Positions 1-52,649 of a DNA stretch of 52,649 nt are shown here, in pieces. The stretch's first letter is position 1; every line of letters starts with the position of its first letter. The translations under genes and the position numbers were made by a program. The stretch comes from a bacterium. GTDB taxonomy: Bacteria; Patescibacteriota; Saccharimonadia; Saccharimonadales; JACDBH01. The stretch covers positions 1 to 52,649 of the forward strand of contig JAKQIK010000045.1 in the NCBI GenBank assembly GCA_029557395.1, read 5' to 3'. The notes under the pieces are model-generated. The model did no database searches and was not told where the DNA came from. It worked only from the letters and a program-made list of their open reading frames with translations.

Positions 1-63
1 CAAAGAGTATAAATTTACCGCTTTATAGGCGGTTCTTTATATTTTTAGCCTATTAGATGCCCT

Positions 64-1167
64 TTAGGCTGGTTGACCACCTCTATACTCTTCGCAAATT
101 CGTACTAGGTATCGAAGATTATGAATACTGCAAAGTGTTCCAGCAAGTGGCTCTTTGACCTTAAACTGATGGCGCAAAAAGCCTTTTGAGTATCCTGACT
201 CGCAGGTGTAGCAATCACAGCCTGGATCAATCACACTATTATCATCTATATACTTACTGTTCGTTAAATGTATCTTTTTATCACCAGCAACCCATACAGT
301 CGCATGACGAGCATTACGTGTCGGTAATACGCAATCAAGCATATCTATGCCGTGCTCAATAGCATATCTGATATCTGGTGGATCGCCAACTCCCAGTAGG
401 AATCTTGGTCTTGGTGAATTATCGTAATAATTTGTCAGAAAATTGAGTATATCGTACATTTCGGCCTTAGTTTCACCAACTGACAAGCCTCCAATAGCAA
501 TACCACCAACGTTACTCGACTGAACAATTTCCAAACTTTTACGCCTCAATTCTTTGTCTAATCCGCCCTGTACAACCCCGAATAATATCGGTTTTTGTTC
601 TTCGGGCATGTCTACTGTAAGCCTCTCGAACTCCTTGATACAACGTTCTAACCAACGATGTGTCCTTTCGTATGCTTCTAGCACATCTTTTCTAGATTTA
701 TTATCTAAACCTGTCAAATGATCAAAAGCCACAATCATATCCGACCCTAGTTCTAGCTGAATCTGAATGGATTTCTCTGGGGTAATTAATCGCATTTCTC
801 CTGTCACCGGATGTTTAAATTCAACCCCTTCTTCTGTTATCTTACGTAATTTACTAAGGCTAAAAATTTGAAAACCCCCAGAATCAGTTAAAATTGGACC
901 ACGCCATTTACCGAACCCATGTACACCGCCAAGAGCACTGACTACCTGTTCGCCCGGCTGTAAATGCAAATGATATGTATTAGCTAATACTACCTGTACT
1001 CCGGTAGATTCTACTTGTTCGGGAGTTAAGCTCTTGACCACTCCTCTGGTACCATCAGGCATAAATATCGGTGTCATGACCCGCCCTACCCGTGTTTGTA
1101 GTATCGCCGAACGACTTCCATCATCAGCTGGCTTTATACCCTTAAAAAATGTGTTTTTTACATCCAT
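64..1167 (-). CDS. tgt: queuine tRNA-ribosyltransferase (Tgt)
   Basis: Translation shows Tgt hallmarks (TPIFMPDGT, LANTYHL, DSGGFQ, zinc motif CDCYTC...H). The ORF stays open up to a GTG at 1389, but family-like sequence starts at the ATG at 1165-1167, so the start is set there. Confidence 0.88.
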   Translation of the reverse strand: MDVKNTFFKGIKPADDGSRSAILQTRVGRVMTPIFMPDGTRGVVKSLTPEQVESTGVQVVLANTYHLHLQPGEQVVSALGGVHGFGKWRGPILTDSGGFQIFSLSKLRKITEEGVEFKHPVTGEMRLITPEKSIQIQLELGSDMIVAFDHLTGLDNKSRKDVLEAYERTHRWLERCIKEFERLTVDMPEEQKPILFGVVQGGLDKELRRKSLEIVQSSNVGGIAIGGLSVGETKAEMYDILNFLTNYYDNSPRPRFLLGVGDPPDIRYAIEHGIDMLDCVLPTRNARHATVWVAGDKKIHLTNSKYIDDNSVIDPGCDCYTCESGYSKGFLRHQFKVKEPLAGTLCSIHNLRYLVRICEEYRGGQPA

Positions 1168-1245
1168 AACAGAGGTAATTATAACACAATCATTGACATA
1201 TTTATATGAATATGTTAACATAAGCGAGTTAATCGAGGAGATTTG

Positions 1246-1365
1246 GTGAGTAAAACTCAGCCAACCACGCTTGACGGCTTTAAATTGTTCTACGAGGAAC
1301 TCATAAATATAAAGCCCGCCAAGCAACGTTTGCGCCGGCCAAAAGCTAGTGTAATCGTTAATTAA
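1246..1365 (+). CDS. candidate 39-aa basic small protein (or part of an sRNA), antisense to the open 5' extension of tgt
   Basis: GAGGAG Shine-Dalgarno 5 nt before GTG 1246, stop at 1363-1365. Lies between a TTGACA-N17-TAACAT promoter-like site (1193-1221) and a strong hairpin terminator (1417-1453). No homology recognised. Confidence 0.25.
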   Translation: MSKTQPTTLDGFKLFYEELINIKPAKQRLRRPKASVIVN

Positions 1366-1416
1366 CAATCCAGTACTACGTGGCAACACTTAGCAACTGG
1401 GACAGAGGTGGATTAT

Positions 1417-1453
1417 AAAAACCTTCAGGTCAAACCCTGAAGGTTTTTCTTTT
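1417..1453 (+). terminator. strong rho-independent-type hairpin (13-bp stem AAAAACCTTCAGG / CCTGAAGGTTTTT, 6-nt loop, T tail)
   Basis: Perfect inverted repeat 1417-1429 / 1436-1448 followed by a TTTTTCTTTT run. It sits in the divergent tgt/nrdR intergenic region. Confidence 0.55.
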
Positions 1454-1508
1454 CCCCAGAAATATATATAGTTATCCACTAGCTTTTTTAACAGCGTTAT
1501 GTCAATAT

Positions 1509-1934
1509 ATGGACATGAAATGTATTTATTGTCATTCAAAAACCCAAGTAACAAACTCGCGGTCCAAAACCTTGGATTCGTCTGTCTGGCGTCGCAGACA
1601 ATGTACGACCTGCCAAGCAGAGTTTAGCAGTATCGAATTACCCGACTATTCAAAAAGTTTAGTAGTCAAATCTACGTCCGGTAAACTATTTGCCTTTTCC
1701 AGAGATAAACTCTTTCTTAGCCTGCATAAAGCACTGGGTCATAGACAAGATGTACTAAATAGCGCCAGTGCTATCTGCGACACCGTGGTAGCGAAGTTAA
1801 TTAGACAAAATGACCAGGAAAAAGGCTTAATAAAAGCATCGTCACTTGCACGTACAGCCCATGAAACACTCAAGCGATTTGATAGCTTGGCGGCAAGCAC
1901 TTATAAAGCCTACCACCGTCATTACATCAACTAG
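1509..1934 (+). CDS. nrdR: NrdR-family transcriptional repressor
   Basis: N-terminal zinc ribbon (CIYCHS...CTTCQ) with the VTNSR/RRRQC pattern typical of NrdR, followed by an ATP-cone-like region. Start could be Met3 (1515). Confidence 0.85.
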   Translation: MDMKCIYCHSKTQVTNSRSKTLDSSVWRRRQCTTCQAEFSSIELPDYSKSLVVKSTSGKLFAFSRDKLFLSLHKALGHRQDVLNSASAICDTVVAKLIRQNDQEKGLIKASSLARTAHETLKRFDSLAASTYKAYHRHYIN

Positions 1935-1941
1935 AATAACC

Positions 1942-2610
1942 CTAGATAAGTGTCGACCAGTAATACCAAAACTTGATCAAAATAGTCAAAACAATCACCA
2001 AGTACCAACCAATCAGTATATTGGCATGATTTGATTGCAAGAACCTAACCAAAGAATCATACTTTTTGCTAATTTTTATGTTTTTCTCACGCAGATTATA
2101 CAGTGTTGTGTATAGGAAAATCGGTATTGTAACTGTCCAAACAACCATACACCAAGGACAAAGTGCCTCAATTACAAAGATACTCTGAAACTGCAACCAA
2201 GTAATGAATAGGACGCCGAACAATGTTCCTGCCTGTAAGCCCAGCCAAAACCAAAGCCTGAATGAAGCGCCAGCGAGTAGAGCCATTCCGACCGTCACAA
2301 CAATAGCAAAACCAGCCACACCGATAAATGGATTGGGAAATCCAAAAGCCGATGCTTGCGGGGTTATCATGACAGAGCCACAGCTAAGAAGTGGGCTGAT
2401 ATTACAACTTGGCTGATAGGCTGGGTTTATCAAAATCTCTACTTTTTCAATTGATAAATCGGCAGAAGCAATAAACCCGATCATACCTAAAATTACCAGA
2501 AGTAGCCCAATAATTTCGGGAAGGGTACGTTTCATGAAAGGCTTTCTGTTTTTGACCTTTTTCTTAGCTGTTTGATTTATTCCCATATATTGCCAAATGT
2601 ACTTAATCAT
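1942..2610 (-). CDS. vitamin K epoxide reductase (VKOR) family membrane protein
   Basis: Multi-TM protein with a loop cysteine pair (CNISPLLSC) and a CPWC redox motif in a TM helix. Confidence 0.8.
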   Translation of the reverse strand: MIKYIWQYMGINQTAKKKVKNRKPFMKRTLPEIIGLLLVILGMIGFIASADLSIEKVEILINPAYQPSCNISPLLSCGSVMITPQASAFGFPNPFIGVAGFAIVVTVGMALLAGASFRLWFWLGLQAGTLFGVLFITWLQFQSIFVIEALCPWCMVVWTVTIPIFLYTTLYNLREKNIKISKKYDSLVRFLQSNHANILIGWYLVIVLTILIKFWYYWSTLI

Positions 2611-2614
2611 AGAT

Positions 2615-4204
2615 TTATTTCTTGACAGCCTTTTCTGTTACATCAAATTTACCCATATATTTACCAATCATCAGACGGGTCTGAGAATAGAGAGCTGCCG
2701 CAGAGTTATAGAGAAGTGTCGTGATAGGAAGCAAAACCCATTGCACAACCATAAATATATTTCTGTGTTTTTTGTAACGCTCTGGCCTAGGCGGAAGAAA
2801 CTTCAAACTTAGTAGCAAGCTTACAAAAAGCCCAGACAAAGCTATGGTTTGTATCGTGCTAGCCATCCTTGGTAACTGATTTGCTACAAAATTATCAGGC
2901 TTTATAACAGCGGGAATTAGTGGTGCCACTAAAATAGTTAGGGAGGCAGTAGCCCATGAAACATGACCATCAATCAATCTGGCTAGCTTCATGAAGAAAT
3001 CTATCCTTGGGACTTTACTGCCCTTTGCAAAACCCTTTGAAGCAACATAGGCCACATCACTAGCGCCCCAAGCCCAACGTTGCAATTGCTTAAATTGAGC
3101 TTTTAGAGTCCGTCTGTAATTATCTGCCAAAACTGCATCTTGGTATATTGGAGTAAAGATTGGATAAACTTCGTGTTTACCATCAAATCTAAAATACGTT
3201 CTCCAAAATTGATGACCATCCTCAACTATTGTCCTGACACTCCAAAAATCAGTATCGATGAGCGCGGCCATGCTCTGAGCATGAGAACTAAAATTCCTCA
3301 GCATATGTGGTCTCAAACTTAAAACAATATTCCAAAATGAATTACCTGTAGCTATGACCCTCATTGGTGCTGGAGCGTCCCAAATATTATTAGTAAATAT
3401 CGGGATTGGCTGATAAGACACATATCTGGGATCCTCTGTGCTACAAAATGTATAAGTCAACGCAGAAAGATACCACTGGTGTGGCCTATTGTCTGCATCT
3501 AACGTAGTAACGACTACTTTTTCTGGGTTAATTTTGGATTTTTCAAGATATTTTTGTAACTCCCTACCAGCAAAAGTAATATTTCCACCCTTGCCTATCA
3601 CCTCTCCAGGTATGTTGTCGGGATGTTTGATAGCAAAAGCGTGCTTAAAATTACTCTTGTACTCTTTGATGAGGTCGTTGGCCTGATATTCAACTTGAGA
3701 CCCACCTCTTTCTTCATAAGCTAACACTAGAATCACTTTTTTCATGTCATATTTTGACGCTAGGACAGATTGGATTGTAGGCTCTAGGATATCTCTGCTC
3801 TCGTTATATGTTGCGATAATAATAGCGTGATAAACCTCGCTTGGCTGACAAAATACCGGGTATTCTACAAGTCTGCCTACATTCCTGATGTGCCATTTTG
3901 GATTTTTGCCATGCGGATGTGTAAGTTTGCCAGCTTCTAGGTCATCAACCAGTAATTGCCAGTTGAGCGCTTGTTGTCTGGATAACATTCGATATCCCTG
4001 GATAGACCTTATACTCATTACAATGCCTTTAAAAAACCAGACTAGCAAGAAGGCAAGGATAAATACGGCAAACAAGTTCGGATTAAAAATACTAAATGCA
4101 ATCGGGGCTATTAATACGCTCCAACTAATGGCTCCTGGTAAGATCTCCCAGAGTCTATATTTCCAACTTCTATCTTTTTCGTATGGAATCTCTATATTCG
4201 TCAT
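2615..4204 (-). CDS. membrane-bound family 2 glycosyltransferase (processive, cellulose-synthase-like)
   Basis: N- and C-terminal TM segments, TLDADN motif and QLQRW (QxxRW) motif. Confidence 0.85.
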   Translation of the reverse strand: MTNIEIPYEKDRSWKYRLWEILPGAISWSVLIAPIAFSIFNPNLFAVFILAFLLVWFFKGIVMSIRSIQGYRMLSRQQALNWQLLVDDLEAGKLTHPHGKNPKWHIRNVGRLVEYPVFCQPSEVYHAIIIATYNESRDILEPTIQSVLASKYDMKKVILVLAYEERGGSQVEYQANDLIKEYKSNFKHAFAIKHPDNIPGEVIGKGGNITFAGRELQKYLEKSKINPEKVVVTTLDADNRPHQWYLSALTYTFCSTEDPRYVSYQPIPIFTNNIWDAPAPMRVIATGNSFWNIVLSLRPHMLRNFSSHAQSMAALIDTDFWSVRTIVEDGHQFWRTYFRFDGKHEVYPIFTPIYQDAVLADNYRRTLKAQFKQLQRWAWGASDVAYVASKGFAKGSKVPRIDFFMKLARLIDGHVSWATASLTILVAPLIPAVIKPDNFVANQLPRMASTIQTIALSGLFVSLLLSLKFLPPRPERYKKHRNIFMVVQWVLLPITTLLYNSAAALYSQTRLMIGKYMGKFDVTEKAVKK

Positions 4205-4557
4205 CTCAATACCATTAGAGCATTACTGACTATTATAGTAAGTAGATTAGTCAAACTACAGACTGCAAGAATAATGACGGATACATTTTTTCTGATAATA
4301 AATGTCTTCAGGCTAAGCATTGTTGAAATAGTAAAATTCAAGATGAGAAATAATACAAATCCAGCCATGTCCAAACCAAATCCCCTCTGATACTCACCAA
4401 TTCCATAGTCTGCCCTATATTCTATGATGTAGTTAGTAGTAGTACCAGAATCTAACCTAAAAAGTATCAAAACCGCACCGGCTATGACCAAGAAAATGTT
4501 GATTATTAGTAATAATAATATAGCCTTGTTGTGAAAATATTTATTTGGAATTGTCAT
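4201..4557 (-). CDS. small integral membrane protein (4 TM), unknown function
   Basis: 118-aa hydrophobic ORF whose stop overlaps the start of the GT2 gene by 4 bp (operon-like coupling). Confidence 0.6.
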   Translation of the reverse strand: MTIPNKYFHNKAILLLLIINIFLVIAGAVLILFRLDSGTTTNYIIEYRADYGIGEYQRGFGLDMAGFVLFLILNFTISTMLSLKTFIIRKNVSVIILAVCSLTNLLTIIVSNALMVLR

Positions 4558-4645
4558 AATAAGCTAGACTAATTATACACCTAAAACAGTAGTATAAACA
4601 ATCCATACTAGTAGATCGCTCTCTGTTCTGACTGGATAAATTGCT

Positions 4646-4881
4646 CAAACAAAAACCCCCAGGCTATGCCTTGGGGGCCTTTGTTTGGCGCGCCGGGGCC
4701 GGATAGCGGGCTTCGCCCTTCTTCGCTCAGGTGAAAAGAAAATGCCTATCGGCGCTTTCTTTTCTTACTTCGCTACGCCGAACCGGCCGTTCGCTTTGCT
4801 CACTCTTCGCCGGTTCAAATCACTGGAGCACACCAAACAAAAACCCCCAGGCTATGCCTTGGGGGCCTTTGTTTGGCGCGC
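4646..4881. repeat. 48-bp perfect direct repeat pair (4646-4693 and 4834-4881) flanking a 140-bp GC-rich insert
   Basis: CAAACAAAAACCCCCAGGCTATGCCTTGGGGGCCTTTGTTTGGCGCGC occurs twice. Each copy holds the tRNA-Asp terminator hairpin plus the last 8 nt of tRNA-Asp (GCGCGCCA on the minus strand). Confidence 0.9.
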
Positions 4882-4950
4882 TCGACCGGATTCGAACCGG
4901 CGATCTCCTCCGTGACAGGGAGGCATGTTAGGCCTCTACACCACGAGCGC
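4874..4950 (-). tRNA. tRNA-Asp (anticodon GTC), CCA encoded
   Basis: Minus strand GCGCTCG...CCTCC-CTGTCAC-GGAGG...GGTTCGAATCC...CGAGCGC-G-CCA folds as a cloverleaf of 77 nt. Confidence 0.92.
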
Positions 4951-5022
4951 AAGATAATCCAACCCAGTTATTTTAGCAATTATTTACTTATTTTTCAACT
5001 ATCAGCACTCATGTGTTAACCC

Positions 5023-5056
5023 ATGGAGCCGAAGATGGGACTGTGGGCCCACGACC
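5023..5056 (-). pseudogene. degenerate duplicate of the 3' end of tRNA-Thr (non-functional fragment)
   Basis: ATGGAGCCGAAGATGGGACT (5023-5042) is identical to 5202-5221, and CCCACGACC is also shared. The T-loop sequence is disrupted and there is no 5' half. Confidence 0.75.
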
Positions 5057-5202
5057 CGAAAACCACCAGTGGTGGTTTGAGTTCACGAGAAATAAGCCTT
5101 TCTGATTGAATAGTAAGCTGATATACACACGGTTTATCAAGATGAATAGTGATGAGGTCGTGCTTTTTGTAAGCCATAACAACACACAAAACTAGAACAT
5201 TA

Positions 5203-5278
5203 TGGAGCCGAAGATGGGACTCGAACCCACGACCTGCTCGTTACGAATGAGCTGCTCTACCAGCTGAGCTACTTCGGC
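5203..5278 (-). tRNA. tRNA-Thr (anticodon CGT), CCA encoded
   Basis: Minus strand GCCGAAG-TA-GCTC...anticodon loop TTCGTAA...GTGGGTTCGAGTCCCAT-CTTCGGC-T-CCA, 76 nt. Confidence 0.9.
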
Positions 5279-5316
5279 ACTAATAGAAACTACCTGAGAT
5301 TATACACCACAAAAGG

Positions 5317-6459
5317 CTACCTACTGGGCCCTGGGTCTACCGGACCTTGCCCTGGTACTGTCAATTCTTGTCCAGATTGTACCTCTGGAATATCAATCAG
5401 CTTCTTTAGCGAGCTTTTTTGTTTTTGTTCATCAATGTAATGTTTGATATCTTTGAGATTAATCTGAATATGTGCTGCCCTGGCCTTACCGTTTTCAATA
5501 CTCAAGGTTTTAACGATTTCTAGGGTATAATCTGCATTAATAATATTAGAATACTGGCCTACCTGTTGAGCAAAAACTATTTCTGTTACCTTGGCTGACA
5601 ACTCCTTGCTTGAAGTTGTTATTTCGGTTGCGTATTCACCACCGTTAGCCTTGGTGGATTCATCATCTGAGAATTCACTAGCCACTACTGCAAAATCGGC
5701 ACCTGATTTTAGCTTATCAAGGGCAGAATTAGCCTTTGCATGAGCCTCAGTGTCAAGCTTATCGACAACCTTCCTAGCTAATACTTGTTGCTTATAGGCT
5801 CGCCTAAAGTCATTCAAAGACCAACCCCAATAGTCTCGAAGGACATCTTCTAGCATTTTCTTATCCGAGCCAAGTCTATCTTGCTTAGATATCAAATCCA
5901 ATCCTTTCTCTAATTCTTCAGCAGATACAGATACGTCATTTTTTTCGGCCAGAGACTTAACATACGCATCGTTTATTACTTGATCAAGTGATTGCTTCTT
6001 TAGTTCTTTTAGTTGCTCTTGGCCCTCACTGGTAGAAAAATTTACCTTTTGCTGATTTTCGTAATAATGGATGTTGCGCCTTAGCTCAAACAAATAATTT
6101 TCATAAGATACAAACCTACCATCTACTCTAGCTACTGGAAAAGGTACAATCTGCGTAACTCTATAAGTAAACGTGGATGTACTCTGAAACTTATATAGGC
6201 TTAGGAGTGAATAAACAATGAACAGGACTAATGTTAGTAAAAATATTGATATTGATAACCAAACTATCTTATGTTTTGAGTGTTGTAATGGATAGATATA
6301 CTTACGAGCACCGGCCAGCACTTCTTCTCTATGCTCTGCAACTGTCTCATTGGTTATGTATGGCAACTTGGTAGAGACCGTGGTCTCACTATCTTTTTTC
6401 CTAATCTTGTTGATGGGTTTCTTAACCGAATCTTTAACTTTTGAGAATTTATTCTTCAT
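5317..6459 (-). CDS. membrane-anchored SurA-N/PpiC(parvulin)-like chaperone (PrsA-like)
   Basis: N-terminal TM helix, a long helical region, and a parvulin-like segment GADFAVVASEFSDDESTKANGG. Start set at ATG 6457-6459, which is preceded by AAGGAA; the ORF track start at 6510 lies upstream of it. Confidence 0.65.
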   Translation of the reverse strand: MKNKFSKVKDSVKKPINKIRKKDSETTVSTKLPYITNETVAEHREEVLAGARKYIYPLQHSKHKIVWLSISIFLLTLVLFIVYSLLSLYKFQSTSTFTYRVTQIVPFPVARVDGRFVSYENYLFELRRNIHYYENQQKVNFSTSEGQEQLKELKKQSLDQVINDAYVKSLAEKNDVSVSAEELEKGLDLISKQDRLGSDKKMLEDVLRDYWGWSLNDFRRAYKQQVLARKVVDKLDTEAHAKANSALDKLKSGADFAVVASEFSDDESTKANGGEYATEITTSSKELSAKVTEIVFAQQVGQYSNIINADYTLEIVKTLSIENGKARAAHIQINLKDIKHYIDEQKQKSSLKKLIDIPEVQSGQELTVPGQGPVDPGPSR

Positions 6460-7018
6460 CTTGTATTCCTTCTTGCTGTGGAGATAAACCAGCACCCATA
6501 CTATGGCCAAGATCTCTCAGTAAATGTAGAAGTTTCTTTTGGATCTTAGCTGGGTGATGGACATGACTAATGGTCAGACTCCCCACATAAGTTTGTACAA
6601 CTATTGTACCAAATCCTAGCAGAGTCTGCTCAATTCCATCAATTTCATAATTAACCATTTGAATTTGATCAACACCGATAGCCACCATACTTCGCTTGAA
6701 CAAGCCTTTTTGGGTAATTTGTATCATACGCTGATCCGTAAAAATATAAACACTATAGTTCCAGCTAATCCACCAAGGTAACATAATCAACAGCCCTAAT
6801 AAAAATCCTATTGCTAGCGCTATATAAAAAGTCATAACGGTCGGTAGTTTTTCGGGGTTATTTGCATAAACAAAATTCATACCCACTACTACGAGCATTG
6901 GTATCAGTAGTCCAACACAAGCAAATACGAGCCCCCTACGCATAACAACTGGGTGTTTGCGAAACACTAATAGCACAACCTCGTCATCAAATTGCTCTTT
7001 GAAATACCTAATCGGCAT
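6449..7018 (-). CDS. membrane protein with bacterial PH-like (YdbT/bPH_2-like) domain
   Basis: Two TM helices followed by a beta-rich domain. ATG at 7016-7018 is preferred over the TTG at 7057. Confidence 0.55.
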   Translation of the reverse strand: MPIRYFKEQFDDEVVLLVFRKHPVVMRRGLVFACVGLLIPMLVVVGMNFVYANNPEKLPTVMTFYIALAIGFLLGLLIMLPWWISWNYSVYIFTDQRMIQITQKGLFKRSMVAIGVDQIQMVNYEIDGIEQTLLGFGTIVVQTYVGSLTISHVHHPAKIQKKLLHLLRDLGHSMGAGLSPQQEGIQDEE

Positions 7019-7115
7019 ATCATCACCAATATCTTCAGTTCCATTAGCCAAAAACAATATTGTACCAGACTTATCCAGTCATTTTGCTCATTGGTTACAC
7101 CAACAAGTATAAATC

Positions 7116-7190
7116 TGGTGCCCCCGCCAGGATTCGAACCTGGAGCTTCTCTTTAGGAGAGAGATGTTTTATCCCTTGAACTACAGGGGC
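7116..7190 (-). tRNA. tRNA-Gly (anticodon TCC), CCA encoded
   Basis: Minus strand GCCCCTG...TCTCT-CTCCTAA-AGAGA...CCAGGTTCGAATCCTGG-CGGGGGC-A-CCA, 75 nt. Confidence 0.88.
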
Positions 7191-7277
7191 ATCTGTAATC
7201 AGGATATATACTAACATAGACAGCTGGTTTGTCTAAGTCAAAACAGATAGATAGTATCTTTGAGCGTAGACGATAGG

Positions 7278-7793
7278 CTATTTAGATTTGCGATGCTTGG
7301 CCTGAGTATAGACTTCAAAAACAGTTTCGTAATCAAAAATTTCGCTATCGCTAAACCAGTGATCGATTTCTCGTTGTGCCTCTTCTGGATCGCCTGATGC
7401 ATGGATAATATTCGGTATGCCAATACCCTCTTTGTCTGCATGCCCAAAGCTAATATGAGCATAGTCACCTCGTATAGTCCCTGGCTGTGCAGACTTTGGC
7501 TCTGTAGTACCAACCATCTTGCGCACTAAAGCAACTGCTTCAACACCCTCGAGCACAAAGGCTATCACTGGCCCTTCTTGCATCATCCTAAGAGTTATCT
7601 CAAACTTATCCTGGCCGCGTCGCGACACCATTTTGCCAATGTTCTCATAATGTTCAAAATAGTGGTCTGATGTTGGTTGAAACATCCGAGAAGCGACGAT
7701 TTTTAAGCCTACTCTTTCAAATCTTGTTAGTATCTCGCCAACGATACCACGCTTTACAGCGTCTGGCTTCAATATTATTAGCGTACGTTCCAT
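7278..7793 (-). CDS. ndk: nucleoside diphosphate kinase
   Basis: MERTLIILKPDAVKRG..., GTIRGDY, and active-site His context NIIHASGD. Confidence 0.92.
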   Translation of the reverse strand: MERTLIILKPDAVKRGIVGEILTRFERVGLKIVASRMFQPTSDHYFEHYENIGKMVSRRGQDKFEITLRMMQEGPVIAFVLEGVEAVALVRKMVGTTEPKSAQPGTIRGDYAHISFGHADKEGIGIPNIIHASGDPEEAQREIDHWFSDSEIFDYETVFEVYTQAKHRKSK

Positions 7794-7932
7794 AAATTCC
7801 TTCTTATTAATTTTTACTTAATAAATAATATACCAGAATACTGTTACTAAAGACAGCATATAGAAGTTTTGTATAAAATATTTATTCAATTTTACCTCTG
7901 TTAAAATTTTATACGTGTGTTAAAATACCCTT

Positions 7933-8856
7933 ATGCTAGTATCAAAAATTCGAGTCGACTTCTTGGAATATATGGAGATTGAACAAAATCGATCTCAAAA
8001 AACTATCCAGAATTATGACCATTATCTTACTCGTCTCACTGACTTCGCGGGCGACGACCTAGATGTATCCAATATCAATACGGAATTGGTTAGAAAATGG
8101 CGCTTATGGCTCAATAAACTCGGTACAAATACGTCAGATGAACTACAAAAAAATACACAGAATTATCACCTGATAGCACTGCGTAGTTTTTTGAAATATT
8201 GTTCTAAACGCGATATTCCTACCTTATCAGCTGACAAAATAGAACTTGCCAAATCTAATCGCAAACAAGTAACGTTTCTGGACACAGACGAGCTAGAGAG
8301 GATTTTTAGCCAACCAGATATTAACACATTGGCCGGACTCCGGGATAGGGCTATTTTGGAGTTATTATTTTCTAGCGGTTTGCGAGTCTCTGAACTAGTT
8401 AGCATAGACAAAAGTCATATTAATCTAAAGAGACGAGAATTTATGGTGCGAGGAAAAGGTCAAAAAGACCGGCCTATCTTTATTAGTAAAGATGCATCAA
8501 TATGGATACAAGAATATTTAGACAAAAGAGATGATAACAAACAGCCACTGTTTGTACGTATCGGAAAAACGAGCAAAAGTATCACAACAGATGGTGATTA
8601 TTTTAGACTAACACCTAGGTCTGTCCAAAGGCTTGTCAAAAAATATGCCCTACTCGCTGGTATCACCAAACATGTTAGCCCGCATACATTGAGACATAGT
8701 TTTGCTACAGACCTACTCATGAACGGAGCTGATATCAGATCTGTACAGGCCATGCTCGGACATAGCAACATATCCACCACTCAGATATATACACACATTA
8801 CAGATTCACATCTAAAAGAGTCCTATGAGCAGTTTCATGCTAAAGACCGTCGATAA
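7933..8856 (+). CDS. tyrosine site-specific recombinase, XerC/XerD type
   Basis: SAM-like N-terminal domain. C-terminal catalytic motifs GLRVSEL, HTLRHSFATDLL, LGHSNISTTQIYTH. Confidence 0.88.
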   Translation: MLVSKIRVDFLEYMEIEQNRSQKTIQNYDHYLTRLTDFAGDDLDVSNINTELVRKWRLWLNKLGTNTSDELQKNTQNYHLIALRSFLKYCSKRDIPTLSADKIELAKSNRKQVTFLDTDELERIFSQPDINTLAGLRDRAILELLFSSGLRVSELVSIDKSHINLKRREFMVRGKGQKDRPIFISKDASIWIQEYLDKRDDNKQPLFVRIGKTSKSITTDGDYFRLTPRSVQRLVKKYALLAGITKHVSPHTLRHSFATDLLMNGADIRSVQAMLGHSNISTTQIYTHITDSHLKESYEQFHAKDRR

Positions 8857-8880
8857 CACGCTACTTATTTTAACAATAAC

Positions 8881-10422
8881 CTATGGATAAGGACGGTATT
8901 TGCCATGGCATATTCCATTAGGAACATCGTTTGCCTGCCCCCTAGGTGAATCTACAGGCCCACGTGACGTTGATGTCTGCGATGGAGAAATACCCGAGGA
9001 TGCAGTAAACCTCATTATTAGCGTCACCCTATATCTCCTACAGCCATTAGCGCCATTGCTATTGTCGATGATAGTTCCTAGATCAGGGTATGTATGCTTG
9101 ACCGTGTCCCCATTCATACATCCATAACCTGTAAAATTATCACTGGTTCCGTCACCCCATACCCAAGTACAGCTTGCTACAACAGACGGTGCGTTATTTG
9201 AGCGATTTACAAAAGCAAACTCCCAAACAAATTTCTGACCACTAGACCCACCTGTATTACAGCTTGCGGGTTGGCTAGGTGACCCATCGCAAGTACCTAT
9301 ACCTACATTACCTCCTGTACTGGCGGATGCGACAGTACCGCTAGCATCTGGCCCAGGAGGGGCGCAATCGTCTTTATATTCGGCACCAGCAGCCCTACCA
9401 GACATGCTGTATCTCTTGCATATTCTATCACCGCTAAAGATTGCGTAGGTATTGAAAACAGTCCCTCCGGTGTTCAAACTATCTATAGGTACTCTGACCT
9501 GAATCCTACGGAAAACATCGTTAGCTTTGCCAGTAGAGTCAATCAAGGCTTGACTACCTGTAATGTCTACCTGTGCATCACTGGAATCATTAAAACTAAT
9601 ACTTGTACTAACATCTCTGTATAAAGATGATTGCTTTACATAATATTCATCTGTAGGCACTCCAATTCCGCTCAGATCTATTTTACTTAGACACCTATAT
9701 CCATCTGTAAGCGATGTATCACATCTCGACTGGATTATCCGACCCTTATCAGTCGTGTTGTTAATGGCTACCGTATCACTCACGCTCGGGGGTGATGGGT
9801 ATAAATAGAAAATAAATGAGTTATTTACAAGAGTATTTCGATTTAGTGATGCTGTTTTTGGTATTAATTCTATCTTCAAGACGCCAATATTACTGGCCGT
9901 GTTCCATACATCCTTATCCGGTAATTGATTTGGTACAGTAGAGGGTATGGTGTCCGACCTCTTGACCGAGTCCCACCCTATAACGATACGACTAGATAAT
10001 GCACTAAGCTGAGCGCTATTAACTGTCCCGTTTGAATCTATCAAACTGTTTTCAATGCTCTTTACAGTAGGATTCACCAACAAGCAACTAACCATAATAT
10101 TGTTGCCTGGATCAATGCTATAATCATAATCAGCACCTTGTGGGCAATCATATTTTTTTGAAAGTGGTGCTCCCCCCGAATTTATCTTGTTTATAGCCAT
10201 ATTTATACCACTCTCGGCAGCATAAAAAGCTTGATTGCTCAGATGATCATCCAATGTACGCCTCTGAGCTTGGCGGATAATTGAAGAAAACCCAAGCGCA
10301 AGCAAACCAAGAATGCCCATTATCACAAGTACAGAAAAGATAGCAACTATCCCATTTTCGTTTTTGTGAATATATATTGTTGTTTGAATATTATTATTCT
10401 TGTATGCTCCCATATTGCTCAT
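8881..10422 (-). CDS. pilus-associated protein: PilX-like N-terminus, Cys-rich C-terminus with PKD-like motif
   Basis: N-terminal TM followed by QAFYAAESGINMA (PilX_N-like). C-terminal WVWGDGTSD...VKHTYPD resembles the PKD domain signature. It is the last gene of the minor-pilin operon. Confidence 0.6.
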   Translation of the reverse strand: MSNMGAYKNNNIQTTIYIHKNENGIVAIFSVLVIMGILGLLALGFSSIIRQAQRRTLDDHLSNQAFYAAESGINMAINKINSGGAPLSKKYDCPQGADYDYSIDPGNNIMVSCLLVNPTVKSIENSLIDSNGTVNSAQLSALSSRIVIGWDSVKRSDTIPSTVPNQLPDKDVWNTASNIGVLKIELIPKTASLNRNTLVNNSFIFYLYPSPPSVSDTVAINNTTDKGRIIQSRCDTSLTDGYRCLSKIDLSGIGVPTDEYYVKQSSLYRDVSTSISFNDSSDAQVDITGSQALIDSTGKANDVFRRIQVRVPIDSLNTGGTVFNTYAIFSGDRICKRYSMSGRAAGAEYKDDCAPPGPDASGTVASASTGGNVGIGTCDGSPSQPASCNTGGSSGQKFVWEFAFVNRSNNAPSVVASCTWVWGDGTSDNFTGYGCMNGDTVKHTYPDLGTIIDNSNGANGCRRYRVTLIMRFTASSGISPSQTSTSRGPVDSPRGQANDVPNGICHGKYRPYP

Positions 10423-10424
10423 GA

Positions 10425-11081
10425 TTATAACCTATTTTTTACTGTTGTTGAATAAGAACTAACTGCGCAAAATTGACCGCCAGCATTTATACCCTTACAC
10501 AAACTAAACTTTTCAACTTTTGGCGTCGCAGATAAATCTTCTGATACAAAATCATTATCATCGCCAAAACTTACCCTTACATCCACAACCCAAAATGAGC
10601 TCGTGGGAGGTTGATATATATCAAATTTTACTAATCTCATACCTTCTCCTAACATTTCTGTTCCAAGACTACTGGGATTTGGATTTGGGTTATTTATATC
10701 CGCGTGGGGACAAGTTGAGTCGCTAATGTTATCACGCCATAGCACATGCTCTACACCAGATTGGCCTAATCGTTTATTTTTTGAAAATGTATACCGCAAA
10801 CTACCAATACAAATAGAAGAAGGGTCGCCACCAATATCCCTTTTAACAATATTCAGAGACTTATCATACTTAATAGCATCTGATGCACTGTCTATGATTT
10901 TTCTGGCAGTATCCTGCGTCTTGCTCATGATCATACCCTTATAATACATCCGGCCAGCGTGGATAATAGCATAAGAACACACAAGGAGCACCATAGAAAA
11001 TATAACTGTTGCAATCATAAGCTCAACTATTGTAAAGCCTGTTTGATTAGTAAGCTTATTGTCACTTTTGTTGTTACGCAT
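10425..11081 (-). CDS. type IV minor pilin (PilW-like)
   Basis: Prepilin N-terminal motif NQTG|FTIVELMIATVIF. Confidence 0.75.
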   Translation of the reverse strand: MRNNKSDNKLTNQTGFTIVELMIATVIFSMVLLVCSYAIIHAGRMYYKGMIMSKTQDTARKIIDSASDAIKYDKSLNIVKRDIGGDPSSICIGSLRYTFSKNKRLGQSGVEHVLWRDNISDSTCPHADINNPNPNPSSLGTEMLGEGMRLVKFDIYQPPTSSFWVVDVRVSFGDDNDFVSEDLSATPKVEKFSLCKGINAGGQFCAVSSYSTTVKNRL

Positions 11082-11083
11082 AC

Positions 11084-11563
11084 TTATTGTACCTTATATG
11101 CCATTACTATTTCACTCCTGCCACCGCCAAGATGATTCCATCTTACAGTAACTGTATAGCTAAGATTATTTATATCAGCATTGTTCTTGGCGATGAAGTA
11201 GTAGTAAAGATCATCTTTTATACAGCTAAGATCGTAACCTAGGTCGTCTAGCTGATTGGGATTAGACACGTTTGCAGATGTCATATCCTCCTTCATACAA
11301 AAATTACCCACCGCCACCTGTGAGGTAAACTTACTTACGGGTACACTAAACCAAGCTGTACGCAATAACTCTAACTGACCTTGAGCAATTTTGGATGCTT
11401 CCGACCGTTCTTGATTGTCTCTGGTGGTCTGGATGTTCTTGTTCATTATTGAATAAGTGATACCAAGCACGCTACTGACTACAGCTATGGCTATCAAAAC
11501 TTCAATGATTGTGTCGCCCTTGCTATTACCTAGTATTGTACGATGCTTGAATATCATGCGCAT
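11084..11563 (-). CDS. type IV minor pilin (PilV-like)
   Basis: Prepilin-type motif KG|DTIIEVLIAIAVV followed by a hydrophobic helix. Confidence 0.7.
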   Translation of the reverse strand: MRMIFKHRTILGNSKGDTIIEVLIAIAVVSSVLGITYSIMNKNIQTTRDNQERSEASKIAQGQLELLRTAWFSVPVSKFTSQVAVGNFCMKEDMTSANVSNPNQLDDLGYDLSCIKDDLYYYFIAKNNADINNLSYTVTVRWNHLGGGRSEIVMAYKVQ

Positions 11564-12441
11564 ATATCTCCACTAGTAGGATGTGTATCGATTTCGGTTG
11601 ATATTTCGGTAGCTGAGCCTTTTGAACCTAATCTTATTTGAGCCTGTTGCCCGTTGGATCCCTCCAAGCAAATCATAACTCCTTCTCTAGATAGAAGCTC
11701 GCCACTCGACGTAAATAGATTATACTCACCACCACTAGTCATAAAATACTTGCTAGAAAGAACTTTACCGTCTAATAGGTCAAAGAACGGTTCTCTAAAG
11801 GCAATAAATTGGACTGTGTTATCACCATCTCCTTGTGATTTATTAAAATCTAAAAACGATGTAAACACTAATGCACGTAGGTCAGTGCTTGGTGAGTTAA
11901 TAGCTACAATTTTCTTTACTGATAGTTGATATGTGTTTGGTATTTTTTGTAACAAATCTGGTGCAGCCGTGAAAAGTGCGTCATTATGTACACCCTTCAT
12001 ACCATGCATCAAGCCAGGATTATCTTCGCCCGTCTCAGGGATAATCCTCAAACCTATAAGTGGGTATATATCATTTGTTTGCCCATCAGGCATTAACACC
12101 TTACCGAAAAATGCACAGTCTCCATTTGTACCTGTTCGCCCAGAGGCATCAGGAGTTACAGTAGGACTTTGATCTGGTCCTGACATCTCGCACTTGTAAC
12201 CATCAGAAGAAAAGTAGCCTTTGGATACATCACTAACTATATTCTGTAGCATGGCTTCGTAGTTGCGAACAGATTGAGAAAATGCAACCCTGGCCTGTCT
12301 ACCTCTGAAAGATATCATAATACCAGTAAACAATACTGCTGTCACTGCCAGTACTATCAGAGTTTCGACTATTGTATAGCCATCATTATACCGTCTGTCG
12401 CCACCCCTGTTCAGATGGCCACGGTTTAGCCAACGCTTCAT
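11554..12441 (-). CDS. type IV minor pilin (FimT/GspH-like)
   Basis: Prepilin-type motif DG|YTIVETLIVLAVTAVLF. Confidence 0.7.
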   Translation of the reverse strand: MKRWLNRGHLNRGGDRRYNDGYTIVETLIVLAVTAVLFTGIMISFRGRQARVAFSQSVRNYEAMLQNIVSDVSKGYFSSDGYKCEMSGPDQSPTVTPDASGRTGTNGDCAFFGKVLMPDGQTNDIYPLIGLRIIPETGEDNPGLMHGMKGVHNDALFTAAPDLLQKIPNTYQLSVKKIVAINSPSTDLRALVFTSFLDFNKSQGDGDNTVQFIAFREPFFDLLDGKVLSSKYFMTSGGEYNLFTSSGELLSREGVMICLEGSNGQQAQIRLGSKGSATEISTEIDTHPTSGDICA

Positions 12442-12494
12442 GCATGAATTATAACATAAGCGTAAAAGAATATAGCAAACTATTATTCAAAAGC

Positions 12495-13412
12495 TTATTT
12501 CAATAACAAAATATTACCAACATACCAGTTGATGATGGACCGGCCAAAGATATAAACAAGGATAGTAGCAACAATCAAAAATGGTCCAAACGGTATCTTA
12601 CTAGACCTAGTGAGCTTGCCAGTTAACAATCCTGGTACAACCACAACTGTACCAATGATAGATGCTAAGAATAATACCAGAAAAGACTCAGCCGGATCCT
12701 GGAGGAGTAGGCCAATCACAATACCTATCTTGATATCGCCACCACCAATCCAACGCCCATTTGATAGCCAAAATATTATATAGAAGATACCGGAAGCAAT
12801 AAATAAACTAGTTAGTGTGTTGACAGCAAGCACGAAGTCTATGCCACCAGGCTGGAAGATAATGTTGACTATAGCCAGCACCAGGGCTAATACAGCCATA
12901 GGATATACTAACCTGTTTGGCAGTAGCATCCAGCGTATGTCATACACAATCAGAGCCATAAAGCCCGTCAGGAGTATCAGCCATACGCCAAAGCTAAGGA
13001 TATCTAGCCAGCTATTTAACCCCAATGGCCAAAAAATATAAGACATTACGAATAGTAGAGATGTAGTTACTTCTACCACCGGATATTGCCAAGATATTTG
13101 TTTTTTGCAATATCTGCACTTGCCACCGACAGACAGCCAGCTCACCACCGGAATAAGGTCATACCATGAAAGCTCGTGCTTACAATACGTGCACATGCTA
13201 CGGCCATTAAGGATAGAATATTTTTGGTTACGGATATTTGTGGATTTTTTTTGAGATTTTTTGGCCGATTTTGACTCTGCCTTCTGCAATAACCGATCCT
13301 GCATGTATATGCGCCAAACCAGAGCATTGACAAAACTCCCTAGACACAGTCCCAAAAAACCGATTAGTACTATAAACATTAGTATCATAATAACATCTTT
13401 ATACTCTAACAC
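12495..13412 (-). CDS. pilD: prepilin peptidase / N-methyltransferase (A24 family)
   Basis: Multi-TM protein, zinc-binding CTYC...CRYC segment, and GGGDIK aspartyl-protease motif. Confidence 0.9.
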   Translation of the reverse strand: MLEYKDVIMILMFIVLIGFLGLCLGSFVNALVWRIYMQDRLLQKAESKSAKKSQKKSTNIRNQKYSILNGRSMCTYCKHELSWYDLIPVVSWLSVGGKCRYCKKQISWQYPVVEVTTSLLFVMSYIFWPLGLNSWLDILSFGVWLILLTGFMALIVYDIRWMLLPNRLVYPMAVLALVLAIVNIIFQPGGIDFVLAVNTLTSLFIASGIFYIIFWLSNGRWIGGGDIKIGIVIGLLLQDPAESFLVLFLASIIGTVVVVPGLLTGKLTRSSKIPFGPFLIVATILVYIFGRSIINWYVGNILLLK

Positions 13413-13426
13413 CGTAAAAATCGATA

Positions 13427-13462
13427 CTATAAAAGGACAGCCCTCAAACTGATGACTGTCCT
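13427..13462 (-). terminator. hairpin + T-run downstream of the major pilin gene (attenuator before pilD)
   Basis: AGGACAG/CTGTCCT 7-bp stem (13434-13440 / 13456-13462) followed on the minus strand by TTTTATA. Confidence 0.55.
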
Positions 13463-13488
13463 AATAATTATTTTTAACCTATATCAGA

Positions 13489-13944
13489 TTAAGATTGTAT
13501 ACAAGCCTGCGTACCGCCATGAAGGCCAAATCTGAGAGCGTAAACCCTACTTCCTGTAGCGCCAATTACAATATCAGTACCGTTACATGTTCCAATTGCC
13601 ACCTGGTAACTTCCTGGTGTTAAGTTAGTACCGTTGGCCGCCGCGGTAATAAAAGTTCCTGTACCGGTAAGTTGCGTCAATGTACCTGCATTAGTTTTAA
13701 CACTAGTAAGTCTTGCTGTTGAATTAACCTGTTGCCCGTTAGCATTAGACTCGTATTCTGTAATCGCAGACAATAACCTGCTAGCTTCGCTACGCATAGT
13801 TGTATTTTGCTGATTACGCCTTAGAGCTGGGATAGCCAAGAAGACAATCAGCATGATCAAACCAGCGATAGCTAGCACAATCAGGACCTCGATGATTGTA
13901 AATCCTTCTGACTTACGTCTTAGGTTGTTTATTTTATGACTCAT
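13489..13944 (-). CDS. pilA: type IV major pilin (PilA-like)
   Basis: Leader MSHKINNLRRKSEG|FTIIEVLIVLAIAGLIM. Small protein (151 aa) with a C-terminal Cys pair. AAAGGGGG Shine-Dalgarno before ATG 13942-13944. Confidence 0.8.
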   Translation of the reverse strand: MSHKINNLRRKSEGFTIIEVLIVLAIAGLIMLIVFLAIPALRRNQQNTTMRSEASRLLSAITEYESNANGQQVNSTARLTSVKTNAGTLTQLTGTGTFITAAANGTNLTPGSYQVAIGTCNGTDIVIGATGSRVYALRFGLHGGTQACIQS

Positions 13945-14390
13945 AGTGCAAATGCCCCCTTTGACTAAATGCATTTTATTATTTATATAAACTGATGATA
14001 CAGCCTCGGCAGACAAAACACAAGCTTTTTATGGTCAAAAGCTACCCCCGTTGTCCACAAGCTCTCGGCCATACTTTCTAGTTTCGGCAGAAAACTCACC
14101 TTATTTTGACAAAGAAACAAATCATAGCTCACTCTTTTGTCTCAAAATACATAACCCTTCCATTTTATTTCGGCAAAACAGAAACCAAAAGCCGACAGGC
14201 AGTTTCAAAAAACATAACTAATCATAATAACGAAACTGTAATCTGTTTCTGCGGAACTTATCCAGATAAAGAGCCACAGACTCTTTATCCTGTACTACAA
14301 ACAGTCCTCGAAAACCCGACTACAGTTAGTTATGATGACAAATCAGTTTTTGAAAAGCATGGCACTAAACTATGTCGTCTAAAAGGACGA

Positions 14391-14774
14391 CTATTTGATG
14401 GAGGATAGTTTTGCTAGGTGTTTGTCTAATGTCATTAGATCATGGGAGTCGATTTGTGACTGAGCTAACAGCAAACAATCAGTCATGTCTAATTTTGGAT
14501 CGTCCATGTAATAACTTATAGCCTTGGTTGCAAATACAGATAAATGCACAGAATTTAAGTCTAACAAAACACCCAGACAACGACCAACTCTGTCTCTGGG
14601 ATAGCGATAAAATGTATTAAATTCCAGAACAAAACATAACTCTGCCAGCACATAATCTGTGACTATGAGACTGCCTGCCTTGCACGACGTAAGTAGTTGC
14701 TTGGCACTAGCCGCCTCTACTGGCAGATCATTGCTAAAGAATCTGATCAGGATATTCGTATCAATCAGCTTCAT
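14391..14774 (-). CDS. vapC: PIN-domain toxin (VapC-like)
   Basis: MKLIDTNILIRF N-terminus with a conserved Asp, 127 aa, overlaps the upstream antitoxin gene by 4 bp. Confidence 0.8.
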   Translation of the reverse strand: MKLIDTNILIRFFSNDLPVEAASAKQLLTSCKAGSLIVTDYVLAELCFVLEFNTFYRYPRDRVGRCLGVLLDLNSVHLSVFATKAISYYMDDPKLDMTDCLLLAQSQIDSHDLMTLDKHLAKLSSIK

Positions 14775-15055
14775 AGGTAAGGCTTGCCCGTCGAACGGTC
14801 TTTATAGGCTTGTGCGGACTGACTAAGTTCTGTTGACTGCTGTGGTTGGCACTCACCTAGCCTGTCTTGAGCAAACTCACCCCAAATCTGGTCTAGCTTA
14901 GAGTTGATATCTGTGACTAGCGGGGTGATTATCAGCTTGCCACCTCTCTGAGTCACAGTGACTTGACGAGTAGTGTCGAGTCCAAGATTCCTTACATATT
15001 TGATAGGTATTGTTAGCTGATTTTTGCTAGTTATTGTGGCTTTTACTGTTTTCAT
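14771..15055 (-). CDS. AbrB/SpoVT-type antitoxin (VapB-like)
   Basis: MKTVKATITSKNQLTIPIKYVRNLGL swapped-hairpin motif. Start set at ATG 15053-15055. Confidence 0.7.
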   Translation of the reverse strand: MKTVKATITSKNQLTIPIKYVRNLGLDTTRQVTVTQRGGKLIITPLVTDINSKLDQIWGEFAQDRLGECQPQQSTELSQSAQAYKDRSTGKPYL

Positions 15056-15148
15056 AGTAATGAATATATCATAGCGCATTACATTTTGTAAATATTAAAA
15101 TATACTTGTCAGATACATTAATATCAAATTAGATCAAGATCTTGCTTA

Positions 15149-15535
15149 TTAAATAAGTGGGAAGATCTGGAGTCGCTCAATATTGCCGATAGAGGCGACC
15201 CAGGCGTCGTTGGTGTAGAACTTGTCTACACCACTGTCAATAGCAGTAGCTATATGTATAGCATCGTAACCTAGAAGTTTTTTGCCATATTCAGCACTCA
15301 ACTCAACCGCAATAGTTGCAATCCTCTGACTAACACTGACGAATTTTACGTTGTACATAGAGTCAATAGCTCCTCTGGCCACAGCTAGCGAATCTCTGTC
15401 TCTGAGAGCAAAGCTAGTCAGTACCTCTTGGTAAGCCAGTACCGACAATATCACTGGCTTGGATGTGCTACTCATAATAATATCCCTAGCTACTACACCA
15501 AACTGTGGGTGCGATTCTAGGAAATATATCAGCAC
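15149..15535 (-). CDS. PIN-domain protein, N-terminally degenerate (possible decaying orphan toxin)
   Basis: C-terminal PIN features (YDAIHIATAI...TND) are present, but only a GTG start is available. The usual N-terminal D-T-N acidic motif is missing, an in-frame stop lies 5 codons upstream, and no cognate antitoxin ORF is present. Confidence 0.5.
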   Translation of the reverse strand: MLIYFLESHPQFGVVARDIIMSSTSKPVILSVLAYQEVLTSFALRDRDSLAVARGAIDSMYNVKFVSVSQRIATIAVELSAEYGKKLLGYDAIHIATAIDSGVDKFYTNDAWVASIGNIERLQIFPLI

Positions 15536-15594
15536 AATAAACCTTACTTATATTTATTAATCGCCATCCGTATATCTTTAATCGCTTTTTTGTC

Positions 15595-16818
15595 CTAGCC
15601 ACCTATACCTGTTTGGCCCGCCAATCCATAGATAGGTAGCAAGATAGCACCCACGAGGATAAAGGCTACGATACCAAGGGCAATCATCATAAGCGGCTCA
15701 ATAATGGTAGAGATGGTCTTTATCTGATTGTCGACCTCTTTTTCGTAATATTCGGCTATTTTGTTCATCATATCTTCCATCGAGCCAGATTGTTCACCGA
15801 TACGGAGCATCTTGGGTACAAGCTCAAGGAAATTTGGGTCGCCTTCTAGCGAGTCGGACAATGCTTTGCCACCTTTGACCTTGTCCATAGCTTTTTTGAT
15901 AGAAGCTTCGACATGTACGTTACTGATAGATTTAGACACTATATCTAGTACCTGTAGCAGTGGCACACCACTAGCTACAAGCGTGGCACCAGTACGTGCA
16001 AATCTGGCCATATAAACCTTCATAAATAGCTCACCAAACGGCCATGTCTTCATCTTTAGTTTGTCTATATATAGCTTGCCTGGCCCTGTCCTAGCCCATC
16101 TGGTAGTCAAAAATATCAATACTACCACTATAATTATCACTGCCCACCAGTAATTAATAATCATGTGAGAGAGAGCTAGCAAGAGCTTAGTACTAATCGG
16201 TAGACTTGCACCAGGCATATCTTTATATATCACCTCTACCTGTGGCAGAACACTCACAACCATAAACCCAACCACACCGACCATCACTAGTAATACAATC
16301 GCAGGATAAGCCATGGCTCCGCGTACCTTGGATACAATTTCGGCATCTTTTTCTTGTTGCAGGGCAATCCTGGTGAGTGCCGCATCTAGCGTGCCAGATG
16401 TCTCACCTGCAGCTATCAAGTTGATAAAAATCTGATCAAACACCTTAGGATGCCTACCTAGTGCGTCAGACAAGGTACTACCAGCTTCGACATCGGATAT
16501 TACTTGGCTAATTATTACTTTGAGTGGTTTGCTCTGAGTCTGATCTAATACACTACGAAGACTCTGCACCAATGGCAGACCTGCGTTAATAAGAGTAGCT
16601 AGCTGTCTAGCGAACAATATCCTATCTTTGGCTTTGACACGATTTGTCAGTTTGCTAAATATGTTATCACCAGCGGCATCTTTGAGAACAATATCGATTG
16701 GAGCAAGACCTTCTTGCTTGATAAGCTTGGCGGCAGCTTCTTTGCTATCAGCTTGGACCTCGGCCTTGACCTTTTCGCCGGTTTTACTATCTCTGGCAAT
16801 ATAACGAAACGTTAACAT
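15595..16818 (-). CDS. pilC: type IV pilus platform protein PilC (GspF family)
   Basis: 407 aa with duplicated GspF domains and 3 TM segments. Confidence 0.92.
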   Translation of the reverse strand: MLTFRYIARDSKTGEKVKAEVQADSKEAAAKLIKQEGLAPIDIVLKDAAGDNIFSKLTNRVKAKDRILFARQLATLINAGLPLVQSLRSVLDQTQSKPLKVIISQVISDVEAGSTLSDALGRHPKVFDQIFINLIAAGETSGTLDAALTRIALQQEKDAEIVSKVRGAMAYPAIVLLVMVGVVGFMVVSVLPQVEVIYKDMPGASLPISTKLLLALSHMIINYWWAVIIIVVVLIFLTTRWARTGPGKLYIDKLKMKTWPFGELFMKVYMARFARTGATLVASGVPLLQVLDIVSKSISNVHVEASIKKAMDKVKGGKALSDSLEGDPNFLELVPKMLRIGEQSGSMEDMMNKIAEYYEKEVDNQIKTISTIIEPLMMIALGIVAFILVGAILLPIYGLAGQTGIGG

Positions 16819-16821
16819 GGA

Positions 16822-17892
16822 TTAACCCCTCATCAACCTATCTAGCTCATCAATATCTATCGCAAAGTTACGCGCTTCTTCGTAGCTAATTGTACCTGAG
16901 TGAATTAGCCCAACAAGTGTCTTGTCCATACTCTGCATACCAAACTCTGCCCCGGTCTGAATGACCGCGTCTAGCTGATGTGTTTTGCCCTCGCGGATAA
17001 TATTGCGAACGGCGGGTGTACCAATCAACACCTCGGCCGCGGCAATACGACCACCACCAATGGTTGGTATCAGGCGCTGTGAACAGATAGCCATCAATAT
17101 GTTAGATAACTGGGCCCTAATCTGTGGCTGTTGGTGCGGAGGAAAGACATCGATCATACGATCGATACTCTGAGCCGCCGAGTTGGTGTGGAGTGTTGCA
17201 AACACCAAGTGCCCTGTCTCTGCGATTGTAATAGCCGCCGCGATAGTCTCGAGATCACGCATCTCACCGATAAGTACTACATCTGGGTCCTCACGCAGTG
17301 CGCTACGCAGGGCCGCACTAAATGAAAATGTATCATAGTGGACTTCACGCTGAACTATAACCGACTTGTTGCTCTTGTGCGTATACTCGATAGGATCCTC
17401 GATGGTGATAATGTGCGCAGCCCTCTCGGCATTAATCTTGTGTATCAAAGCGGCTAGCGTAGTTGATTTACCAGAACCCGTAGGGCCGGTCACTAGTACG
17501 AGACCACGAGGATACTCTGTAAATTTGGACATAATAGGTGGCAAACCAAGTTGTTCGGCAGTCATAATTTCGTTCGGAATAAGTCGTAGCGCGGCTGCTA
17601 AATTGCCCCTCTCATGGAAGGCATTGACACGAAAACGACCCAAATCACCAAAAGCAAAGCTAAAATCAAACTCTTTGTCTTTGAGCAGAATTTGTTTTTG
17701 GTCTTCGTCAAGTATGGCAAATATCAGTAGCTCAACTGTTTCTTCTGTCAGTGGATCTGTGGCTACAATTGGGGTAAGAGCACCGTCGACCCGAAGCATT
17801 GGTGGCAGACCAACCTGAAGATGGAGGTCAGAAGCTTTGCGCTTGATAACTTCTTCTAGCAGGATTTCTATTCTTGGCTGTGCGTTTGGCAT
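16822..17892 (-). CDS. pilT: twitching-motility retraction ATPase PilT
   Basis: 356 aa, Walker A GPTGSGKST, PilT signature AVRNIIREGK. Confidence 0.92.
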   Translation of the reverse strand: MPNAQPRIEILLEEVIKRKASDLHLQVGLPPMLRVDGALTPIVATDPLTEETVELLIFAILDEDQKQILLKDKEFDFSFAFGDLGRFRVNAFHERGNLAAALRLIPNEIMTAEQLGLPPIMSKFTEYPRGLVLVTGPTGSGKSTTLAALIHKINAERAAHIITIEDPIEYTHKSNKSVIVQREVHYDTFSFSAALRSALREDPDVVLIGEMRDLETIAAAITIAETGHLVFATLHTNSAAQSIDRMIDVFPPHQQPQIRAQLSNILMAICSQRLIPTIGGGRIAAAEVLIGTPAVRNIIREGKTHQLDAVIQTGAEFGMQSMDKTLVGLIHSGTISYEEARNFAIDIDELDRLMRG

Positions 17893-17967
17893 TAGCGGTC
17901 AACCCCCGCTATAAATTGTTTGATTTGTTTTGACTTATTTTCCTTCATTGTGCCCGCCCCCTTAAAA

Positions 17968-19740
17968 TTATGCTGTGTCATCCGATGCCACCCTGGATAT
18001 CTCTGCTATTGTTGTTTTGCCCTCTAGAGTCTTGAGGAAACCATCTTGTTGCATCGTAACCATCCCCTCAGATTGGGCAACCTTTTGTATTTCTGAACTA
18101 GATGCTCTTTTCATAATTAAATCCTGAATGGTTTCTGTTACTTCAAAGACTTCGTATAGACCGAGCCTGCCCTTGTATCCTCCTGGAGATTCGGGACTAT
18201 CTTTGCCTTTGTATAAAGTATAAGCATTTTGACCCCTTAGTGGCAAGTTCTCATAGCCCAAATCTTTGGCGTAGGCTGAAATATCGGCTTCTTTTTCTGG
18301 TAGTAACCCACCGATAAACTTTTGTAACATAGCTGTTTCAGATTTGTCAGACTGATAAGCTTCGGGCTCGGCTATCTTGCGTACTAGCCTCTGCCCAATA
18401 ACAGCCCTGACTGTACTAGCTATCAAAAACGGCTCTATTCCCATATCGAGTAAACGCGGGAGGATACCAGCTGCAGAGTTGGTGTGAAGAGTACTAAAGA
18501 CCAAGTGGCCGGTTAGCGCAGCCTGCACTGCCAAACTAGCTGTCTCGGCATCACGAATCTCACCAACCATAACTACATCTGGATCTTGACGAAGTATTGA
18601 CCTCAGTCCAGCGGCAAAAGTTAAGCCAACATCTGCGTTCACCTGTATCTGATTAATTCCACTCATTTTGTACTCAACCGGATCCTCGAGAGTTACGATA
18701 TTGATTGAGTCATCCATTATCTCTTGAATAAGGGCATAAAGGCTAGTACTCTTACCAGAGCCAGTAGGACCAGACGTCAGTACCATACCATTTGGGCTTG
18801 CTATACCCTTGCGAATAGTTCTGAGAGCTCGACCACGATAACCCATGTCTTCTAATTTGAGGCTGGTACCAGATTTGTCTAAAAGACGAATAACCACCTG
18901 CTCGCCCCAAACAACAGGCGAGATAGCAATACGAAGATCGATCTCTTTTTCGTCTACCCTTATAGTAAATTGCCCATCTTGCGGTATACGGTGCTCGTCA
19001 ATTTTTAGGTTACTCAAAATTTTTATTCGACTTACCAGCGGTGCCTCTGTACTCTTTGGCAATTTCATAATTTCTCTGAGTACACCGTCTATCCTGGCTC
19101 TAATTTTGAGTTCATGCTCTAGTGACTCAATATGAACATCACTAGCACGATTCTTGGCTGCATATTCCAAAATTGTACTCAAGGCTTTGCTAATTGGCGA
19201 ATCCTGGACAATAGTCCGGATCGTTTTGTCACCTTTTTTCTTGGATTCTTCTATCTGTTGGTCGACGGCAGTCTCTTCGGTAAATGAAGTGTCAATCTGA
19301 GCTTTGTACTGCGACAATACTGCCCTTATCCCCTGCTCTGAAGCCGTATAAACCTTTAATGGACGGCCGATCTTGTTGCTCAAAAAATCCACAGCCTGAA
19401 CATTATCAGCGTCAAGCATGGCAATCACCAGACGGTGTTGCATCTCACCCAAAGGCACTGCCATATACCTCTCGGCAATATCCTGGGGCAATAGTTCGAG
19501 AGTAGACTGTTCTATTGGAGCATTTGCTAGGTTAACATAGGGAATTTTTGTAATTTTGGCTGTAACACGAGTCAAATCTTCTGGGTTGACCCCTCCGTCT
19601 GAAACTAATAATGCAAACAAAGGGGTAGTAGTTTGTTCGGATTTTTTGCGCAAATCATCCAGACGCTCACGCTCAATCAGCTTATCCTCTACAAGCTGAT
19701 CTTCAACCTGTTTTTGAGTCGAGGCGGATAATACACTCAT
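17968..19740 (-). CDS. pilB: type IV pilus assembly ATPase PilB (GspE family)
   Basis: 590 aa, N-terminal GSPII_E_N-like domain, Walker A GPTGSGKST, Asp and His boxes. Confidence 0.92.
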   Translation of the reverse strand: MSVLSASTQKQVEDQLVEDKLIERERLDDLRKKSEQTTTPLFALLVSDGGVNPEDLTRVTAKITKIPYVNLANAPIEQSTLELLPQDIAERYMAVPLGEMQHRLVIAMLDADNVQAVDFLSNKIGRPLKVYTASEQGIRAVLSQYKAQIDTSFTEETAVDQQIEESKKKGDKTIRTIVQDSPISKALSTILEYAAKNRASDVHIESLEHELKIRARIDGVLREIMKLPKSTEAPLVSRIKILSNLKIDEHRIPQDGQFTIRVDEKEIDLRIAISPVVWGEQVVIRLLDKSGTSLKLEDMGYRGRALRTIRKGIASPNGMVLTSGPTGSGKSTSLYALIQEIMDDSINIVTLEDPVEYKMSGINQIQVNADVGLTFAAGLRSILRQDPDVVMVGEIRDAETASLAVQAALTGHLVFSTLHTNSAAGILPRLLDMGIEPFLIASTVRAVIGQRLVRKIAEPEAYQSDKSETAMLQKFIGGLLPEKEADISAYAKDLGYENLPLRGQNAYTLYKGKDSPESPGGYKGRLGLYEVFEVTETIQDLIMKRASSSEIQKVAQSEGMVTMQQDGFLKTLEGKTTIAEISRVASDDTA

Positions 19741-19758
19741 CTTGCCAGCCTATACTCA

Positions 19759-20001
19759 TCATTGGCCATTATTAAATGGTTGTTCGTTATTGGTCGGAGC
19801 TATCTCGATACGTACAGTAGGATTAATCGAATCCGTATTAATATTGCTAGCATTATTTGTATTAAAATCTTTGGATATAGCCGTCACAGTTTCGGCTTTT
19901 ACTTCTTTATGAGGCGCAACAAACTTGCTAGCTACAAAAAATGAAGCAATGCCGGCAAAGAATACTATTATTATTAGTATAGCTATGTCTTGCTGTTTCA
20001 T
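19759..20001 (-). CDS. small single-TM protein in the pilMNO operon (PilP-position)
   Basis: 80 aa with an N-terminal TM helix, translationally coupled to the upstream pilO-like gene (4-bp overlap). Confidence 0.5.
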   Translation of the reverse strand: MKQQDIAILIIIVFFAGIASFFVASKFVAPHKEVKAETVTAISKDFNTNNASNINTDSINPTVRIEIAPTNNEQPFNNGQ

Positions 20002-20651
20002 TTGACTGTCTCCTCTGTTATTTTAAGGCTGGTGTTTGGCTGATAGTATGTTTTTGCAGCAATATCGACTTTTAAGGCGTCGCCGTTACCAGAAAACTCT
20101 ATCTTGGTTAAACTAAATGGCCTGATGGATTTATCAAATGACCCTACTAATCTCTTTAATTCTGAGAAGTTTGTTGTGACTGTAAATGAAAAAGGTATCT
20201 CTGTTACCTGAGCTTGGGCACTAGAACTTTGTGCAATAATATCATCGCTACCCGTAATACTATCTATCTGATAACCTGCCAGCATCTTCTCAATACTAGA
20301 GGCCAAGGCCGGAAAGTCATATGTATTTGGTAATGCATTTAATATCAAAGTTCCGTTTGAGCCATCTCTATCTGTAGTACCATTTTTGCTACCTCCCATG
20401 AGATTGGTTTCTTGGTTGTCAAACTTTTGATAGGCTTTGGTAAGTTCACCAATTGCAGCTTTATTCTCTTCTAGCTGATCCCGTGCTGTTTCTTTTTTGT
20501 CTATTACTTTAGCCAAGTACCTCGAATTAGACCAAAGACTCTTGCTAGAAACTAGAGAAAAAATAGTCACTACCGAGGCTATCGCAACTGTAGCAAATAT
20601 TGTTGCTTGACCCTTGTCAATCTGTACTTTTTTGGAACTTATATCTTTCAT
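19998..20651 (-). CDS. pilO: PilO-like pilus alignment protein
   Basis: N-terminal TM plus coiled coil. Position after pilN with a 4-bp overlap. Confidence 0.65.
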   Translation of the reverse strand: MKDISSKKVQIDKGQATIFATVAIASVVTIFSLVSSKSLWSNSRYLAKVIDKKETARDQLEENKAAIGELTKAYQKFDNQETNLMGGSKNGTTDRDGSNGTLILNALPNTYDFPALASSIEKMLAGYQIDSITGSDDIIAQSSSAQAQVTEIPFSFTVTTNFSELKRLVGSFDKSIRPFSLTKIEFSGNGDALKVDIAAKTYYQPNTSLKITEETVK

Positions 20652-21355
20652 TGGTTTCCTCCAGATGACTTGTCCTGTTGTTGAGTGCCAGTAAATGGAC
20701 TTGTGTTTGATTGCTGTGAATATGTAGTAATTAAGCTTGGGACTTCTAGACTAATCGACTTCGTCCCATCGAATATCAATGGATCAAAATTTAAGTTAAT
20801 AGTATATGATGATTGACCTTTTTCCGTACCAAACTTCGTCATTACTACATCTTTGAATGCATTGATGGACTCAGTTTTTTCGTCCGATGCATTTTCGGTA
20901 TTTTGCTTGAATTTAGTAAATTTTAAGGTATAAACATAAGTATTTACAGAGCTTAGACTAGTTGCACTGCCAGAGACCTCTATGGTACTTGTAGAAAAAT
21001 CTATTGTTAGCTTGGAAATGCTGACATTAGATGGCGTAGTCTGCTCTATATATACCGGCAATCTATCAGCTGCAGGTCGTCCTGCATAAAGCTGAGGTAG
21101 GGTATTTAGCTGGTTCTGAACACTCAATATCTTGGTTAATTCCTTGTTCGACTCTAACTCAGTCCTTATGGATTTAATGTGTTTATTGAGATTTGTCAAA
21201 TGGCGTTTTTGAGTCAAACTATACGAAAATGTCATCGCCACAATCAAAACCGATACACCCGCAATAACAACCGAGGTTAGCATTACCATACGTTTAGTAC
21301 GCTGGGTCTTGATATATTGAACTTTTACATCTGGTAAGAGATTAAACTGTATCAT
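20648..21355 (-). CDS. pilN: PilN-like pilus alignment protein
   Basis: MIQFNLLPD N-terminal motif (INLLP-like), then TM and coiled coil. Confidence 0.7.
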   Translation of the reverse strand: MIQFNLLPDVKVQYIKTQRTKRMVMLTSVVIAGVSVLIVAMTFSYSLTQKRHLTNLNKHIKSIRTELESNKELTKILSVQNQLNTLPQLYAGRPAADRLPVYIEQTTPSNVSISKLTIDFSTSTIEVSGSATSLSSVNTYVYTLKFTKFKQNTENASDEKTESINAFKDVVMTKFGTEKGQSSYTINLNFDPLIFDGTKSISLEVPSLITTYSQQSNTSPFTGTQQQDKSSGGNQ

Positions 21356-21357
21356 TA

Positions 21358-22386
21358 CTACTCTACCCTCTCCGCAAGTCCGGCCGATACCGCAAAGCTA
21401 TTAGAAATAGCAATCAATTCATCTTGTCTATTTGACGGAAATGCTATGTTACGCCATGCGTTACCAATTTCTATATTTAGACCAAACTTGTTTGCTAAGT
21501 ACAGAGGGAACTCTGGCAAAACAGAAGCACCACCAGAAACAATAACTCTGTCAATATTTGTGCCTTGGTATCTACCCAGGAAGAACTTTATTGATTTATC
21601 GATATCACCCACGAGTAGATCGACTGTACCAATAATTGCGTTATACACTTGACCTTCTAGCTTATCTTTACTGATGCCAAACTTGAATACAAACTGCTGG
21701 GCTTGATTGTCATCAATGTTCAAATTCTGGGCCGCCGATCGTACAATTGCATCGGTACCAGTTGGTATAGATCTAATAAGCCGAGGTGCGCCGTTCATAG
21801 TGATAACGATATCCGTAGACCTACCACCAATATCTACAATCATGGTTGGCAATGGATTGTCAGGTGCCGTCAGCGACCTAGTCAGTGCAATACTATCTGG
21901 CTCAAAAGAAATAACATTCAAGCCAATTGACTCTAGCATTTCTAATCTTGCCTCTGTAAATTCATTTGGCACGCTACTGAGCAGTACCTCGACCTTATCA
22001 GCTTCTTTTGGTGAATCACCTAGTACAACCCAATCTAGCTTACTCTCTGATACAGGAGTAGGAATGAGTGAATCAGCTTGATACATAATGGTTTTGTTTA
22101 ATTCAGCTGGTGATAGGCGCTCAATATCAACAACAGATGTAAATACTTTGTTTGACGGCAGGCCAACAGCAACGTCTTTGGTTAATATCCCTGCCTGTTC
22201 AACTAAATCCTTAATTGCTCTAGCAATTTTCTGTTGATCTGCCTTGGAGTCAGACAAAACAACATTACTATCTAGTGGTATATGGCCGTATTTTACTAAA
22301 GCATTACCTCGCAATTGGACAACTCGGATAGCATTGGAGCTAATATCCAATCCAAAAAAGCTAGATACACCACTAAGCAAGCCCAT
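21358..22386 (-). CDS. pilM: PilM, actin-like ATPase of the pilus alignment complex
   Basis: 342 aa with actin/HSP70-like fold motifs (GLDISSNAIRVV, DIGGRSTD). It is the first gene of pilMNO. Confidence 0.85.
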   Translation of the reverse strand: MGLLSGVSSFFGLDISSNAIRVVQLRGNALVKYGHIPLDSNVVLSDSKADQQKIARAIKDLVEQAGILTKDVAVGLPSNKVFTSVVDIERLSPAELNKTIMYQADSLIPTPVSESKLDWVVLGDSPKEADKVEVLLSSVPNEFTEARLEMLESIGLNVISFEPDSIALTRSLTAPDNPLPTMIVDIGGRSTDIVITMNGAPRLIRSIPTGTDAIVRSAAQNLNIDDNQAQQFVFKFGISKDKLEGQVYNAIIGTVDLLVGDIDKSIKFFLGRYQGTNIDRVIVSGGASVLPEFPLYLANKFGLNIEIGNAWRNIAFPSNRQDELIAISNSFAVSAGLAERVE

Positions 22387-22507
22387 CTAGTTTTCTCTCC
22401 TGTTATTTTTTCGTTTTTCTGTTATATTCATTTGCCACCCTTGTTAAATCTATCATCAATTCTCTAGACATCTATTCTGTAGGTCGACGATAATCATAAT
22501 TAATAAA

Positions 22508-22536
22508 ATTATATCATAACCACAATCAAATCAACA
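22508..22536 (-). promoter_or_regulatory. promoter-like conserved motif, copy 1 (upstream of pilM)
   Basis: Minus strand TGTTGATTTGATTGTGGTTATGATATAAT contains TTGATT and an extended -10 (TGaTATAAT). A 29-bp copy with one mismatch is at 25457-25485. Confidence 0.5.
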
Positions 22537-22549
22537 CTTAATTTTAAGA

Positions 22550-22614
22550 GATTGGGATTTAGATTTAGATTCGGGTTGGGATTGGGATTTAGATTTAGAT
22601 TTGGGTTGGGATTT
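22550..22614. repeat. 30-bp tandem repeat x2.2 (GATTGGGATTTAGATTTAGATTYGGGTTGG)
   Basis: Units at 22550-22579 and 22580-22609 (1 mismatch) plus a 5-bp partial unit. Intergenic, immediately upstream of the pilM promoter-like motif. Confidence 0.9.
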
Positions 22615-22646
22615 GCTTGAATTAGTCTTGTTTAGGCTTGATGAGC

Positions 22647-24902
22647 TTAATAGATTGGTGGCAGTGATCTGATGGCATCGTATCTACCTGCACCAGCACT
22701 ACCTGTATTGGTGTTGGTTGCATTGGGGTTTCGGAGTGGACTTGGAGCTAGGTAGACTTCTGGTGTGTAGTTGATGACTTCAGCTGCACCGGTACCGGTA
22801 CCATTTGAATAGTTTGGTGTCTCAACAGACGAAGTTGAGGTATCGATTGATCCTGCAGTTCGCAGGAATCGGACTTCTTGAGCTACAAGACCACCGTTGA
22901 CGACTAGTTGCTTATCACAGGCAGTTGCTAAATTTGCGGCTGGGAATAAAGTATCGTTGGAATCTGTGCAGGTGTATATATTGCCTTTGTCATTTACGTC
23001 TGGTCCATCTGTTTGGGCGATGAATGTACCGTCAATATTAGTAACATCATTATCTATGTATATATTACCCTTGGCTATAATGTAGAGATTTGGTAGTTCG
23101 GATATATTTGTTGCACCAGTTTGATAGGATATATTGCCATTAATAAAGACATCGCCATCTACGTACACTGCTATTTGATGATCGAGAGGGATGTTAATAG
23201 CACCAATAGTAAGATCGCCTGACGACACTGTATATTGTTTTCTGCCAGGTGCACCGGTGAGAGCACTACCAAAGTTAGTTATAGCACTACTGATACTAGG
23301 GTCTTTGGTAGTATTGTAGTAGTCCGTGATACATTGGGTGTTCTTACTACCACCACCGTAGGTACTGTTACCTTCTGTAGTACCTGTGTTAGCGATTGTT
23401 AAGCTCTTGGGGCTTGTGTTGCCTGCTTGGGAATTAGAATAGAACTCATTAACTTGCAGTAGAGAGCTGACTGTTAGCTGTGATGAGCTACCGACATATT
23501 GGCCAGAACCATTTTGAGAAGTAAAGGCTTGGACACTACCAAAGCCACCAATGATAGGCGCAGGTGCTGCGGGTGAAGGTACCGTACAGGTACCACCGAC
23601 ATTGAATCCACCACCAGAGAGGACCTCCCCTCCGTAGGCTTTGAGGTAGGGTTTGAGGAAGACGGTGATATTACTCATACCAGTACAGGTAACACTTGTA
23701 CCTATATCGATAAAGTTAACCGTGGCAGATACACCGTAATTTCCAGGAGCACTCGGGGTAGTGCCAGTCCAAGTACTAAAGGCCTGGTTTCCCGTCATAT
23801 TTCCAGTAGCGTCAGAGGAAGTAGGACTTCCAGGTCCACTGAAATTTACACTATATCTTCCAATTGGTGTAGAAGGAGACGACACCAAGTCATTTATTGT
23901 TACCGTGACTTCATAGGTCGCACCCATCACGCCAGCACTCTGTGATATAGAGCAGGTACCGGCACAGGCAGGTCTGGTAACTGTTGCTATGAGGGGATTG
24001 TTACCATTAGCAAGACCACTTCCATTCACACCAATAGCATAGACGTAGAATGTCCTTGGTCCTCTACTCATAGTGCCACCAACATTTGCACTAAAATTGT
24101 GTCCAGGACCGCTGGTTGCGAAAGAACCTATACCAACAGACCCTGGTGAACCAGCCGGTGCATCAGCATAAATATGTACGTCTATATTCGTGCCTGGACT
24201 GTCTGCATCAGAAGCCGAACCATTGATTATCTGAGAAGTACATGATGGAGGAGTTGCAGTACCTGTTGGTGCATTGTCTGGGTTCACAAGAGCTACATAG
24301 ACAGGAACTGTTAGTGGCTGGGCATAGCAAGGTCCAAAATCAGAGAGACCTGAACGCGTCCCACCCGACCCGACACACCTAAACGGAGGTGCAGGAACAA
24401 ACCAATTTATTTTTTGTATCGGTACCGGTATGTTGTACCAGCCAGAGGTAGTAAAACCACCTGGTGGAAGATAGGTAAATTCGGCAAAATCAAACCTATA
24501 AGTTCCAGGGGTAGATCGAGTAGGATTAAAGTTGAGTAGCTTATCTGGTATCGAACTCACACCAGGCTGTGGTACCACATGAAAATTGGTCGCTGCGACA
24601 ACATTATTAGACCTACATACGGCCCCCGCGAAGTTTATACGTAGACCAATAGCCTGACTACTAGAATTTACAAAAAATGGCGCTGCCGAAGCATACGAGC
24701 CAGACCATCCTGTAGGGCTCACCCAAGCATTAACAGCAGGGTTTTCTGGATAAGAATCGCAATTCATAAGATAATTCCGTTCACCCGCAGGTATCCAGCC
24801 GCCAGGATCAGGATTAAGTGATATTGTTGCATGAGCTTTTTGATAATTAAAAAAGAGAATAATCACTAACCAAACTGCAAAAAACAACACAAACTTTACC
24901 AT
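22647..24902 (-). CDS. large secreted/surface protein (putative adhesin), unknown family
   Basis: Signal-anchor MVKFVLFFAVWLVIILFF...AHA at the chosen ATG (24900-24902). Gly/Ser/Thr/Pro-rich and beta-rich sequence, with beta-helix-like repeats near the C-terminus. The ORF is open to 25022 but would then overlap the upstream gene. Confidence 0.6.
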   Translation of the reverse strand: MVKFVLFFAVWLVIILFFNYQKAHATISLNPDPGGWIPAGERNYLMNCDSYPENPAVNAWVSPTGWSGSYASAAPFFVNSSSQAIGLRINFAGAVCRSNNVVAATNFHVVPQPGVSSIPDKLLNFNPTRSTPGTYRFDFAEFTYLPPGGFTTSGWYNIPVPIQKINWFVPAPPFRCVGSGGTRSGLSDFGPCYAQPLTVPVYVALVNPDNAPTGTATPPSCTSQIINGSASDADSPGTNIDVHIYADAPAGSPGSVGIGSFATSGPGHNFSANVGGTMSRGPRTFYVYAIGVNGSGLANGNNPLIATVTRPACAGTCSISQSAGVMGATYEVTVTINDLVSSPSTPIGRYSVNFSGPGSPTSSDATGNMTGNQAFSTWTGTTPSAPGNYGVSATVNFIDIGTSVTCTGMSNITVFLKPYLKAYGGEVLSGGGFNVGGTCTVPSPAAPAPIIGGFGSVQAFTSQNGSGQYVGSSSQLTVSSLLQVNEFYSNSQAGNTSPKSLTIANTGTTEGNSTYGGGSKNTQCITDYYNTTKDPSISSAITNFGSALTGAPGRKQYTVSSGDLTIGAINIPLDHQIAVYVDGDVFINGNISYQTGATNISELPNLYIIAKGNIYIDNDVTNIDGTFIAQTDGPDVNDKGNIYTCTDSNDTLFPAANLATACDKQLVVNGGLVAQEVRFLRTAGSIDTSTSSVETPNYSNGTGTGAAEVINYTPEVYLAPSPLRNPNATNTNTGSAGAGRYDAIRSLPPIY

Positions 24903-24927
24903 CCTTGAGCTATTCAATCGATAAAGA

Positions 24928-25449
24928 CTACTGGTCTGCACCCTCTGATCCCCCATTTGATTCCTTACGCATTTTTTCGGTTTGCTCGATAAACTCTCTG
25001 TTTTTTGTAACAAACTCAGCAAGTTTATCTGGATTACTCGTATAGAGATTACCTACACCCATATCAACATCCGATTTATATATAGGCTTGATCTTGTCCA
25101 AGTAAGCTTGAGCCCCGTCAATATCACCCTTGCCTAAAGAGTCAAATACAAGAACAGCCAAGCAGTTCTGATCTGTATCAAACCCTTCTATCTTCTTGAT
25201 AGCTTCTGCTGTATAGGCTAACTTCTCGGGATTTGTTCGCTCGATAAAACCAATAGCCTGAACTATAGTCATTTTATTATCAATAGTACAGGCAATATTA
25301 TTTTTAACTACTGCTGTAGGTTTAGACTCTTCCTTTTTCCTGAGAGTAACAAATGCCACTACTAGAGCTCCAATAATAAGTATTATTACAACCAAAGCAA
25401 CAATAATCTTTCGAGATTTTGGTGAGTTTACTTTACCTACTTGTATCAT
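24928..25449 (-). CDS. membrane-anchored helical protein, unknown function
   Basis: 173 aa, N-terminal TM (IIVALVVIILIIGALVVAFV), helical C-terminal domain. Confidence 0.55.
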   Translation of the reverse strand: MIQVGKVNSPKSRKIIVALVVIILIIGALVVAFVTLRKKEESKPTAVVKNNIACTIDNKMTIVQAIGFIERTNPEKLAYTAEAIKKIEGFDTDQNCLAVLVFDSLGKGDIDGAQAYLDKIKPIYKSDVDMGVGNLYTSNPDKLAEFVTKNREFIEQTEKMRKESNGGSEGADQ

Positions 25450-25456
25450 TTATTAG

Positions 25457-25485
25457 ATTTTATCATAACCACAATCAAATCAACA
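25457..25485 (-). promoter_or_regulatory. promoter-like conserved motif, copy 2 (8 nt upstream of the 173-aa gene start)
   Basis: Minus strand TGTTGATTTGATTGTGGTTATGATAAAAT. Its -10-like element ends ~7 nt before ATG 25449, which would give a near-leaderless mRNA. Confidence 0.45.
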
Positions 25486-25570
25486 TAAAATTTACAAGCC
25501 AGGCGGACTAGGGGGAAGCCCTATCCACTGACTTGTCTATACTGACTACCTCTGTTAAAATAGTCAATAT

Positions 25571-25624
25571 ATGAGCTCACTGCAAATCGGTATTGTTGGG
25601 ACGCTACCCTACCTTTTAAATTAA
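25571..25624 (+). pseudogene. ychF: displaced original 5' end of ychF (start codon + 9 codons) left at attL
   Basis: ATG AGC TCA CTG CAA ATC GGT ATT GTT GG encodes MSSLQIGIVG. It then runs into island DNA and stops after 17 codons. Joining it to 43740 onward restores MSSLQIGIVGLPNVGKST. Confidence 0.75.
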
Positions 25625-25712
25625 CCTTTAAGATGCCCTCTACCGATAGAGGCAAACGCGGATATTCAGACAAATACACTGAAGAACTAGCGAAGAAGGT
25701 TTACTAAGCCAA

Positions 25713-26720
25713 TCAGGACGTCAGATTTGCTTTATTGATTTCAGTTTTAATCTCATCAAGTGTTAGCCGCCTGGCTTGTAGTTCTTTGATTTTTTCAACT
25801 GTCTTTAGGCTACTCTCATTAAACCATCTGTAGCCGCCGTCAGTAGTTTTAGCTACTTTTAATAGCCCCTCATTGGTCCAGAACCGTATCGTACTAGTTG
25901 GCGTATCGCTGACCCGAGCTAATTCTCCAATCTTAAGTAGACGCTCCTCTTTAACTCCCCTTGGCTTTTTATTACCAAGATATACATCAAGTGAGCTATC
26001 TACAGCTTTAATAACCAATGAGTAGAAGTCATTCAAGTCACCAGTCATATGGGCTTTTTCTAGAGCATTGATATAATCTTCCCTCTTATCATTTCCAATA
26101 ACGGTAATGGGATAATTGGCTTGCATAAGAAGTAAGTTCATAAGCAATCGTGCGGTTCGTCCATTACCATCTACAAAAGGGTGTATTCTAACTAGCTTAT
26201 AGTGAGCATCAGCAGCAACAATAACTGGATGCGTCTCACTCTTACTCTTTAGCCAAGTAAAAAATTCTTCCATTAACTCAGGTACTTTAAGTGGATCTGG
26301 TAATTCAACGTCAGAACCAGCTATCGCAACTGGTACGTTACGATACTTTCCAGCGTTTTCATCATCAATCTTTTGCAAAATGAGCTTGTGAATGTTCATT
26401 ACATCTTGCTTGGTGAGATCTTGCTGCTTAGTATTCGCAGCTAGATCTTTAACGTAATCAATTGCTTCGGCGTGGTTGGTAGCCTCTAAGTGTTCAGTTA
26501 ATGTTTTACCTTTAACCGTAACGCCCTTTTCTATTACAAGTGCAGTTTCACGACGATTGAGCGTGTTGCCCTCAATAGCATTTGAGTTATACGTCAGCTC
26601 AACCTTAAACCATTCACTCAGGTTTTTTAGATAGTCGGTAGATAATGGACGCAATTTTTGAAGTTGGTCCTTCTTATCTGTGAGCCTTTGAAGTGTTACT
26701 TGTAAGTTTGAAGTTGTCAT
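25713..26720 (-). CDS. Fic-domain protein fused to a C-terminal MerR-type HTH
   Basis: Fic motif HPFVDGNGRTARLL (HxFxDGNGRxxR). C-terminal KIGELARVSDTPTSTIRFWTNEGLL...GYRWF is MerR-like. Confidence 0.85.
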   Translation of the reverse strand: MTTSNLQVTLQRLTDKKDQLQKLRPLSTDYLKNLSEWFKVELTYNSNAIEGNTLNRRETALVIEKGVTVKGKTLTEHLEATNHAEAIDYVKDLAANTKQQDLTKQDVMNIHKLILQKIDDENAGKYRNVPVAIAGSDVELPDPLKVPELMEEFFTWLKSKSETHPVIVAADAHYKLVRIHPFVDGNGRTARLLMNLLLMQANYPITVIGNDKREDYINALEKAHMTGDLNDFYSLVIKAVDSSLDVYLGNKKPRGVKEERLLKIGELARVSDTPTSTIRFWTNEGLLKVAKTTDGGYRWFNESSLKTVEKIKELQARRLTLDEIKTEINKANLTS

Positions 26721-26786
26721 ACTTTATACCTTTACTTTAAACTTTAACTTTTAGTATATCACAAACTTAAAGTAGATCAACCCCCT

Positions 26787-27872
26787 CGTAATGACTCAAT
26801 ACCTTTGCAACATAGCCCTGGTTGGCGTTAGCCAACCAAAATGTGGCTGTTCTACACTGTAAGAGTACAAAATCTAAACAGGAGAACAGCCACATGAGCT
26901 ATTCTAACAACCCTTTACTACCAAAAGCGAGAGCCGAAGCGGTACGCCTCGTGGTCGAGCGTAACATACCCCCAGCAGTTGCCGCTCGCAAGAGCGGTAT
27001 CCACCGCACCACGCTGTGGCGCTGGCTACGGAAGTGGCATACACTCAACCAGAATGTCCAGCTCACCAACGACAACCGTCCAGGGCGGAACAATGCTGTC
27101 ACGGGTGTGAGTAGCTTCCGCTTGAGTGCCTGTGTCTGGAATATACCAACCAGGAGTAGCCGTCCCCGCTTCTTTGGGCGAGCAGTCTCAGTAGCGGTCG
27201 TAGACCGCATTCGGTACTACCGAAACAGGTACCAGCGTTGTGCGACCATTGTCCACGCCTACTGCCAGCGGGAGGGTACCGTCGTGTCCCTCAGCACGGT
27301 ACGACGGGTGCTGTACCGACTGGGGCTAGTGGTTCGCAAGAAGTGGCAACGCAAGTGGCGACCGCCACTGCCACGACCAGATGCAACCAAACCAGGTGAC
27401 CTGGTGCAGACCGACACCGTCCATCTGTACGACCACCGCACCAAACAACGGACATATTTGTACACTCTTGTTGACGTCTACAGCAGATGGGCGTACGCCG
27501 AGCACCACACCAGGCTGGGGCAAGACATTGCGGCGGATGTTATCCGCCGCAGCCAGGCCCATGCAGGGTTTCACTTTACGACCGTCCAAGCAGACAACGG
27601 CCCAGAGTTTGGCAGACACTTCGAGGAGTTGTTACAGGCACAGGGGGCAGTAGTACGTCACAGTAGGGTCAGGCGCCCCAATGACAATGCCCACATTGAA
27701 AGGTTTAACCGGACAGTCCAGGAAGAATGCACGGGCAGTAGCTGCCCGGTCGCTACCAATTTACAAGGCAAGGTACTAGCGTACCTTGCCTACTACAACC
27801 AAGAGCGGTTACACTTGAGTTTGCAGTGCAGAACACCGCTTGAGATGTTGCAAAGGTGTTGAACTAATTACG
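26787..27872 (+). mobile_element. intact IS481-family insertion sequence (1086 bp)
   Basis: Imperfect terminal inverted repeats: CGTAATGACTCAATACCTTTGCAAC (26787-26811) vs the reverse complement of GTTGCAAAGGTGTTGAACTAATTACG (27847-27872). 6-bp direct target duplication CCCCCT (26781-26786 and 27873-27878). Single DDE transposase ORF. Visibly much more GC-rich than its surroundings. Confidence 0.85.
26894..27862 (+). CDS. IS481-family DDE transposase (rve integrase core)
   Basis: N-terminal HTH (SGIHRTTLWRWLRKW) and DDE core (VQTDT..., VQADNGPEF, NDNAHIERFNRTVQEE). AGGAG Shine-Dalgarno 9 nt before ATG 26894. The stop lies inside the right inverted repeat. Confidence 0.88.
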   Translation: MSYSNNPLLPKARAEAVRLVVERNIPPAVAARKSGIHRTTLWRWLRKWHTLNQNVQLTNDNRPGRNNAVTGVSSFRLSACVWNIPTRSSRPRFFGRAVSVAVVDRIRYYRNRYQRCATIVHAYCQREGTVVSLSTVRRVLYRLGLVVRKKWQRKWRPPLPRPDATKPGDLVQTDTVHLYDHRTKQRTYLYTLVDVYSRWAYAEHHTRLGQDIAADVIRRSQAHAGFHFTTVQADNGPEFGRHFEELLQAQGAVVRHSRVRRPNDNAHIERFNRTVQEECTGSSCPVATNLQGKVLAYLAYYNQERLHLSLQCRTPLEMLQRC

Positions 27873-27950
27873 CCCCCTTCTGTTTAATAGCCGCTCTAGC
27901 TCTATTGAGGGGTCATTATAAAAAGACAAAACAATAAAGGAGGACCTGCT

Positions 27951-29528
27951 ATGAAGGTAGCAATATACTTACGAGTTTCAACACTCGACCAAGCAACAAA
28001 AAACAATCAGCGAGAAGGTTATTCTATCCCTGCCCAACGTGAAGCGTGCAGAAGAAAAGCTAAAGAGCTGGGTGCTACTCGCATAAGGGAGTATGCAGAT
28101 CGTGGCGAGTCAGCTCGTTCAGCATCCAGACCGGAACTACAGCGGTTATTACACGACTTATGTGATAAGAAACAAAATATCCAATGCGTTATCGTCCACA
28201 AAATAGACCGATTAGCTCGTAATCTTCACGATGATGTAATGATAGGCTTAGCTATTAAAAAGGCTGGGGCGACGCTTATCTCCGTAACCGAGAATATAGA
28301 CGAAACACCATCCGGTAGGTTGCTGCACGGCATAATGGCAACTATTGCTGAATTCTATAGCAGAAACTTAGCAGCTGAGGCGTTGAAAGGAGCAACAGAA
28401 AAAGCCAAGCGAGGAGGTACGCCCTTCCAAGCACCAATCGGGTACATAAATGTGACGGAGCGTGTTAACAGGCGCGAGGTTCATACGGTTGCCCTAGATC
28501 AATCAAGAGCGCCACTTATACGCTGGGCTTTCGAATGCTACGCAACGGGTGACTACAGTGAGTTAGAGTTATTAGACCAATTATCTAAACGTGGCTTGCG
28601 TACCAGGCTTCGTTCTCGGTCAAAGGTAGAGCCGATAAGCCACGGTGGTCTCAATAAACTTTTACAAAACCGCTACTACCTTGGCTATGTAACGTATTGC
28701 GGAATTGAGTACAAAGGAAATCATCAACCGCTAGTAACGCCCGCTGTATTTGCCGCCAGTCAAGCTATCCGTGAAAGTCGATATCGTTTGAGCCGAAAAA
28801 ATCGCAGCCACAACCACTACCTATCCAGGCTGTTGCTGTGCAGCCGGTGTAATAGGCACTTATGTTATATGGTCAGTAAACATAAGTATGAATACTATTC
28901 GTGTTTAAACCGTAAAAATCAACAGTGCAACCAGCCATACATACCGGCTCAGAAGATAGAACAAGAAGTTATCAACCAGCTTAAACTCCTAAACCTATCT
29001 GCTTCAGATCGCCAAAAGTTATCCGAGCAAATTGAAAACGAGCTTGGCAGTGAGAGAGCCTACGCTGAAACTGATACCAAAGCTCAAACTCAGCGAGTAT
29101 TGCGGCTTCAGGCAGAGAAGGAAAATTTACTCCAAACGTACTATGACAAAGTCATCTCTGCGGACCTATTCAAGAGTGAGCAGAAACGTATTGATAAAGA
29201 AATACGCCAAGCTCAGGGAGTGACTATAGAGGCAACAAGGCGATTAAAGATTATTGATGGACGTCAGGCTCGTGCTTTAAAAATGGTCAAAGAATTAGAT
29301 TTTTCCAAGGCTTATATCAATGCAGATCCAGCCATACGACGCCATTTTTGTAAGGCTCTGTTTGATAAGTTAGCTGTTAACGATGAGGTGATAATTCAAC
29401 GAAACGCTTATAGATATCCCCGCGAACATCACGTTACAATCACAAAAGTAATGTGGCAAAACCCTATAAACATCCATCATCTTACCAACGCCATACTAGC
29501 CATATCCCTAAAAAAGCGTAGTTCTTAA
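27951..29528 (+). CDS. large serine recombinase (SR1)
   Basis: Resolvase catalytic domain MKVAIYLRVSTLDQ, recombinase domain, Cys-rich zinc-ribbon region, and coiled coil. AAGGAGG Shine-Dalgarno. Confidence 0.88.
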   Translation: MKVAIYLRVSTLDQATKNNQREGYSIPAQREACRRKAKELGATRIREYADRGESARSASRPELQRLLHDLCDKKQNIQCVIVHKIDRLARNLHDDVMIGLAIKKAGATLISVTENIDETPSGRLLHGIMATIAEFYSRNLAAEALKGATEKAKRGGTPFQAPIGYINVTERVNRREVHTVALDQSRAPLIRWAFECYATGDYSELELLDQLSKRGLRTRLRSRSKVEPISHGGLNKLLQNRYYLGYVTYCGIEYKGNHQPLVTPAVFAASQAIRESRYRLSRKNRSHNHYLSRLLLCSRCNRHLCYMVSKHKYEYYSCLNRKNQQCNQPYIPAQKIEQEVINQLKLLNLSASDRQKLSEQIENELGSERAYAETDTKAQTQRVLRLQAEKENLLQTYYDKVISADLFKSEQKRIDKEIRQAQGVTIEATRRLKIIDGRQARALKMVKELDFSKAYINADPAIRRHFCKALFDKLAVNDEVIIQRNAYRYPREHHVTITKVMWQNPINIHHLTNAILAISLKKRSS

Positions 29529-29540
29529 CAAACCCAGAGG

Positions 29541-30887
29541 CTAGAGGGTTATGCTGTTGCATAGATTGAGGACTTTGGTATTGATGTCCTCACCTTCTAC
29601 TTTGTAGTCAGGTGTATTTTTATCTGCATCATTGACTACCCAATAATTACCAATCCCGAAATTATGTGTTGGCAACGAAAACACTGCATCTATTTTATTT
29701 TTTGTAAACATATTGACACTAACTCCTATAATTTCGCTGTGTTTACGCATTTCTTCGGTGATCCTGAAACACCTTTTAGCTACCCCGTCTTGATAGTACG
29801 TTAGCCCGAACGTTACCGGTAGACGCTTACGAACTTGATAGCGCCTGTCATCTTCGTAGCTTTCTACTAGCTTATCTACATAATCCTCGACTGAGCGGCG
29901 CGTTCTGTTGACCTTGTGTATGCCGTGCCTCCAACGAGACGGCATAGTCCAGTAAAGTTGCTCCTGGGCAAATTCAAAATCTTTGCGGCTAACTAACGCT
30001 TCGAAAGCATCCTCGCACCTAACCCACTCTTCTACGGGGTTTTTGCGTTGTCTTTGCTTTAGTCGACTCCAGGTTTTGTTATACAACTTAGTCCCCGTGT
30101 AGGTTTCATTACCCAGGACACGAACAACCTTTGACGCATCCCACTCCTTACCCGTGGCTGACACAACGGCATTTTCGTTTAATTGATTAGCGATGTCTTC
30201 GGGCGGAATGCCTCGCTTTACAAACATTGCGAAGATATCCTTTACTACTTGCTCTGAGCCATCATTCGCAGGCTCAAAAGTAACCCGTTGATTTGCTATA
30301 ACCTTGTGTTCGCCCTTTTTTAGTATGCCGACCCTCTTCTTATTTTCATCAAATAGCACGCGCACATACCCATAGGGCGCTGTACCACCAGCCGAAAATC
30401 CCTGCTCAGAAATTTTCATACTCCCGTGCCATACCTTATCGCTTAATTGCCTGCTATATTCAGCAGCCATATACCGACCGATTGATGTTTCAAGGCTAGA
30501 TAGCAATTTTTCCTCTTCCTTTGGGAAACCTCTGGAAATGTATATCACCTTTTTGTTTCTTTTCTTACACTGCATCTCCCAATAAGCAGCTTCGTCAGGG
30601 TCCTGAAAACGCCCCCACCTTGTAACATCTAAAACGAGTACATAGTCAAACTCCTGAGCATCTGGATTTAAGACCCAATCTTCAAACAGTCGTTCAAAAC
30701 CTGGACGTGCAGCTGATAAACCACTTTTACCTTCATCAGCCTCTTCGTGGATTATCTCAATGCCATACTTTGCCGCAAACCCATTAGCCTGGTCTCGCTG
30801 GATAGGCACAGAGTTTTCTTGCTTATCTTCTGCTGAGTGACGGTAATATGCCACCGCTTTCTTCTTTATACCCTCCGTGCCAAACAT
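29541..30887 (-). CDS. large serine recombinase (SR2)
   Basis: Resolvase-type N-terminus (AVAYYRHSAEDKQENSVPIQ) followed by a recombinase domain. Convergent with SR1, with stop codons 12 bp apart. Confidence 0.8.
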   Translation of the reverse strand: MFGTEGIKKKAVAYYRHSAEDKQENSVPIQRDQANGFAAKYGIEIIHEEADEGKSGLSAARPGFERLFEDWVLNPDAQEFDYVLVLDVTRWGRFQDPDEAAYWEMQCKKRNKKVIYISRGFPKEEEKLLSSLETSIGRYMAAEYSRQLSDKVWHGSMKISEQGFSAGGTAPYGYVRVLFDENKKRVGILKKGEHKVIANQRVTFEPANDGSEQVVKDIFAMFVKRGIPPEDIANQLNENAVVSATGKEWDASKVVRVLGNETYTGTKLYNKTWSRLKQRQRKNPVEEWVRCEDAFEALVSRKDFEFAQEQLYWTMPSRWRHGIHKVNRTRRSVEDYVDKLVESYEDDRRYQVRKRLPVTFGLTYYQDGVAKRCFRITEEMRKHSEIIGVSVNMFTKNKIDAVFSLPTHNFGIGNYWVVNDADKNTPDYKVEGEDINTKVLNLCNSITL

Positions 30888-30894
30888 TTTTTAC

Positions 30895-31764
30895 CTATAG
30901 CGCCTCATTTAGTAGTTTTTTAAGTTGATCAAGAAAAGCCTTCTCTTGCGAACTAAACGCAACACCTTCGGCTCTCTTCTGACTAATGCCCTTGATAAGT
31001 TGCTCAATGTGTAAAGAGAAACCTGATTGCAGGGTTCTCTGTTCAAGCTCGTGGACCGTCATATCAGGGTCTGCTAAGTATCGAGCCAGCTCCTCTTCAT
31101 TCGCCGTTGCCCGCAAGAATATACTGCCGAGCTTGCGTAGCTCCTTGGCATTTTTAATAACCTTATGCTGGATGCGATTAAAAAGGTTAATGATTATGTC
31201 GTCTACTTCCACATTACGGATTTTGCGTAGTTTCGGTTTAAGCCTTACAAATTCAATACGGTAACTTTCACTTAAATCGTAACGCTCCATTAATTCAATG
31301 TAATCCATTTTTTGTTTACGCAGTTGGAGCGAATTAGCAACAACTGCCTCTGTTATACCTAAGTGATCTGCAAGCTGACGGTTGCTTGAAAAGCCCATTT
31401 CAGCCTTAATCCTTTCTAAGGCTTCAGATCGCTCCATTGGCTTCCAGGAACGGCGATTGTTTTGGATTTCATACCTACGTGTTTCTAGTTCAGCATTTGA
31501 TAATTTGGGATACACCCGGCAAGGAACCTGCTCATATCCAAGCTTCTGAGCGCAAATATAACGCCTGTGACCGTCAATAATGATGTAACGACCATCTTCT
31601 AACTCACTAACTGAGATAGGGTTTTCTATGCCGTACTGCTCAATAGATAGCAATAACCTATTGGTGTCACCCTCTGTACCGAAATCACGACGGGGCTGAT
31701 TTACATCTCTTTGAATTTTACCGACTGGAATTTCAACAAAGGTATAACCGTACTTGTGGACCAT
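30895..31764 (-). CDS. ParB/Srx-like N-terminal domain protein with HTH
   Basis: IIIDGHRRYICAQKLG (ParB GxRR box-like) and HTH SNRQLADHLGITEAVV. Lies directly upstream of SR2 on the same strand. Confidence 0.7.
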   Translation of the reverse strand: MVHKYGYTFVEIPVGKIQRDVNQPRRDFGTEGDTNRLLLSIEQYGIENPISVSELEDGRYIIIDGHRRYICAQKLGYEQVPCRVYPKLSNAELETRRYEIQNNRRSWKPMERSEALERIKAEMGFSSNRQLADHLGITEAVVANSLQLRKQKMDYIELMERYDLSESYRIEFVRLKPKLRKIRNVEVDDIIINLFNRIQHKVIKNAKELRKLGSIFLRATANEEELARYLADPDMTVHELEQRTLQSGFSLHIEQLIKGISQKRAEGVAFSSQEKAFLDQLKKLLNEAL

Positions 31765-31948
31765 TTAATAATCACCTTTCTCCCACCTTTGCCGTTTTCT
31801 CCGTGAAAAGACAAAATATACTCGTCCTAAGATACCATAGGTGTTTGCAATTAGTCAAAGTTCATTGTAAAGTAAGCTAAAGCAGTTTGGTTTTAAGTAG
31901 TACGAGTGCAGTTACTTACCCAAGTAAAAAATGTGTATGATAAGTAGA

Positions 31949-32920
31949 TTATGGCTCGTTAATACTTTGAATAATCCAATCAAAGCGTCGGATTTGCTTT
32001 ATCGATTGGTGATGAACCATCAATGCCTTATAGCTTGCTACGTTACGCACATTTAAGTTTCGTTTCATTTTATTCTGTGCGTCCTTATCAAGTCTTCGTC
32101 CTGACGACCAAAGATCAACACCCAGATACGACACCCCTTTACGCACAGGATTTATGAGGTTTACATTAGGATTAACATCCAAATTAAGTTCGTACGTCAG
32201 AAAGTCTTCTGCCTTTTTACGTGCATTTTCTAGTTTTACCTTATCATCCATAAAGCATAACCAATCGTCACCATAACGAAGGTACGCATTCGGCTTTATT
32301 CTGTGCGTGATATAACGATCAAATTCGTTTAGGTAGATGTTTGCTAGGATTTGACTAGTGAGATTGCCGATTGGGATACCTCTGTTATTATCAAAGCTAC
32401 GATAACTTTCTATAGTCTCGCTCAATAGCCACAAGGCTGTCGGGTCACTTACCCGTCGTCTCAGTAATCGTAACAGCGTACTCTTATCAACTGAGTCAAA
32501 TAACTTTGTTACGTCCCCGCGCCAAAGCCACCCGTCTTTATATTGCCGCATAAATTTTTGCGCTCTATCTATTGCACCGTGCAAACCTTTATTCTGCCTG
32601 CACGACCAGGCATCATAAATGAACGTTTTATCCCAGATTGTAACTAAATAATCGTAAAGCAATCGATGCACAACTCTATCGCGAACAGACGCCACAGCAA
32701 TGTCTCGTCGCTTGTTGTCATTAACGATCATATGTGAATAAGGACCGTGTTTGTAAGTGCCAGTTTGGAGTTCAGTAGCCAATTTGAGGATATTATCAAG
32801 TAACTCGTATTCGAACTCTGTAGTAGCACGACTTGGTTTTTTGCCCCTACGAAAAGCTACATACGAACGCCATACGTTTGCTAAACTGATATCTATGGAA
32901 GAATTACCCGTCATCACCAT
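31949..32920 (-). CDS. diversity-generating retroelement reverse transcriptase
   Basis: 323 aa. RT motifs RDRVVHRLL, IPIGNLTSQ (the DGR-specific [I/L]GxxxSQ signature) and YLRYGDDW (YxDD). No maturase or endonuclease domains. Confidence 0.93.
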   Translation of the reverse strand: MVMTGNSSIDISLANVWRSYVAFRRGKKPSRATTEFEYELLDNILKLATELQTGTYKHGPYSHMIVNDNKRRDIAVASVRDRVVHRLLYDYLVTIWDKTFIYDAWSCRQNKGLHGAIDRAQKFMRQYKDGWLWRGDVTKLFDSVDKSTLLRLLRRRVSDPTALWLLSETIESYRSFDNNRGIPIGNLTSQILANIYLNEFDRYITHRIKPNAYLRYGDDWLCFMDDKVKLENARKKAEDFLTYELNLDVNPNVNLINPVRKGVSYLGVDLWSSGRRLDKDAQNKMKRNLNVRNVASYKALMVHHQSIKQIRRFDWIIQSINEP

Positions 32921-33233
32921 TGCCTTTGAAATTTACAAAAAATTACTGGAATTAAACACCAAGTTGGACAAGAAGTACCGCTATTCGCTCGGTGAACAAG
33001 CAGCAAAGTGCTGGTCAGATACCCTAGAGCAGCTACTATTAGCAAAACACGCTCCAAAACCAATGAAAGCAAGCTACCTCCTTAGGGCAAATGCTCTTGC
33101 CGAGATGACTTCGTTGCATCTTAGAGCCATCCTTGAATTAAAGCTCACCAACGAAACGAACGTACTTAAAGTCCAAGCACGCCTGAGCGAAGCACGCCGA
33201 ATGATCGGCGGCTGGCTCAAAAGCGTGCATTAG
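32895..33233 (+). CDS. avd: Avd-like four-helix-bundle accessory protein (opposite strand to RT/TR)
   Basis: 112 aa, helical, and basic at the C-terminus (EARRMIGGWLKSVH); resembles Avd / 23S-IVS four-helix-bundle proteins. ATG 32895 was chosen because the upstream part of the ORF-track ORF overlaps the RT gene on the opposite strand. Confidence 0.7.
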   Translation: MEELPVITIAFEIYKKLLELNTKLDKKYRYSLGEQAAKCWSDTLEQLLLAKHAPKPMKASYLLRANALAEMTSLHLRAILELKLTNETNVLKVQARLSEARRMIGGWLKSVH

Positions 33234-33251
33234 ACCAACACTGATACACCA

Positions 33252-33358
33252 CACCGCGAGCCGAGCATCATTCTCATTCTCGGCATTCGAGTTGTTCAGG
33301 TTCGGCTTACCATCGTTGTTCACGTAGGAGTTCGGCACGTTCTGCCACCTGTCGACCG
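33252..33358 (-). repeat. DGR template repeat (TR), sense on the minus strand
   Basis: 107-bp gap-free match to 33661-33767, with 23 of 24 mismatches at TR adenines. In the VR frame it reads as the AAY-rich peptide VDRWQNVPNSYVNNDGKPNLNNSNAENENDARLAV. Confidence 0.93.
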
Positions 33359-33654
33359 TTAATTCTCCAAGATATCCTGTTCCTTATAATCCGCAGAAAA
33401 TAAGGACCTCTCTTCTTTCAGCATCATTTATGACGCTATCTTTGGAGATCCGTGGGGTGTAAAAGGTTCTTGATGTGCTTACTGCTACAAAAAGATCCGC
33501 TTTCGCTCGGAAAGTCTTTTCACGCTAGATGTAAGCAGCAATCCACTCGGGGCACCGATAGGTACTAGCCTTTGGACTACTTACCCCGAACCTATTGTTC
33601 GTAGGTAGTTAGATAAAAGAAAAAGAAGAAAAGAAAGGGCTAAAATTAAAGGTT

Positions 33655-35634
33655 TTACCCCACCGCGAGCCGAGCACCAAACCCATACCCGGCAACCGAG
33701 CCGTCCAGGCCCGGCTCACCACCGCCGTCCACGTAGGAGCCCGGCACACCCTGCCACCCGTCGACCGCTTGCGGCTCTAAATCAAAGTGTCTAATGTAGG
33801 TTTTATCGAAAGCACTACTGTCGTTGAGTTTATCCCCCCCGGCACGCAAGGTGTACCAGTAAGTTACTGCATCAAGCAGGCTCGGTACTCTCGCTGATAG
33901 GTTTGGTCGCTGAGCTTGACGTTCACGCAGCAAGCGTACTTGTGTTTCTACAGGCTTATTACTGATCTCACCGTCATAACGGCTTGGTATAAGGCTCAAT
34001 CGCACCGCTGATCCACCGCTGTTACCTGACCACTCTTGGTCACTATAGCGACCGCGGCGATACATTTCATCGTACACAAATGTTGCGTATGGCTGATCTT
34101 TGCCAAAGTTTTCAGCTAGCGCAACTATCTGGGCTTCACTAGCCTCAACGTTAGGCGTAGCCACCAGGTTAAAACGAGCACCGTTTTCAATCAGCTGCTC
34201 AACCAAGTAATCGTAAACCCCGTTCTCCTGCCACTCTTTATCACGCATTGCGAAAAGATGTTCAAGTTCGCTCGCGGAAATAGCTGCCTCACCCCTACGA
34301 AACAGCCTTTGCTTACCACTCAACTGATCTACTACCGTCCTGTATGCCACGTATGCACTCTGTACCTGTTCTCGAATAGCTTCAGGCAACACGCGGGCTA
34401 GCTCAGGTTTATCGCGATCACCACGCATTTGACGAATTTCATTAACACGCGGATCACGTTCGTAGCCAAAACCTTGAATTTCGCGGTCCAGCTCGTACAG
34501 GAAGCGTAGTTCCTCCGCACTTAGGTCCGCGTCAGGATTAGCTGTAATTCTTTTTTCAATCGCAGTTAAACGCTTCATATCCTCTGCTTTGCGAATATAC
34601 TCTGCGCCACCAGGCAAGTCTTTAAGCTGTTCAGCCGTAATATCTGCCATTTCTGGTTCAAGTTCCTGCGCAGCATTTACGCCACGAACCTCGGCAACCT
34701 CGCCCTGCTCCATTCGTATAGCCACCCGTGGAACGGTGTCTTTGCCGTCTTCATCGCGTGTGTAGTACACAAAAAAGTCGCCACCCCTCAACTGCATAGT
34801 TGCTGTGCTTTCACCAGCCGTACACCAACCCGTTCCGTGTCCTTGTAGTGAACCGGAAAGTCTACGGGCTGTACGTGGGTCGTCAGTCTGATTGAACTTA
34901 GTCCACGAACCTCTTGTGTCTTTTCTTAACTCTGGACTATCAGGAGTAACTTCCAATACAGCGTGAGCATAGAGTTTACCGAAATTACCACTTTTAAGGA
35001 GCTTTTGAAGTTCGGCATCGTTAGCCCCGCCATTGACCTGCTCACCCTGTATCCGTGATTTATTTAGCACATCATAAACGTAAGCTAACGCTTCACGGTT
35101 CAGTTCAGGGTAAGGCGCTGTCGTGCCACGACTACGCTTCTGAAACTCGTTTTTTTCTTTATCGAATGTCCCGAGCTTAGTAACTGATGCCCAAGTGTAA
35201 CTCTTAAACCAATCAGGGTATCCACCGTCGTCACCGCCGAGATATTCAACCCATTTACCAAGTCCAGCACGTTGATCAGCCTGTACCGCCTCAACCATTT
35301 GATGACGCATTTCAGAGGTTATTTGAATATCGCCGTGACCCTGTTCGCGAGCTATTCGGCGTTGCAATTCAAAATAACCTTCGGGTACATCCTCAGCATT
35401 AATGACGTGAGCATCTATCTGACGGTCTATGCTAGCCTGGTCGCCAGTTAAAATGCCGTCATTTACGTACTCACGGTTAGCCAAAAATCCCAGATGAGCC
35501 GAGATTTTATCAACAGGCTCATTAGGAATAGACTCGCCACCCTGACGTAAATAGCCCACTACCGCCTCAACTTCATCAGATGTGTGCATCTGTGGGTTAC
35601 GATCGTGTAGAAATGAGCTTCCTGGACTTTGCAT
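33655..35634 (-). CDS. DGR target (variable) protein, 659 aa, VR at the extreme C-terminus
   Basis: Long ORF whose last 36 codons before Gly-stop are the VR. No N-terminal signal peptide or TM segment is evident. The N-terminal ~620 aa match no family I recognise. Confidence 0.85.
   Translation of the reverse strand: MQSPGSSFLHDRNPQMHTSDEVEAVVGYLRQGGESIPNEPVDKISAHLGFLANREYVNDGILTGDQASIDRQIDAHVINAEDVPEGYFELQRRIAREQGHGDIQITSEMRHQMVEAVQADQRAGLGKWVEYLGGDDGGYPDWFKSYTWASVTKLGTFDKEKNEFQKRSRGTTAPYPELNREALAYVYDVLNKSRIQGEQVNGGANDAELQKLLKSGNFGKLYAHAVLEVTPDSPELRKDTRGSWTKFNQTDDPRTARRLSGSLQGHGTGWCTAGESTATMQLRGGDFFVYYTRDEDGKDTVPRVAIRMEQGEVAEVRGVNAAQELEPEMADITAEQLKDLPGGAEYIRKAEDMKRLTAIEKRITANPDADLSAEELRFLYELDREIQGFGYERDPRVNEIRQMRGDRDKPELARVLPEAIREQVQSAYVAYRTVVDQLSGKQRLFRRGEAAISASELEHLFAMRDKEWQENGVYDYLVEQLIENGARFNLVATPNVEASEAQIVALAENFGKDQPYATFVYDEMYRRGRYSDQEWSGNSGGSAVRLSLIPSRYDGEISNKPVETQVRLLRERQAQRPNLSARVPSLLDAVTYWYTLRAGGDKLNDSSAFDKTYIRHFDLEPQAVDGWQGVPGSYVDGGGEPGLDGSVAGYGFGARLAVG
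33661..33767 (-). repeat. DGR variable repeat (VR)
   Basis: Encodes VDGWQGVPGSYVDGGGEPGLDGSVAGYGFGARLAV. Its 3' end (sense GCTCGGCTCGCGGTG) is identical to TR and adenine-free, after which the flanks diverge (IMH-like). Confidence 0.93.
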
Positions 35635-35687
35635 AGTAATTTCTTATTGTAGCGTTAGGTTTTTATTTTTGTTATCTAACTAGCTAC

Positions 35688-35716
35688 ATACTATCATATT
35701 TTAAGGTGCGTGTCAA
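35688..35716 (-). promoter_or_regulatory. sigma70-like promoter for the DGR target gene
   Basis: Minus strand TTGACA (35716-35711), 17-nt spacer, TAGTAT (35693-35688) with an upstream TG. Located ~55 nt before ATG 35634. Confidence 0.45.
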
Positions 35717-35783
35717 TCTCTCGCTCTCTGTTGGGCAAGCTGATAATCTAAACTTATGAAAAATGCTTTATTGTAAGCGTCGA

Positions 35784-36347
35784 CTACTGGAGGTTTACCT
35801 TTACACCACCTGAGAAGGAACTATCGTGTAGTTCAGCAGTGGTAATCTTTGCACCAGCAGGTACATCAAACAAAATGTCACCTTTTACGCTGTTACCTGG
35901 ATTTATTTGGTCAAACCAAGTACTACCCGAATTGCCTGATGATGCATAGATGGTAGCTGTATCATCGGCAGCAAACTGTTGACCCTCAGCGTTTAATAGC
36001 TTTTGATCGCTTGATAAGAGGCTTTGAGCCTCATCACCTATGTTCTTAATGCTAAGGCTAAGACGACAAAACTCACCCTGTGCTTTTTCGTTTAAGTACT
36101 GGTCTCCTACTGATTTCTCACCACATTTAATGCTGGCTACAGTAAATTCAAACTTGCCATCACGTGCCGGTTCGCCAATTTTAGCCGTTGTTGCTTTTTC
36201 TTCGGTCTTCTCAGACGCATTATTATTTCCACTGTTGCTCTGGTTTGAGGTGGTGCTAGAACCGCCACCCGCTGCACCTATAATGCCCCCAACTACTAAC
36301 AACGCTAGAATTGCTGTTATTATCTTGTGTTTTTTGAACCAATTCAC
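35784..36347 (-). CDS. DUF4352-like membrane-anchored extracellular Ig-like protein
   Basis: N-terminal TM, Ser/Asn/Gly-rich linker, then KIGEPARDGKFEFTV...FCRLSLSIKNIGDEAQ, which is typical of DUF4352. Confidence 0.65.
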   Translation of the reverse strand: MNWFKKHKIITAILALLVVGGIIGAAGGGSSTTSNQSNSGNNNASEKTEEKATTAKIGEPARDGKFEFTVASIKCGEKSVGDQYLNEKAQGEFCRLSLSIKNIGDEAQSLLSSDQKLLNAEGQQFAADDTATIYASSGNSGSTWFDQINPGNSVKGDILFDVPAGAKITTAELHDSSFSGGVKVNLQ

Positions 36348-36455
36348 TTATAAACTCCTTGTTTAAGTTATCTCTATAAAAATTTATCATATATTATCAA
36401 CAAAATAAACAGTTAGTTTATGTAACTATCTGTTTATTATTTCTACGCTTAGTGT

Positions 36456-36683
36456 ATGACAGGTACACGTGATCAAAAGTTAATGAAAGCATTTGGTAGA
36501 AGGGTTGCTGAGGTTCGCAAGAGCCGTGGAGTTACGCAACAAGAACTTGCAGAACGTATCAATATGAGCGTAGTTGCAATAGCCTATATAGAGACCGGTA
36601 AACGATGGGCGCGGCTTAGTACACTTAGCAAAATTGCAAAAACACTAAAAGTGAACATAAGCGACCTTTTTCAGGGACTTTAA
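36456..36683 (+). CDS. XRE-family HTH transcriptional regulator
   Basis: 75 aa. RKSRGVTQQELAERINMSVVAIAYIETGKR matches the Cro/C1-type HTH. Confidence 0.85.
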   Translation: MTGTRDQKLMKAFGRRVAEVRKSRGVTQQELAERINMSVVAIAYIETGKRWARLSTLSKIAKTLKVNISDLFQGL

Positions 36684-36919
36684 AAACTAATTTTATATGG
36701 ATTTTAAAAGTCATAGCGGGGGCTACCCCTGTTAATTCTCAGAAAAAAGACTCCGCTGTATCAATGCCGAATTTTTTCGGGAGCAAAATGACCAAGCATT
36801 TTTTTGCCTAGTGATATATTGCGCTAGCGTTACTTTATCGATGAGGCAACCAGTAGATGTACTAGTTTTTGATATAATTATAAGTAGGTACAAAGATTAT
36901 ATGAAAATGAGGCTTAGCA

Positions 36920-38377
36920 GTGTCAAACGAGGGGAAAAATGAGAATGTAAATCAAGGTCAGACAAAATATGATCTTGATTTAGATGCCCCCACAGAAAAG
37001 AAAACTGAAGTAGAGCCTAAAACTGTTGAGCTAACTGTTGTTAAGCGAGCGCGTGAACAAGCAACAAAACAGCAAAAAGACGTCCAGGAAACTCTGAATG
37101 AACGCCTGAGAACTAGTGGAGCTTTTGCAGCCGTAGTTAAAGTTAATTCGGTTCAGGGTAGCCTTGCAAAAGCACTTGGCTTTCAAAGTAACATAAATCA
37201 GGTCTTTAAGAGTGTTGGCGCGGCATTTCAAGCTACGCAACCCGCTCTTCAACTCGCTCAACAAATGGCAGAGGCTCACAAGAGTATTACTAGGACAATG
37301 CAGCCGATGCTTGAAACAATGCGACGGCTTGGTGAGAAGATCCAAAAAATGTTCGAGGCACTGAGAAAATCTCTTCCCTCCTTCTCTAGCATCTTCAAAA
37401 AAATTGGGTCAGGGATTACCAGCCGTATCGCCCCATTAGTACAGACAGTTATCTCAAAGTTTGCCAATTTTAAACCGCCGCCAATCACCAACTTCCTAAA
37501 ACAATGCGTCGAGCAGATCAGCAAATTCACACGTACAGTTTTTGGTCATATTGACTTCGGCAAGATATTCCAGCCTCTTGCTGACTTTTTTAAGCTACTC
37601 TCAAAAAGCAACTTCTATCTAGTCGTAAAAGCGTCTGAAGGCGACTCCATAGCGTCATATCAATTAGCTAAGATGTGGTGGAAGCTTGGACGTGAATATT
37701 ATAGGCTTGAACGATTACAGGGTCGTGAGCCAACCGAGGATGAGTTCGAGCATATTATTCAAACTACTTGCCTAGAGATTTTAAGAGAAAATGAACACAA
37801 AAGTATGGGTTGGGGATTAAAAGCAGCTCAGACGGTCTTTTATAGTCTGGTGCATCACTTAATGGCACAGTACATCCTCATTAACGACAATAAAGCTGCA
37901 TCCGAATGGGTTGAATTTAACGTCTATATTGATGAGAAGAATAACAAAGAATATCTGTTCCTGGGTACTATTGCTCGGCAAGTTGGCATATCTGACCAGA
38001 CACTGCGAAACTGGATTAGGTCCGGTGAATTAGAAGTCATTAAAACTTCGTTCTACTCGAAACTACGCAGCTCAAAAGCAACTGCATTTCTTATTCCATA
38101 TCGAGAAGGAATAGTTACTGAATTGAATAAAATAAAAGCTGAGAAACAGATGGCACAACGCCATCAGAGAGATGATCTTTATACCGTATCTCAAGTTGCT
38201 AATGTTATAGGAGTTAGCACCAAAACACTTAAGCGATGGGATGCAAGAGGCATTTTAGTACCTAGGCGCATAAAAACAATCCGTTATTATACTACTGAGC
38301 AAGTAAAGACCATCCCTACCATCCTGGAACAAAATAATAGCCCGAGAACTATTGAACTGAGACAACGCTTCGCGTAG
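36920..38377 (+). CDS. 485-aa protein: coiled-coil N-terminal half and two MerR/excisionase-type HTH motifs in the C-terminal half
   Basis: GTG start with GAGG upstream. HTH-like segments TIARQVGISDQTLRNWIRSGEL and YTVSQVANVIGVSTKTLKRWDARGIL. Confidence 0.6.
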   Translation: MSNEGKNENVNQGQTKYDLDLDAPTEKKTEVEPKTVELTVVKRAREQATKQQKDVQETLNERLRTSGAFAAVVKVNSVQGSLAKALGFQSNINQVFKSVGAAFQATQPALQLAQQMAEAHKSITRTMQPMLETMRRLGEKIQKMFEALRKSLPSFSSIFKKIGSGITSRIAPLVQTVISKFANFKPPPITNFLKQCVEQISKFTRTVFGHIDFGKIFQPLADFFKLLSKSNFYLVVKASEGDSIASYQLAKMWWKLGREYYRLERLQGREPTEDEFEHIIQTTCLEILRENEHKSMGWGLKAAQTVFYSLVHHLMAQYILINDNKAASEWVEFNVYIDEKNNKEYLFLGTIARQVGISDQTLRNWIRSGELEVIKTSFYSKLRSSKATAFLIPYREGIVTELNKIKAEKQMAQRHQRDDLYTVSQVANVIGVSTKTLKRWDARGILVPRRIKTIRYYTTEQVKTIPTILEQNNSPRTIELRQRFA

Positions 38378-38398
38378 TTAACTTTTTTATTACCACAT

Positions 38399-38422
38399 AA
38401 GCCCGGAGCACCGGGCTTTTTA
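38399..38422 (+). terminator. rho-independent terminator
   Basis: AAGCCCGG-AGCA-CCGGGCTT hairpin followed by TTTTT, 21 nt after the stop of the 485-aa gene. Confidence 0.75.
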
Positions 38423-38495
38423 AGTTACCCCTGTTAATCCCAATGTCCTGGGCTTTTTTGGCTTATTACAAGTGAAAACACTATGGAGAAATTAA

Positions 38496-38738
38496 ATGAA
38501 CGATGACGATCAATACTTTGAGACAACAGACCTTGGGCTGAGTACCACCATTGTAACACTTGGCTTTCGCCTTCACTCCCTAGACAGAAGTAACCCAAGC
38601 AGGGTGAAGTTTGTCTTTCGCAGAGAAGACAAGCTAGAAGATATCGTAAGAGCCTACTGGCAGAAGGAATTATCCGTTGAACCACTCGGCTACTTTAACA
38701 ACGTCAAGTTAATGAAGAACAGGATTTATTCGAGGTAA
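38496..38738 (+). CDS. small hypothetical protein (DUF5659-like)
   Basis: 80-aa ORF just upstream of the P-loop gene, pattern FETTDLGLSTTIVTLGF...VKFVF. The family assignment is from memory only. Confidence 0.45.
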   Translation: MNDDDQYFETTDLGLSTTIVTLGFRLHSLDRSNPSRVKFVFRREDKLEDIVRAYWQKELSVEPLGYFNNVKLMKNRIYSR

Positions 38739-38743
38739 CGACT

Positions 38744-40120
38744 ATGACAATGAAGCAAAATGATAATGAAAATGAAGAACAACAAAAAACTGTAGAGACG
38801 GTTAACCTTGATAGCGCACCACGTATTCTAGCGGTCCCAACACCAGATAAAACCGTCTCGTTCAGTGAATGGCGAGGCGTTATAAATGACAACTTCCCCG
38901 ATCTGCTATTTGCTGCTGAAATTGGCTTGTCGATTATCGCACAGATACTCATAAAAGATGTTACAAATCCCTTTGCTCTGGTGCTAGTTGATGTCCCCTC
39001 GGCAGGTAAAACCATCACTATCAACTTTTTTTCGGAGATCGAGGGGCTTACCTACGCAACAGATAAATTTACGCCTGCGTCGTTTGTTTCAAATGCTGCC
39101 AATGTCAAAAAAGAAAAGCTAAGAGAAGTCGATTTACTGCCACGACTACAATACAAACTGTTCCTTATCAGAGACTTGGCGACACTATTTTCAAAGCGTG
39201 ACGACGACTTAAATGAGTGTCTAGGAATTTTAACTCGCGTGCTTGACGGCGAAGGCTTCAACACCGATAGCGGCATTCACGGACAGCGTCAATATGTTGG
39301 CGAGTATCTCTTTATGGTTCTGGCAGCTTCTACCCCCATTCCACCTCGGGTATGGAAAATGATGGGCAACCTTGGGTCAAGGCTGTTCTTCCTTAATATG
39401 AACTCCAAAGACAAGTCTGAGGACGAACTTGCCGAACAGCTTGGCTCTACAGCCTATAAGACCAAAGAAAAAGCCTGTAAAACCGTTACTAAACAGCTAC
39501 TTGAAACGCTCTGGTCTAAATACCCAGAGGGTCTGGATTGGGATAACACCCAGGATGAGCGCGATCTGAAGCTTATCATTGCGCGTTGCGCTCGTCTCCT
39601 AGCTTGTCTGCGAGGTGTTATTAACCTTTGGAAAGATCGGGGTGAAGATGGCACAGAGTACAGCTATACTACGCCAACCGTTGAAAAGCCGGACCGTATT
39701 AACCAACTTTTTTACAACCTATGCCGAGGACACGCTTTGGTTAACGGAAGAACACAGCTAACAAGAGATGATGTGCGCCTAGCAATCGAGCTAGCCATAG
39801 ATAGCGCTCCTACAGTCAGAACTCGCCTTTTCCGGGCATTACTCGAACTAGGCGGTGAAATCTGCACTACGGCAGTAGAGGCGATCCTTAACTGCTCTAA
39901 GCCGACTGCATTAAAAGAAATGGAGTCACTCAAAATACTTGGTCTTTGCACTATCAGCCAAGAGAGCCAAGGACGAGTTGGCGAACCTGAAAAGATTATG
40001 AAATTGGACAGTAGTTTTGATTGGTTTCTGAGTGATGAATGTAAGGCAATCCGCAACTCAGATGCTCCAACAACCAATAAAGAAAATCTGACGTTGTGGA
40101 AGGAGGAAGCTATGACCTGA
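38744..40120 (+). CDS. P-loop NTPase with C-terminal winged-helix-like region (possible replication/mobilisation initiator)
   Basis: Walker A VDVPSAGKT, Walker B-like KLFLIRD. The C-terminal segment TTAVEAILNCSKPTALKEMESLKILGL looks like a wHTH. Confidence 0.55.
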   Translation: MTMKQNDNENEEQQKTVETVNLDSAPRILAVPTPDKTVSFSEWRGVINDNFPDLLFAAEIGLSIIAQILIKDVTNPFALVLVDVPSAGKTITINFFSEIEGLTYATDKFTPASFVSNAANVKKEKLREVDLLPRLQYKLFLIRDLATLFSKRDDDLNECLGILTRVLDGEGFNTDSGIHGQRQYVGEYLFMVLAASTPIPPRVWKMMGNLGSRLFFLNMNSKDKSEDELAEQLGSTAYKTKEKACKTVTKQLLETLWSKYPEGLDWDNTQDERDLKLIIARCARLLACLRGVINLWKDRGEDGTEYSYTTPTVEKPDRINQLFYNLCRGHALVNGRTQLTRDDVRLAIELAIDSAPTVRTRLFRALLELGGEICTTAVEAILNCSKPTALKEMESLKILGLCTISQESQGRVGEPEKIMKLDSSFDWFLSDECKAIRNSDAPTTNKENLTLWKEEAMT

Positions 40121-40163
40121 TAAGCCAATCCCTAAACAAGCTATATAGATTAAATGAGGAGAA

Positions 40164-40373
40164 ATGATTATGGATACTAAATGTAAAGGAATAGATACTT
40201 ACGGTGATTTTTGTGAAGCACTACATAAAGCAGTTTTCGGTGACAAATGCGTATTCTGCCCAAAGAAACGTTATAGCAAGAAAACTGTCTGTAAAACGTG
40301 CTATGACAGCTGTCCGAATAAAAAGCCTGTCTACGACGAAGTTGCCGTTCGCGTCAAAATTCGGAGGAGTTAA
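40164..40373 (+). CDS. small Cys-rich (zinc-finger-like) protein
   Basis: 69 aa with CVFC...CKTC...C pattern. Confidence 0.45.
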   Translation: MIMDTKCKGIDTYGDFCEALHKAVFGDKCVFCPKKRYSKKTVCKTCYDSCPNKKPVYDEVAVRVKIRRS

Positions 40374-40376
40374 GTT

Positions 40377-40751
40377 ATGAGCCACGACGCAATAGATCAG
40401 GCTATAGATATCTTAGAAAAGAACAGCGAAGCTTCAGATAGAAACCAAGGTCAACGGCGCGGGAAATACTATGACGACGAGAAGGATCAGCCACAACACT
40501 TCTCTTGGGTTCATATAGACGTAGAAGCCCCTAACTGCTGTACGGATACTTCAAGCTGCATTATGTACGGTGATGCCGAGGAAATGCAGCAACAGTTCTT
40601 AGACTATGCACGTCATATGGTTACACCGGATCTGCTACAGATGATAAGGGATAGAAAACTTGTGCATATCACGCTTCGCATTGGACCGCGATCATTAAGT
40701 GGTGTTGACCTGAATGATGACTACGGGATCGAGGTGAAATATGAGCAATAA
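40377..40751 (+). CDS. hypothetical protein
   Basis: 124-aa ORF tightly spaced with its neighbours (starts 4 nt after the previous stop and overlaps the next gene by 11 nt). Confidence 0.45.
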   Translation: MSHDAIDQAIDILEKNSEASDRNQGQRRGKYYDDEKDQPQHFSWVHIDVEAPNCCTDTSSCIMYGDAEEMQQQFLDYARHMVTPDLLQMIRDRKLVHITLRIGPRSLSGVDLNDDYGIEVKYEQ

Positions 40752-41388
40752 CAAACCGAGTAAAAAGAACGGCAAGAAATTAGCTAAAGAGTTCACTCCC
40801 GATGAAGTTAAGCGGATGCTCAAAAATGTTGAAATTGAGATTGACCCCGCTGCCCTACTGAAAAAATCAGCTGATATGTGGAACGAGTACGAAGCAAGTA
40901 GTCCAGCTAAGAAAAAGGCATTGGTTGACGATCTTAACAAGAAGCTAGAGCAAGCTTCAGCTATAGTCACACTGGAAAACCACTACCTTTTAGCCGAGAC
41001 ACTTGATAGCAAAAAGTACAGAACCTTCTTAATCGAAGTTACCGATCAGCTCATAGCAGAATATGAATGTAAGACCACTTCAGAGAAGATGTTGGCGCAA
41101 ACAGCCGGTTGGGCGTATTGCCGGATGATCGAGTATGGTTACAAGCTCAATTCGATTACTAGAATAGACTTTCTAAGTAGCGAGAAGAATGGTTACTACT
41201 CTGTGCTGAGCAAGGAAGTAGACAGATGCGCCAGGCAGTACTTATCGGCTATTAATACCCTTAAGCACTTCAAGCAACCAGCATTAAAGGTGTCTTTTAA
41301 AGCTAACAATGCCTTCGTAGCCCAGAACCAACAAATCAACTCAAAGACTAAAGATAAGTCCGAGGCACAAAACAATGTCGGGCAATGA
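40741..41388 (+). CDS. hypothetical protein (basic N-terminus)
   Basis: 215-aa ORF that overlaps its neighbours at both ends in the manner of translational coupling. Confidence 0.5.
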   Translation: MSNNKPSKKNGKKLAKEFTPDEVKRMLKNVEIEIDPAALLKKSADMWNEYEASSPAKKKALVDDLNKKLEQASAIVTLENHYLLAETLDSKKYRTFLIEVTDQLIAEYECKTTSEKMLAQTAGWAYCRMIEYGYKLNSITRIDFLSSEKNGYYSVLSKEVDRCARQYLSAINTLKHFKQPALKVSFKANNAFVAQNQQINSKTKDKSEAQNNVGQ

Positions 41389-41710
41389 TTACGGAAACTC
41401 TCCAGCAAGTGACACCGTCAACTCAATTAGCGTTGATGAGGTTGTAAAGTCGCTTCGCACACAGTTTGAAGAAAGTCTTATCCAGGAGCCGGTTTACATC
41501 GGTGATATGCAAGTTAACTTAGTAACAACTTCTACTGGACACGGCGGACAACGGTACTGGTTTATTTGCCCCGCCTGTAAGACCCGTGTTGCAAAACTGT
41601 ACGTACAGGTGTCACTAATAGCCTGTAGGCATTGTCACGGTCTCAAGTATCGATCCAGCCGCTATAAGGGTATGGTCGAAGAACAAATTTTTAAGAAGGA
41701 GCAGTCGTAG
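41375..41710 (+). CDS. zinc-ribbon protein
   Basis: 111 aa, CPAC...CRHC four-Cys ribbon. Confidence 0.5.
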   Translation: MSGNDYGNSPASDTVNSISVDEVVKSLRTQFEESLIQEPVYIGDMQVNLVTTSTGHGGQRYWFICPACKTRVAKLYVQVSLIACRHCHGLKYRSSRYKGMVEEQIFKKEQS

Positions 41711-41713
41711 GTT

Positions 41714-41833
41714 ATGCCGCGCAAAGTTGTTAAACCAGTGATCAAGTACCAGCTTAGTCCAGATGCCCCTGCGGATGCAGTTGATGAGGTATTTGATTAC
41801 TTGCTTGATATGTTCTTTGCGCAACAAACATAA
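41714..41833 (+). CDS. possible 39-aa acidic small protein
   Basis: ATG 41714 lies 4 nt after the previous stop. Translation MPRKVVKPVIKYQLSPDAPADAVDEVFDYLLDMFFAQQT. Below the ORF-track size cut-off. Confidence 0.3.
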   Translation: MPRKVVKPVIKYQLSPDAPADAVDEVFDYLLDMFFAQQT

Positions 41834-41891
41834 CCGTAGTATTATTATTTATAATGGTTTATAATTATTTATAGTAACGAAAGGATCAACT

Positions 41892-42071
41892 ATGGAAAAG
41901 TATCTAACTGTTACAGAGGTTGCTGAGCGTTTACAGGTTCATTGGCAAAGCGTTCTTACCTATATAAAAAATGGCGAATTAGAGGCAGTAAAACTTGGTC
42001 GCGGATATCGAATAGGCGAGCAAGCTATTGGGGAGTTCATTAAAAAACGCACAACAAAAAGGAAAGATTAA
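41892..42071 (+). CDS. excisionase-family HTH DNA-binding protein (candidate recombination directionality factor)
   Basis: 59 aa: MEKYLTVTEVAERLQVHWQSVLTYIKNGELEAVKLGRGYRI matches the excisionase/MerR-superfamily HTH. Its stop is immediately followed by the integrase ATG (TAA ATG). Not in the ORF track because it is under 60 aa. Confidence 0.75.
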   Translation: MEKYLTVTEVAERLQVHWQSVLTYIKNGELEAVKLGRGYRIGEQAIGEFIKKRTTKRKD

Positions 42072-43748
42072 ATGAAACGATCTGCACTCTACGCCAGGGT
42101 TAGCACAGATAACCAAAAGGACGAACAAACCATTGAAACCCAACTTCACGAAATCCGTGAGGCTATCAAAGCAGACGGCTGCGTGCTTATTGAGGATTGT
42201 GTTTATAAAGATGAGGGTTGGTCTGGTGCATTTCTTGAACGCCCTGCCCTAGATCAACTACGACAAGATGCCAAGCTAAATAAGTTTGATATTGTTTACG
42301 TTTTTGACCGCGGTCGACTTTCCAGGAAGTTTGTATATCAAGAAATTGTCATAGAGGAGCTAGGACACTCAGGAGTTGAGTTCAAAAGCCTTCACGATGT
42401 AAATGGCACGACCCCTGAAGAGCAGCTTATGGGTAGTGTTATGGGTGTCTTCCACGAATATGAGCGAGTTAAAATTGCTGAACGGTTTCGACTTGGTAAG
42501 TTGAATAAGGTACGTGGTGGAAACCTTCTTGGCTACAATCCGCCTTACGGATATAACTATATCCCTGTTAAAGGCAAGGGCGTAAACAAACAAAACGGCT
42601 ATTTTGAGATTAACGAACAAGAAGCAAAAGTAGTTCGAATGATGTTTGAATGGGTAGGCATAGAGGGCATATCGCTGCGTGAAGTTATACGACGCTTATA
42701 TGAGTTAGAAATTCCACCAAAGAAGGGTAAACGAGCATCTTGGACCAAAGGACCGGTGAGCAGACTGCTAACTAATGAAACTTATGTTGGTCGACATTAT
42801 TACTACAAATTAGAAGCAGTGCTTCCTCAAAACCCCCAAGCAAAATCAACCCAGAAATATAAACACCGGCACACCAACAAAACCAGCCGTAATGTTAGAG
42901 ATAAAGAAGAATGGCTTATGGTAAAAGTGCCTGTAATAGTTGACGAGGCATTATTTGATAAAGTCCAAAAACAAATTAAGTTGAATGCAAAATTTGCTCA
43001 ACGTAACAAGCGACACAAATACCTCTTTGGCGGGCTTGTATGGTGTCCTTGTGGTGCTAAGCGTGTTGGCGATGGTCCTGATGGCAAGAAGTACTATCGC
43101 TGCACTGACAGGCTTCACAACTTCCCCTTGCCTACTGTTTGTAAAGAAGCTGGGGTTAATGTAACCGTACTTGATGCCACAGGTTGGGAGAAAATTTGTG
43201 ATCTCTTAACTAATCCCGATCTTATTAAGCAACAAGTTCAGCGATACGCTGACAAGAAAATTGATAAGGCTAAAGAGAATGCTAGCAGTAACGACGTTAA
43301 GCAAAATCTCAAAATGCTAGAAGAGGAAGAGCGCCGATACGCAAAAATGTACGGACAAACGCTAATGAGCGAGGAGGTTTATCAAGAACAGATAAAAAGT
43401 GTCCGTAAACGTCGTGAGGAGCTGTTAAAGCTACAATCAGAGCCTGTTGAGAATCAATTAAGCCAACTCCAGAATATGGACCTAGATCACCTAGCAAAAG
43501 GCTTCAACGAGTTTATGGCTAAACTTCCCTTTGAGGGTAAGCTTTTTACTGTTCGTAAGATAGTTGATAAAGTGATAGCAACAAAAGAAGAAGTTACCAT
43601 ATCGGGCTTTATACCTACTATGGAGAGTATCACTTCGGGAAAGGAAAGATTTCGTGCTGAAGATAGCGATTATTGGAACTCTAACATACCTAATGAAGGT
43701 GGAAAGGTAGGATTGCGTGCTATCAATCGGTATTGTTGGTCTACCTAA
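42072..43748 (+). CDS. large serine recombinase (SR3), the likely island integrase
   Basis: MKRSALYARVSTDNQ catalytic domain, recombinase domain, zinc-ribbon (CPCG...CTD...C), coiled coil. Its last 8 codons span the attR core and its stop codon lies in host ychF DNA. Confidence 0.88.
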   Translation: MKRSALYARVSTDNQKDEQTIETQLHEIREAIKADGCVLIEDCVYKDEGWSGAFLERPALDQLRQDAKLNKFDIVYVFDRGRLSRKFVYQEIVIEELGHSGVEFKSLHDVNGTTPEEQLMGSVMGVFHEYERVKIAERFRLGKLNKVRGGNLLGYNPPYGYNYIPVKGKGVNKQNGYFEINEQEAKVVRMMFEWVGIEGISLREVIRRLYELEIPPKKGKRASWTKGPVSRLLTNETYVGRHYYYKLEAVLPQNPQAKSTQKYKHRHTNKTSRNVRDKEEWLMVKVPVIVDEALFDKVQKQIKLNAKFAQRNKRHKYLFGGLVWCPCGAKRVGDGPDGKKYYRCTDRLHNFPLPTVCKEAGVNVTVLDATGWEKICDLLTNPDLIKQQVQRYADKKIDKAKENASSNDVKQNLKMLEEEERRYAKMYGQTLMSEEVYQEQIKSVRKRREELLKLQSEPVENQLSQLQNMDLDHLAKGFNEFMAKLPFEGKLFTVRKIVDKVIATKEEVTISGFIPTMESITSGKERFRAEDSDYWNSNIPNEGGKVGLRAINRYCWST

Positions 43749-44814
43749 TGTAGGTAAATCTACTTTGTTTAACTCCCTGACGAATAGTAATATCTTGGCA
43801 GCAAATTATCCTTTTGCGACTATCGAACCAAACACTGGTATCGTACCCATACCCGACCAACGCCTAGATAAGCTTGCCGAACTATATAGTAGCAAGAAAA
43901 TCGTACCCGCCACTGTTACATTTGTCGATATCGCCGGGCTAGTAGCCGGAGCCAGCAAAGGTGAAGGACTAGGAAACCAGTTTTTGGCGAATATCAGAAC
44001 TTGCAGTGCAATTGCTCATGTTGTTCGTGCTTTTGATGACAGCAATGTACAGCATGTCGACGAAAAATTTAGTCCTAGCAAGGATATCGAGGTCATAAAT
44101 ACCGAACTAATACTGGCCGATCTTCAAACAGTTGAAAAAAAACTCCCCAAGCTACAAAAAGAGTCAAAAGCTAACCCAAAAATTAGACCCCTACTAGAAA
44201 CCCTGGAGCAAATAAAATCTGTACTCGATAGCGGTACGCCTCTCGCAAACTCTGATTTAATCAGCCAAATCAAAGAAGATGAAACTAAGTCTGAACTACT
44301 TAGAGATTTACAATTATTAACCGCAAAGCCTGTGATTTATGTATTTAATGTAGATGAATCTGGACTAACTGACTCAACCAAGCAACAAATGTTAACAGAA
44401 TCGGTACTGCCACAAAAGTCAGTATTTATTTGTGCGAAGCTCGAGAGCGAGCTCCGTACGCTGGACGAAAAAGACCGAACTGAACTACTAGACAGTTATG
44501 GCCAGAAAGAACCCGGGCTAGATAAGCTAATCCACGAGGCCTACAGCACGCTTGGCCTACAGAGCTACATGACAGCCGGCCAACAAGAAGTCAGGGCCTG
44601 GACAATCAAACAAGGTTCCACCGCTCCACAGGCGGCTGGTGTTATTCACGGCGATTTTGAGCGTGGCTTTATTGCAGCGCAGGTTATTGATTATCATGAT
44701 CTAATAGATGCTGGCTCTGAACAAATCGCCAAACAACAAGGCAAGATTCGTACTGAGGGCAAAAGTTACATCATGAAACCAAACGATGTAGTCGAATTTA
44801 GATTCAATGTCTAA
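43717..44814 (+). CDS. ychF: ribosome-binding ATPase YchF (N-terminus rebuilt by the island junction)
   Basis: GTG start then LSIGIVGLPNVGKST (G1 motif), and C-terminal VRAWTI...APQAAGVIHGDFERGFI, typical of YchF/OLA1. The first 32 nt overlap the SR3 3' end. Confidence 0.9.
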   Translation: MLSIGIVGLPNVGKSTLFNSLTNSNILAANYPFATIEPNTGIVPIPDQRLDKLAELYSSKKIVPATVTFVDIAGLVAGASKGEGLGNQFLANIRTCSAIAHVVRAFDDSNVQHVDEKFSPSKDIEVINTELILADLQTVEKKLPKLQKESKANPKIRPLLETLEQIKSVLDSGTPLANSDLISQIKEDETKSELLRDLQLLTAKPVIYVFNVDESGLTDSTKQQMLTESVLPQKSVFICAKLESELRTLDEKDRTELLDSYGQKEPGLDKLIHEAYSTLGLQSYMTAGQQEVRAWTIKQGSTAPQAAGVIHGDFERGFIAAQVIDYHDLIDAGSEQIAKQQGKIRTEGKSYIMKPNDVVEFRFNV

Positions 44815-44876
44815 TCTATCTACTGAATACGATTGCTTTGTCTTAGTATATACTTTGAATTATAATTGTTAATCAA

Positions 44877-45497
44877 ATGGAACAAGAAAACCAAGACCTC
44901 AAAAAAATATTTCAGGCAATCTTGCCAACCAAGGCAGAAATTATTGTCTTAATCATTTTTAGTTTGGGCTTTTTGTTACTTGTCACTGGTCTTGACTATT
45001 TTAAGGCAGTAGACAGTAGTGGGTTTGAGACAGCGGCCCACAATATAGAAATAACTGTCAGAATTGGACTAACGTACCTAGATAGGTATATCGGCGTAGG
45101 TCCTTTAACATTAGTTTTTTGGATGTTAGTAGGCACGATAGTATATTCGATTATTTGGGTGATTGCTTCGACCTACAGCACATACAAAGATGATGTGCCC
45201 ACCACCAAAGGGTTCATAATGCCCCGAGGTTACAAAAAATCACAAGCCATACACGAAGCTATCGCAAAAATATCTATGCGTACAGCTTCTGTCATAATGC
45301 TAATTTTTTGGCTTTACATCCTATTGACCAAAACTGTCCCTTATACCATAGAGCTCTTTACTAGTGTCAGTCTCGACAACATACCAATCACAATACTTCA
45401 CACTGCAACATCAGTAATATTACTAGCATCTTCGATATTTGTAGTTTTTATCCTATCTCGATTCTCACTGCTGAGGCCTAGAATTTTTTACAAATAG
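44877..45497 (+). CDS. integral membrane protein, unknown function
   Basis: 206 aa with about 4 TM segments. Confidence 0.55.
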   Translation: MEQENQDLKKIFQAILPTKAEIIVLIIFSLGFLLLVTGLDYFKAVDSSGFETAAHNIEITVRIGLTYLDRYIGVGPLTLVFWMLVGTIVYSIIWVIASTYSTYKDDVPTTKGFIMPRGYKKSQAIHEAIAKISMRTASVIMLIFWLYILLTKTVPYTIELFTSVSLDNIPITILHTATSVILLASSIFVVFILSRFSLLRPRIFYK

Positions 45498-45499
45498 TT

Positions 45500-46036
45500 T
45501 TAGTTACCATAAAATCTCGGGAGTCTACGGCGCATAGCAAATGGGGTTTTTATGTGTTCATTGGTAATCCTATGTTCTATTTCACTGACGTTAGACTCAC
45601 TACCGCCTGCCTGAGGTTTAGCTATTTGTTGCGCTAAGATACTTTGTCGCCGAAATTCCAAAATTCTCCTCTGAATATAAGCTGTCGCCTGTCTAAGCTG
45701 GACGGTACTTAAACATGTAAACCTCATTTTTTTGGAAATCGTATGTATCTTGACCGATGAATCGAACAGTCTGGCATCAAAATCTATTTCGGATATCATG
45801 TCATAATTGATATCCTCAAGAGTTAAATAGAGTGGCTTCTTGTCAATGAGTAGCACCCTATGATCGGTCACGCACAACAAAGCAAAGCCATTTTCATAAT
45901 GACCATTTACACAGTACATAATCGTCTCGCCAGGCTCAATAACCTGTTCGAGCTCTTTTATCTCCGCTCTCCCCCACCAACCAAGCCTAAACCCAATAGC
46001 CTTTAGCTGGCGCTCTACCTCATGATTAGTTATCAT
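45500..46036 (-). CDS. hypothetical protein, bacterial PH-like domain suspected
   Basis: Strong AAGGAGG before ATG 46034-46036. The segment GETIMYCVNGHYENGFALLCVTDHRVLLIDKKP resembles YokE-like PH domains. Confidence 0.5.
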   Translation of the reverse strand: MITNHEVERQLKAIGFRLGWWGRAEIKELEQVIEPGETIMYCVNGHYENGFALLCVTDHRVLLIDKKPLYLTLEDINYDMISEIDFDARLFDSSVKIHTISKKMRFTCLSTVQLRQATAYIQRRILEFRRQSILAQQIAKPQAGGSESNVSEIEHRITNEHIKTPFAMRRRLPRFYGN

Positions 46037-46188
46037 GGCTCTCCCCTCCTTCACACCCCTTAGTGTACCTATCACTTTACTCTTAGGCGCACCTGTTTGC
46101 AGTGTCTTTTATCACCTCAACTTTGTGATATATATCAATGATTAATAAAAATATTTGAAATTTTCTAAATTTACGTCATAATATATCC

Positions 46189-46833
46189 ATGTTGGACTCA
46201 AGCAAAACACACAGTCTTTTGATAGAGCTTTTTGACTCAGGCACTCACTTGACGTACAAAAAAGGCGAGTTTATTTTGCGCCCAGGAGAATCACCTTCTG
46301 GGGTTTTTTATATCAAAACCGGCTTTGTCAAAGCCTATGACATCACAAAATATGGCGAAGAAAACTTATTAATTATTAGAAAAGAAAAAGAAATCTTCCC
46401 ACTAATTTGGGCCATTACTGGTCAAGAGCGTAGCATCATATACCAAGCACTTAGTGACGTATCTGTTCTACGGATAGACCGGAAATCATTGATTCAGCTC
46501 ATCAAAGATAAACCCAGTGTGCTCGAACCGCTACTGACTATGACAGTCGAGATGTACAGAATTCACAGTGAACGGATAATCAACCTAGAATATCGCACTG
46601 TCAAAGAAAGACTCATATCCTTTTTGCTGACGATGAGCCAGCGTTTTGGTCAAAAAAAGCTCAACACAGCAATAATCAACGTACCTCTCAGACACCAAGA
46701 CATAGCGAGCTCCATCAATGCGTCCAGGGAAACTACCTCCAGAGAATTATCAGCACTGGAAAAAAATGGTCTGATTTGCACCGATGGCCTGGTCAAGCTA
46801 AATGATGTAAAAAAACTTAAATCTTTTCTCTGA
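46189..46833 (+). CDS. Crp/Fnr-family transcriptional regulator
   Basis: cNMP-binding-like beta-barrel in the N-terminal half and a C-terminal HTH (SRETTSRELSALEKNGLI). Confidence 0.8.
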   Translation: MLDSSKTHSLLIELFDSGTHLTYKKGEFILRPGESPSGVFYIKTGFVKAYDITKYGEENLLIIRKEKEIFPLIWAITGQERSIIYQALSDVSVLRIDRKSLIQLIKDKPSVLEPLLTMTVEMYRIHSERIINLEYRTVKERLISFLLTMSQRFGQKKLNTAIINVPLRHQDIASSINASRETTSRELSALEKNGLICTDGLVKLNDVKKLKSFL

Positions 46834-46839
46834 TAGATC

Positions 46840-47562
46840 TTAGCTCAACTTTTTTAACAAATAAAACCTCTCTGTATTTCCCTTTGCCCCACTAACCTGA
46901 CTATCTGATTTCTTGATTATCACAAAAAAATCTTTGAGCCAACGTTCAAAATCTTTGAGGATATCTCGTCGTATTTTGTCGTTTTTTATCACACCTTTGT
47001 GCCTTGACGAGCTACCAGACTCAAACTGTGGCTTACACATTGCCACAATTTGTGTATGTTTGTTGGATATTTTCTCTACATGAGGCAGGATCTCTCTCAG
47101 AGAAATAAAACTAACATCCATTACGACAATATCTGGAATAACTGAAGGTGCGAAATTACGAATATCAGTCTGCTCATGAAGCTCTATACTAGGATTACCC
47201 CGTAGGGTTGGATGTAACTGTTCGGTACCAACATCCACGGCTATTACCTTTTTTGCCCCATGCCTAAGTGCATACTCGGTAAATCCACCGGTACTACTAC
47301 CTACATCCAGCACTACCTTGTCTGAAAAATCCAAGCCCAGGCTTTGTGCCACGCTCGATAGCTTTAGTCCGGCACGGCTAACATACTGCTCTGTTGCTAA
47401 CAACTTTATCTCGTCATCACTAGACACAACCGTACCAGATTTATTGATTATTTTGCCGTTGACTTGTACCTGAGATAATTTGATAAAACTCTCGGCCTGA
47501 CTACGGCTAGCTACTAGCCCCTTTGCTACCATAATCTTATCTAACCGATTTTTCTCTGACAT
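46840..47562 (-). CDS. tlyA: TlyA-family rRNA 2'-O-methyltransferase
   Basis: N-terminal S4 RNA-binding domain (RLDKIMVAKGLVASRSQAESFIK) and FtsJ-like SAM motif DVGSSTGGF. Confidence 0.85.
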   Translation of the reverse strand: MSEKNRLDKIMVAKGLVASRSQAESFIKLSQVQVNGKIINKSGTVVSSDDEIKLLATEQYVSRAGLKLSSVAQSLGLDFSDKVVLDVGSSTGGFTEYALRHGAKKVIAVDVGTEQLHPTLRGNPSIELHEQTDIRNFAPSVIPDIVVMDVSFISLREILPHVEKISNKHTQIVAMCKPQFESGSSSRHKGVIKNDKIRRDILKDFERWLKDFFVIIKKSDSQVSGAKGNTERFYLLKKLS

Positions 47563-47571
47563 ATTAATCTA

Positions 47572-48012
47572 TCAAGCTGATCTAGTTATCTTGATAGCTT
47601 TACGCCTAATATATGTTCTCATCAACACCAAAACAACTGCCGACCAAAAAAGTATATTAGCGAAGAAAGCACCTATCTCATAATGAGTGGATGAGACAGT
47701 CTTGATAGCACGGCCATTTTCACATATCGGCACTCGGCTAGTCTGAACATAAGACAGAGGAAAACCTCGTTCATCAACTGATATCCTTGGCGTACTACTC
47801 GTAAATGCCTCGCCAACACAAGTATCAAAATATCTATTAATATTATCGTTTATCTGTATACCACTATTGGTGCTGAGATTAAATCCAATTATCACCAGAG
47901 ACACAAAGGTCAAACACACGCCAATTACAAATGCTTTGACCAACCTAATCCTCAGGAGTCTGTCAGTCAGTGATTGCTTGTCATCACCATCAATTATTTT
48001 GTCTTTTGCCAT
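47572..48012 (-). CDS. membrane protein, unknown function
   Basis: The ATG at 48010-48012 is preferred over the GTG at 48081, which would overlap efp by 32 nt. Two TM segments. Confidence 0.45.
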   Translation of the reverse strand: MAKDKIIDGDDKQSLTDRLLRIRLVKAFVIGVCLTFVSLVIIGFNLSTNSGIQINDNINRYFDTCVGEAFTSSTPRISVDERGFPLSYVQTSRVPICENGRAIKTVSSTHYEIGAFFANILFWSAVVLVLMRTYIRRKAIKITRSA

Positions 48013-48049
48013 ACCAAATATTGTACTCTCTTTGTTAGTTTTGTTAGAA

Positions 48050-48616
48050 TTAATCCTTTTTTCGCTCTCTATACGCGCCACTAGAAGTATCGACAGAAAT
48101 AATATCCCCTTGCTTAATAAAGGCTGGTACTTTTACTACTACACCCGTTTCGAGTGTTGCGTCTTTGAGTACCGAACTAGTTGTATCACCCTTGACGACA
48201 TCTTCGGCATAAGTAACCTCAAGATATACGTTTTTTGGTAACTCAACATTTATCACCCTGCCGTCAAACAGTTGTGCCTGAACATTATCTCCTTCTTTCA
48301 AGTAGCCAGACTGATCACCAATGATATCTCTGGCTATCTCAAACTGCTCAAAAGTATCGTTATTCATAAAGTAAAAAATTTCGCCATCATTATATAGATA
48401 TTGGACTGTTTGATTAGATACGTCAGCTGGTTCAATTGACTCATTACCCTTGAAAGTTTTAGACAAAACTTTACCATCTATCAAACTCTTAATTTTGACG
48501 TTGACGATAGAACCGCCCCGTCCCATTACCTTTTGCGAATATTCGACTACCCTAAATGGTTCGCCATCAAGCTGGAAAATCTGTCCTTTTTTGAGATCCG
48601 TTATTCCAAATGCCAT
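48050..48616 (-). CDS. efp: translation elongation factor P
   Basis: 188 aa. MAFGITDLKKGQIFQLDGEPFRVVEY... with three OB/KOW-like domains. Confidence 0.92.
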   Translation of the reverse strand: MAFGITDLKKGQIFQLDGEPFRVVEYSQKVMGRGGSIVNVKIKSLIDGKVLSKTFKGNESIEPADVSNQTVQYLYNDGEIFYFMNNDTFEQFEIARDIIGDQSGYLKEGDNVQAQLFDGRVINVELPKNVYLEVTYAEDVVKGDTTSSVLKDATLETGVVVKVPAFIKQGDIISVDTSSGAYRERKKD

Positions 48617-48618
48617 AG

Positions 48619-48936
48619 TTAAGTAACTTTCTCCTTTTCTATAGATGCCCAGATGTCGTCAACATACTTATAATAATCAGCTGCTTCATTTTGACCAATC
48701 AAGCCCGTCAAATTGGCTGTATCGATAGCCTTAGAGACATCATCGTAAGCACGCATAATATCATCATAACTGGCTTCTTCCTTGAGTAAATCAATTAATG
48801 CTACGATACATTTCTTGAGATCAGCCAGTACTGACTGATTAGATGTATTGCCAAATACGGCCGCAACATCGTTTAGATTAATATTGCCGACCTTACTAAA
48901 CAATTCGCTGGTTTTTGAGATAGATTCTTTATACAT
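48619..48936 (-). CDS. small helical hypothetical protein
   Basis: 105-aa ORF placed between efp and the next ORF with 2-4 nt spacing. Confidence 0.45.
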   Translation of the reverse strand: MYKESISKTSELFSKVGNINLNDVAAVFGNTSNQSVLADLKKCIVALIDLLKEEASYDDIMRAYDDVSKAIDTANLTGLIGQNEAADYYKYVDDIWASIEKEKVT

Positions 48937-48940
48937 ACTT

Positions 48941-49273
48941 CTATTCTAACCGTTCTTTGATAATTTCGGTAATCGCACTAAGATGAGCCACATCAACAAC
49001 ATCGACCAAATCATACTGACTAGCTATCAAAATCAGCTCATTGAGGCTCTTGACCTGCTTGATACCGGCCGACAAATACTTAGCTTTGTCAGCCGTATCA
49101 TCGCTCGTACTATATTTAATTATATTAATTCTCAGCGATTCAGTCGCCTCACGCAAATCAAGCATTGCTTCACGCTCTTTTTTGTTCATAGTATTGAGGT
49201 TTTTTGCCATTGGCAAATTCATCACATACCGTTCTAGCTTACGAACTTCATTGTTCAGAGAAAAACTAGCCAT
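48941..49273 (-). CDS. small helical hypothetical protein
   Basis: 110-aa ORF in the same operon-like string downstream of rpsR. Confidence 0.45.
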   Translation of the reverse strand: MASFSLNNEVRKLERYVMNLPMAKNLNTMNKKEREAMLDLREATESLRINIIKYSTSDDTADKAKYLSAGIKQVKSLNELILIASQYDLVDVVDVAHLSAITEIIKERLE

Positions 49274-49279
49274 CTATTA

Positions 49280-49483
49280 CTAACTATTAGCAACAAATGG
49301 CAGTAAAGCAAGGTGTCTAGCACGCTTGATAGCAGCCGACAATTGCCTCTGTTGGCTCTCAGTTAGGCCAGTTTTTTTACGGGTCTCAATCTGACCAAAC
49401 TGGTTTACGTATCGTTGCAATGTTTTGAAATCTTTGTGATCAAAATATGCTACGTCTGTTCTGTGTTTAAAAATCTTTGCCAT
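49280..49483 (-). CDS. rpsR: 30S ribosomal protein S18
   Basis: 67 aa. YVNQFGQIETRKKTGLTESQQRQLSAAIKRARHLALLPF. Confidence 0.92.
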   Translation of the reverse strand: MAKIFKHRTDVAYFDHKDFKTLQRYVNQFGQIETRKKTGLTESQQRQLSAAIKRARHLALLPFVANS

Positions 49484-49752
49484 AGTAAATTTCCTCCGGA
49501 AAAATATTTAATATTTAAAATTTAATAGTTGATATCTGTAGTAAATTAACCTAAGCTCAAAAAAACTCGCTTATCTATAGATTCTATATATTTACTTTTA
49601 TTGAGATTATCCAAGTGCCTGTCGACAAGTTTTAGGTAATTTTGGCTAGTGCAGTCTGGAGTGTAGGTCGAGCACAAAATCCGAGCTGTATTTAATATAC
49701 AGTGAAGATTTTTGGCGCAAAACCTACACCCAGAATGTGCAACCAAAATTGG

Positions 49753-50223
49753 TTAAAATGGGATGTCGTCGAGGTTGATTGGCTCATCACCAATGTCTTC
49801 TATCACTACGTCATCCTTTTTCTTGGATGATGCAGAAGATGGAGATTCACCGCCAGAATAGCCTTGTCCACCACCCTGGCTATCACCCTCACTACGTCCG
49901 CCGAGGAATGTCACATCCTGTGCGACTACTTCGACCTTGCTTCGTTTTTGACCATCCTGCTCCCAGCTACGAGATTGCAAGCGACCATTTACTAGACATG
50001 GGCGACCTTTGCTAAGATACTGTGATACTCGTTCACCCAATGGGCCCCAGGCAACTATATCAATATAGTCCGTTGCCTCTTGCCAGTTACCGTCTTGTCC
50101 CTTAAAGCTACGATTAAGTGCCAAGCTAAAGCTACAGACACTTTGCCCACTTGGAATAGTTCTAAGCTCTGGATCCCTGGTTAGGTTTCCCATTAAAATC
50201 ACTTGGTTGAAACTACGTGCCAT
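49753..50223 (-). CDS. ssb: single-stranded DNA-binding protein
   Basis: OB-fold N-terminus (NQVILMGNLTRDPELR), Gly/Ser-rich linker, acidic tip DDIPF. Confidence 0.92.
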   Translation of the reverse strand: MARSFNQVILMGNLTRDPELRTIPSGQSVCSFSLALNRSFKGQDGNWQEATDYIDIVAWGPLGERVSQYLSKGRPCLVNGRLQSRSWEQDGQKRSKVEVVAQDVTFLGGRSEGDSQGGGQGYSGGESPSSASSKKKDDVVIEDIGDEPINLDDIPF

Positions 50224-50308
50224 ATGGCATCCTCCTTCTTATAGAAACTATGTTCTAATGATTATATTTGTATTCTTAAGTTACGCCTGCTTACACCAGC
50301 AGTCAAGT

Positions 50309-50698
50309 TTATTCTTCAGATTCAGTTTCGCTGTCGTCAGAATCATGTGATTCACTGCGAGCAGCGGCTTTTTCGGCTTTTTCAGCTTTTAGTGCTTCAG
50401 CCTTGGCTATCTTCTTTAGGTCTGGCTTGGTAATCAAAAAACGCACTACCTCATCTGTAATGTTCAGTGTATCGTTAATTTTTTGTACGGCCACACCTGG
50501 CAATTCAACAGTATAAAATACGTAAATCGCAAAGTCCTGCCCCTTGATAGGATAAGCCAGCTTTCGCTTGCCCCAATTATCGGTATTAGTAATTTTACCG
50601 CCATTATCAGCGATAATTTTTTCTACTTTTGCTGTTGCCTTTTCAAGGTCGATCTCTAGACCCTGATCATAAAGTACAGCAACTTCGTACTCTGCCAT
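50309..50698 (-). CDS. rpsF: 30S ribosomal protein S6
   Basis: MAEYEVAVLYD..., WGKRKLAYPI, acidic C-terminal tail. Confidence 0.9.
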   Translation of the reverse strand: MAEYEVAVLYDQGLEIDLEKATAKVEKIIADNGGKITNTDNWGKRKLAYPIKGQDFAIYVFYTVELPGVAVQKINDTLNITDEVVRFLITKPDLKKIAKAEALKAEKAEKAAARSESHDSDDSETESEE

Positions 50699-50880
50699 AT
50701 TTCTCCTTTGGCTTTAACCAAAAAATCAGCTATAAAACCTGCTAATTCTTCTGGTATCTTGGTTGCATACCTTAGAGTTGCAACCCAGAATTAGTTAATA
50801 ACAGATACGATTATACACCTTGGTAGCAAAATTTACAAGCTTCACTAGCAACAAAACACCCTAAGCTTAGAGGTAGCCAT

Positions 50881-52649
50881 TTAGGCTTCTTCTGGTTCGG
50901 CAATCATATCATCACCACCAAACACATCGTCCATACTATTTACCAAAACTTCACGTGGCCTTGAGCCGTCGGCCGGGCTAATTATCCCCTGTTCTTCCAT
51001 CTGTTCCATTAGTCTAGCAGCCTTTCCATAGCCAATCCTGAGCCGCCTCTGTAGTAAGCTGGTCGAAGCTTTGCGCGCTTCTAGCACCACATGTACAGCA
51101 TCTCTAAATTCAGCTTCATCGCCCTGCGAACCGTCATTGCTATAATCTGCTACCACTCCGCCCTTGCCAATCTGGACAGGCTGGCTAACAACCTCGTTAT
51201 CATATTGCGGTGGACGTTGCATGCGTAAGAAGTCCATCACAGCCATTGTTTCGTCATCGGTAATAAATGCACCCTGGACACGCTTTGGTCTAGGCATATC
51301 AGTTGTGGCAAATAGCATGTCTCCCATACCGAGCAATTTTTCTGCACCTACCGAATCAATGATGGTCCTAGAATCAACCTGGCTAGCCACAGTAAATGCA
51401 ATCCTAGCCGGCACATTGGCCTTGATAAGTCCAGTAATAACATCGACAGATGGCCTCTGCGTTGCCAGCACAAGGTGTATACCAACAGCCCTTGCCTTCT
51501 GAGCAATACGCACAATCAGCGCCTCGACATCGCGAGCAGCCATCATCATCAGATCCGCTAGCTCATCGATGACTATAACAATATATGGCATAGTCTGATC
51601 TTTGTTGGCCACGTTATAATCGGCAATGTTTCGCTTCTTGTTTCCAGCAAGTGTTTTGTATCGCCGCTCCATCTCTGCTACCGACCATTTGAGTGCACTG
51701 ATACATTTTTCTGGCTCAGTAATCACAGGCGTTAACAGATGTGGAATATCGGCATACGGAGCCATTTCAACCTGCTTAGGATCTACCAATATCAATTTGA
51801 GGTCCGATGGGCTATTGCGATAAAGCAAGCTTGTCAGCAATGTATTGACCATGACAGATTTACCAGAGCCAGTCTGACCAGCTACAAGCAAATGAGGCAT
51901 TTTGTCTAGCGCACCAACGATCGGTACACCGGCGATATCCTTGCCAATTACTACACCAAGTGGATTTGTGATTTTTTTCCAATCAGATGAGCTCAAAATA
52001 CTCGACACTCTAACAGTTGCTGATTTGACGTTTGGTACTTCGATACCTACGGCTTTTTTGCCCGGGATAGGCGCTTCCATACGTATGGCATTGGCCCCCA
52101 GATCCAGAGCAATATTACTATCAAGAGCAGTAATTTTACTCAGCTTGACACCGGCTGGTGGCTTGAGCGTATATTGTGTTACCCTTGGTCCAATATTTGC
52201 CCCTTCCATCTCTACCTGAATATTAAAGTTATGCAATGTCTCTTGAATAGTCATAGCATTGGCTTCGACATCACCGGGATCGGCTTTGTCTTGTTTTTGA
52301 TTGAGCAAATCCATACCTGGGAACTTCCAGTCGGGGTCACTAGATGTAGTTAACGCCGAATGATCCTCTTGCTTACTAAGCTTTAGTGGGGCCGAGTTTT
52401 TCATCACTGATTTACCGCCAGACCGACTGTGTTCTACCGGCACGCCTTCGTTAAGTTGAAAATTACGCTTGCTTGCCGCTGTGCTCAGATTGACCATATC
52501 GTCTTCTTCGTCGGTCTTTTCTCTGCGCTTAAATATTTTTGCTATATTTCCAAGTACTAAAGGCGATATACCAAAGCTAAAGAACATCGCCAGTACTGCT
52601 AAGGCCAAGAATAATATACTTGCAGGGATTGGACTGAGTGCCGACAGCA
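50881..52649 (-). CDS. ftsK: DNA translocase FtsK/SpoIIIE (5'-partial; the frame is open to the window edge)
   Basis: Walker A GQTGSGKS, Walker B VIVIDELADL, and a C-terminal gamma wHTH domain (STSLLQRRLRIGYGKAARLMEQMEEQGII). Upstream codons stay open and hydrophobic to position 52649. Confidence 0.9.
   Translation of the reverse strand, partial: LSALSPIPASILFLALAVLAMFFSFGISPLVLGNIAKIFKRREKTDEEDDMVNLSTAASKRNFQLNEGVPVEHSRSGGKSVMKNSAPLKLSKQEDHSALTTSSDPDWKFPGMDLLNQKQDKADPGDVEANAMTIQETLHNFNIQVEMEGANIGPRVTQYTLKPPAGVKLSKITALDSNIALDLGANAIRMEAPIPGKKAVGIEVPNVKSATVRVSSILSSSDWKKITNPLGVVIGKDIAGVPIVGALDKMPHLLVAGQTGSGKSVMVNTLLTSLLYRNSPSDLKLILVDPKQVEMAPYADIPHLLTPVITEPEKCISALKWSVAEMERRYKTLAGNKKRNIADYNVANKDQTMPYIVIVIDELADLMMMAARDVEALIVRIAQKARAVGIHLVLATQRPSVDVITGLIKANVPARIAFTVASQVDSRTIIDSVGAEKLLGMGDMLFATTDMPRPKRVQGAFITDDETMAVMDFLRMQRPPQYDNEVVSQPVQIGKGGVVADYSNDGSQGDEAEFRDAVHVVLEARKASTSLLQRRLRIGYGKAARLMEQMEEQGIISPADGSRPREVLVNSMDDVFGGDDMIAEPEEA

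Follow-up and report, generated by a model that had tools for sequence, protein, structure and literature searches.

A large serine recombinase in Saccharibacteria targets the start of ychF, replaces its 5' end and exchanges its own C-terminal tail

When an 18-kb island lies within the first codons of a gene, what provides the start of that gene, and what becomes of the recombinase gene whose end overlaps it? We addressed this question for ychF, a conserved GTPase gene, in the window, by which we mean the whole stretch of DNA analysed here (52,649 nucleotides, contig JAKQIK010000045.1 of GenBank assembly GCA_029557395.1, a Saccharibacteria genome). The integrated element occupies 25591-43730 on the forward strand and measures 18,140 bp from GG to GG (Table 1). 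A previous reading of the locus from sequence alone (the sequence-only reading) had placed an island within codons 5-10 of ychF with the ORF kept intact. This held, and the insertion lies precisely at the GG of codon 7. We consider it very likely (probability about 0.85) that the element encodes a large serine recombinase (LSR) that targets the start of ychF, replaces its 5' end and trims itself. The sequence-only reading had missed that the stop codon of the recombinase lies in host DNA and that the recombinase itself is truncated by integration.

Table 1 Positions of the features discussed, numbered along the window.
Feature	Coordinates	Strand	Remarks
Orphaned native ychF promoter	25533-25561	+	-35 TTGTCT (25533-25538), 17-nt spacer, TG-extended -10 tgtTAAAAT (25556-25561)
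Mini-ORF MSSLQIGIVGTLPYLLN, then stop	25571-25624	+	native ychF codons 1-6 and GG of codon 7, then element DNA
attL, left copy of 15-bp attP/attB identity	25585-25599		inferred crossover dinucleotide GG at 25589-25590
Detached recombinase tail	25591-25707	+	38 codons (YCWDATLPFKLTFKMPSTDRGKRGYSDKYTEELAKKVY) and stop; in LSR frame only in the excised attP form
Fic/DOC domain protein with C-terminal MerR HTH (SoFic / PDC-S04-like)	25713-26720	-	cargo
Transposase ORF with rve (DDE) domain	26822-27862	+	cargo
Further LSR gene, 525 aa	27951-29528	+	convergent with 448-aa LSR
Further LSR gene, 448 aa	29541-30887	-	convergent with 525-aa LSR
ParB-like protein (ParB_N and HTH_ParB)	30895-31764	-	
Diversity-generating retroelement (DGR)	31949-35634	-	
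DGR RT (RVT_1 reverse transcriptase)	31949-32920	-	
DGR TR; VR	33248-33358; 33657-33767	-	
DGR target gene, 659 aa	33655-35634	-	VR at its 3' end
Core module common to related elements	35784-41710		
DUF4352 protein	35784-36347	-	core module
XRE HTH	36456-36683	+	core module
485-aa protein with MerR-type HTH	36920-38377		core module
458-aa protein of unknown function	38744-40120		core module
Small ORFs	40164-41710		core module
Promoter-like site TTTATA, 16 nt, TATAGT	41848-41875	+	just upstream of HTH_17/LSR/ychF gene string; consensus match only
HTH_17 (excisionase-like) protein, 59 aa	41892-42071	+	abuts LSR start
LSR, integrated truncated form	42072-43748	+	558 aa
Upstream imperfect duplicate (21/30) of attP P arm	43638-43667	+	within LSR gene
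P arm of attP	43701-43730	+	LSR +1 frame: Shine-Dalgarno-like GGAAAGGTAGG, GTG 43717, codons LSI-G of new ychF 5' end
ychF with element-encoded start, MLSIGIVGLPNVGKST...	43717-44814	+	365 aa, GTG start
attR, right copy of 15-bp identity	43725-43739		GG crossover at 43729-43730

The 15-bp sequence AATCGGTATTGTTGG is present exactly twice in the window, at 25585-25599 and 43725-43739, as the sequence-only reading had stated, with 0 matches in 100 dinucleotide-preserving shuffles. Its interpretation as the att core required refinement, in that GG is the only core common to all relatives: attL and attR of the six elements compared share this dinucleotide, and in L124 they share GG alone. Locus L168 contains the same element at 95-99% nucleotide identity next to a host ychF that is only 61-70% identical, and the identity drops to the lower level immediately after ...ATCAATCGG, exactly past the GG at 43729-43730. 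From this breakpoint and the minimal shared core, we infer that the crossover is the GG (25589-25590/43729-43730). The other 13 bp of the repeat are identity between attP and the attB of this host; the 15-bp repeat as a whole is no duplication, and only part of it is the crossover. There is no target-site duplication at attP/attB, judged by the same minimal core and the boundary against L168. The attP site is an imperfect palindrome of ~50 bp centered on the GG, inside the 3' end of the LSR gene, and its P' arm is the first ~27 nt of the segment 25591-25707. That GG was the best dyad center in 6/6 reconstructed attP sites, with 13-17 of 24 positions paired. The attB site is the ychF start region, where the crossover falls at the GG of the Ile-Gly codons, right before the P-loop codons.

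Assembly chimerism was ruled out, since five independent metagenome contigs reproduce a junction or the host flank at 100% or near-100% identity. L082 and L085 span the attL junction, L089 spans the attR junction, and L083 and L084 contain the left host flank only. The left-flank gene occurs in four contigs, all of the island-bearing form, and attL is seen in both of those that extend to the junction. For this strain and element, neither an empty attB nor a circular attP junction was found.

At the left junction, the mini-ORF opens at ATG 25571 and runs for 17 codons, and the native -10 ends 9 nt upstream of this ATG. Joining 25571-25599 to 43740 onward gives MSSLQIGIVGLPNVGKSTLFN..., from which the reconstructed ychF N-terminus is MSSLQIGIVGLPNVGKST. 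Related Saccharibacteria have exactly this MSSLQIGIVGLPNVGKST-type uninterrupted ychF 5' end, with the same promoter ahead. In Saccharibacteria without an element at the site, ychF begins MSLSIGIVG or MSSLQIGIVG, and the intact ychF of L010 and L016 starts MSSLQIG/AIVGLPNVGKS, matching the window mini-ORF through residue 6 (MSSLQI). Of the element-free Saccharibacteria sites tested, 24/24 have a TG-extended -10 (CTCTGTTAAAAT-like) shortly before the ychF start. Since element-free relatives have the same N-terminus and promoter motif, the left junction is the true ychF 5' end. Integration leaves the native promoter, which is of the leaderless type, at attL together with ychF codons 1-6. The sequence-only reading had described the mini-ORF behind a promoter-like region, the N-terminus from the joined junctions, and the loss of the first codons and promoter of ychF. 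These claims held, the last in the sense that the gene is separated from both and has a new, element-encoded start, and its proposed comparison with empty sites has now been run, showing uninterrupted ychF with a similar promoter motif and N-terminus.

The new start is GTG 43717, within the integrase 3' end as previously proposed. The 365-aa ORF that it opens carries MMR_HSR1 and YchF-GTPase_C domains and overlaps the final 32 nt of the 558-aa recombinase ORF (42072-43748). In the +1 frame, the LSR 3' end reads as a Shine-Dalgarno-like motif, then a start codon and the opening codons of ychF, and the motif and start codon within the recombinase 3' end are conserved across the family. Read in this frame, the last LSR codons, whose peptide motif is KVGLxAxxR, supply the new ychF 5' end as GTG/ATG followed by 3-4 mimic codons.

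The dependence of ychF on read-through from the excisionase/integrase operon, as put forward in the sequence-only reading, is an inference that fits the sequence only. We infer that transcription of ychF either comes with the HTH_17-LSR operon or begins inside it. In favor, the recombinase and ychF ORFs overlap, a promoter-like site (41848-41875) precedes the HTH_17 gene, the Shine-Dalgarno-like motif and start codon are conserved, no terminator-like site was found on the forward strand between 41500 and 44000, and no dedicated ychF promoter is visible downstream of 43730. The claim is unproven, because no conserved ychF promoter was found within the LSR gene; a promoter at that location remains possible and is not excluded.

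The domains, motif and model matches establish that the protein previously termed an integrase is a large serine recombinase, although its recombination activity is inferred. It contains a Resolvase domain (PF00239, E = 4e-29) and a Recombinase domain (PF07508, E = 5e-19), and matches the TP901-1 catalytic domain (E = 3e-18). The catalytic R9-V10-S11-T12 is invariant across 42 homologues, and C325, C327, C344 and C357 are likewise invariant across homologues. The AlphaFold (AF2) model (pLDDT 84) has long helices at 379-451, and the top Foldseek matches were the SPbeta, phiC31, Bxb1 and A118 integrases (E = 7e-21 to 5e-13). Solved LSRs are only 13-20% identical to this protein in sequence (32% when the TP901-1 catalytic domain is taken by itself), and it scores under every NCBIfam equivalog cut-off. 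A tyrosine integrase was rejected, as the window integrase has serine recombinase domains only. The HTH_17 protein is a possible recombination directionality factor or regulator, and the HTH_17-LSR gene pair is also found in L124, L117, L168 and L086. Indirect signs of recombination are the circularly permuted relative L081 and the occurrence of the same element in two different hosts.

Since attP sits within the LSR coding region, integration alters the LSR protein: a conserved C-terminal tail of ~38 aa is swapped for out-of-frame host residues. The final five codons and stop of the 558-aa protein are host ychF DNA read out of frame, and the reconstructed excised ORF encodes 591 aa. The tail has the consensus ..QLPFELKLTMPPTDRGGRGYSDEYVA.., and its replacement across elements is 3-12 residues of out-of-frame ychF. 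In integrated elements the tail-coding DNA lies at attL, 6-18 kb from the LSR; the motif was found at attL of nine other integrated elements, and also in 46 small ORFs or fragments. In P0019, P0089, P0095 and P0111, the tail runs on directly from the LSR. Relative to an integrated L117/L124-type element, L081 is circularly permuted, with the LSR joined to the tail and left-end genes, and may be either an excised or a tandem form. Differences within the tail by codon position are 0.35, 0.25 and 0.61, and pN/pS is 0.40 in the LSR frame versus 1.28 and 1.39 in the other two frames. The first three tail codons, which overlap the P' arm and so account for a small DNA-level share of the conservation, were left out of the value of 0.40. 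This sequence comparison shows that purifying selection at the protein level still acts on the tail DNA at attL.

The AF2 model shows residues 511-533, which attP encodes, as a linker of low confidence, and folds the tail into a strand (534-542) and a helix (555-566) with pLDDT 68-84. From this prediction we infer that the tail belongs structurally to a small C-terminal domain; the model confidence for the tail is moderate, and its contacts were not checked against coordinates. The tail is clearly not required to keep the LSR gene, since dozens of integrated elements have an intact LSR ORF in its truncated form. Its loss on integration and regain on excision may alter the activity, specificity or stability of the LSR, an inference for which there are no functional data.

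The same arrangement was widespread. Out-of-frame translation of GLPNVGKS ends 112 of the 120 closest LSR clusters, and ychF overlaps the LSR end in at least 61 of 79 metagenome loci, where identity to the window ranges from 40 to 100% for the LSR and from 44 to 94% for the host YchF. The hosts are mostly Candidatus Saccharibacteria, with two proteins named for other Patescibacteria. We conclude that these loci represent a large, previously unnoticed integrative-element family whose LSR targets the ychF 5' end, with a layout common to hundreds of related elements. The L168 copy indicates recent transfer, because a nearly identical element sits in a host with a divergent ychF. At L014, an LSR of 89% identity lies beside a YchF of only 66% identity. 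Some genomes contain mere remnants: a 66-bp scar is all that is left in L015, a 122-aa LSR C-terminal ORF persists ahead of ychF in L023, and L003 has isolated tail fragments.

In the mechanism that we propose, the LSR would recombine attP, in the 3' end of its own gene, with attB at the GG. The native promoter and first six codons would be stranded at attL, and ychF would continue from the element-encoded Shine-Dalgarno-like motif and start, with transcription via, or from inside, the HTH_17-LSR operon. The LSR ORF would be cut by the same event, its tail replaced by out-of-frame ychF residues and the tail DNA placed at attL. Excision would rejoin the tail to the LSR, and the enzyme would differ between the free and integrated states.

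Three alternatives were considered. The best surviving, which we nevertheless regard as unlikely, is that the window copy is a fixed, immobile remnant, with ychF permanently on the element 5' end and the LSR decaying or co-opted. In its favor, such remnants exist, this strain yielded neither an empty site nor a circle, and much cargo has accumulated, including a transposase ORF. Against it, the LSR, HTH_17 gene, tail and both att arms are intact, and the L168 copy implies recent transfer. It is very unlikely that the left-end tail is an independent small gene or DNA element beside attP, such as an accessory protein-binding site. At many attL sites, gene callers do place ORFs of 47-70 aa there, and the first tail codons coincide with the P' arm. 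However, there is no conserved start codon upstream at attL, the window has no in-frame start before an internal Met, and in free forms the tail is always in the LSR frame across attP with no stop between. The AF2 strand and helix follow the C-terminal LSR strands, and the third-codon-position variation and low pN/pS in the LSR frame only argue against a pure DNA site. Equally improbable is an ordinary island with a 15-bp att core of a generic integrase, an incidental ychF overlap and an insignificant C-terminus: the 15-bp identity is real and LSR ORFs are intact without the tail in many integrated copies, but attL and attR of related elements share as little as GG, the L168 identity ends after GG and not after 15 bp, and the tail is conserved at the protein level in >50 sequences and LSR-contiguous whenever attP is intact.

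The element with the self-trimming LSR was then compared with known systems. phiC31, Bxb1, A118, TP901-1, SPbeta SprA and CcrB have the same domain set, comprising the resolvase catalytic domain with the R-V-S-T motif, the recombinase domain, and the Cys4 zinc ribbon and long coiled coil. Serine integrases also share with the element an imperfect palindromic attP of ~50 bp, a non-palindromic 2-bp crossover and the absence of target duplication. The attP of phiC31, Bxb1, A118 and TP901-1 lies outside int. In contrast, the window attP is inside the coding region of the enzyme, such that integration changes the protein, and the LSR 3' end has a second role, providing in another frame the 5' end that the target gene has lost.

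Exchange of a conserved LSR tail on integration is new, and the nearest precedents, Mx8 IntP/IntX and SSV1, belong to the tyrosine recombinases. In Mx8, attP is in int, and integration gives a recombinant int whose 3' end is new and whose product has altered properties (PMC6070905, citing Tojo 1996 and Magrini 1999); Mx8 targets chromosomal attB1 and attB2 rather than a protein-coding gene at its start (papers cited in PMC6070905). The location of attP is alike, but Mx8 is a single phage, not a broad family. There are functional data on the altered Mx8 integrase and none for the window element; only by analogy with that experimental result would the LSR differ between its free and integrated states. 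SSV1, of archaeal viruses, also has attP within the integrase gene (PMC8371274). On integration the SSV1 gene is partitioned into two large parts, and the target is a tRNA gene; the window LSR instead has a short tail trimmed. The window element is therefore Mx8/SSV1-like in layout and not a member of either, being a serine and not a tyrosine recombinase system.

Other systems are more distant. In the integration-dependent immunity of mycobacteriophage BPs and relatives, attP reportedly lies in a phage gene whose integrated product loses a C-terminal segment (Broussard et al. 2013). In those phages it is the repressor gene that is split and a degradation tag that is lost, whereas the window tail has a conserved internal motif and a variable end. 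In a defective prophage of Streptococcus pneumoniae, int directly precedes ychF, whose expression the prophage reportedly controls; its attB is intergenic, between a DUF951 gene and ychF (PMC8637289), and not in coding sequence, and the host phylum is unrelated. The integrase of that prophage is a tyrosine integrase. Islands targeting tRNA/tmRNA genes, and SCCmec (rlmH 3' end), carry the displaced gene end so that the gene stays functional, and a conserved target gives such gene-restoring islands a broad host range. The window element differs in replacing a 5' end together with promoter and translation signals, and in encoding the replacement in an alternative frame of the recombinase gene.

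A bolder inference is that recombination reprograms the recombinase, the free form being integration-proficient and the integrated form inactive, excision-biased or unstable; our confidence in this falls a little short of an even bet. If true, the recombinase gene could be transcribed continuously to drive ychF without destabilizing the insertion, and serine recombinases would hold a self-encoded memory of integration state in hundreds of elements from ultra-small Patescibacteria.

The core module of the element is collinear with L014, L168 and the minimal element in L124, and the extra cargo of the window copy, made up of the Fic protein, the DDE transposase ORF, the two further LSR genes, the ParB-like gene and the DGR, is located between the tail and this conserved core. 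No capsid, tail, terminase or lysis genes were found, PHROGs returned only regulators, excisionase-like HTH proteins and weak coiled-coil matches, and the LSR has no relative in IMG/VR viral contigs. A temperate phage was rejected for lack of phage structural/lysis genes and IMG/VR relatives. Pfam and NCBIfam searches of the window element and the 6-kb minimal L124/L117 elements found no relaxase, coupling protein or type IV secretion genes, and the definition of an integrative conjugative/mobilizable element was not met; the search was not exhaustive, as several core proteins belong to no family. The transposase stretch has 54.7% G+C compared with ~40% for the host. The DGR has a TR/VR pair of 111 nt with 77% identity, and the mismatches are almost all at TR adenines (A-to-N). 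The criteria for a DGR, namely an RT, an adenine-specific TR/VR pair and a VR ending the target gene, are all met. On the opposite strand, a weak bAvd match was reported.

The window contains exactly two copies of the 15-mer AATCGGTATTGTTGG, at 25585-25599 and 43725-43739, and 100 dinucleotide-preserving shuffles gave no match. The left copy lies in a mini-ORF of 17 codons, which starts at ATG 25571 and encodes MSSLQIGIVGTLPYLLN followed by a stop. Upstream of this ATG are TTGTCT, a 17-nt spacer and tgtTAAAAT, with 9 nt between the end of the -10 element and the ATG. At the right copy, GTG 43717 starts a 365-aa protein with MMR_HSR1 and YchF-GTPase_C domains, and in silico joining of the left and right halves yields MSSLQIGIVGLPNVGKST.... 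The sequence-only reading had listed the repeat, the mini-ORF, the GTG-started ychF and the reconstructed N-terminus in support of an 18-kb island within the start of ychF, and every item was correct.

Related genomes without the island, a comparison proposed with that reading, have a ychF 5' end that matches the left junction. The closest YchF relatives, searched in one genome per species, were Candidatus Saccharibacteria MAGs with at most 70% identity, which places the host within Saccharibacteria (TM7), in a lineage from which no close relative has been sequenced. At element-free Saccharibacteria sites ychF is unbroken, with the N-terminus MSLSIGIVG or MSSLQIGIVG, and a TG-extended -10 (CTCTGTTAAAAT-like) lies directly 5' of the start in 24/24 such sites tested. 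The ychF genes of two retrieved loci (L010 and L016) agree with the mini-ORF up to residue six (MSSLQI). The left flank is syntenic between the window and L124, a locus with a minimal relative of the element; in both, a 791-aa gene and a ~180-aa gene are divergent from ychF. Since the element-free 5' ends and the left-flank synteny agree, the left junction is the true ychF 5' end, now 18.1 kb from the remainder of the gene. From the spacing between the -10 and the start, we infer that the native ychF mRNA is essentially leaderless. Exact matches to the 173-aa protein encoded in the left flank came from four contigs, all of the island-bearing form, and no empty attB was found in the same strain. 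The orphaned ychF promoter (25533-61, in the stretch 25533-25712) now faces the island and the 3' end of a convergent Fic gene, and could possibly yield the 17-aa peptide and an antisense RNA to Fic.

The island ORF at 42072-43748 carries Resolvase and Recombinase domains, and its homologues share, without variation, the catalytic motif R-V-S-T and four cysteines. An AlphaFold2 (AF2) model of a full-length homologue (mean pLDDT 84) contains catalytic, recombinase, zinc-ribbon and coiled-coil parts, and its top PDB matches were the SPbeta, phiC31, Bxb1 and A118 integrases. Passing both the sequence and the structure membership tests, the island "integrase" is a large serine recombinase (LSR). 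The small HTH_17 protein of the element is a possible directionality factor, a function that is inferred.

The sharpest evidence for the crossover comes from L168, a locus which holds the same element at 95-99% nucleotide identity across 4.8 kb. Identity to the window falls to 61-70% right after ...GCTATCAATCGG, where L168 continues with AATAGTAGG and the window with TATTGTTGG. Because this identity ends at GG, and attL and attR (the left and right junctions) share GG, we define the element as 25591-43730. The attP reconstructed by joining 43680-43730 to 25591 onward is an imperfect palindrome, with 19/26 positions paired and the dyad centre between G43729 and G43730. Five further elements had both ends recovered, allowing attP reconstruction, and GG was again the best dyad centre (13-17/24 paired). 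No symmetry was seen in the attB of the elements examined. The sequence common to attL and attR in those five comprises GG plus a few flanking bases, and GG only in L124. These att cores were located by anchoring on the Ile-Gly codons; a longest-common-substring search worked for the window only and returned chance 7-9-mers elsewhere. The comparison shows that attP and attB recombined at GG in the manner of an LSR, that the element supplies a substitute for the ychF 5' end, and that transfer between divergent hosts was recent.

The 15-bp repeat is real, but represents attP/attB identity around the GG crossover. The nine bases TATTGTTGG past GG are element DNA at attL and host DNA at attR, and are alike at both ends because the P' arm resembles Gly-Ile-Val-Gly codons and this host uses the same codons by chance. 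The repeat could otherwise be read as a duplication or a 15-bp crossover, which we rejected since attL and attR of relatives share little beyond GG. A target-site duplication by the rve transposase encoded in the element was also rejected, as the two repeat copies enclose the LSR element in its entirety and attP/attB identity accounts for where they lie. An assembly artefact is excluded for the island arrangement because independent metagenome contigs reproduce both junctions: L082 and L085 span attL and L089 spans attR (100% or near-100% identity), while L083 and L084 contain the left host flank only.

The P arm of attP (GGAAAGGTAGGATTGCGTGCTATCAATCGG, 43701-43730) has an imperfect copy (21/30) at 43638-43667, 63 nt upstream within the LSR gene. 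This duplication (peptide VGLDVEHS ... VGLDAKHW) is typical of the 558-567-aa LSR subfamily and missing from 537-545-aa members. The upstream copy may act as an accessory site, or may have been left behind when elements recombined with each other.

Truncation of the LSR by its own attP was missed by the sequence-only reading. The LSR stop codon (43746-48) is contributed by host DNA. When read through the reconstructed attP, the ORF extends 38 codons into 25591-25707 to give a protein of 591 aa, ending ...NR-YCWDATLPFKLTFKMPSTDRGKRGYSDKYTEELAKKVY, with the tail motif LPFELKLTMPPTDRGGRGYS. In a comparison of the tail with solved LSRs, the profile alignment to the SPbeta and phiC31 integrases stopped ~45 profile positions short of the C-terminus. 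In four homologues that do not abut ychF (P0019, P0089, P0095 and P0111; 44-62% identity to the window LSR), the tail is contiguous with the enzyme (QQPFELKLTMPPTDRGGRGYSDEY in P0019). At attL of nine other integrated elements, the motif likewise comes directly after the promoter and initial codons of ychF; it is oriented like the LSR, which lies 6-11 kb downstream. With the last 86 residues of P0019 as query, 46 small ORFs or fragments were recovered, and YRYCVTQQPFELKLTMPPTDRGGRGYSDEYVA..KEL is their near-invariant consensus. Among 13 tail DNA copies, differences fall mostly at third codon positions (0.35 / 0.25 / 0.61). Past the attP arm, the LSR frame has a pN/pS of 0.40 vs 1.28 and 1.39 in the other frames; for the nine detached attL copies alone it is 0.38. 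The third-position bias, and a low pN/pS confined to the LSR frame, indicate that the detached tail is kept as coding sequence. There is no in-frame start codon ahead of the tail at the window attL. The gene order of locus L081 (LSR, tail, left-end genes) is a circular permutation of integrated elements of the L117/L124 type, which identifies it as either a circle formed by excision or a tandem junction, with attP intact. Residues 511-533, encoded by the attP core, form in the AF2 model a low-confidence linker, and the tail forms a strand (534-542) and a helix (555-566) with pLDDT 68-84, after two C-terminal strands. The model thus suggests, without showing it, that the tail completes a small C-terminal domain. 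Taken together, the comparison shows that the LSR is truncated on integration and its tail stored at attL, and we regard the anatomy of the element as a whole as very likely (probability ~0.85-0.9).

Tailed and truncated LSR are inferred to differ in function. If the LSR gene must stay transcribed for ychF expression, loss of the tail could make the integrated LSR harmless or excision-specific, and excision would restore the integration-proficient form. We offer this rationale tentatively, with the odds slightly against it. Unidirectional integration of DNA relies mainly on serine integrases as tools, and their direction control is an active structural question. A natural family in which the enzyme is covalently different before and after integration would represent a new, testable principle of direction control. 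The attP also lies within int, and the integrase C-terminus is remodelled, in Mx8 IntP/IntX (PMC6070905) and in SSV1-type archaeal viruses (PMC8371274). However, those integrases are tyrosine recombinases, and the serine recombinase of the element works alike without being a member. In pneumococcus, a prophage int gene directly 5' of ychF is reported to affect ychF expression (PMC8637289), but attB is intergenic there, whereas that of the element lies within the ychF start. In the literature searched, coverage of which is incomplete, we found no paper linking Saccharibacteria and ychF, and no serine integrase described with a gene spanning attP.

Across the family, the last LSR codons encode the motif K-V-G-L-x-A-x-x-R. 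One frame over, the same codons contain a Shine-Dalgarno-like AAGGTnGG, an ATG or GTG 7-10 nt on, and then (S/L)-L-S-I-G codons; the window version is GGAAAGGTAGGATTGC-GTG-CTA-TCA-ATC-GG. Therefore, the leaderless-type promoter and start are replaced by a Shine-Dalgarno-led start within the LSR gene. About 30 bp serve as LSR half-site, as LSR codons and, in the other frame, as ribosome-binding site, start and first ychF codons. This overlap illustrates how, in a reduced genome of ~1 Mb, the 5' end of a conserved gene can be taken over by an element while the gene stays functional.

By inference, ychF would be co-transcribed with the LSR, whose gene would have to remain transcribed for ychF to be expressed. 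Read-through into ychF from the integrase operon had been proposed earlier. The + strand has no terminator-like site in 41500-44000 and a promoter-like site at 41848-41875, directly 5' of the HTH_17 gene, yet no conserved promoter was found near the new start, and read-through thus remains plausible but unproven. A sigma-70 scan for a ychF promoter inside the LSR gene gave 3 sites vs 4.9 expected, and an extended -10 scan across the family revealed no conserved site in the vicinity of the new start; the only enrichment lies 160-180 nt upstream of this start and coincides with conserved coding sequence. Two decayed insertions support a dependence of ychF on the element, with transcription inferred: L023 retains a 122-aa C-terminal LSR ORF ahead of ychF, and L015 a 66-bp LSR 3' piece between the native promoter and ychF. 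At L015 1100-1200, the native promoter and codons MSSLQIA are fused to the last 66 bp of an LSR gene, starting just past the upstream P-arm duplicate, and ychF restarts at an element-type ATG. This appears to be a scar of excision or of deletion through the duplicate P-arm site.

The minimal relatives L117 and L124 span 6.0-6.4 kb. In L124 the tail comes first, followed on the opposite strand by one cargo gene and the DUF4352 gene; an XRE regulator and 2-4 proteins without known function come next, and HTH_17 and then the LSR complete the order. The window copy reaches 18.1 kb because of extra cargo between tail and core.

Cargo and regulatory features of the element in the window
Feature	Coordinates	Strand	Remarks
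Fic-MerR protein	25713-26720	-	SoFic-like; cargo
rve (DDE) transposase ORF	26822-27862		cargo; in a 54.7% G+C stretch vs ~40% elsewhere
Two additional LSR genes	27951-30887	+ and -	525 aa (+) and 448 aa (-), tail to tail, next to ParB-like gene
ParB-like gene			cargo; adjoins the extra LSR pair
DGR	31949-35634	-	cargo
DGR RT	31949-32920		
DGR TR	33248-33358		
DGR VR	33657-33767		
HTH_17 protein	41892-42071		59 aa; abuts LSR start; conserved in related elements

From its G+C contrast, the rve ORF may have been recently acquired from a different host, and the two extra LSR genes could represent either a nested element or a module of the invertase type. The diversity-generating retroelement (DGR) is complete: its VR lies at the 3' end of a 659-aa target without known family, and mismatches between TR and VR fall nearly all at TR adenines. 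Collinearity between locus L014 and the window begins only at 33774, where the retrieved locus starts. Searches of Pfam, NCBIfam, PHROGs and PADLOC revealed only HTH motifs in the core proteins (485, 458, 215, 124 and 111 aa). Genes for a capsid, for conjugation or for a relaxase were not detected in the element. A viral origin was rejected, as an IMG/VR scan with the LSR alignment gave no relative and a PHROGs search no structural genes. It is an integrative element, which may be transferred as a satellite, as a mobilizable element or by natural-transformation uptake; the data do not decide between these. The independent contig L082 stops at 33659, the VR edge, which fits VR heterogeneity in the population. 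L090 (Ga0073934_10020429) matches window 33124-36033 and 42089-44138, with the DGR target region fused directly to the LSR and without ~6 kb of the core module (window 36034-42088); this contig either represents a variant with a deletion or is mis-assembled.

The LSR has more than 1100 protein matches at E <= 1e-10. Source names, where given, are mostly Saccharibacteria, and include Nomurabacteria and one unnamed Patescibacteria bacterium. A C-terminal peptide such as ..RRPAKCRQI.. is present in 112/120 of the closest LSR clusters (44-97% identity), and this type of ending corresponds to the ychF codons for GLPNVGKS translated out of frame. Among 79 metagenome loci found by LSR alignment, ychF overlaps the LSR end in 61; four others carry this out-of-frame junk tail where the contig stops, 11 loci are cut, and three have other tails. 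Host YchF identity to the window among family loci is 44-94%. The target of the LSR family is the most conserved stretch of the conserved gene ychF, and follows the same logic as in tRNA-gene-targeting islands. Little is known about mobile elements in Saccharibacteria and other Patescibacteria. The present family is abundant, its cargo includes defence-type genes and a DGR, and it moves between hosts with as little as 61-70% DNA identity in ychF. Its LSRs, with well-defined attB/attP pairs, are potential genetic tools for the hard-to-manipulate Patescibacteria. More distant LSR homologues (loci L136, L156 and L162, and protein P0102) have a differing C-terminal tail (e.g. ..LPFLLQCKLLKDQKARVITGRNSLGRIIS..) and do not abut ychF; they may form a sister group that differs in tail type or in target. 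In locus L105, an LSR with intact tail (1-909, 34% identical to the window LSR) ends ~9 kb 5' of a second LSR (10001-11722) that abuts ychF, possibly a tandem insertion of two family members with an attP-like hybrid as the inner junction.

Follow-up and report, generated by a model that had tools for sequence, protein, structure and literature searches.

The locus that we analyzed lies within a 52,649-nt stretch of DNA, hereafter the window, and is laid out as a target gene ending in the variable region (VR), a structured spacer, the template region (TR), an inverted avd gene and a reverse transcriptase (RT) gene. The target gene (33655-35634, minus strand) was delimited from its ORF, 1078 homologues and AF2 models. 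It encodes a 659-aa protein in which a conserved N-terminal domain (residues 1 to ~410), carrying an invariant HGTGWCTAGESTA motif, is followed by a helical linker and a C-terminal domain that bears the VR. The VR (33661-33767) and the TR (33252-33358) are also on the minus strand. Re-alignment of the two reproduced the gap-free match of 107 nt with 24 mismatches that had been claimed in the first-pass annotation. Read in the sense direction, which is the minus strand, TR adenines are the site of 23 of these mismatches (19 A>G and 4 A>T) and the remaining one is C>T; seven of the 30 TR adenines are unchanged in the VR, and 76 of the 77 non-adenine positions are the same. The probability of placing at least 23 of 24 mismatches on 30 adenines among 107 positions is P = 3e-16 (hypergeometric). 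An independent repeat search returned the same pair as 33248-33358 and 33657-33767. All of the TR adenines occupy codon position 1 or 2, spread over 19 of 35 codons, 10 of which are AAY, and a stop can be reached by mutation from only one TR codon (AAG). The in-frame translations of the TR and VR differ at 16 residues, as annotated, and the VR makes up the final 35 full codons ahead of the Gly-stop in the 659-aa ORF.

The 3' end of the VR (33661-33675) is GC-rich, lacks adenine and is identical to TR positions 33252-33266. This shared sequence, GCTCGGCTCGCGGTG, gives way to TGGTGTATC in the TR flank and GGGTAAAAC in the VR flank, in agreement with the earlier description, and the arrangement is what would be expected of an IMH/IMH* pair. 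A repeat search found no inverted repeat adjoining the VR or its IMH-like end; such a GC-rich inverted repeat after the IMH is not universal, being present in 34% of diversity-generating retroelements (DGRs; PMC5758913). A polypyrimidine tract was also observed downstream of the target stop codon.

The RT gene (31949-32920, minus strand) encodes 323 aa, although start-codon conservation points to a conserved ATG at 32914 as the likelier start. The product matches RVT_1 (3e-16) and phrog_1423 (5.7e-82), and among solved structures it comes closest to 8ub7_A (bRT; 3e-34), compared with 4e-17 for retron-type and group II RTs. Both IPIGNLTSQ and YLRYGDDW were found in this ORF as previously reported, and its GIPIGxLTSQ and YxDD motifs align with those of bRT. 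The protein is full length with every catalytic motif present, and it combines the I/LGxxxSQ and YxDD motifs with a length in the range of ~320-400 aa and no maturase or endonuclease domain, so that it is probably an RT of the DGR type.

The avd gene (32898-33233) runs on the plus strand, antisense to the TR and RT (and VR), and its start overlaps the RT start divergently over the first 17-23 nt. An Avd-like gene between the RT and TR had been noted correctly in the first pass, but as 112 aa; it encodes 111 aa, and its inversion had been missed. Three Avd models match the product, namely bAvd PF22296 (1e-5), NF033474 DivGenRetAVD (5.9e-9) and phrog_3206 (1e-7), with scores below the curated cutoffs of the Pfam and NCBIfam models, and a PDB search gave no sequence match to the solved bAvd. 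Relatives that are 60-98% identical occupy the same inverted position at 10 genome loci and 80 metagenome loci. Its position and its conservation over these 90 loci fit an Avd, and taken together the indications for an Avd are weak but consistent. Synonymous-site constraint within avd is not strong (0.55-0.70 mid-gene), which speaks against the interval antisense to avd being a conserved RNA scaffold.

A conserved structured RNA in the spacer

The 300-nt spacer between the VR and TR encodes, on the minus strand, a conserved structured RNA whose fold is supported by covariation. Compensatory changes were found in 22 of its 25 pairs, and 92.9% of the alignment cells were paired, compared with 32-48% in slid controls. 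The covariation score of 0.67, compared with 0.09-0.15, was equalled by none of 500 shuffles. RNAalifold, pair counts and a covariance model (R1) delimit a 5' domain at 33450-33591; the model scores E = 5e-31 here and gives single matches in 14 related loci, once per locus. RNAalifold places two helices in this domain, P1 (33582-33587 with 33549-33554) and P2 (33531-33537 with 33476-33482), and the domain is closed by the motif AAGAACCUUUUACACCCCACG (33451-33471), the CCCCACG core of which is nearly invariant. Two hairpins, P3 and P4, supported by RNAalifold and pair counts, follow just 5' of the TR (33382-33435); P3 pairs 33432-33435 with 33422-33425, and P4 (33382-33405) has a conserved UGCG-type loop.

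The predicted partner of the motif is the TR 3' end with its flank, GUGUGGUGUAUCAGUGUU (33237-33254, minus strand), located between the TR and the stop codon of avd. The variable 5' part of the motif covaries with this flank, and most related loci give motif-flank duplexes of approximately -12 to -20 kcal/mol. The variable arm scored -9.9 kcal/mol with its cognate flank compared with -7.0 kcal/mol with non-cognate ones (permutation p = 5e-5), so that this long-range helix is supported by energies and a permutation test rather than by a clean column-by-column alignment. A weaker covariation of the motif with the VR flank was also observed (p = 0.001), which makes its partner in vivo ambiguous. 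Given that it can pair with the VR 3' flank (IMH), the CCCCACG motif might also act in target-site choice.

The spacer RNA has no Rfam family. At the gathering threshold, Rfam returned only three tRNAs in the whole window, and at E up to 10 it returned nothing relevant over 32800-33800, including group II intron, retron and RT-associated RNA motifs. A search of the window's own spacer revealed no sigma-70-like promoter from which the TR RNA could be transcribed. In the CPR DGR papers that we consulted, we found no mention of this RNA or of its pairing with the TR 3' flank; the conserved folded RNA before the template is apparently the one new feature of the locus.

Recent homing and alternative explanations

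We also compared the locus with that of a near-identical metagenomic strain (L081), which is 98.05% identical over 1538 nt. The two differ at 18 of 107 positions in the VR, compared with 12 of 1431 elsewhere (0.8%), and 17 of the 18 VR differences are at TR-adenine sites, as predicted when the first-pass annotation proposed that polymorphism be examined at this site. The TR and spacer are identical between the two. Given an identical TR and VRs that differ at 17 adenine sites, homing must have occurred after the strains split, and thus recently. Among 15 homologues with at least 87% identity, every one of the 19 codons in which a TR adenine occupies position 1 or 2 is variable (entropy 1.96 bits), whereas 15 of the 16 adenine-free VR codons are invariant (0.04 bits), and the rest of the target averages 0.15 bits. 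These sequence comparisons suggest that the VR has undergone recent adenine-directed diversification.

The locus is therefore very probably a functional chromosomal DGR of the CPR type, with architecture B3, in a Saccharimonadales (Saccharibacteria) genome, and the initial reading as a DGR is upheld by the DGR-type RT, the probable Avd, an ORF whose 3' end carries the VR of an adenine-specific TR/VR pair, and the IMH/IMH*-like end. We considered whether the RT could instead belong to a group II intron, a retron or a DRT/UG system, the TR/VR pair being an ordinary diverged duplication. The RT does match the group II intron RT model TIGR04416 (5e-40) and many PADLOC RT models (e.g. UG17, 1.8e-31). 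However, at 137.7 bits it falls well short of the TIGR04416 cutoff of 300, the PADLOC matches are generic because PADLOC has no DGR model, and Rfam detected no intron or retron RNA. In addition, bRT is the best solved relative by 17 orders of magnitude, and the adenine specificity and the adjoining Avd would be left unexplained, so that we find this origin hardly credible. It is also very unlikely that the DGR is decayed or frozen, with a VR that was diversified in the past and homing since lost. In its favor, one non-adenine mutation has accumulated in the VR, at 33748, which as a point mutation since the last homing implies that some time has elapsed; the window VR is heavily G-biased, with 19 of 23 changes being A>G; and in fossil loci of three relatives (L009, L004 and L007) the TR, avd and RT have been lost while the target and the 5' RNA persist. 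Against these observations stand the full-length RT, the intact TR, spacer and avd, and the divergence from L081 described above.

Another explanation, which we judge unlikely, is that a prophage or integrative element carries the DGR and its target as cargo, in which case they would act as a phage-type tropism switch. Two large serine recombinases, a ParB-like gene and an rve transposase adjoin the RT, a third recombinase lies at 42072-43748, and one IMG/VR contig carries a 62%-identical cassette beside a 69%-identical recombinase. The mobile context emphasized in the first pass is only partly borne out: serine recombinases, an IS and a ParB-like gene flank the cassette, but DGR-less target homologues (L019, L024 and L015) have ychF on one side and pilMNO on the other, just like the target gene of the window, and the target is therefore not clearly mobile cargo. 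Moreover, no phage structural genes were recognized near the cassette, the N-terminal domain matched none of 50,697 phage or 72,556 plasmid records, the cassette occurred on only one of 2.9 million viral contigs, and in other relatives (L001 and L006) none of the window's neighboring genes stands beside it. A somewhat less remote alternative concerns the spacer, which might lie outside the DGR RNA and either serve the target gene as a 3'-UTR element, terminator or regulator, or form a small RNA of its own, although we consider this rather unlikely. The spacer RNA starts right after the target stop codon, is kept in the fossil loci and has a motif that also pairs with the VR 3' flank, and in many relatives P1 is closely preceded by an extended -10-like TGnTAnAAT, which is compatible with an independent transcript. 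However, the fossil loci may be mere recent deletions, the variable arm covaries best with the sequence immediately 3' of the TR, and the RNA ends ~25 nt before the TR with no terminator-like hairpin and U-tract. All 15 strong R1 matches in the 58 sources searched adjoin the target gene directly past its stop codon.

To return to the DGR, the same cassette with adenine-specific TR/VR pairs was found at 10 genome loci and ~55 metagenome loci (~65 related loci). The relatives are MAGs of Saccharibacteria / Patescibacteria. DGRs of CPR bacteria correspond to clade 2, ‘Patescibacteria’ (Roux et al. 2021, PMC8144416), and the B3 type, ‘TR-(avd)-RT’, makes up 90% of them (Wu et al. 2018, PMC5758913). 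The locus resembles B3 DGRs in gene order, inverted avd and host phylum. With a reverse-strand avd between the TR and RT in a CPR host and nothing contradictory found, it is a further member of this group. The completeness that the first-pass annotation singled out is real, but it is ordinary for the class and follows a published layout; the element class, the architecture and the abundance in CPR bacteria have all been published already.

The DGR of Bordetella phage BPP-1 (mtd-avd-TR-brt) is the mechanistic paradigm of these elements. The locus is similar to it in the homology of its RT to bRT and its Avd-like accessory protein, in a TR and VR of ~110 nt that differ only at adenines apart from the mismatch noted above, in the position of the VR at the target C-terminus, in an AAY-rich TR and in an adenine-free, GC-rich IMH-like end. 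In contrast, avd is here inverted and lies between the TR and RT, no inverted repeat follows the IMH-like end, and the target is a predicted soluble cellular protein rather than a tail fibre, encoded by a chromosomal element in a CPR bacterium. The RNAs also differ, in that a 300-nt structured spacer precedes the TR here whereas BPP-1 has a 140-nt Sp RNA 3' of the TR. That Sp RNA corresponds to the Rfam RT-10 region (RT-10 motif; PMC5737381), and the spacer RNA shows no sequence or covariance-model similarity to the Rfam RT motifs, RT-10 included. The BPP-1 DGR RNA contains a template:primer duplex, a cPRT-stop duplex and stem-loops that bind the RT and Avd (bioRxiv 10.1101/2023.10.23.563531). 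In the window, likewise, mutually pairing segments bracket the TR, and there are conserved stem-loops and an invariant single-stranded motif, but most of the conserved structure is upstream of the TR and the downstream partner is just ~18 nt.

On established DGR biology, the TR-containing RNA would be reverse-transcribed by an RT-Avd complex with misincorporation opposite adenines, and the cDNA would replace the VR, halting at the adenine-free IMH-like end. At its C-terminal tip, the target could thus have as many as 19 codons recoded (~4e17 possible proteins), while its scaffold residues would stay fixed. We infer that the DGR RNA is ordered differently from the Bordetella phage paradigm, with a conserved scaffold (P1-P4) 5' of the TR. 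The CCCCACG motif, with its covarying 5' arm, would pair across the TR 3' boundary, so that the TR would be looped out and just ~20 nt would be needed on its 3' side, leaving the interval between the TR and RT free for the inverted avd. By pure analogy with BPP-1 and its TR:Sp template-primer duplex, the helix between motif and flank may position the priming site. More generally, we tentatively raise the possibility, doubtful as it still is, that B3-type CPR DGRs have a permuted form of the Bordetella avd-TR-Sp RNA, in which the entire scaffold for protein binding and priming is situated 5' of the TR and the CCCCACG motif with its coevolving arm clamps the 3' boundary of the TR (IMH*).

The ultra-small CPR bacteria are the richest reservoir of DGRs, to our knowledge the sole natural means by which prokaryotes hypermutate proteins in a targeted way, and we know of no CPR DGR that has been studied mechanistically. 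The locus appears to be an intact, recently active example, and its dozens of alignable relatives expose a conserved RNA architecture unlike the Bordetella model. P1-P4 and the CCCCACG:flank helix bear on how the RT and Avd are recruited and how priming occurs when avd is inverted. None of these findings overturns the current understanding.

The diversified protein

The target belongs to a CPR-wide protein family that comprises at least 2289 clusters when grouped at 50% identity, and this widespread, uncharacterized family is a recurrent DGR target. It matched nothing in Pfam, NCBIfam, PHROG or PADLOC, in keeping with most targets of the CPR DGR set, which lack annotated domains (Wu et al. 2018). 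No signal peptide or TM segment was found (maximum 19-aa hydropathy 0.74), and the protein is predicted to be soluble, which bears on what epibionts need to recognize. The C-terminal domain was modelled by AF2 at pLDDT above 90. In the models, a CLec fold is only weakly indicated for the VR domain, which resembles the C-type lectins 6xfq_B and 1egi_A at E ~5-6 (TMt 0.41-0.45); FGE-sulfatase and DUF1566 gave no Pfam match in the target.

The N-terminal domain is distantly PcfJ-like or polyvalent-protein-like. The best fold matches of the target in a Foldseek search were ‘PcfJ-like’ BFVD proteins (E 0.025-0.26, probability up to 0.77, not significant), and its core (residues ~240-395) shares 30-41% identity with part of some phage proteins of ~3000 aa, which terminate in LPD38. 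In these respects it recalls the CPR DGR targets that Wu et al. (2018, PMC5758913) place in category ‘g’, with a PcfJ-like motif. However, Pfam PcfJ (PF14284) matched neither the target nor eight homologues at E up to 10, and the fold resemblance is no more than a lead. More speculatively, the diversified protein could be a cytoplasmic PcfJ-like sensor or effector tied to the neighboring type IV pilus locus of an epibiont. Upstream of the target gene, at 35688-35716 on the minus strand, there is a promoter-like site (TTGACA-17-TAGTAT with TG), recognized only by its match to the consensus.

Repeat pair, reverse transcriptase and cassette family

Computational re-alignment of the template region (TR, 33252-33358) with the variable region (VR, 33661-33767) reproduced the gap-free pairing over 107 nt with 24 mismatches that the first-pass annotation had claimed, together with its adenine bias, as 23 of the 24 mismatches lie at TR adenines on the sense (minus) strand. 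These comprise 19 A>G and four A>T changes; the lone non-adenine mismatch is C>T on the same strand, and seven of the 30 TR adenines are unchanged in VR. The chance of at least 23 of 24 mismatches falling on adenines is 3e-16, and an independent repeat finder recovered the same pair. VR forms the final 35 codons ahead of the Gly-stop of the target, a 659-aa ORF (33655-35634, minus strand), and the translations of TR and VR, with their 16 recoded residues, agree with the earlier description. The two copies have the A-free GCTCGGCTCGCGGTG in common, beyond which their flanks differ. The original observation is thus confirmed, and its interpretation as a diversity-generating retroelement (DGR) is correct.

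The reverse transcriptase (RT) has 323 aa, matches RVT_1, and matches the phage DGR-RT family phrog_1423 at 5.7e-82. Its closest solved relative is chain 8ub7_A (3e-34), whereas retron-type and group II RTs reach 4e-17 at best. Given its 328-aa length and the entry series 8ub7-8ube, this chain is presumably the bRT of the Bordetella phage from the cryo-EM series on RT-Avd-RNA; in the comparison with it, GIPIGNLTSQILANIY stands opposite GIPIGSLTSQLFANVY, and YGDD opposite YMDD. The Avd-like gene claimed beside the RT is also present, but it encodes 111 aa and not 112, and it is now placed on the plus strand (32898-33233), antisense to RT, TR and VR. Three independent Avd models match it, with Pfam and NCBIfam scores under their curated cutoffs. 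An RT of non-DGR type, as the alternative source of these features, is excluded by the adenine pattern, by Avd and by the affinity to bRT. The first 17-23 nt of avd overlap the RT start, an arrangement shared by all relatives, and codons 1-15 of avd show reduced synonymous variation (0.41 vs about 0.6). This overlap implies a promoter of each gene inside the other, and an avd mRNA fully antisense to any read-through transcript from TR to RT. At 32898-32920 of the window, the divergent start codons of avd and RT overlap (ATGACGGGTAATTCTTCCAT read on both strands).

Ten genome loci have an identical order of target with VR, non-coding spacer of about 300 nt, TR, inverted avd and RT, and an adenine-specific TR/VR pair occurs in every one of them where TR is present. 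An Avd-seeded metagenome scan found 80 further loci, about 55 of them with complete adenine-specific pairs, and in farther CPR loci (RT 34-38% identical) a homologue of the target N-domain is likewise paired with a DGR. One distant CPR locus (L045:7700-11500) carries two TRs (8218 and 11324) and two VRs (7732 and 10838), with 19 adenine-specific mismatches each, perhaps because the cassette was duplicated or because one DGR serves several targets. The inverted avd has already been described by Wu et al. (PMC5758913), who also listed 'PcfJ-like protein' as the motif of one category of CPR targets, and a Patescibacteria-restricted DGR clade was reported by Roux et al. 2021 (PMC8144416). Therefore, the element is a CPR DGR of the B3 type, with a target of the PcfJ-like category, and belongs to a described kind rather than to a new class. 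The present analysis adds direct evidence that the element was recently active, shows how large and how conserved the target family is, and reports an apparently undescribed 5' structured RNA with a helix at the TR boundary.

Recent diversification and the target family

Among 15 proteins at least 87% identical to the target, all 19 VR codons whose first or second position corresponds to a TR adenine are variable (mean of five residues, 1.96 bits), 15 of the 16 adenine-free VR codons are invariant (0.04 bits), and the remainder of the protein averages 0.15 bits. We also compared the window (32265-33802) with the metagenome contig Ga0116143_10114342 (L081), which aligns without gaps at 98.05% identity. 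VR, with its 107 nt, accounts for 18 of the 30 differences and the other 1431 nt for 12, a 20-fold enrichment in VR, and TR and the spacer are identical between the two. Of the 18 VR differences, 17 are at sites opposite TR adenines, and the remaining one is the lone non-A mismatch of the window, at which L081 retains the TR base. The first-pass annotation had asked whether VR polymorphism follows TR adenines in population data, and the adenine-site excess (17/18) in this strain comparison speaks in its favor. These sequence comparisons support recent mutagenic homing.

The target has 1078 detectable homologues, and there are 2289 clusters at 50% identity; those named in their sources are all 'hypothetical protein' from Saccharibacteria or other Patescibacteria. 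In the one-genome-per-species contigs, full-length relatives occur in Saccharimonadales-type MAGs only, and the N-terminal 400 residues occur in many CPR phyla with differing C-termini. Domain searches against Pfam, NCBIfam, PHROGs and PADLOC gave no match, even at E = 10 and with eight homologues, nor was anything found by a PDB profile search or by tblastn against phage and plasmid records. Because it contains neither a hydrophobic segment (maximum 19-residue hydropathy of 0.74) nor a signal-like N-terminus, the target is probably soluble and cytoplasmic, unless it is exported unconventionally.

AlphaFold gave a pLDDT of 78.6 for the full-length target, 90.4 for the N-domain and above 90 for the C-terminal domain, and a PDB fold search with the full-length and N-domain models yielded no match with E < 0.7. 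C-type lectin domains appear among the fold matches at E of about 5 only, so that a CLec fold of the modeled VR domain is no more than plausible. Recurrent matches to a GNAT/MYST acetyltransferase fold (TM 0.3-0.37, E > 0.8) were judged to be noise. The top viral-fold matches are 'PcfJ-like' proteins (E 0.025-0.26). Over its invariant core (TGWCTAG...GDFYVYY, residues ~240-395), the target shares 30-41% identity with a segment within phage proteins of about 3000 aa. Giant ORFs with such a segment were located on three IMG/VR contigs (L163:33-8996, L165:294-9194 and L172:15-9023); each has a C-terminal LPD38 'large polyvalent protein' domain and no other Pfam domain. The core-bearing phage proteins are of the 'polyvalent protein' class.

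A structured RNA between VR and TR

When the interval from VR to RT was aligned for 11 loci, near-invariant blocks were observed in the non-coding spacer. RNAalifold predicted four helices from 34 non-redundant sequences, all on the minus strand: P1 (33587-33582 with 33554-33549), P2 (33537-33531 with 33482-33476), P3 (33435-33432 with 33425-33422) and P4 (~33405-33382). In this alignment, 92.9% of cells are paired, and sliding the partners by 1-3 columns lowers this share to 32-48%. Compensatory double changes occur in 22 of the 25 pairs, and the covariation score is 0.67, as compared with 0.09-0.15 after sliding; in 500 column shuffles the observed values were never attained. The covariance model of the 5' domain (R1) gives exactly one strong match per Saccharimonadales locus, always just past the target stop codon (33450-33591 in the window, E = 5e-31), and among distant CPR DGR loci none was significant except L145 (E = 1e-3). 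Support for the RNA therefore comes from the Saccharimonadales family. Rfam, including its RT-associated motifs, has no match to it.

The interval antisense to avd was considered as the main RNA scaffold and rejected; synonymous-site diversity in avd shows no more than a slight dip at the 5' end (the RT-start overlap) and at the 3' end, and sites that are not unusually conserved make such a scaffold unlikely. A sigma-70 promoter scan of the window spacer found no convincing promoter for the TR RNA. In many relatives (e.g., L008, L096, L097 and L013; columns 46-66 of alignment A4), an extended -10-like sequence, TGnTAnAAT, precedes P1 by about 10 nt and suggests a dedicated TR-RNA promoter. In the subgroup of the window, 11 nt (ACUACCUACGA) are inserted here instead, at ~33590-33620, and can base-pair with the loop of P1 (GUAAGUAGU).

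The segment from P2 to P3 contains a nearly invariant CCCCACG with a variable arm on its 5' side (33451-33471 with the motif). The arm is complementary to the final TR bases and the next 15 nt (33237-33254), and for most related loci the duplex energy is about -12 to -20 kcal/mol. Given that one-nucleotide bulges and anchor errors blur a gapless column alignment of this helix (12.5 vs 11.0 pairs), we used duplex-energy permutation tests instead. The arm and the TR flank co-vary (cognate -9.9 vs non-cognate -7.0 kcal/mol, p = 5e-5), and co-variation with the VR flank is weaker (p = 0.001). On the minus strand, CCCCAC and its arm have a second complementary partner in the VR 3' flank at 33653-33664 (GGUGGGGUAAAA), and RNAalifold pairs the motif with this flank once the VR end is included. 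This pairing may form as an alternative helix within the RNA, reflect contact between the RNA and its target, or follow simply from the similarity of IMH and IMH*.

The Bordetella DGR RNA requires 20 nt on the 5' side of TR and 140 nt on its 3' side; the downstream Sp supplies the primer and the stem-loops that bind RT and Avd, and forms a duplex with the upstream segment (bioRxiv 10.1101/2023.10.23.563531). By analogy, the scaffold would have shifted to the 5' side of TR in the family of the window, where the CCCCACG helix may be the counterpart of the TR-bracketing duplexes. Under this model, the TR RNA would begin near P1 (about 33590) or arise by read-through from the target, its 3' end would lie at or past 33237, and an A-mutagenized cDNA of about 110 nt would be expected to start in the GCUCGCGGUG segment. 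The 5' structured RNA and the TR-boundary helix are apparently undescribed in the literature consulted.

Fossil loci bear on two other readings. In L009:7974-8440, L004:7730-7872 and L007:2253-2393, TR, avd and RT are lost, and what remains is a full-length target ending in a VR-like tail and a complete 5' structured RNA (R1 matches of E 1e-25 to 1e-27); in L009, unrelated MscL-like and MsrB-like genes start exactly at the expected TR start. Such loci, with only the target and the 5' RNA left, show that relics exist, but the differences between the window and L081 make a frozen relic unlikely here. In view of the persistence of the RNA in the fossils, the spacer may also, though less probably, be a 3'-UTR element or a separate sRNA. 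However, it directly follows the target stop codon in every locus where it is found and co-varies with the TR flank, which argues against that reading.

Chromosomal setting of the target locus

The first-pass annotation had placed the cassette in a mobile context. Accessory and mobile blocks do lie on either side (25400-31800 and 35700-43750). The former contains, on the minus strand, a Fic-domain protein with a fused MerR HTH (25713-26720; PADLOC candidate defense families PDC-S04, 3e-36, and SoFic, 3e-32), an rve transposase (26822-27862), two large serine recombinases (27951-29528 and 29541-30887) and a ParB-like gene (30895-31764). On the other side of the cassette are a DUF4352 membrane protein, HTH and MerR-like genes, several unknowns and a third large serine recombinase (42072-43748). 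The entire 18-kb region is bracketed by ychF (43717-44814) and the type IV pilus assembly genes pilM/N/O (19998-22386, minus strand), whose cluster, with an unannotated 791-aa ORF, lies within 19998-25022. The sole Rfam/ARAGORN matches in the window are the minus-strand tRNA genes Asp-GTC, Thr-CGT and Arg-CCT (4874-7190).

Synteny nevertheless argues against simple mobile cargo, since DGR-less target homologues in L019, L024 and L015 are also located between ychF and pilM/N/O; L019 and L024 have neither mobile block, and their order is directly ychF, target homologue, pilMNO. A target-family gene is syntenic with the pilus cluster in several Patescibacteria, and L002, a 95%-related genome, is collinear with the window. 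From this gene order, we conclude that the target locus is chromosomal and adjoins a type IV pilus cluster, with mobile DNA inserted on both sides. The gene content gives no support to a prophage tropism switch. None of the window's neighbor genes was found beside the cassette in L001 and L006. Only one viral-collection contig carries the cassette (IMGVR_UViG_3300033402_000781, L161/L162; target 62%, avd 68% and RT 45% identical), and next after its RT comes a serine recombinase with 69% identity to the one at 27951-29528 in the window, so that the linkage between DGR and recombinase recurs across distant relatives.

Follow-up and report, generated by a model that had tools for sequence, protein, structure and literature searches.

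P0001, encoded in a Candidatus Saccharibacteria genome as the sole target of an intact DGR, is on balance best read as a soluble two-module protein: a variable binder, probably cytoplasmic, that is coupled to a module of the type carried by invading genetic elements. The gene occupies 33655..35634 on the minus strand (stop codon included) of the window, i.e., the whole analyzed stretch of 52,649 nucleotides, and its translation in the ORF list yields 659 aa that start with MQSPGSSFLHDRNPQMH. Its reading frame is intact, and 25 homologues align with it from residue 1 of the assigned start onward. A promoter-like site (TTGACA-17-TAGTAT with TG; 35688..35716, minus strand) precedes the ATG by 54 nt and is identified purely by its agreement with the consensus (10 of 12 positions, the top match in the region). 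Contigs from three RNA libraries cover P0001 partially at 90–99% identity, which is not proof of transcription.

The cassette is arranged in the order target–VR, TR, avd, and RT. The variable region (VR; 33657..33767, minus strand) encodes aa 623–659 and is a 111-nt repeat with 77% identity to the template region (TR; 33248..33358, minus strand), as found by comparing the two repeats. The Avd-like accessory gene (32895..33233, plus strand) matches bAvd, DivGenRetAVD (NF033474), and phrog_3206 and is inverted relative to the target, the TR, and the RT. The reverse transcriptase (31949..32920, minus strand) matches RVT_1 at 3e-16 and phrog_1423 at 6e-82. RT, Avd, and TR are all intact, and by gene order and Patescibacteria host the cassette is of the CPR-type architecture B3/clade 2. 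A survey of homologues for DGR association, as proposed in the first-pass annotation, found the same inverted-Avd layout in 11 related loci and in six loci with short targets, all from Saccharibacteria MAGs.

Of 25 differences between TR and VR, 23 fall on TR adenines (19 A>G and 4 A>T). The position of the VR agrees with the earlier claim that diversification is confined to the C-terminal ~40 residues. The TR contains 30 adenines in 19 A-containing codons, corresponding to ~10^17.6 possible peptides, and mutagenic retrohoming from this TR would rewrite the last 37 residues of P0001. Highly similar copies from other samples show such variation: across 15 near-identical cluster members, the VR holds 22 variable columns (at most seven residues per column), and the 14 variable columns outside it stem nearly all from two members. 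In two 90% clusters, members differ mainly or only in aa ~621–654. Hence, as near-identical natural copies vary almost only in their last ~35 residues, this cassette type diversifies in nature. The scaffold residues between the variable positions are conserved among relatives. In the DNA run that most resembles the window, contigs leave 33645–34006 uncovered, a gap that includes the VR and is unusable as evidence of heterogeneity.

The AF2 model of P0001, calculated from a 122-sequence MSA, reaches a pLDDT of 92.4 and a pTM of 0.73, whereas a single-sequence calculation (pLDDT 38) is unusable. In this model, aa 487–659 (33658..34176, minus strand) adopt a C-type-lectin/FGE-like fold that matches TvpA, Mtd, and other CLec/FGE-like folds; a Foldseek search of the P0001 model against the PDB gave nothing at E ≤ 0.001. 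The VR is thus predicted to be displayed on a C-type-lectin/FGE-like scaffold. The fold is preceded by a helical stalk, aa 409–486 (34177..34410, minus strand; AF2 helices 395–484), which is part of the C-terminal module. Relatives of ~260–340 aa that consist of the C-terminal half alone start at the equivalent of this stalk region, and six of 10 fetched short lectin-only relatives are accompanied by an adjacent inverted Avd and RT. The first-pass annotation had seen a lectin-like character in the last ~40 residues and had suggested a structure prediction of the C-terminal region: the prediction recovers the fold, which extends well beyond these residues. Hence, the stretch that is truly without assignment comprises ~485 aa and not 620.

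This stretch had been described as an unrecognized N-terminal region, and indeed no family of Pfam, NCBIfam, or PHROGs is matched by P0001. Its larger part is nevertheless a conserved module, aa 1–408 (34411..35634, minus strand), which family conservation and the AF2 model divide into a helical region (aa 1–235), an alpha/beta core, and further helices. A representative search returned 1,988 clusters at E ≤ 1e-3—i.e., ~2,000 Patescibacteria protein clusters—and many of these matches span query residues 1–405 only and carry other C-termini. Identity among relatives over the first 620 residues is 55–94%. W270, C271, G285, D286, F287, P302, R303, E315, R317, and G318 are near-invariant in the N-module, so that Cys271, GDF, PR, and E-x-RG emerge as the conserved features of its core. 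Known families remain distant: Pfam at E ≤ 10 gave only scattered matches below threshold for 10 family members and nothing informative for nine relatives matching over the N-module alone, sequence and profile searches of the PDB with P0001 returned only noise (E ≥ 0.16), and a search of the ESM Atlas with a homologue returned nothing but unnamed CPR clusters.

A link of the module to other systems is provided by its core, aa ~238–393 (34456..34923, minus strand), assigned from BLASTP, HMM, hhalign, and Foldseek comparisons. In BLASTP, this core matches a 3382-aa IMG/VR ORF at 1e-16 with 36% identity across 133 aa, and an HMM of the N-module hits eight of 19 extracted IMG/VR ORFs (partial or giant, 1502–3382 aa) at E values of 1e-11 to 1e-21. 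All three giant ORFs that were tested carry Pfam LPD38. Judged by sequence, the core (aa ~250–393) is hence homologous to a domain inside LPD38-bearing giant viral ORFs, i.e., to a part of giant phage large polyvalent proteins. Curated records of phages and plasmids yielded no relatives in tblastn.

A kinship of the core to PcfJ would be remote, with marginal indications from structure and a profile match. With hhalign, aa 259–338 align to the PcfJ core at E values of 0.012–0.022 and a probability of 2–4%, a score reached by none of 150 column shuffles. Foldseek against BFVD returns PcfJ-like proteins at E values of 0.018–0.5. The PF14284 HMM finds nothing in P0001 and nine relatives even at E ≤ 10, and nothing in 41 related genomes; among 401 genomes of the phylum, it finds one unrelated 733-aa PcfJ protein. 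The family does not match this single protein in hhalign and aligns to a six-sequence PcfJ alignment at an E value of 0.12. A literature search found no paper on the function of PcfJ.

P0001 bears no recognizable signal for export or anchoring, in agreement with the first-pass annotation, which had seen no signal peptide, lipobox, or transmembrane segment. Its highest Kyte–Doolittle mean over 19 residues is 0.74 and thus far under transmembrane or signal level, a twin-arginine motif is absent, and the sole cysteine, C271, lies outside any lipobox. The same scan of hydropathy and motifs—which Patescibacterial or non-classical export signals could escape—finds neither a signal-like N-terminus nor a TM-grade segment in 268 of 269 relatives, and no export signals in the 10 short lectin-only relatives. 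Since neither P0001 nor these relatives show a recognizable signal, the protein is most likely cytoplasmic. Phage tail fibers such as Mtd also lack signals, which weighs against this reading.

We therefore propose a division of labor in which P0001 would be produced and would act in the cytoplasm, with a binding specificity that changes through the hypervariable lectin tip and an activity that stays constant through the conserved N-module of invader type. A bolder reading of the whole family—as a DGR-programmable effector that is not a surface adhesin, whose invader-type domain is steered by the variable lectin tip, and that either serves intracellular recognition in conflicts of Saccharibacteria with their mobile elements or is passed from the epibiont into its host bacterium—seems improbable to us at present.

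The mobile-island setting described by the first-pass annotation is real at this locus. The island includes three serine recombinases, a ParB-like gene, an IS transposase, and Fic–MerR, with ychF at its edge, and on an IMG/VR contig two serine recombinases flank a copy with 62% identity. In relatives, however, the same gene is flanked by housekeeping genes, with or without a DGR, and hence its function is not strictly that of an island. The gene itself had been noted as GC-rich, which is correct for the total (0.498 versus 0.420 for the window). Yet the surplus comes from the first and second codon positions (0.64 and 0.42) and hence reflects the amino-acid composition, whereas GC3 (0.43) falls within the range of the neighboring genes (0.35–0.44) and gives no evidence of a separate origin. 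Directly upstream and co-directional with the target, a membrane-anchored DUF4352 protein (35784..36347, minus strand; Pfam DUF4352 at 6e-26) is encoded, a neighbor that may point to a role of the target at the surface.

Such a role would be that of an adhesin, displayed on the surface or released by a non-classical route, with which the epibiont attaches to variable structures on the surface of its host bacterium, in line with the classical view of DGR proteins as ligand binders that has been put forward for CPR. We regard this as unlikely, albeit worth serious attention, as surface and phage DGR proteins canonically bind their ligands through a VR on a CLec fold, and a review on CPR assigns their DGRs to host attachment. 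The DUF4352 gene is kept just upstream of the target in five loci, and P0250, the one exception among the 269 relatives, starts with a signal-like sequence. An adhesin would nevertheless have to leave the cell without any Sec, Tat, lipobox, or LPXTG-type feature, in P0001 as well as in the other 268 relatives and the 10 short ones, and it would carry an N-module common to invader proteins that act intracellularly. Pfam models of VirB4 and VirD4 found nothing in the genome of the window, which carries little weight as this genome is 63% complete.

The invader-type module might also mean that P0001 acts in another cell, into which it would be moved along with the island DNA or by host contact, the tip selecting the target and the module acting on it. 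Polyvalent proteins have been proposed to be delivered along with invading DNA (Iyer et al. 2017, PMC5512222), and the homology between the core and a domain from giant phage ORFs with LPD38, the location on an integrative island with the recombinase-flanked copy described above, and a patchy distribution of the target family (29 of 301 genomes of the order) are consistent with such a delivery. We consider it decidedly improbable: the island genes scanned and the related locus L063 contain no capsid, tail, portal, or conjugation genes, P0001 lacks MPTase and other polyvalent domains, several relatives are encoded between housekeeping genes, and curated phage and plasmid records hold no relatives detectable by tblastn. 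Least of all do we expect P0001 to be in decay or without function, carried along as cargo by a selfish cassette, with its variation a by-product that has no selected binding role. Orphan target copies without a nearby RT do occur in nine loci, and a DGR-less paralogue in the same genome, which joins the N-module to a tail of repeats, is broken into two ORFs. For P0001, however, the frame as well as RT, Avd, and TR are intact, and both the first 620 residues and the scaffold residues between the variable positions are conserved, which makes this explanation barely credible. The cytoplasmic two-module binder hence remains the reading that we prefer.

Roux et al. (2021, PMC8144416) explicitly leave open whether the DGR targets of CPR work within the cell or outside it: they describe the targets of CPR clade 2 as typically devoid of transmembrane or other domains and state that it "remains to be established" whether these targets are non-membrane-bound. 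The present locus is a clean example for this question, as it combines an intact, naturally varying cassette with a confident model, a two-module layout, and a conserved module tied at sequence level to phage polyvalent proteins. Cys271, the E-x-RG motif, the lectin module that occurs on its own, and the DGR-less paralogues offer experimental handles. If the targets turn out to act intracellularly or to be delivered, the DGR biology of episymbionts would reach beyond adhesion.

The first-pass annotation had also suggested that a cytoplasmic variable protein would represent a less-explored class. Its cytoplasmic default is supported by the 268 of 269 signal-less relatives, whereas the pattern is already in the literature: CPR targets without signals are known, and targets in cyanobacteria (PMC7517822) and Thiohalocapsa (PMC10907252) have been described as cytosolic. 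Hence, P0001 does not constitute a newly recognized class. It resembles other CPR DGR targets in its host group, the single adjacent target, the C-terminal VR, the Avd inverted between TR and RT, and the lack of a transmembrane segment, signal, or Pfam domain. Wu et al. (2018, PMC5758913) report CPR targets in which a PcfJ-like motif precedes the VR (their category g), and P0001 with its putatively PcfJ-like central motif may resemble these. P0001 stays under the Pfam threshold for PcfJ, and its link is given by structure, a marginal profile match, and a strong match to polyvalent ORFs. With the PcfJ-domain proteins of PF14284, the core shares the motif order C...G...strand...RG.

From TvpA, a lipoprotein of Treponema denticola, and Mtd, the tail-fiber tip of a Bordetella phage, P0001 differs by the absence of a signal or virion context, by a different N-module of 400 aa, and by the lack of detectable sequence similarity. 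Its core corresponds to one domain of the LPD38-bearing giant viral ORFs, but P0001 comprises only two modules—without MPTase, LPD38, or other effector domains—and its gene lies in a cellular genome or island that contains no genes for packaging or transfer. A further parallel is found in the cytosolic DGR-diversified sensors (Vallota-Eastman 2020; Kaur 2020; Doré 2024), i.e., cyanobacterial kinase–CLec, STAND NTPase, and MoxR–VWA systems, which likewise lack signals and place a diversified C-terminal CLec domain on a conserved N-module. In contrast to these, searches of P0001 revealed no kinase, NTPase, protease, or death-like domain, and its RT, by gene order and host, would fall into CPR clade 2 instead of clade 5. 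A 458-aa gene 3 kb from P0001 has a weak AAA_lid_2 match only; MoxR AAA_5 and VWA, which are absent from the island of P0001, adjoin its relative in locus L063.

The diversity-generating retroelement (DGR) around the target ORF (33655–35634, minus strand; 659 aa, start MQSPGSSFLHDRNPQMH) is complete. It comprises a reverse transcriptase (RT) gene (31949–32920, minus; RVT_1 3e-16, phrog_1423 6e-82), an Avd-like gene (~32895–33233, plus, opposite to the target; bAvd, NF033474, phrog_3206), and a repeat pair of a 111-nt template region (TR; 33248–33358) and a variable region (VR; 33657–33767) that encodes aa 623–659. TR and VR show 25 mismatches, 23 of them at TR adenines (19 A>G, 4 A>T), and the 19 adenine-containing codons of the TR correspond to a peptide repertoire of ~10^17.6. 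A promoter-like site (TTGACA-17-TAGTAT, TG upstream) is found 54 nt 5' of the target ATG. The start of the inverted Avd gene overlaps the RT start, both in the window and among relatives on other contigs (L007–L026, L053–L062). Eleven loci with full-length targets and six with short lectin-only targets keep this inverted placement, which is hence a stable trait of this DGR lineage. It is probably the B3 architecture of Wu et al., which makes up 90% of CPR DGRs (Wu et al. 2018, PMC5758913).

The first-pass annotation had confined diversification to the C-terminal ~40 residues. Variable columns were assessed by aligning two 90%-identity clusters. The 15-protein cluster has 22 of them in aa ~624–654 with at most seven residues per column, and just 14 outside the VR, nearly all due to two members. 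Of the 77 variable columns in the window's cluster (8 proteins), 22 fall in the last 39 residues, again with at most seven residues each, and columns outside this stretch hold no more than three. The scaffold positions W, VP, S, V, G, P, L, S, and ARLAVG are invariant. Such VR turnover over a fixed scaffold marks ongoing mutagenic retrohoming, and this evidence for natural turnover is new. RNA-library contigs cover parts of the target gene, which is not proof of transcription. In the window's VR allele, A>G at 19 of the 23 adenine-site changes yields 73% GC and a Gly-rich sequence. Sister copies of the same 90% cluster display a wider VR residue range (Y, D, S, R, V, N); hence, the A>G bias belongs to this allele and not to the cassette.

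An AlphaFold2 model run with a 122-sequence alignment (pLDDT 92.4, pTM 0.73) provides a confident and new domain map of the target: helices (aa 1–235), an alpha/beta core (aa 238–342), further helices (aa 343–485), and a mixed C-terminal domain (aa 487–659). The C-terminal half (aa ~410–659), stalk plus lectin-like domain, is found alone as ~260–340-aa proteins in other Saccharimonadales. Six of ten fetched lectin-only loci carry their own adjacent inverted Avd and RT. Hydrophobic signals are absent from all ten short proteins (maximum 19-residue Kyte–Doolittle mean ≤1.48). Most short targets (L053–L062) conserve an acidic N-terminal segment, M[DE][IF]KG.G..V.V.PAEQ.D.WL...A.EI...A..RGL..P, which may be a docking motif. 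The N-module (aa 1–408) occurs without the lectin domain in a DGR-less paralogue on contig 41 of the window's genome (L002, 1171–2906, minus), with 47% identity over aa 137–408 and a C-terminus of IAQQLIEAGKG / ESV..LD.FQGL repeats. Close to a contig end, a frameshift, pseudogenisation, or assembly error divides this paralogue into two overlapping ORFs of 203 and 386 aa. The target is thus shown to join two independent modules, a widespread N-module and a DGR-diversified stalk-plus-lectin module that also stands alone; this demonstration is likewise new.

That the N-terminal region is unrecognisable was true for Pfam, NCBIfam, and PHROGs—zero matches to the target—but it is a conserved module with a core common to phage polyvalent proteins. 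Near-invariant residues (W270, C271, G285, D286, F287, P302, R303, E315, R317, G318) are concentrated in this core. In a Foldseek search against predicted viral structures, the sole strong match (E 9e-8) is a phage protein of 1,494 aa that is uncharacterised; entries named 'PcfJ-like protein' appear several times at E 0.018–0.5, and polyvalent-protein entries rank lower. Pfam PcfJ matches neither the target nor nine relatives, and none was found in 41 related genomes. Using hhalign with a PcfJ alignment built from phage and bacterial PcfJ proteins, aa 259–338 align to the PcfJ core (Cys-Cys, RG-RG) at E 0.012–0.022 and a probability of 2–4%, with a score of 27.0 vs 14.6 ± 2.4 in 150 column shuffles (max 23.4). 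The evidence for kinship of the core to PcfJ is mixed, and the hhalign match hints at it short of proof. Wu et al. 2018 (PMC5758913) place a few CPR targets in a category (g) whose PcfJ-like motif lies upstream of the VR; a literature search on PcfJ function found nothing. In Listeria phage B054 (L049, 1011–2791), the gene for the PcfJ-domain protein gp62 directly follows one annotated as an AcrIIA9-family anti-CRISPR and precedes an integrase, early or anti-defence-like surroundings for a PcfJ protein.

In IMG/VR, relatives are encoded on 21 viral contigs; one is full length, and ~20 match the core region only. The 18 core-only relatives with extracted ORFs are very large (1,500–3,400 aa), and several overrun the contig end. 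BLASTP aligns the target to one giant ORF at 1e-16 (36% identity, aa 267–393), and Pfam LPD38 ('large polyvalent protein associated domain 38') is present in all three giant ORFs tested (1e-28 to 1e-31). Hence, the core is a domain also used by phage large polyvalent proteins, and at sequence level this new link to LPD38-bearing viral ORFs is significant. The core pattern WCTAGESTA...GDFYVYY...VRM...EVRGN recurs in 2,800–3,400-aa viral ORFs (L064, L066–L069, L073–L077, L081, L082); the three examined (L064, L066, L081) bear an HExxH segment (HEGVHAATE/HEGTHAA) and a C-terminal LPD38. The giant ORFs resemble large polyvalent proteins delivered by the virions of uncultured phages.

The earlier reading of a target devoid of secretion signal and transmembrane segment is upheld: the hydropathy and motif scan found no export feature, with a top 19-residue Kyte–Doolittle mean of 0.74, no twin-arginine motif, and a sole cysteine at position 271. 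The start codon is backed by 25 homologues aligning from residue 1 with the conserved motif FLHERNP...H.S.EV. Among 269 family proteins, one has a signal-like N-terminus and six show modestly hydrophobic stretches unlike TM helices, three of these in the variable C-terminal tail. The less-explored class proposed on this basis is not newly recognised: the signal-less state is usual and already published for CPR DGR targets. In Roux et al. 2021 (PMC8144416), CPR clade-2 targets typically have no TM or other domains, and their genuine non-membrane-bound status 'remains to be established'. Cytosolic DGR targets are known from cyanobacteria (PMC7517822) and from conflict systems of Thiohalocapsa (PMC10907252; Kaur et al. 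2020, PMC7159879).

We lean toward a protein that works in the cytoplasm: a binder part would provide variable specificity there, and an invader-type module would be its constant partner. An adhesin exported by a non-classical route, to be set beside the family-wide scarcity of signals, seems rather unlikely. Delivery of the target into another cell is an improbable reading: for it speaks the proposal of Iyer et al. 2017 (PMC5512222) that large polyvalent proteins enter with invading DNA and have an early role in the recipient, and against it that capsid, tail, and conjugation families had no match among the island genes scanned. Selfish decay, to be held against a complete DGR and a conserved scaffold, is very improbable.

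Homologues with a named source belong to Candidatus Saccharibacteria/Saccharimonadales MAGs. In a 90%-clustered collection, over 1,000 proteins match the target; all are hypothetical, and none has a Pfam domain. Searched exhaustively, 50%-identity representatives gave 1,988 clusters, of which 1,075 reach E ≤ 1e-30; many are limited to query residues 1–405, with differing C-termini and lengths of ~350–1,585 aa. Runs with the locus are chiefly activated-sludge, wastewater, and freshwater metagenomes. Distribution is patchy, with a match in 29 of 301 genomes of the order and no match in 13 further genomes from the window's taxonomic family.

Placement on a mobile island, as annotated before, applies to the window, but some relatives sit between housekeeping genes. 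Here, an integrative island with ychF at its edge carries the cassette along with three large serine recombinases, a ParB-like gene, an IS (rve) transposase, a Fic-MerR protein, XRE and MerR-type regulators, and a weak AAA-like gene. At the far end, the Fic/DOC domain fused to a MerR HTH (25713–26720, minus) adjoins the rve-family IS transposase (26822–27862, plus). Three other MAGs (L008, L009, L019+L030) have the same string of island genes, but the VR differs in each. Other relatives, with or without DGR, are flanked by housekeeping genes—RNase J–target–FtsK or Fpg–target–DNA polymerase III delta—and nine full-length homologues have no RT within ~8 kb. On IMG/VR contig L063 (781–4147 and 5181–15625), two large serine recombinases flank a target copy of 62% identity that has its inverted Avd and RT. 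Hence, the cassette is a small mobile unit rather than strictly an island function. No virion genes occur in the 22 kb of L063 that were read, and its 'viral' label may denote an integrative island instead; a MoxR-type AAA_5 ATPase, a VWA protein, and a ClpB-like AAA protein lie beside its target.

The target gene is GC-rich as first noted (0.498 vs 0.420 for the window), but its GC3 of 0.43 is inside the range of neighbouring genes. The excess resides in codon positions 1 and 2 (0.64, 0.42), which points to amino-acid composition and not to a separate origin.
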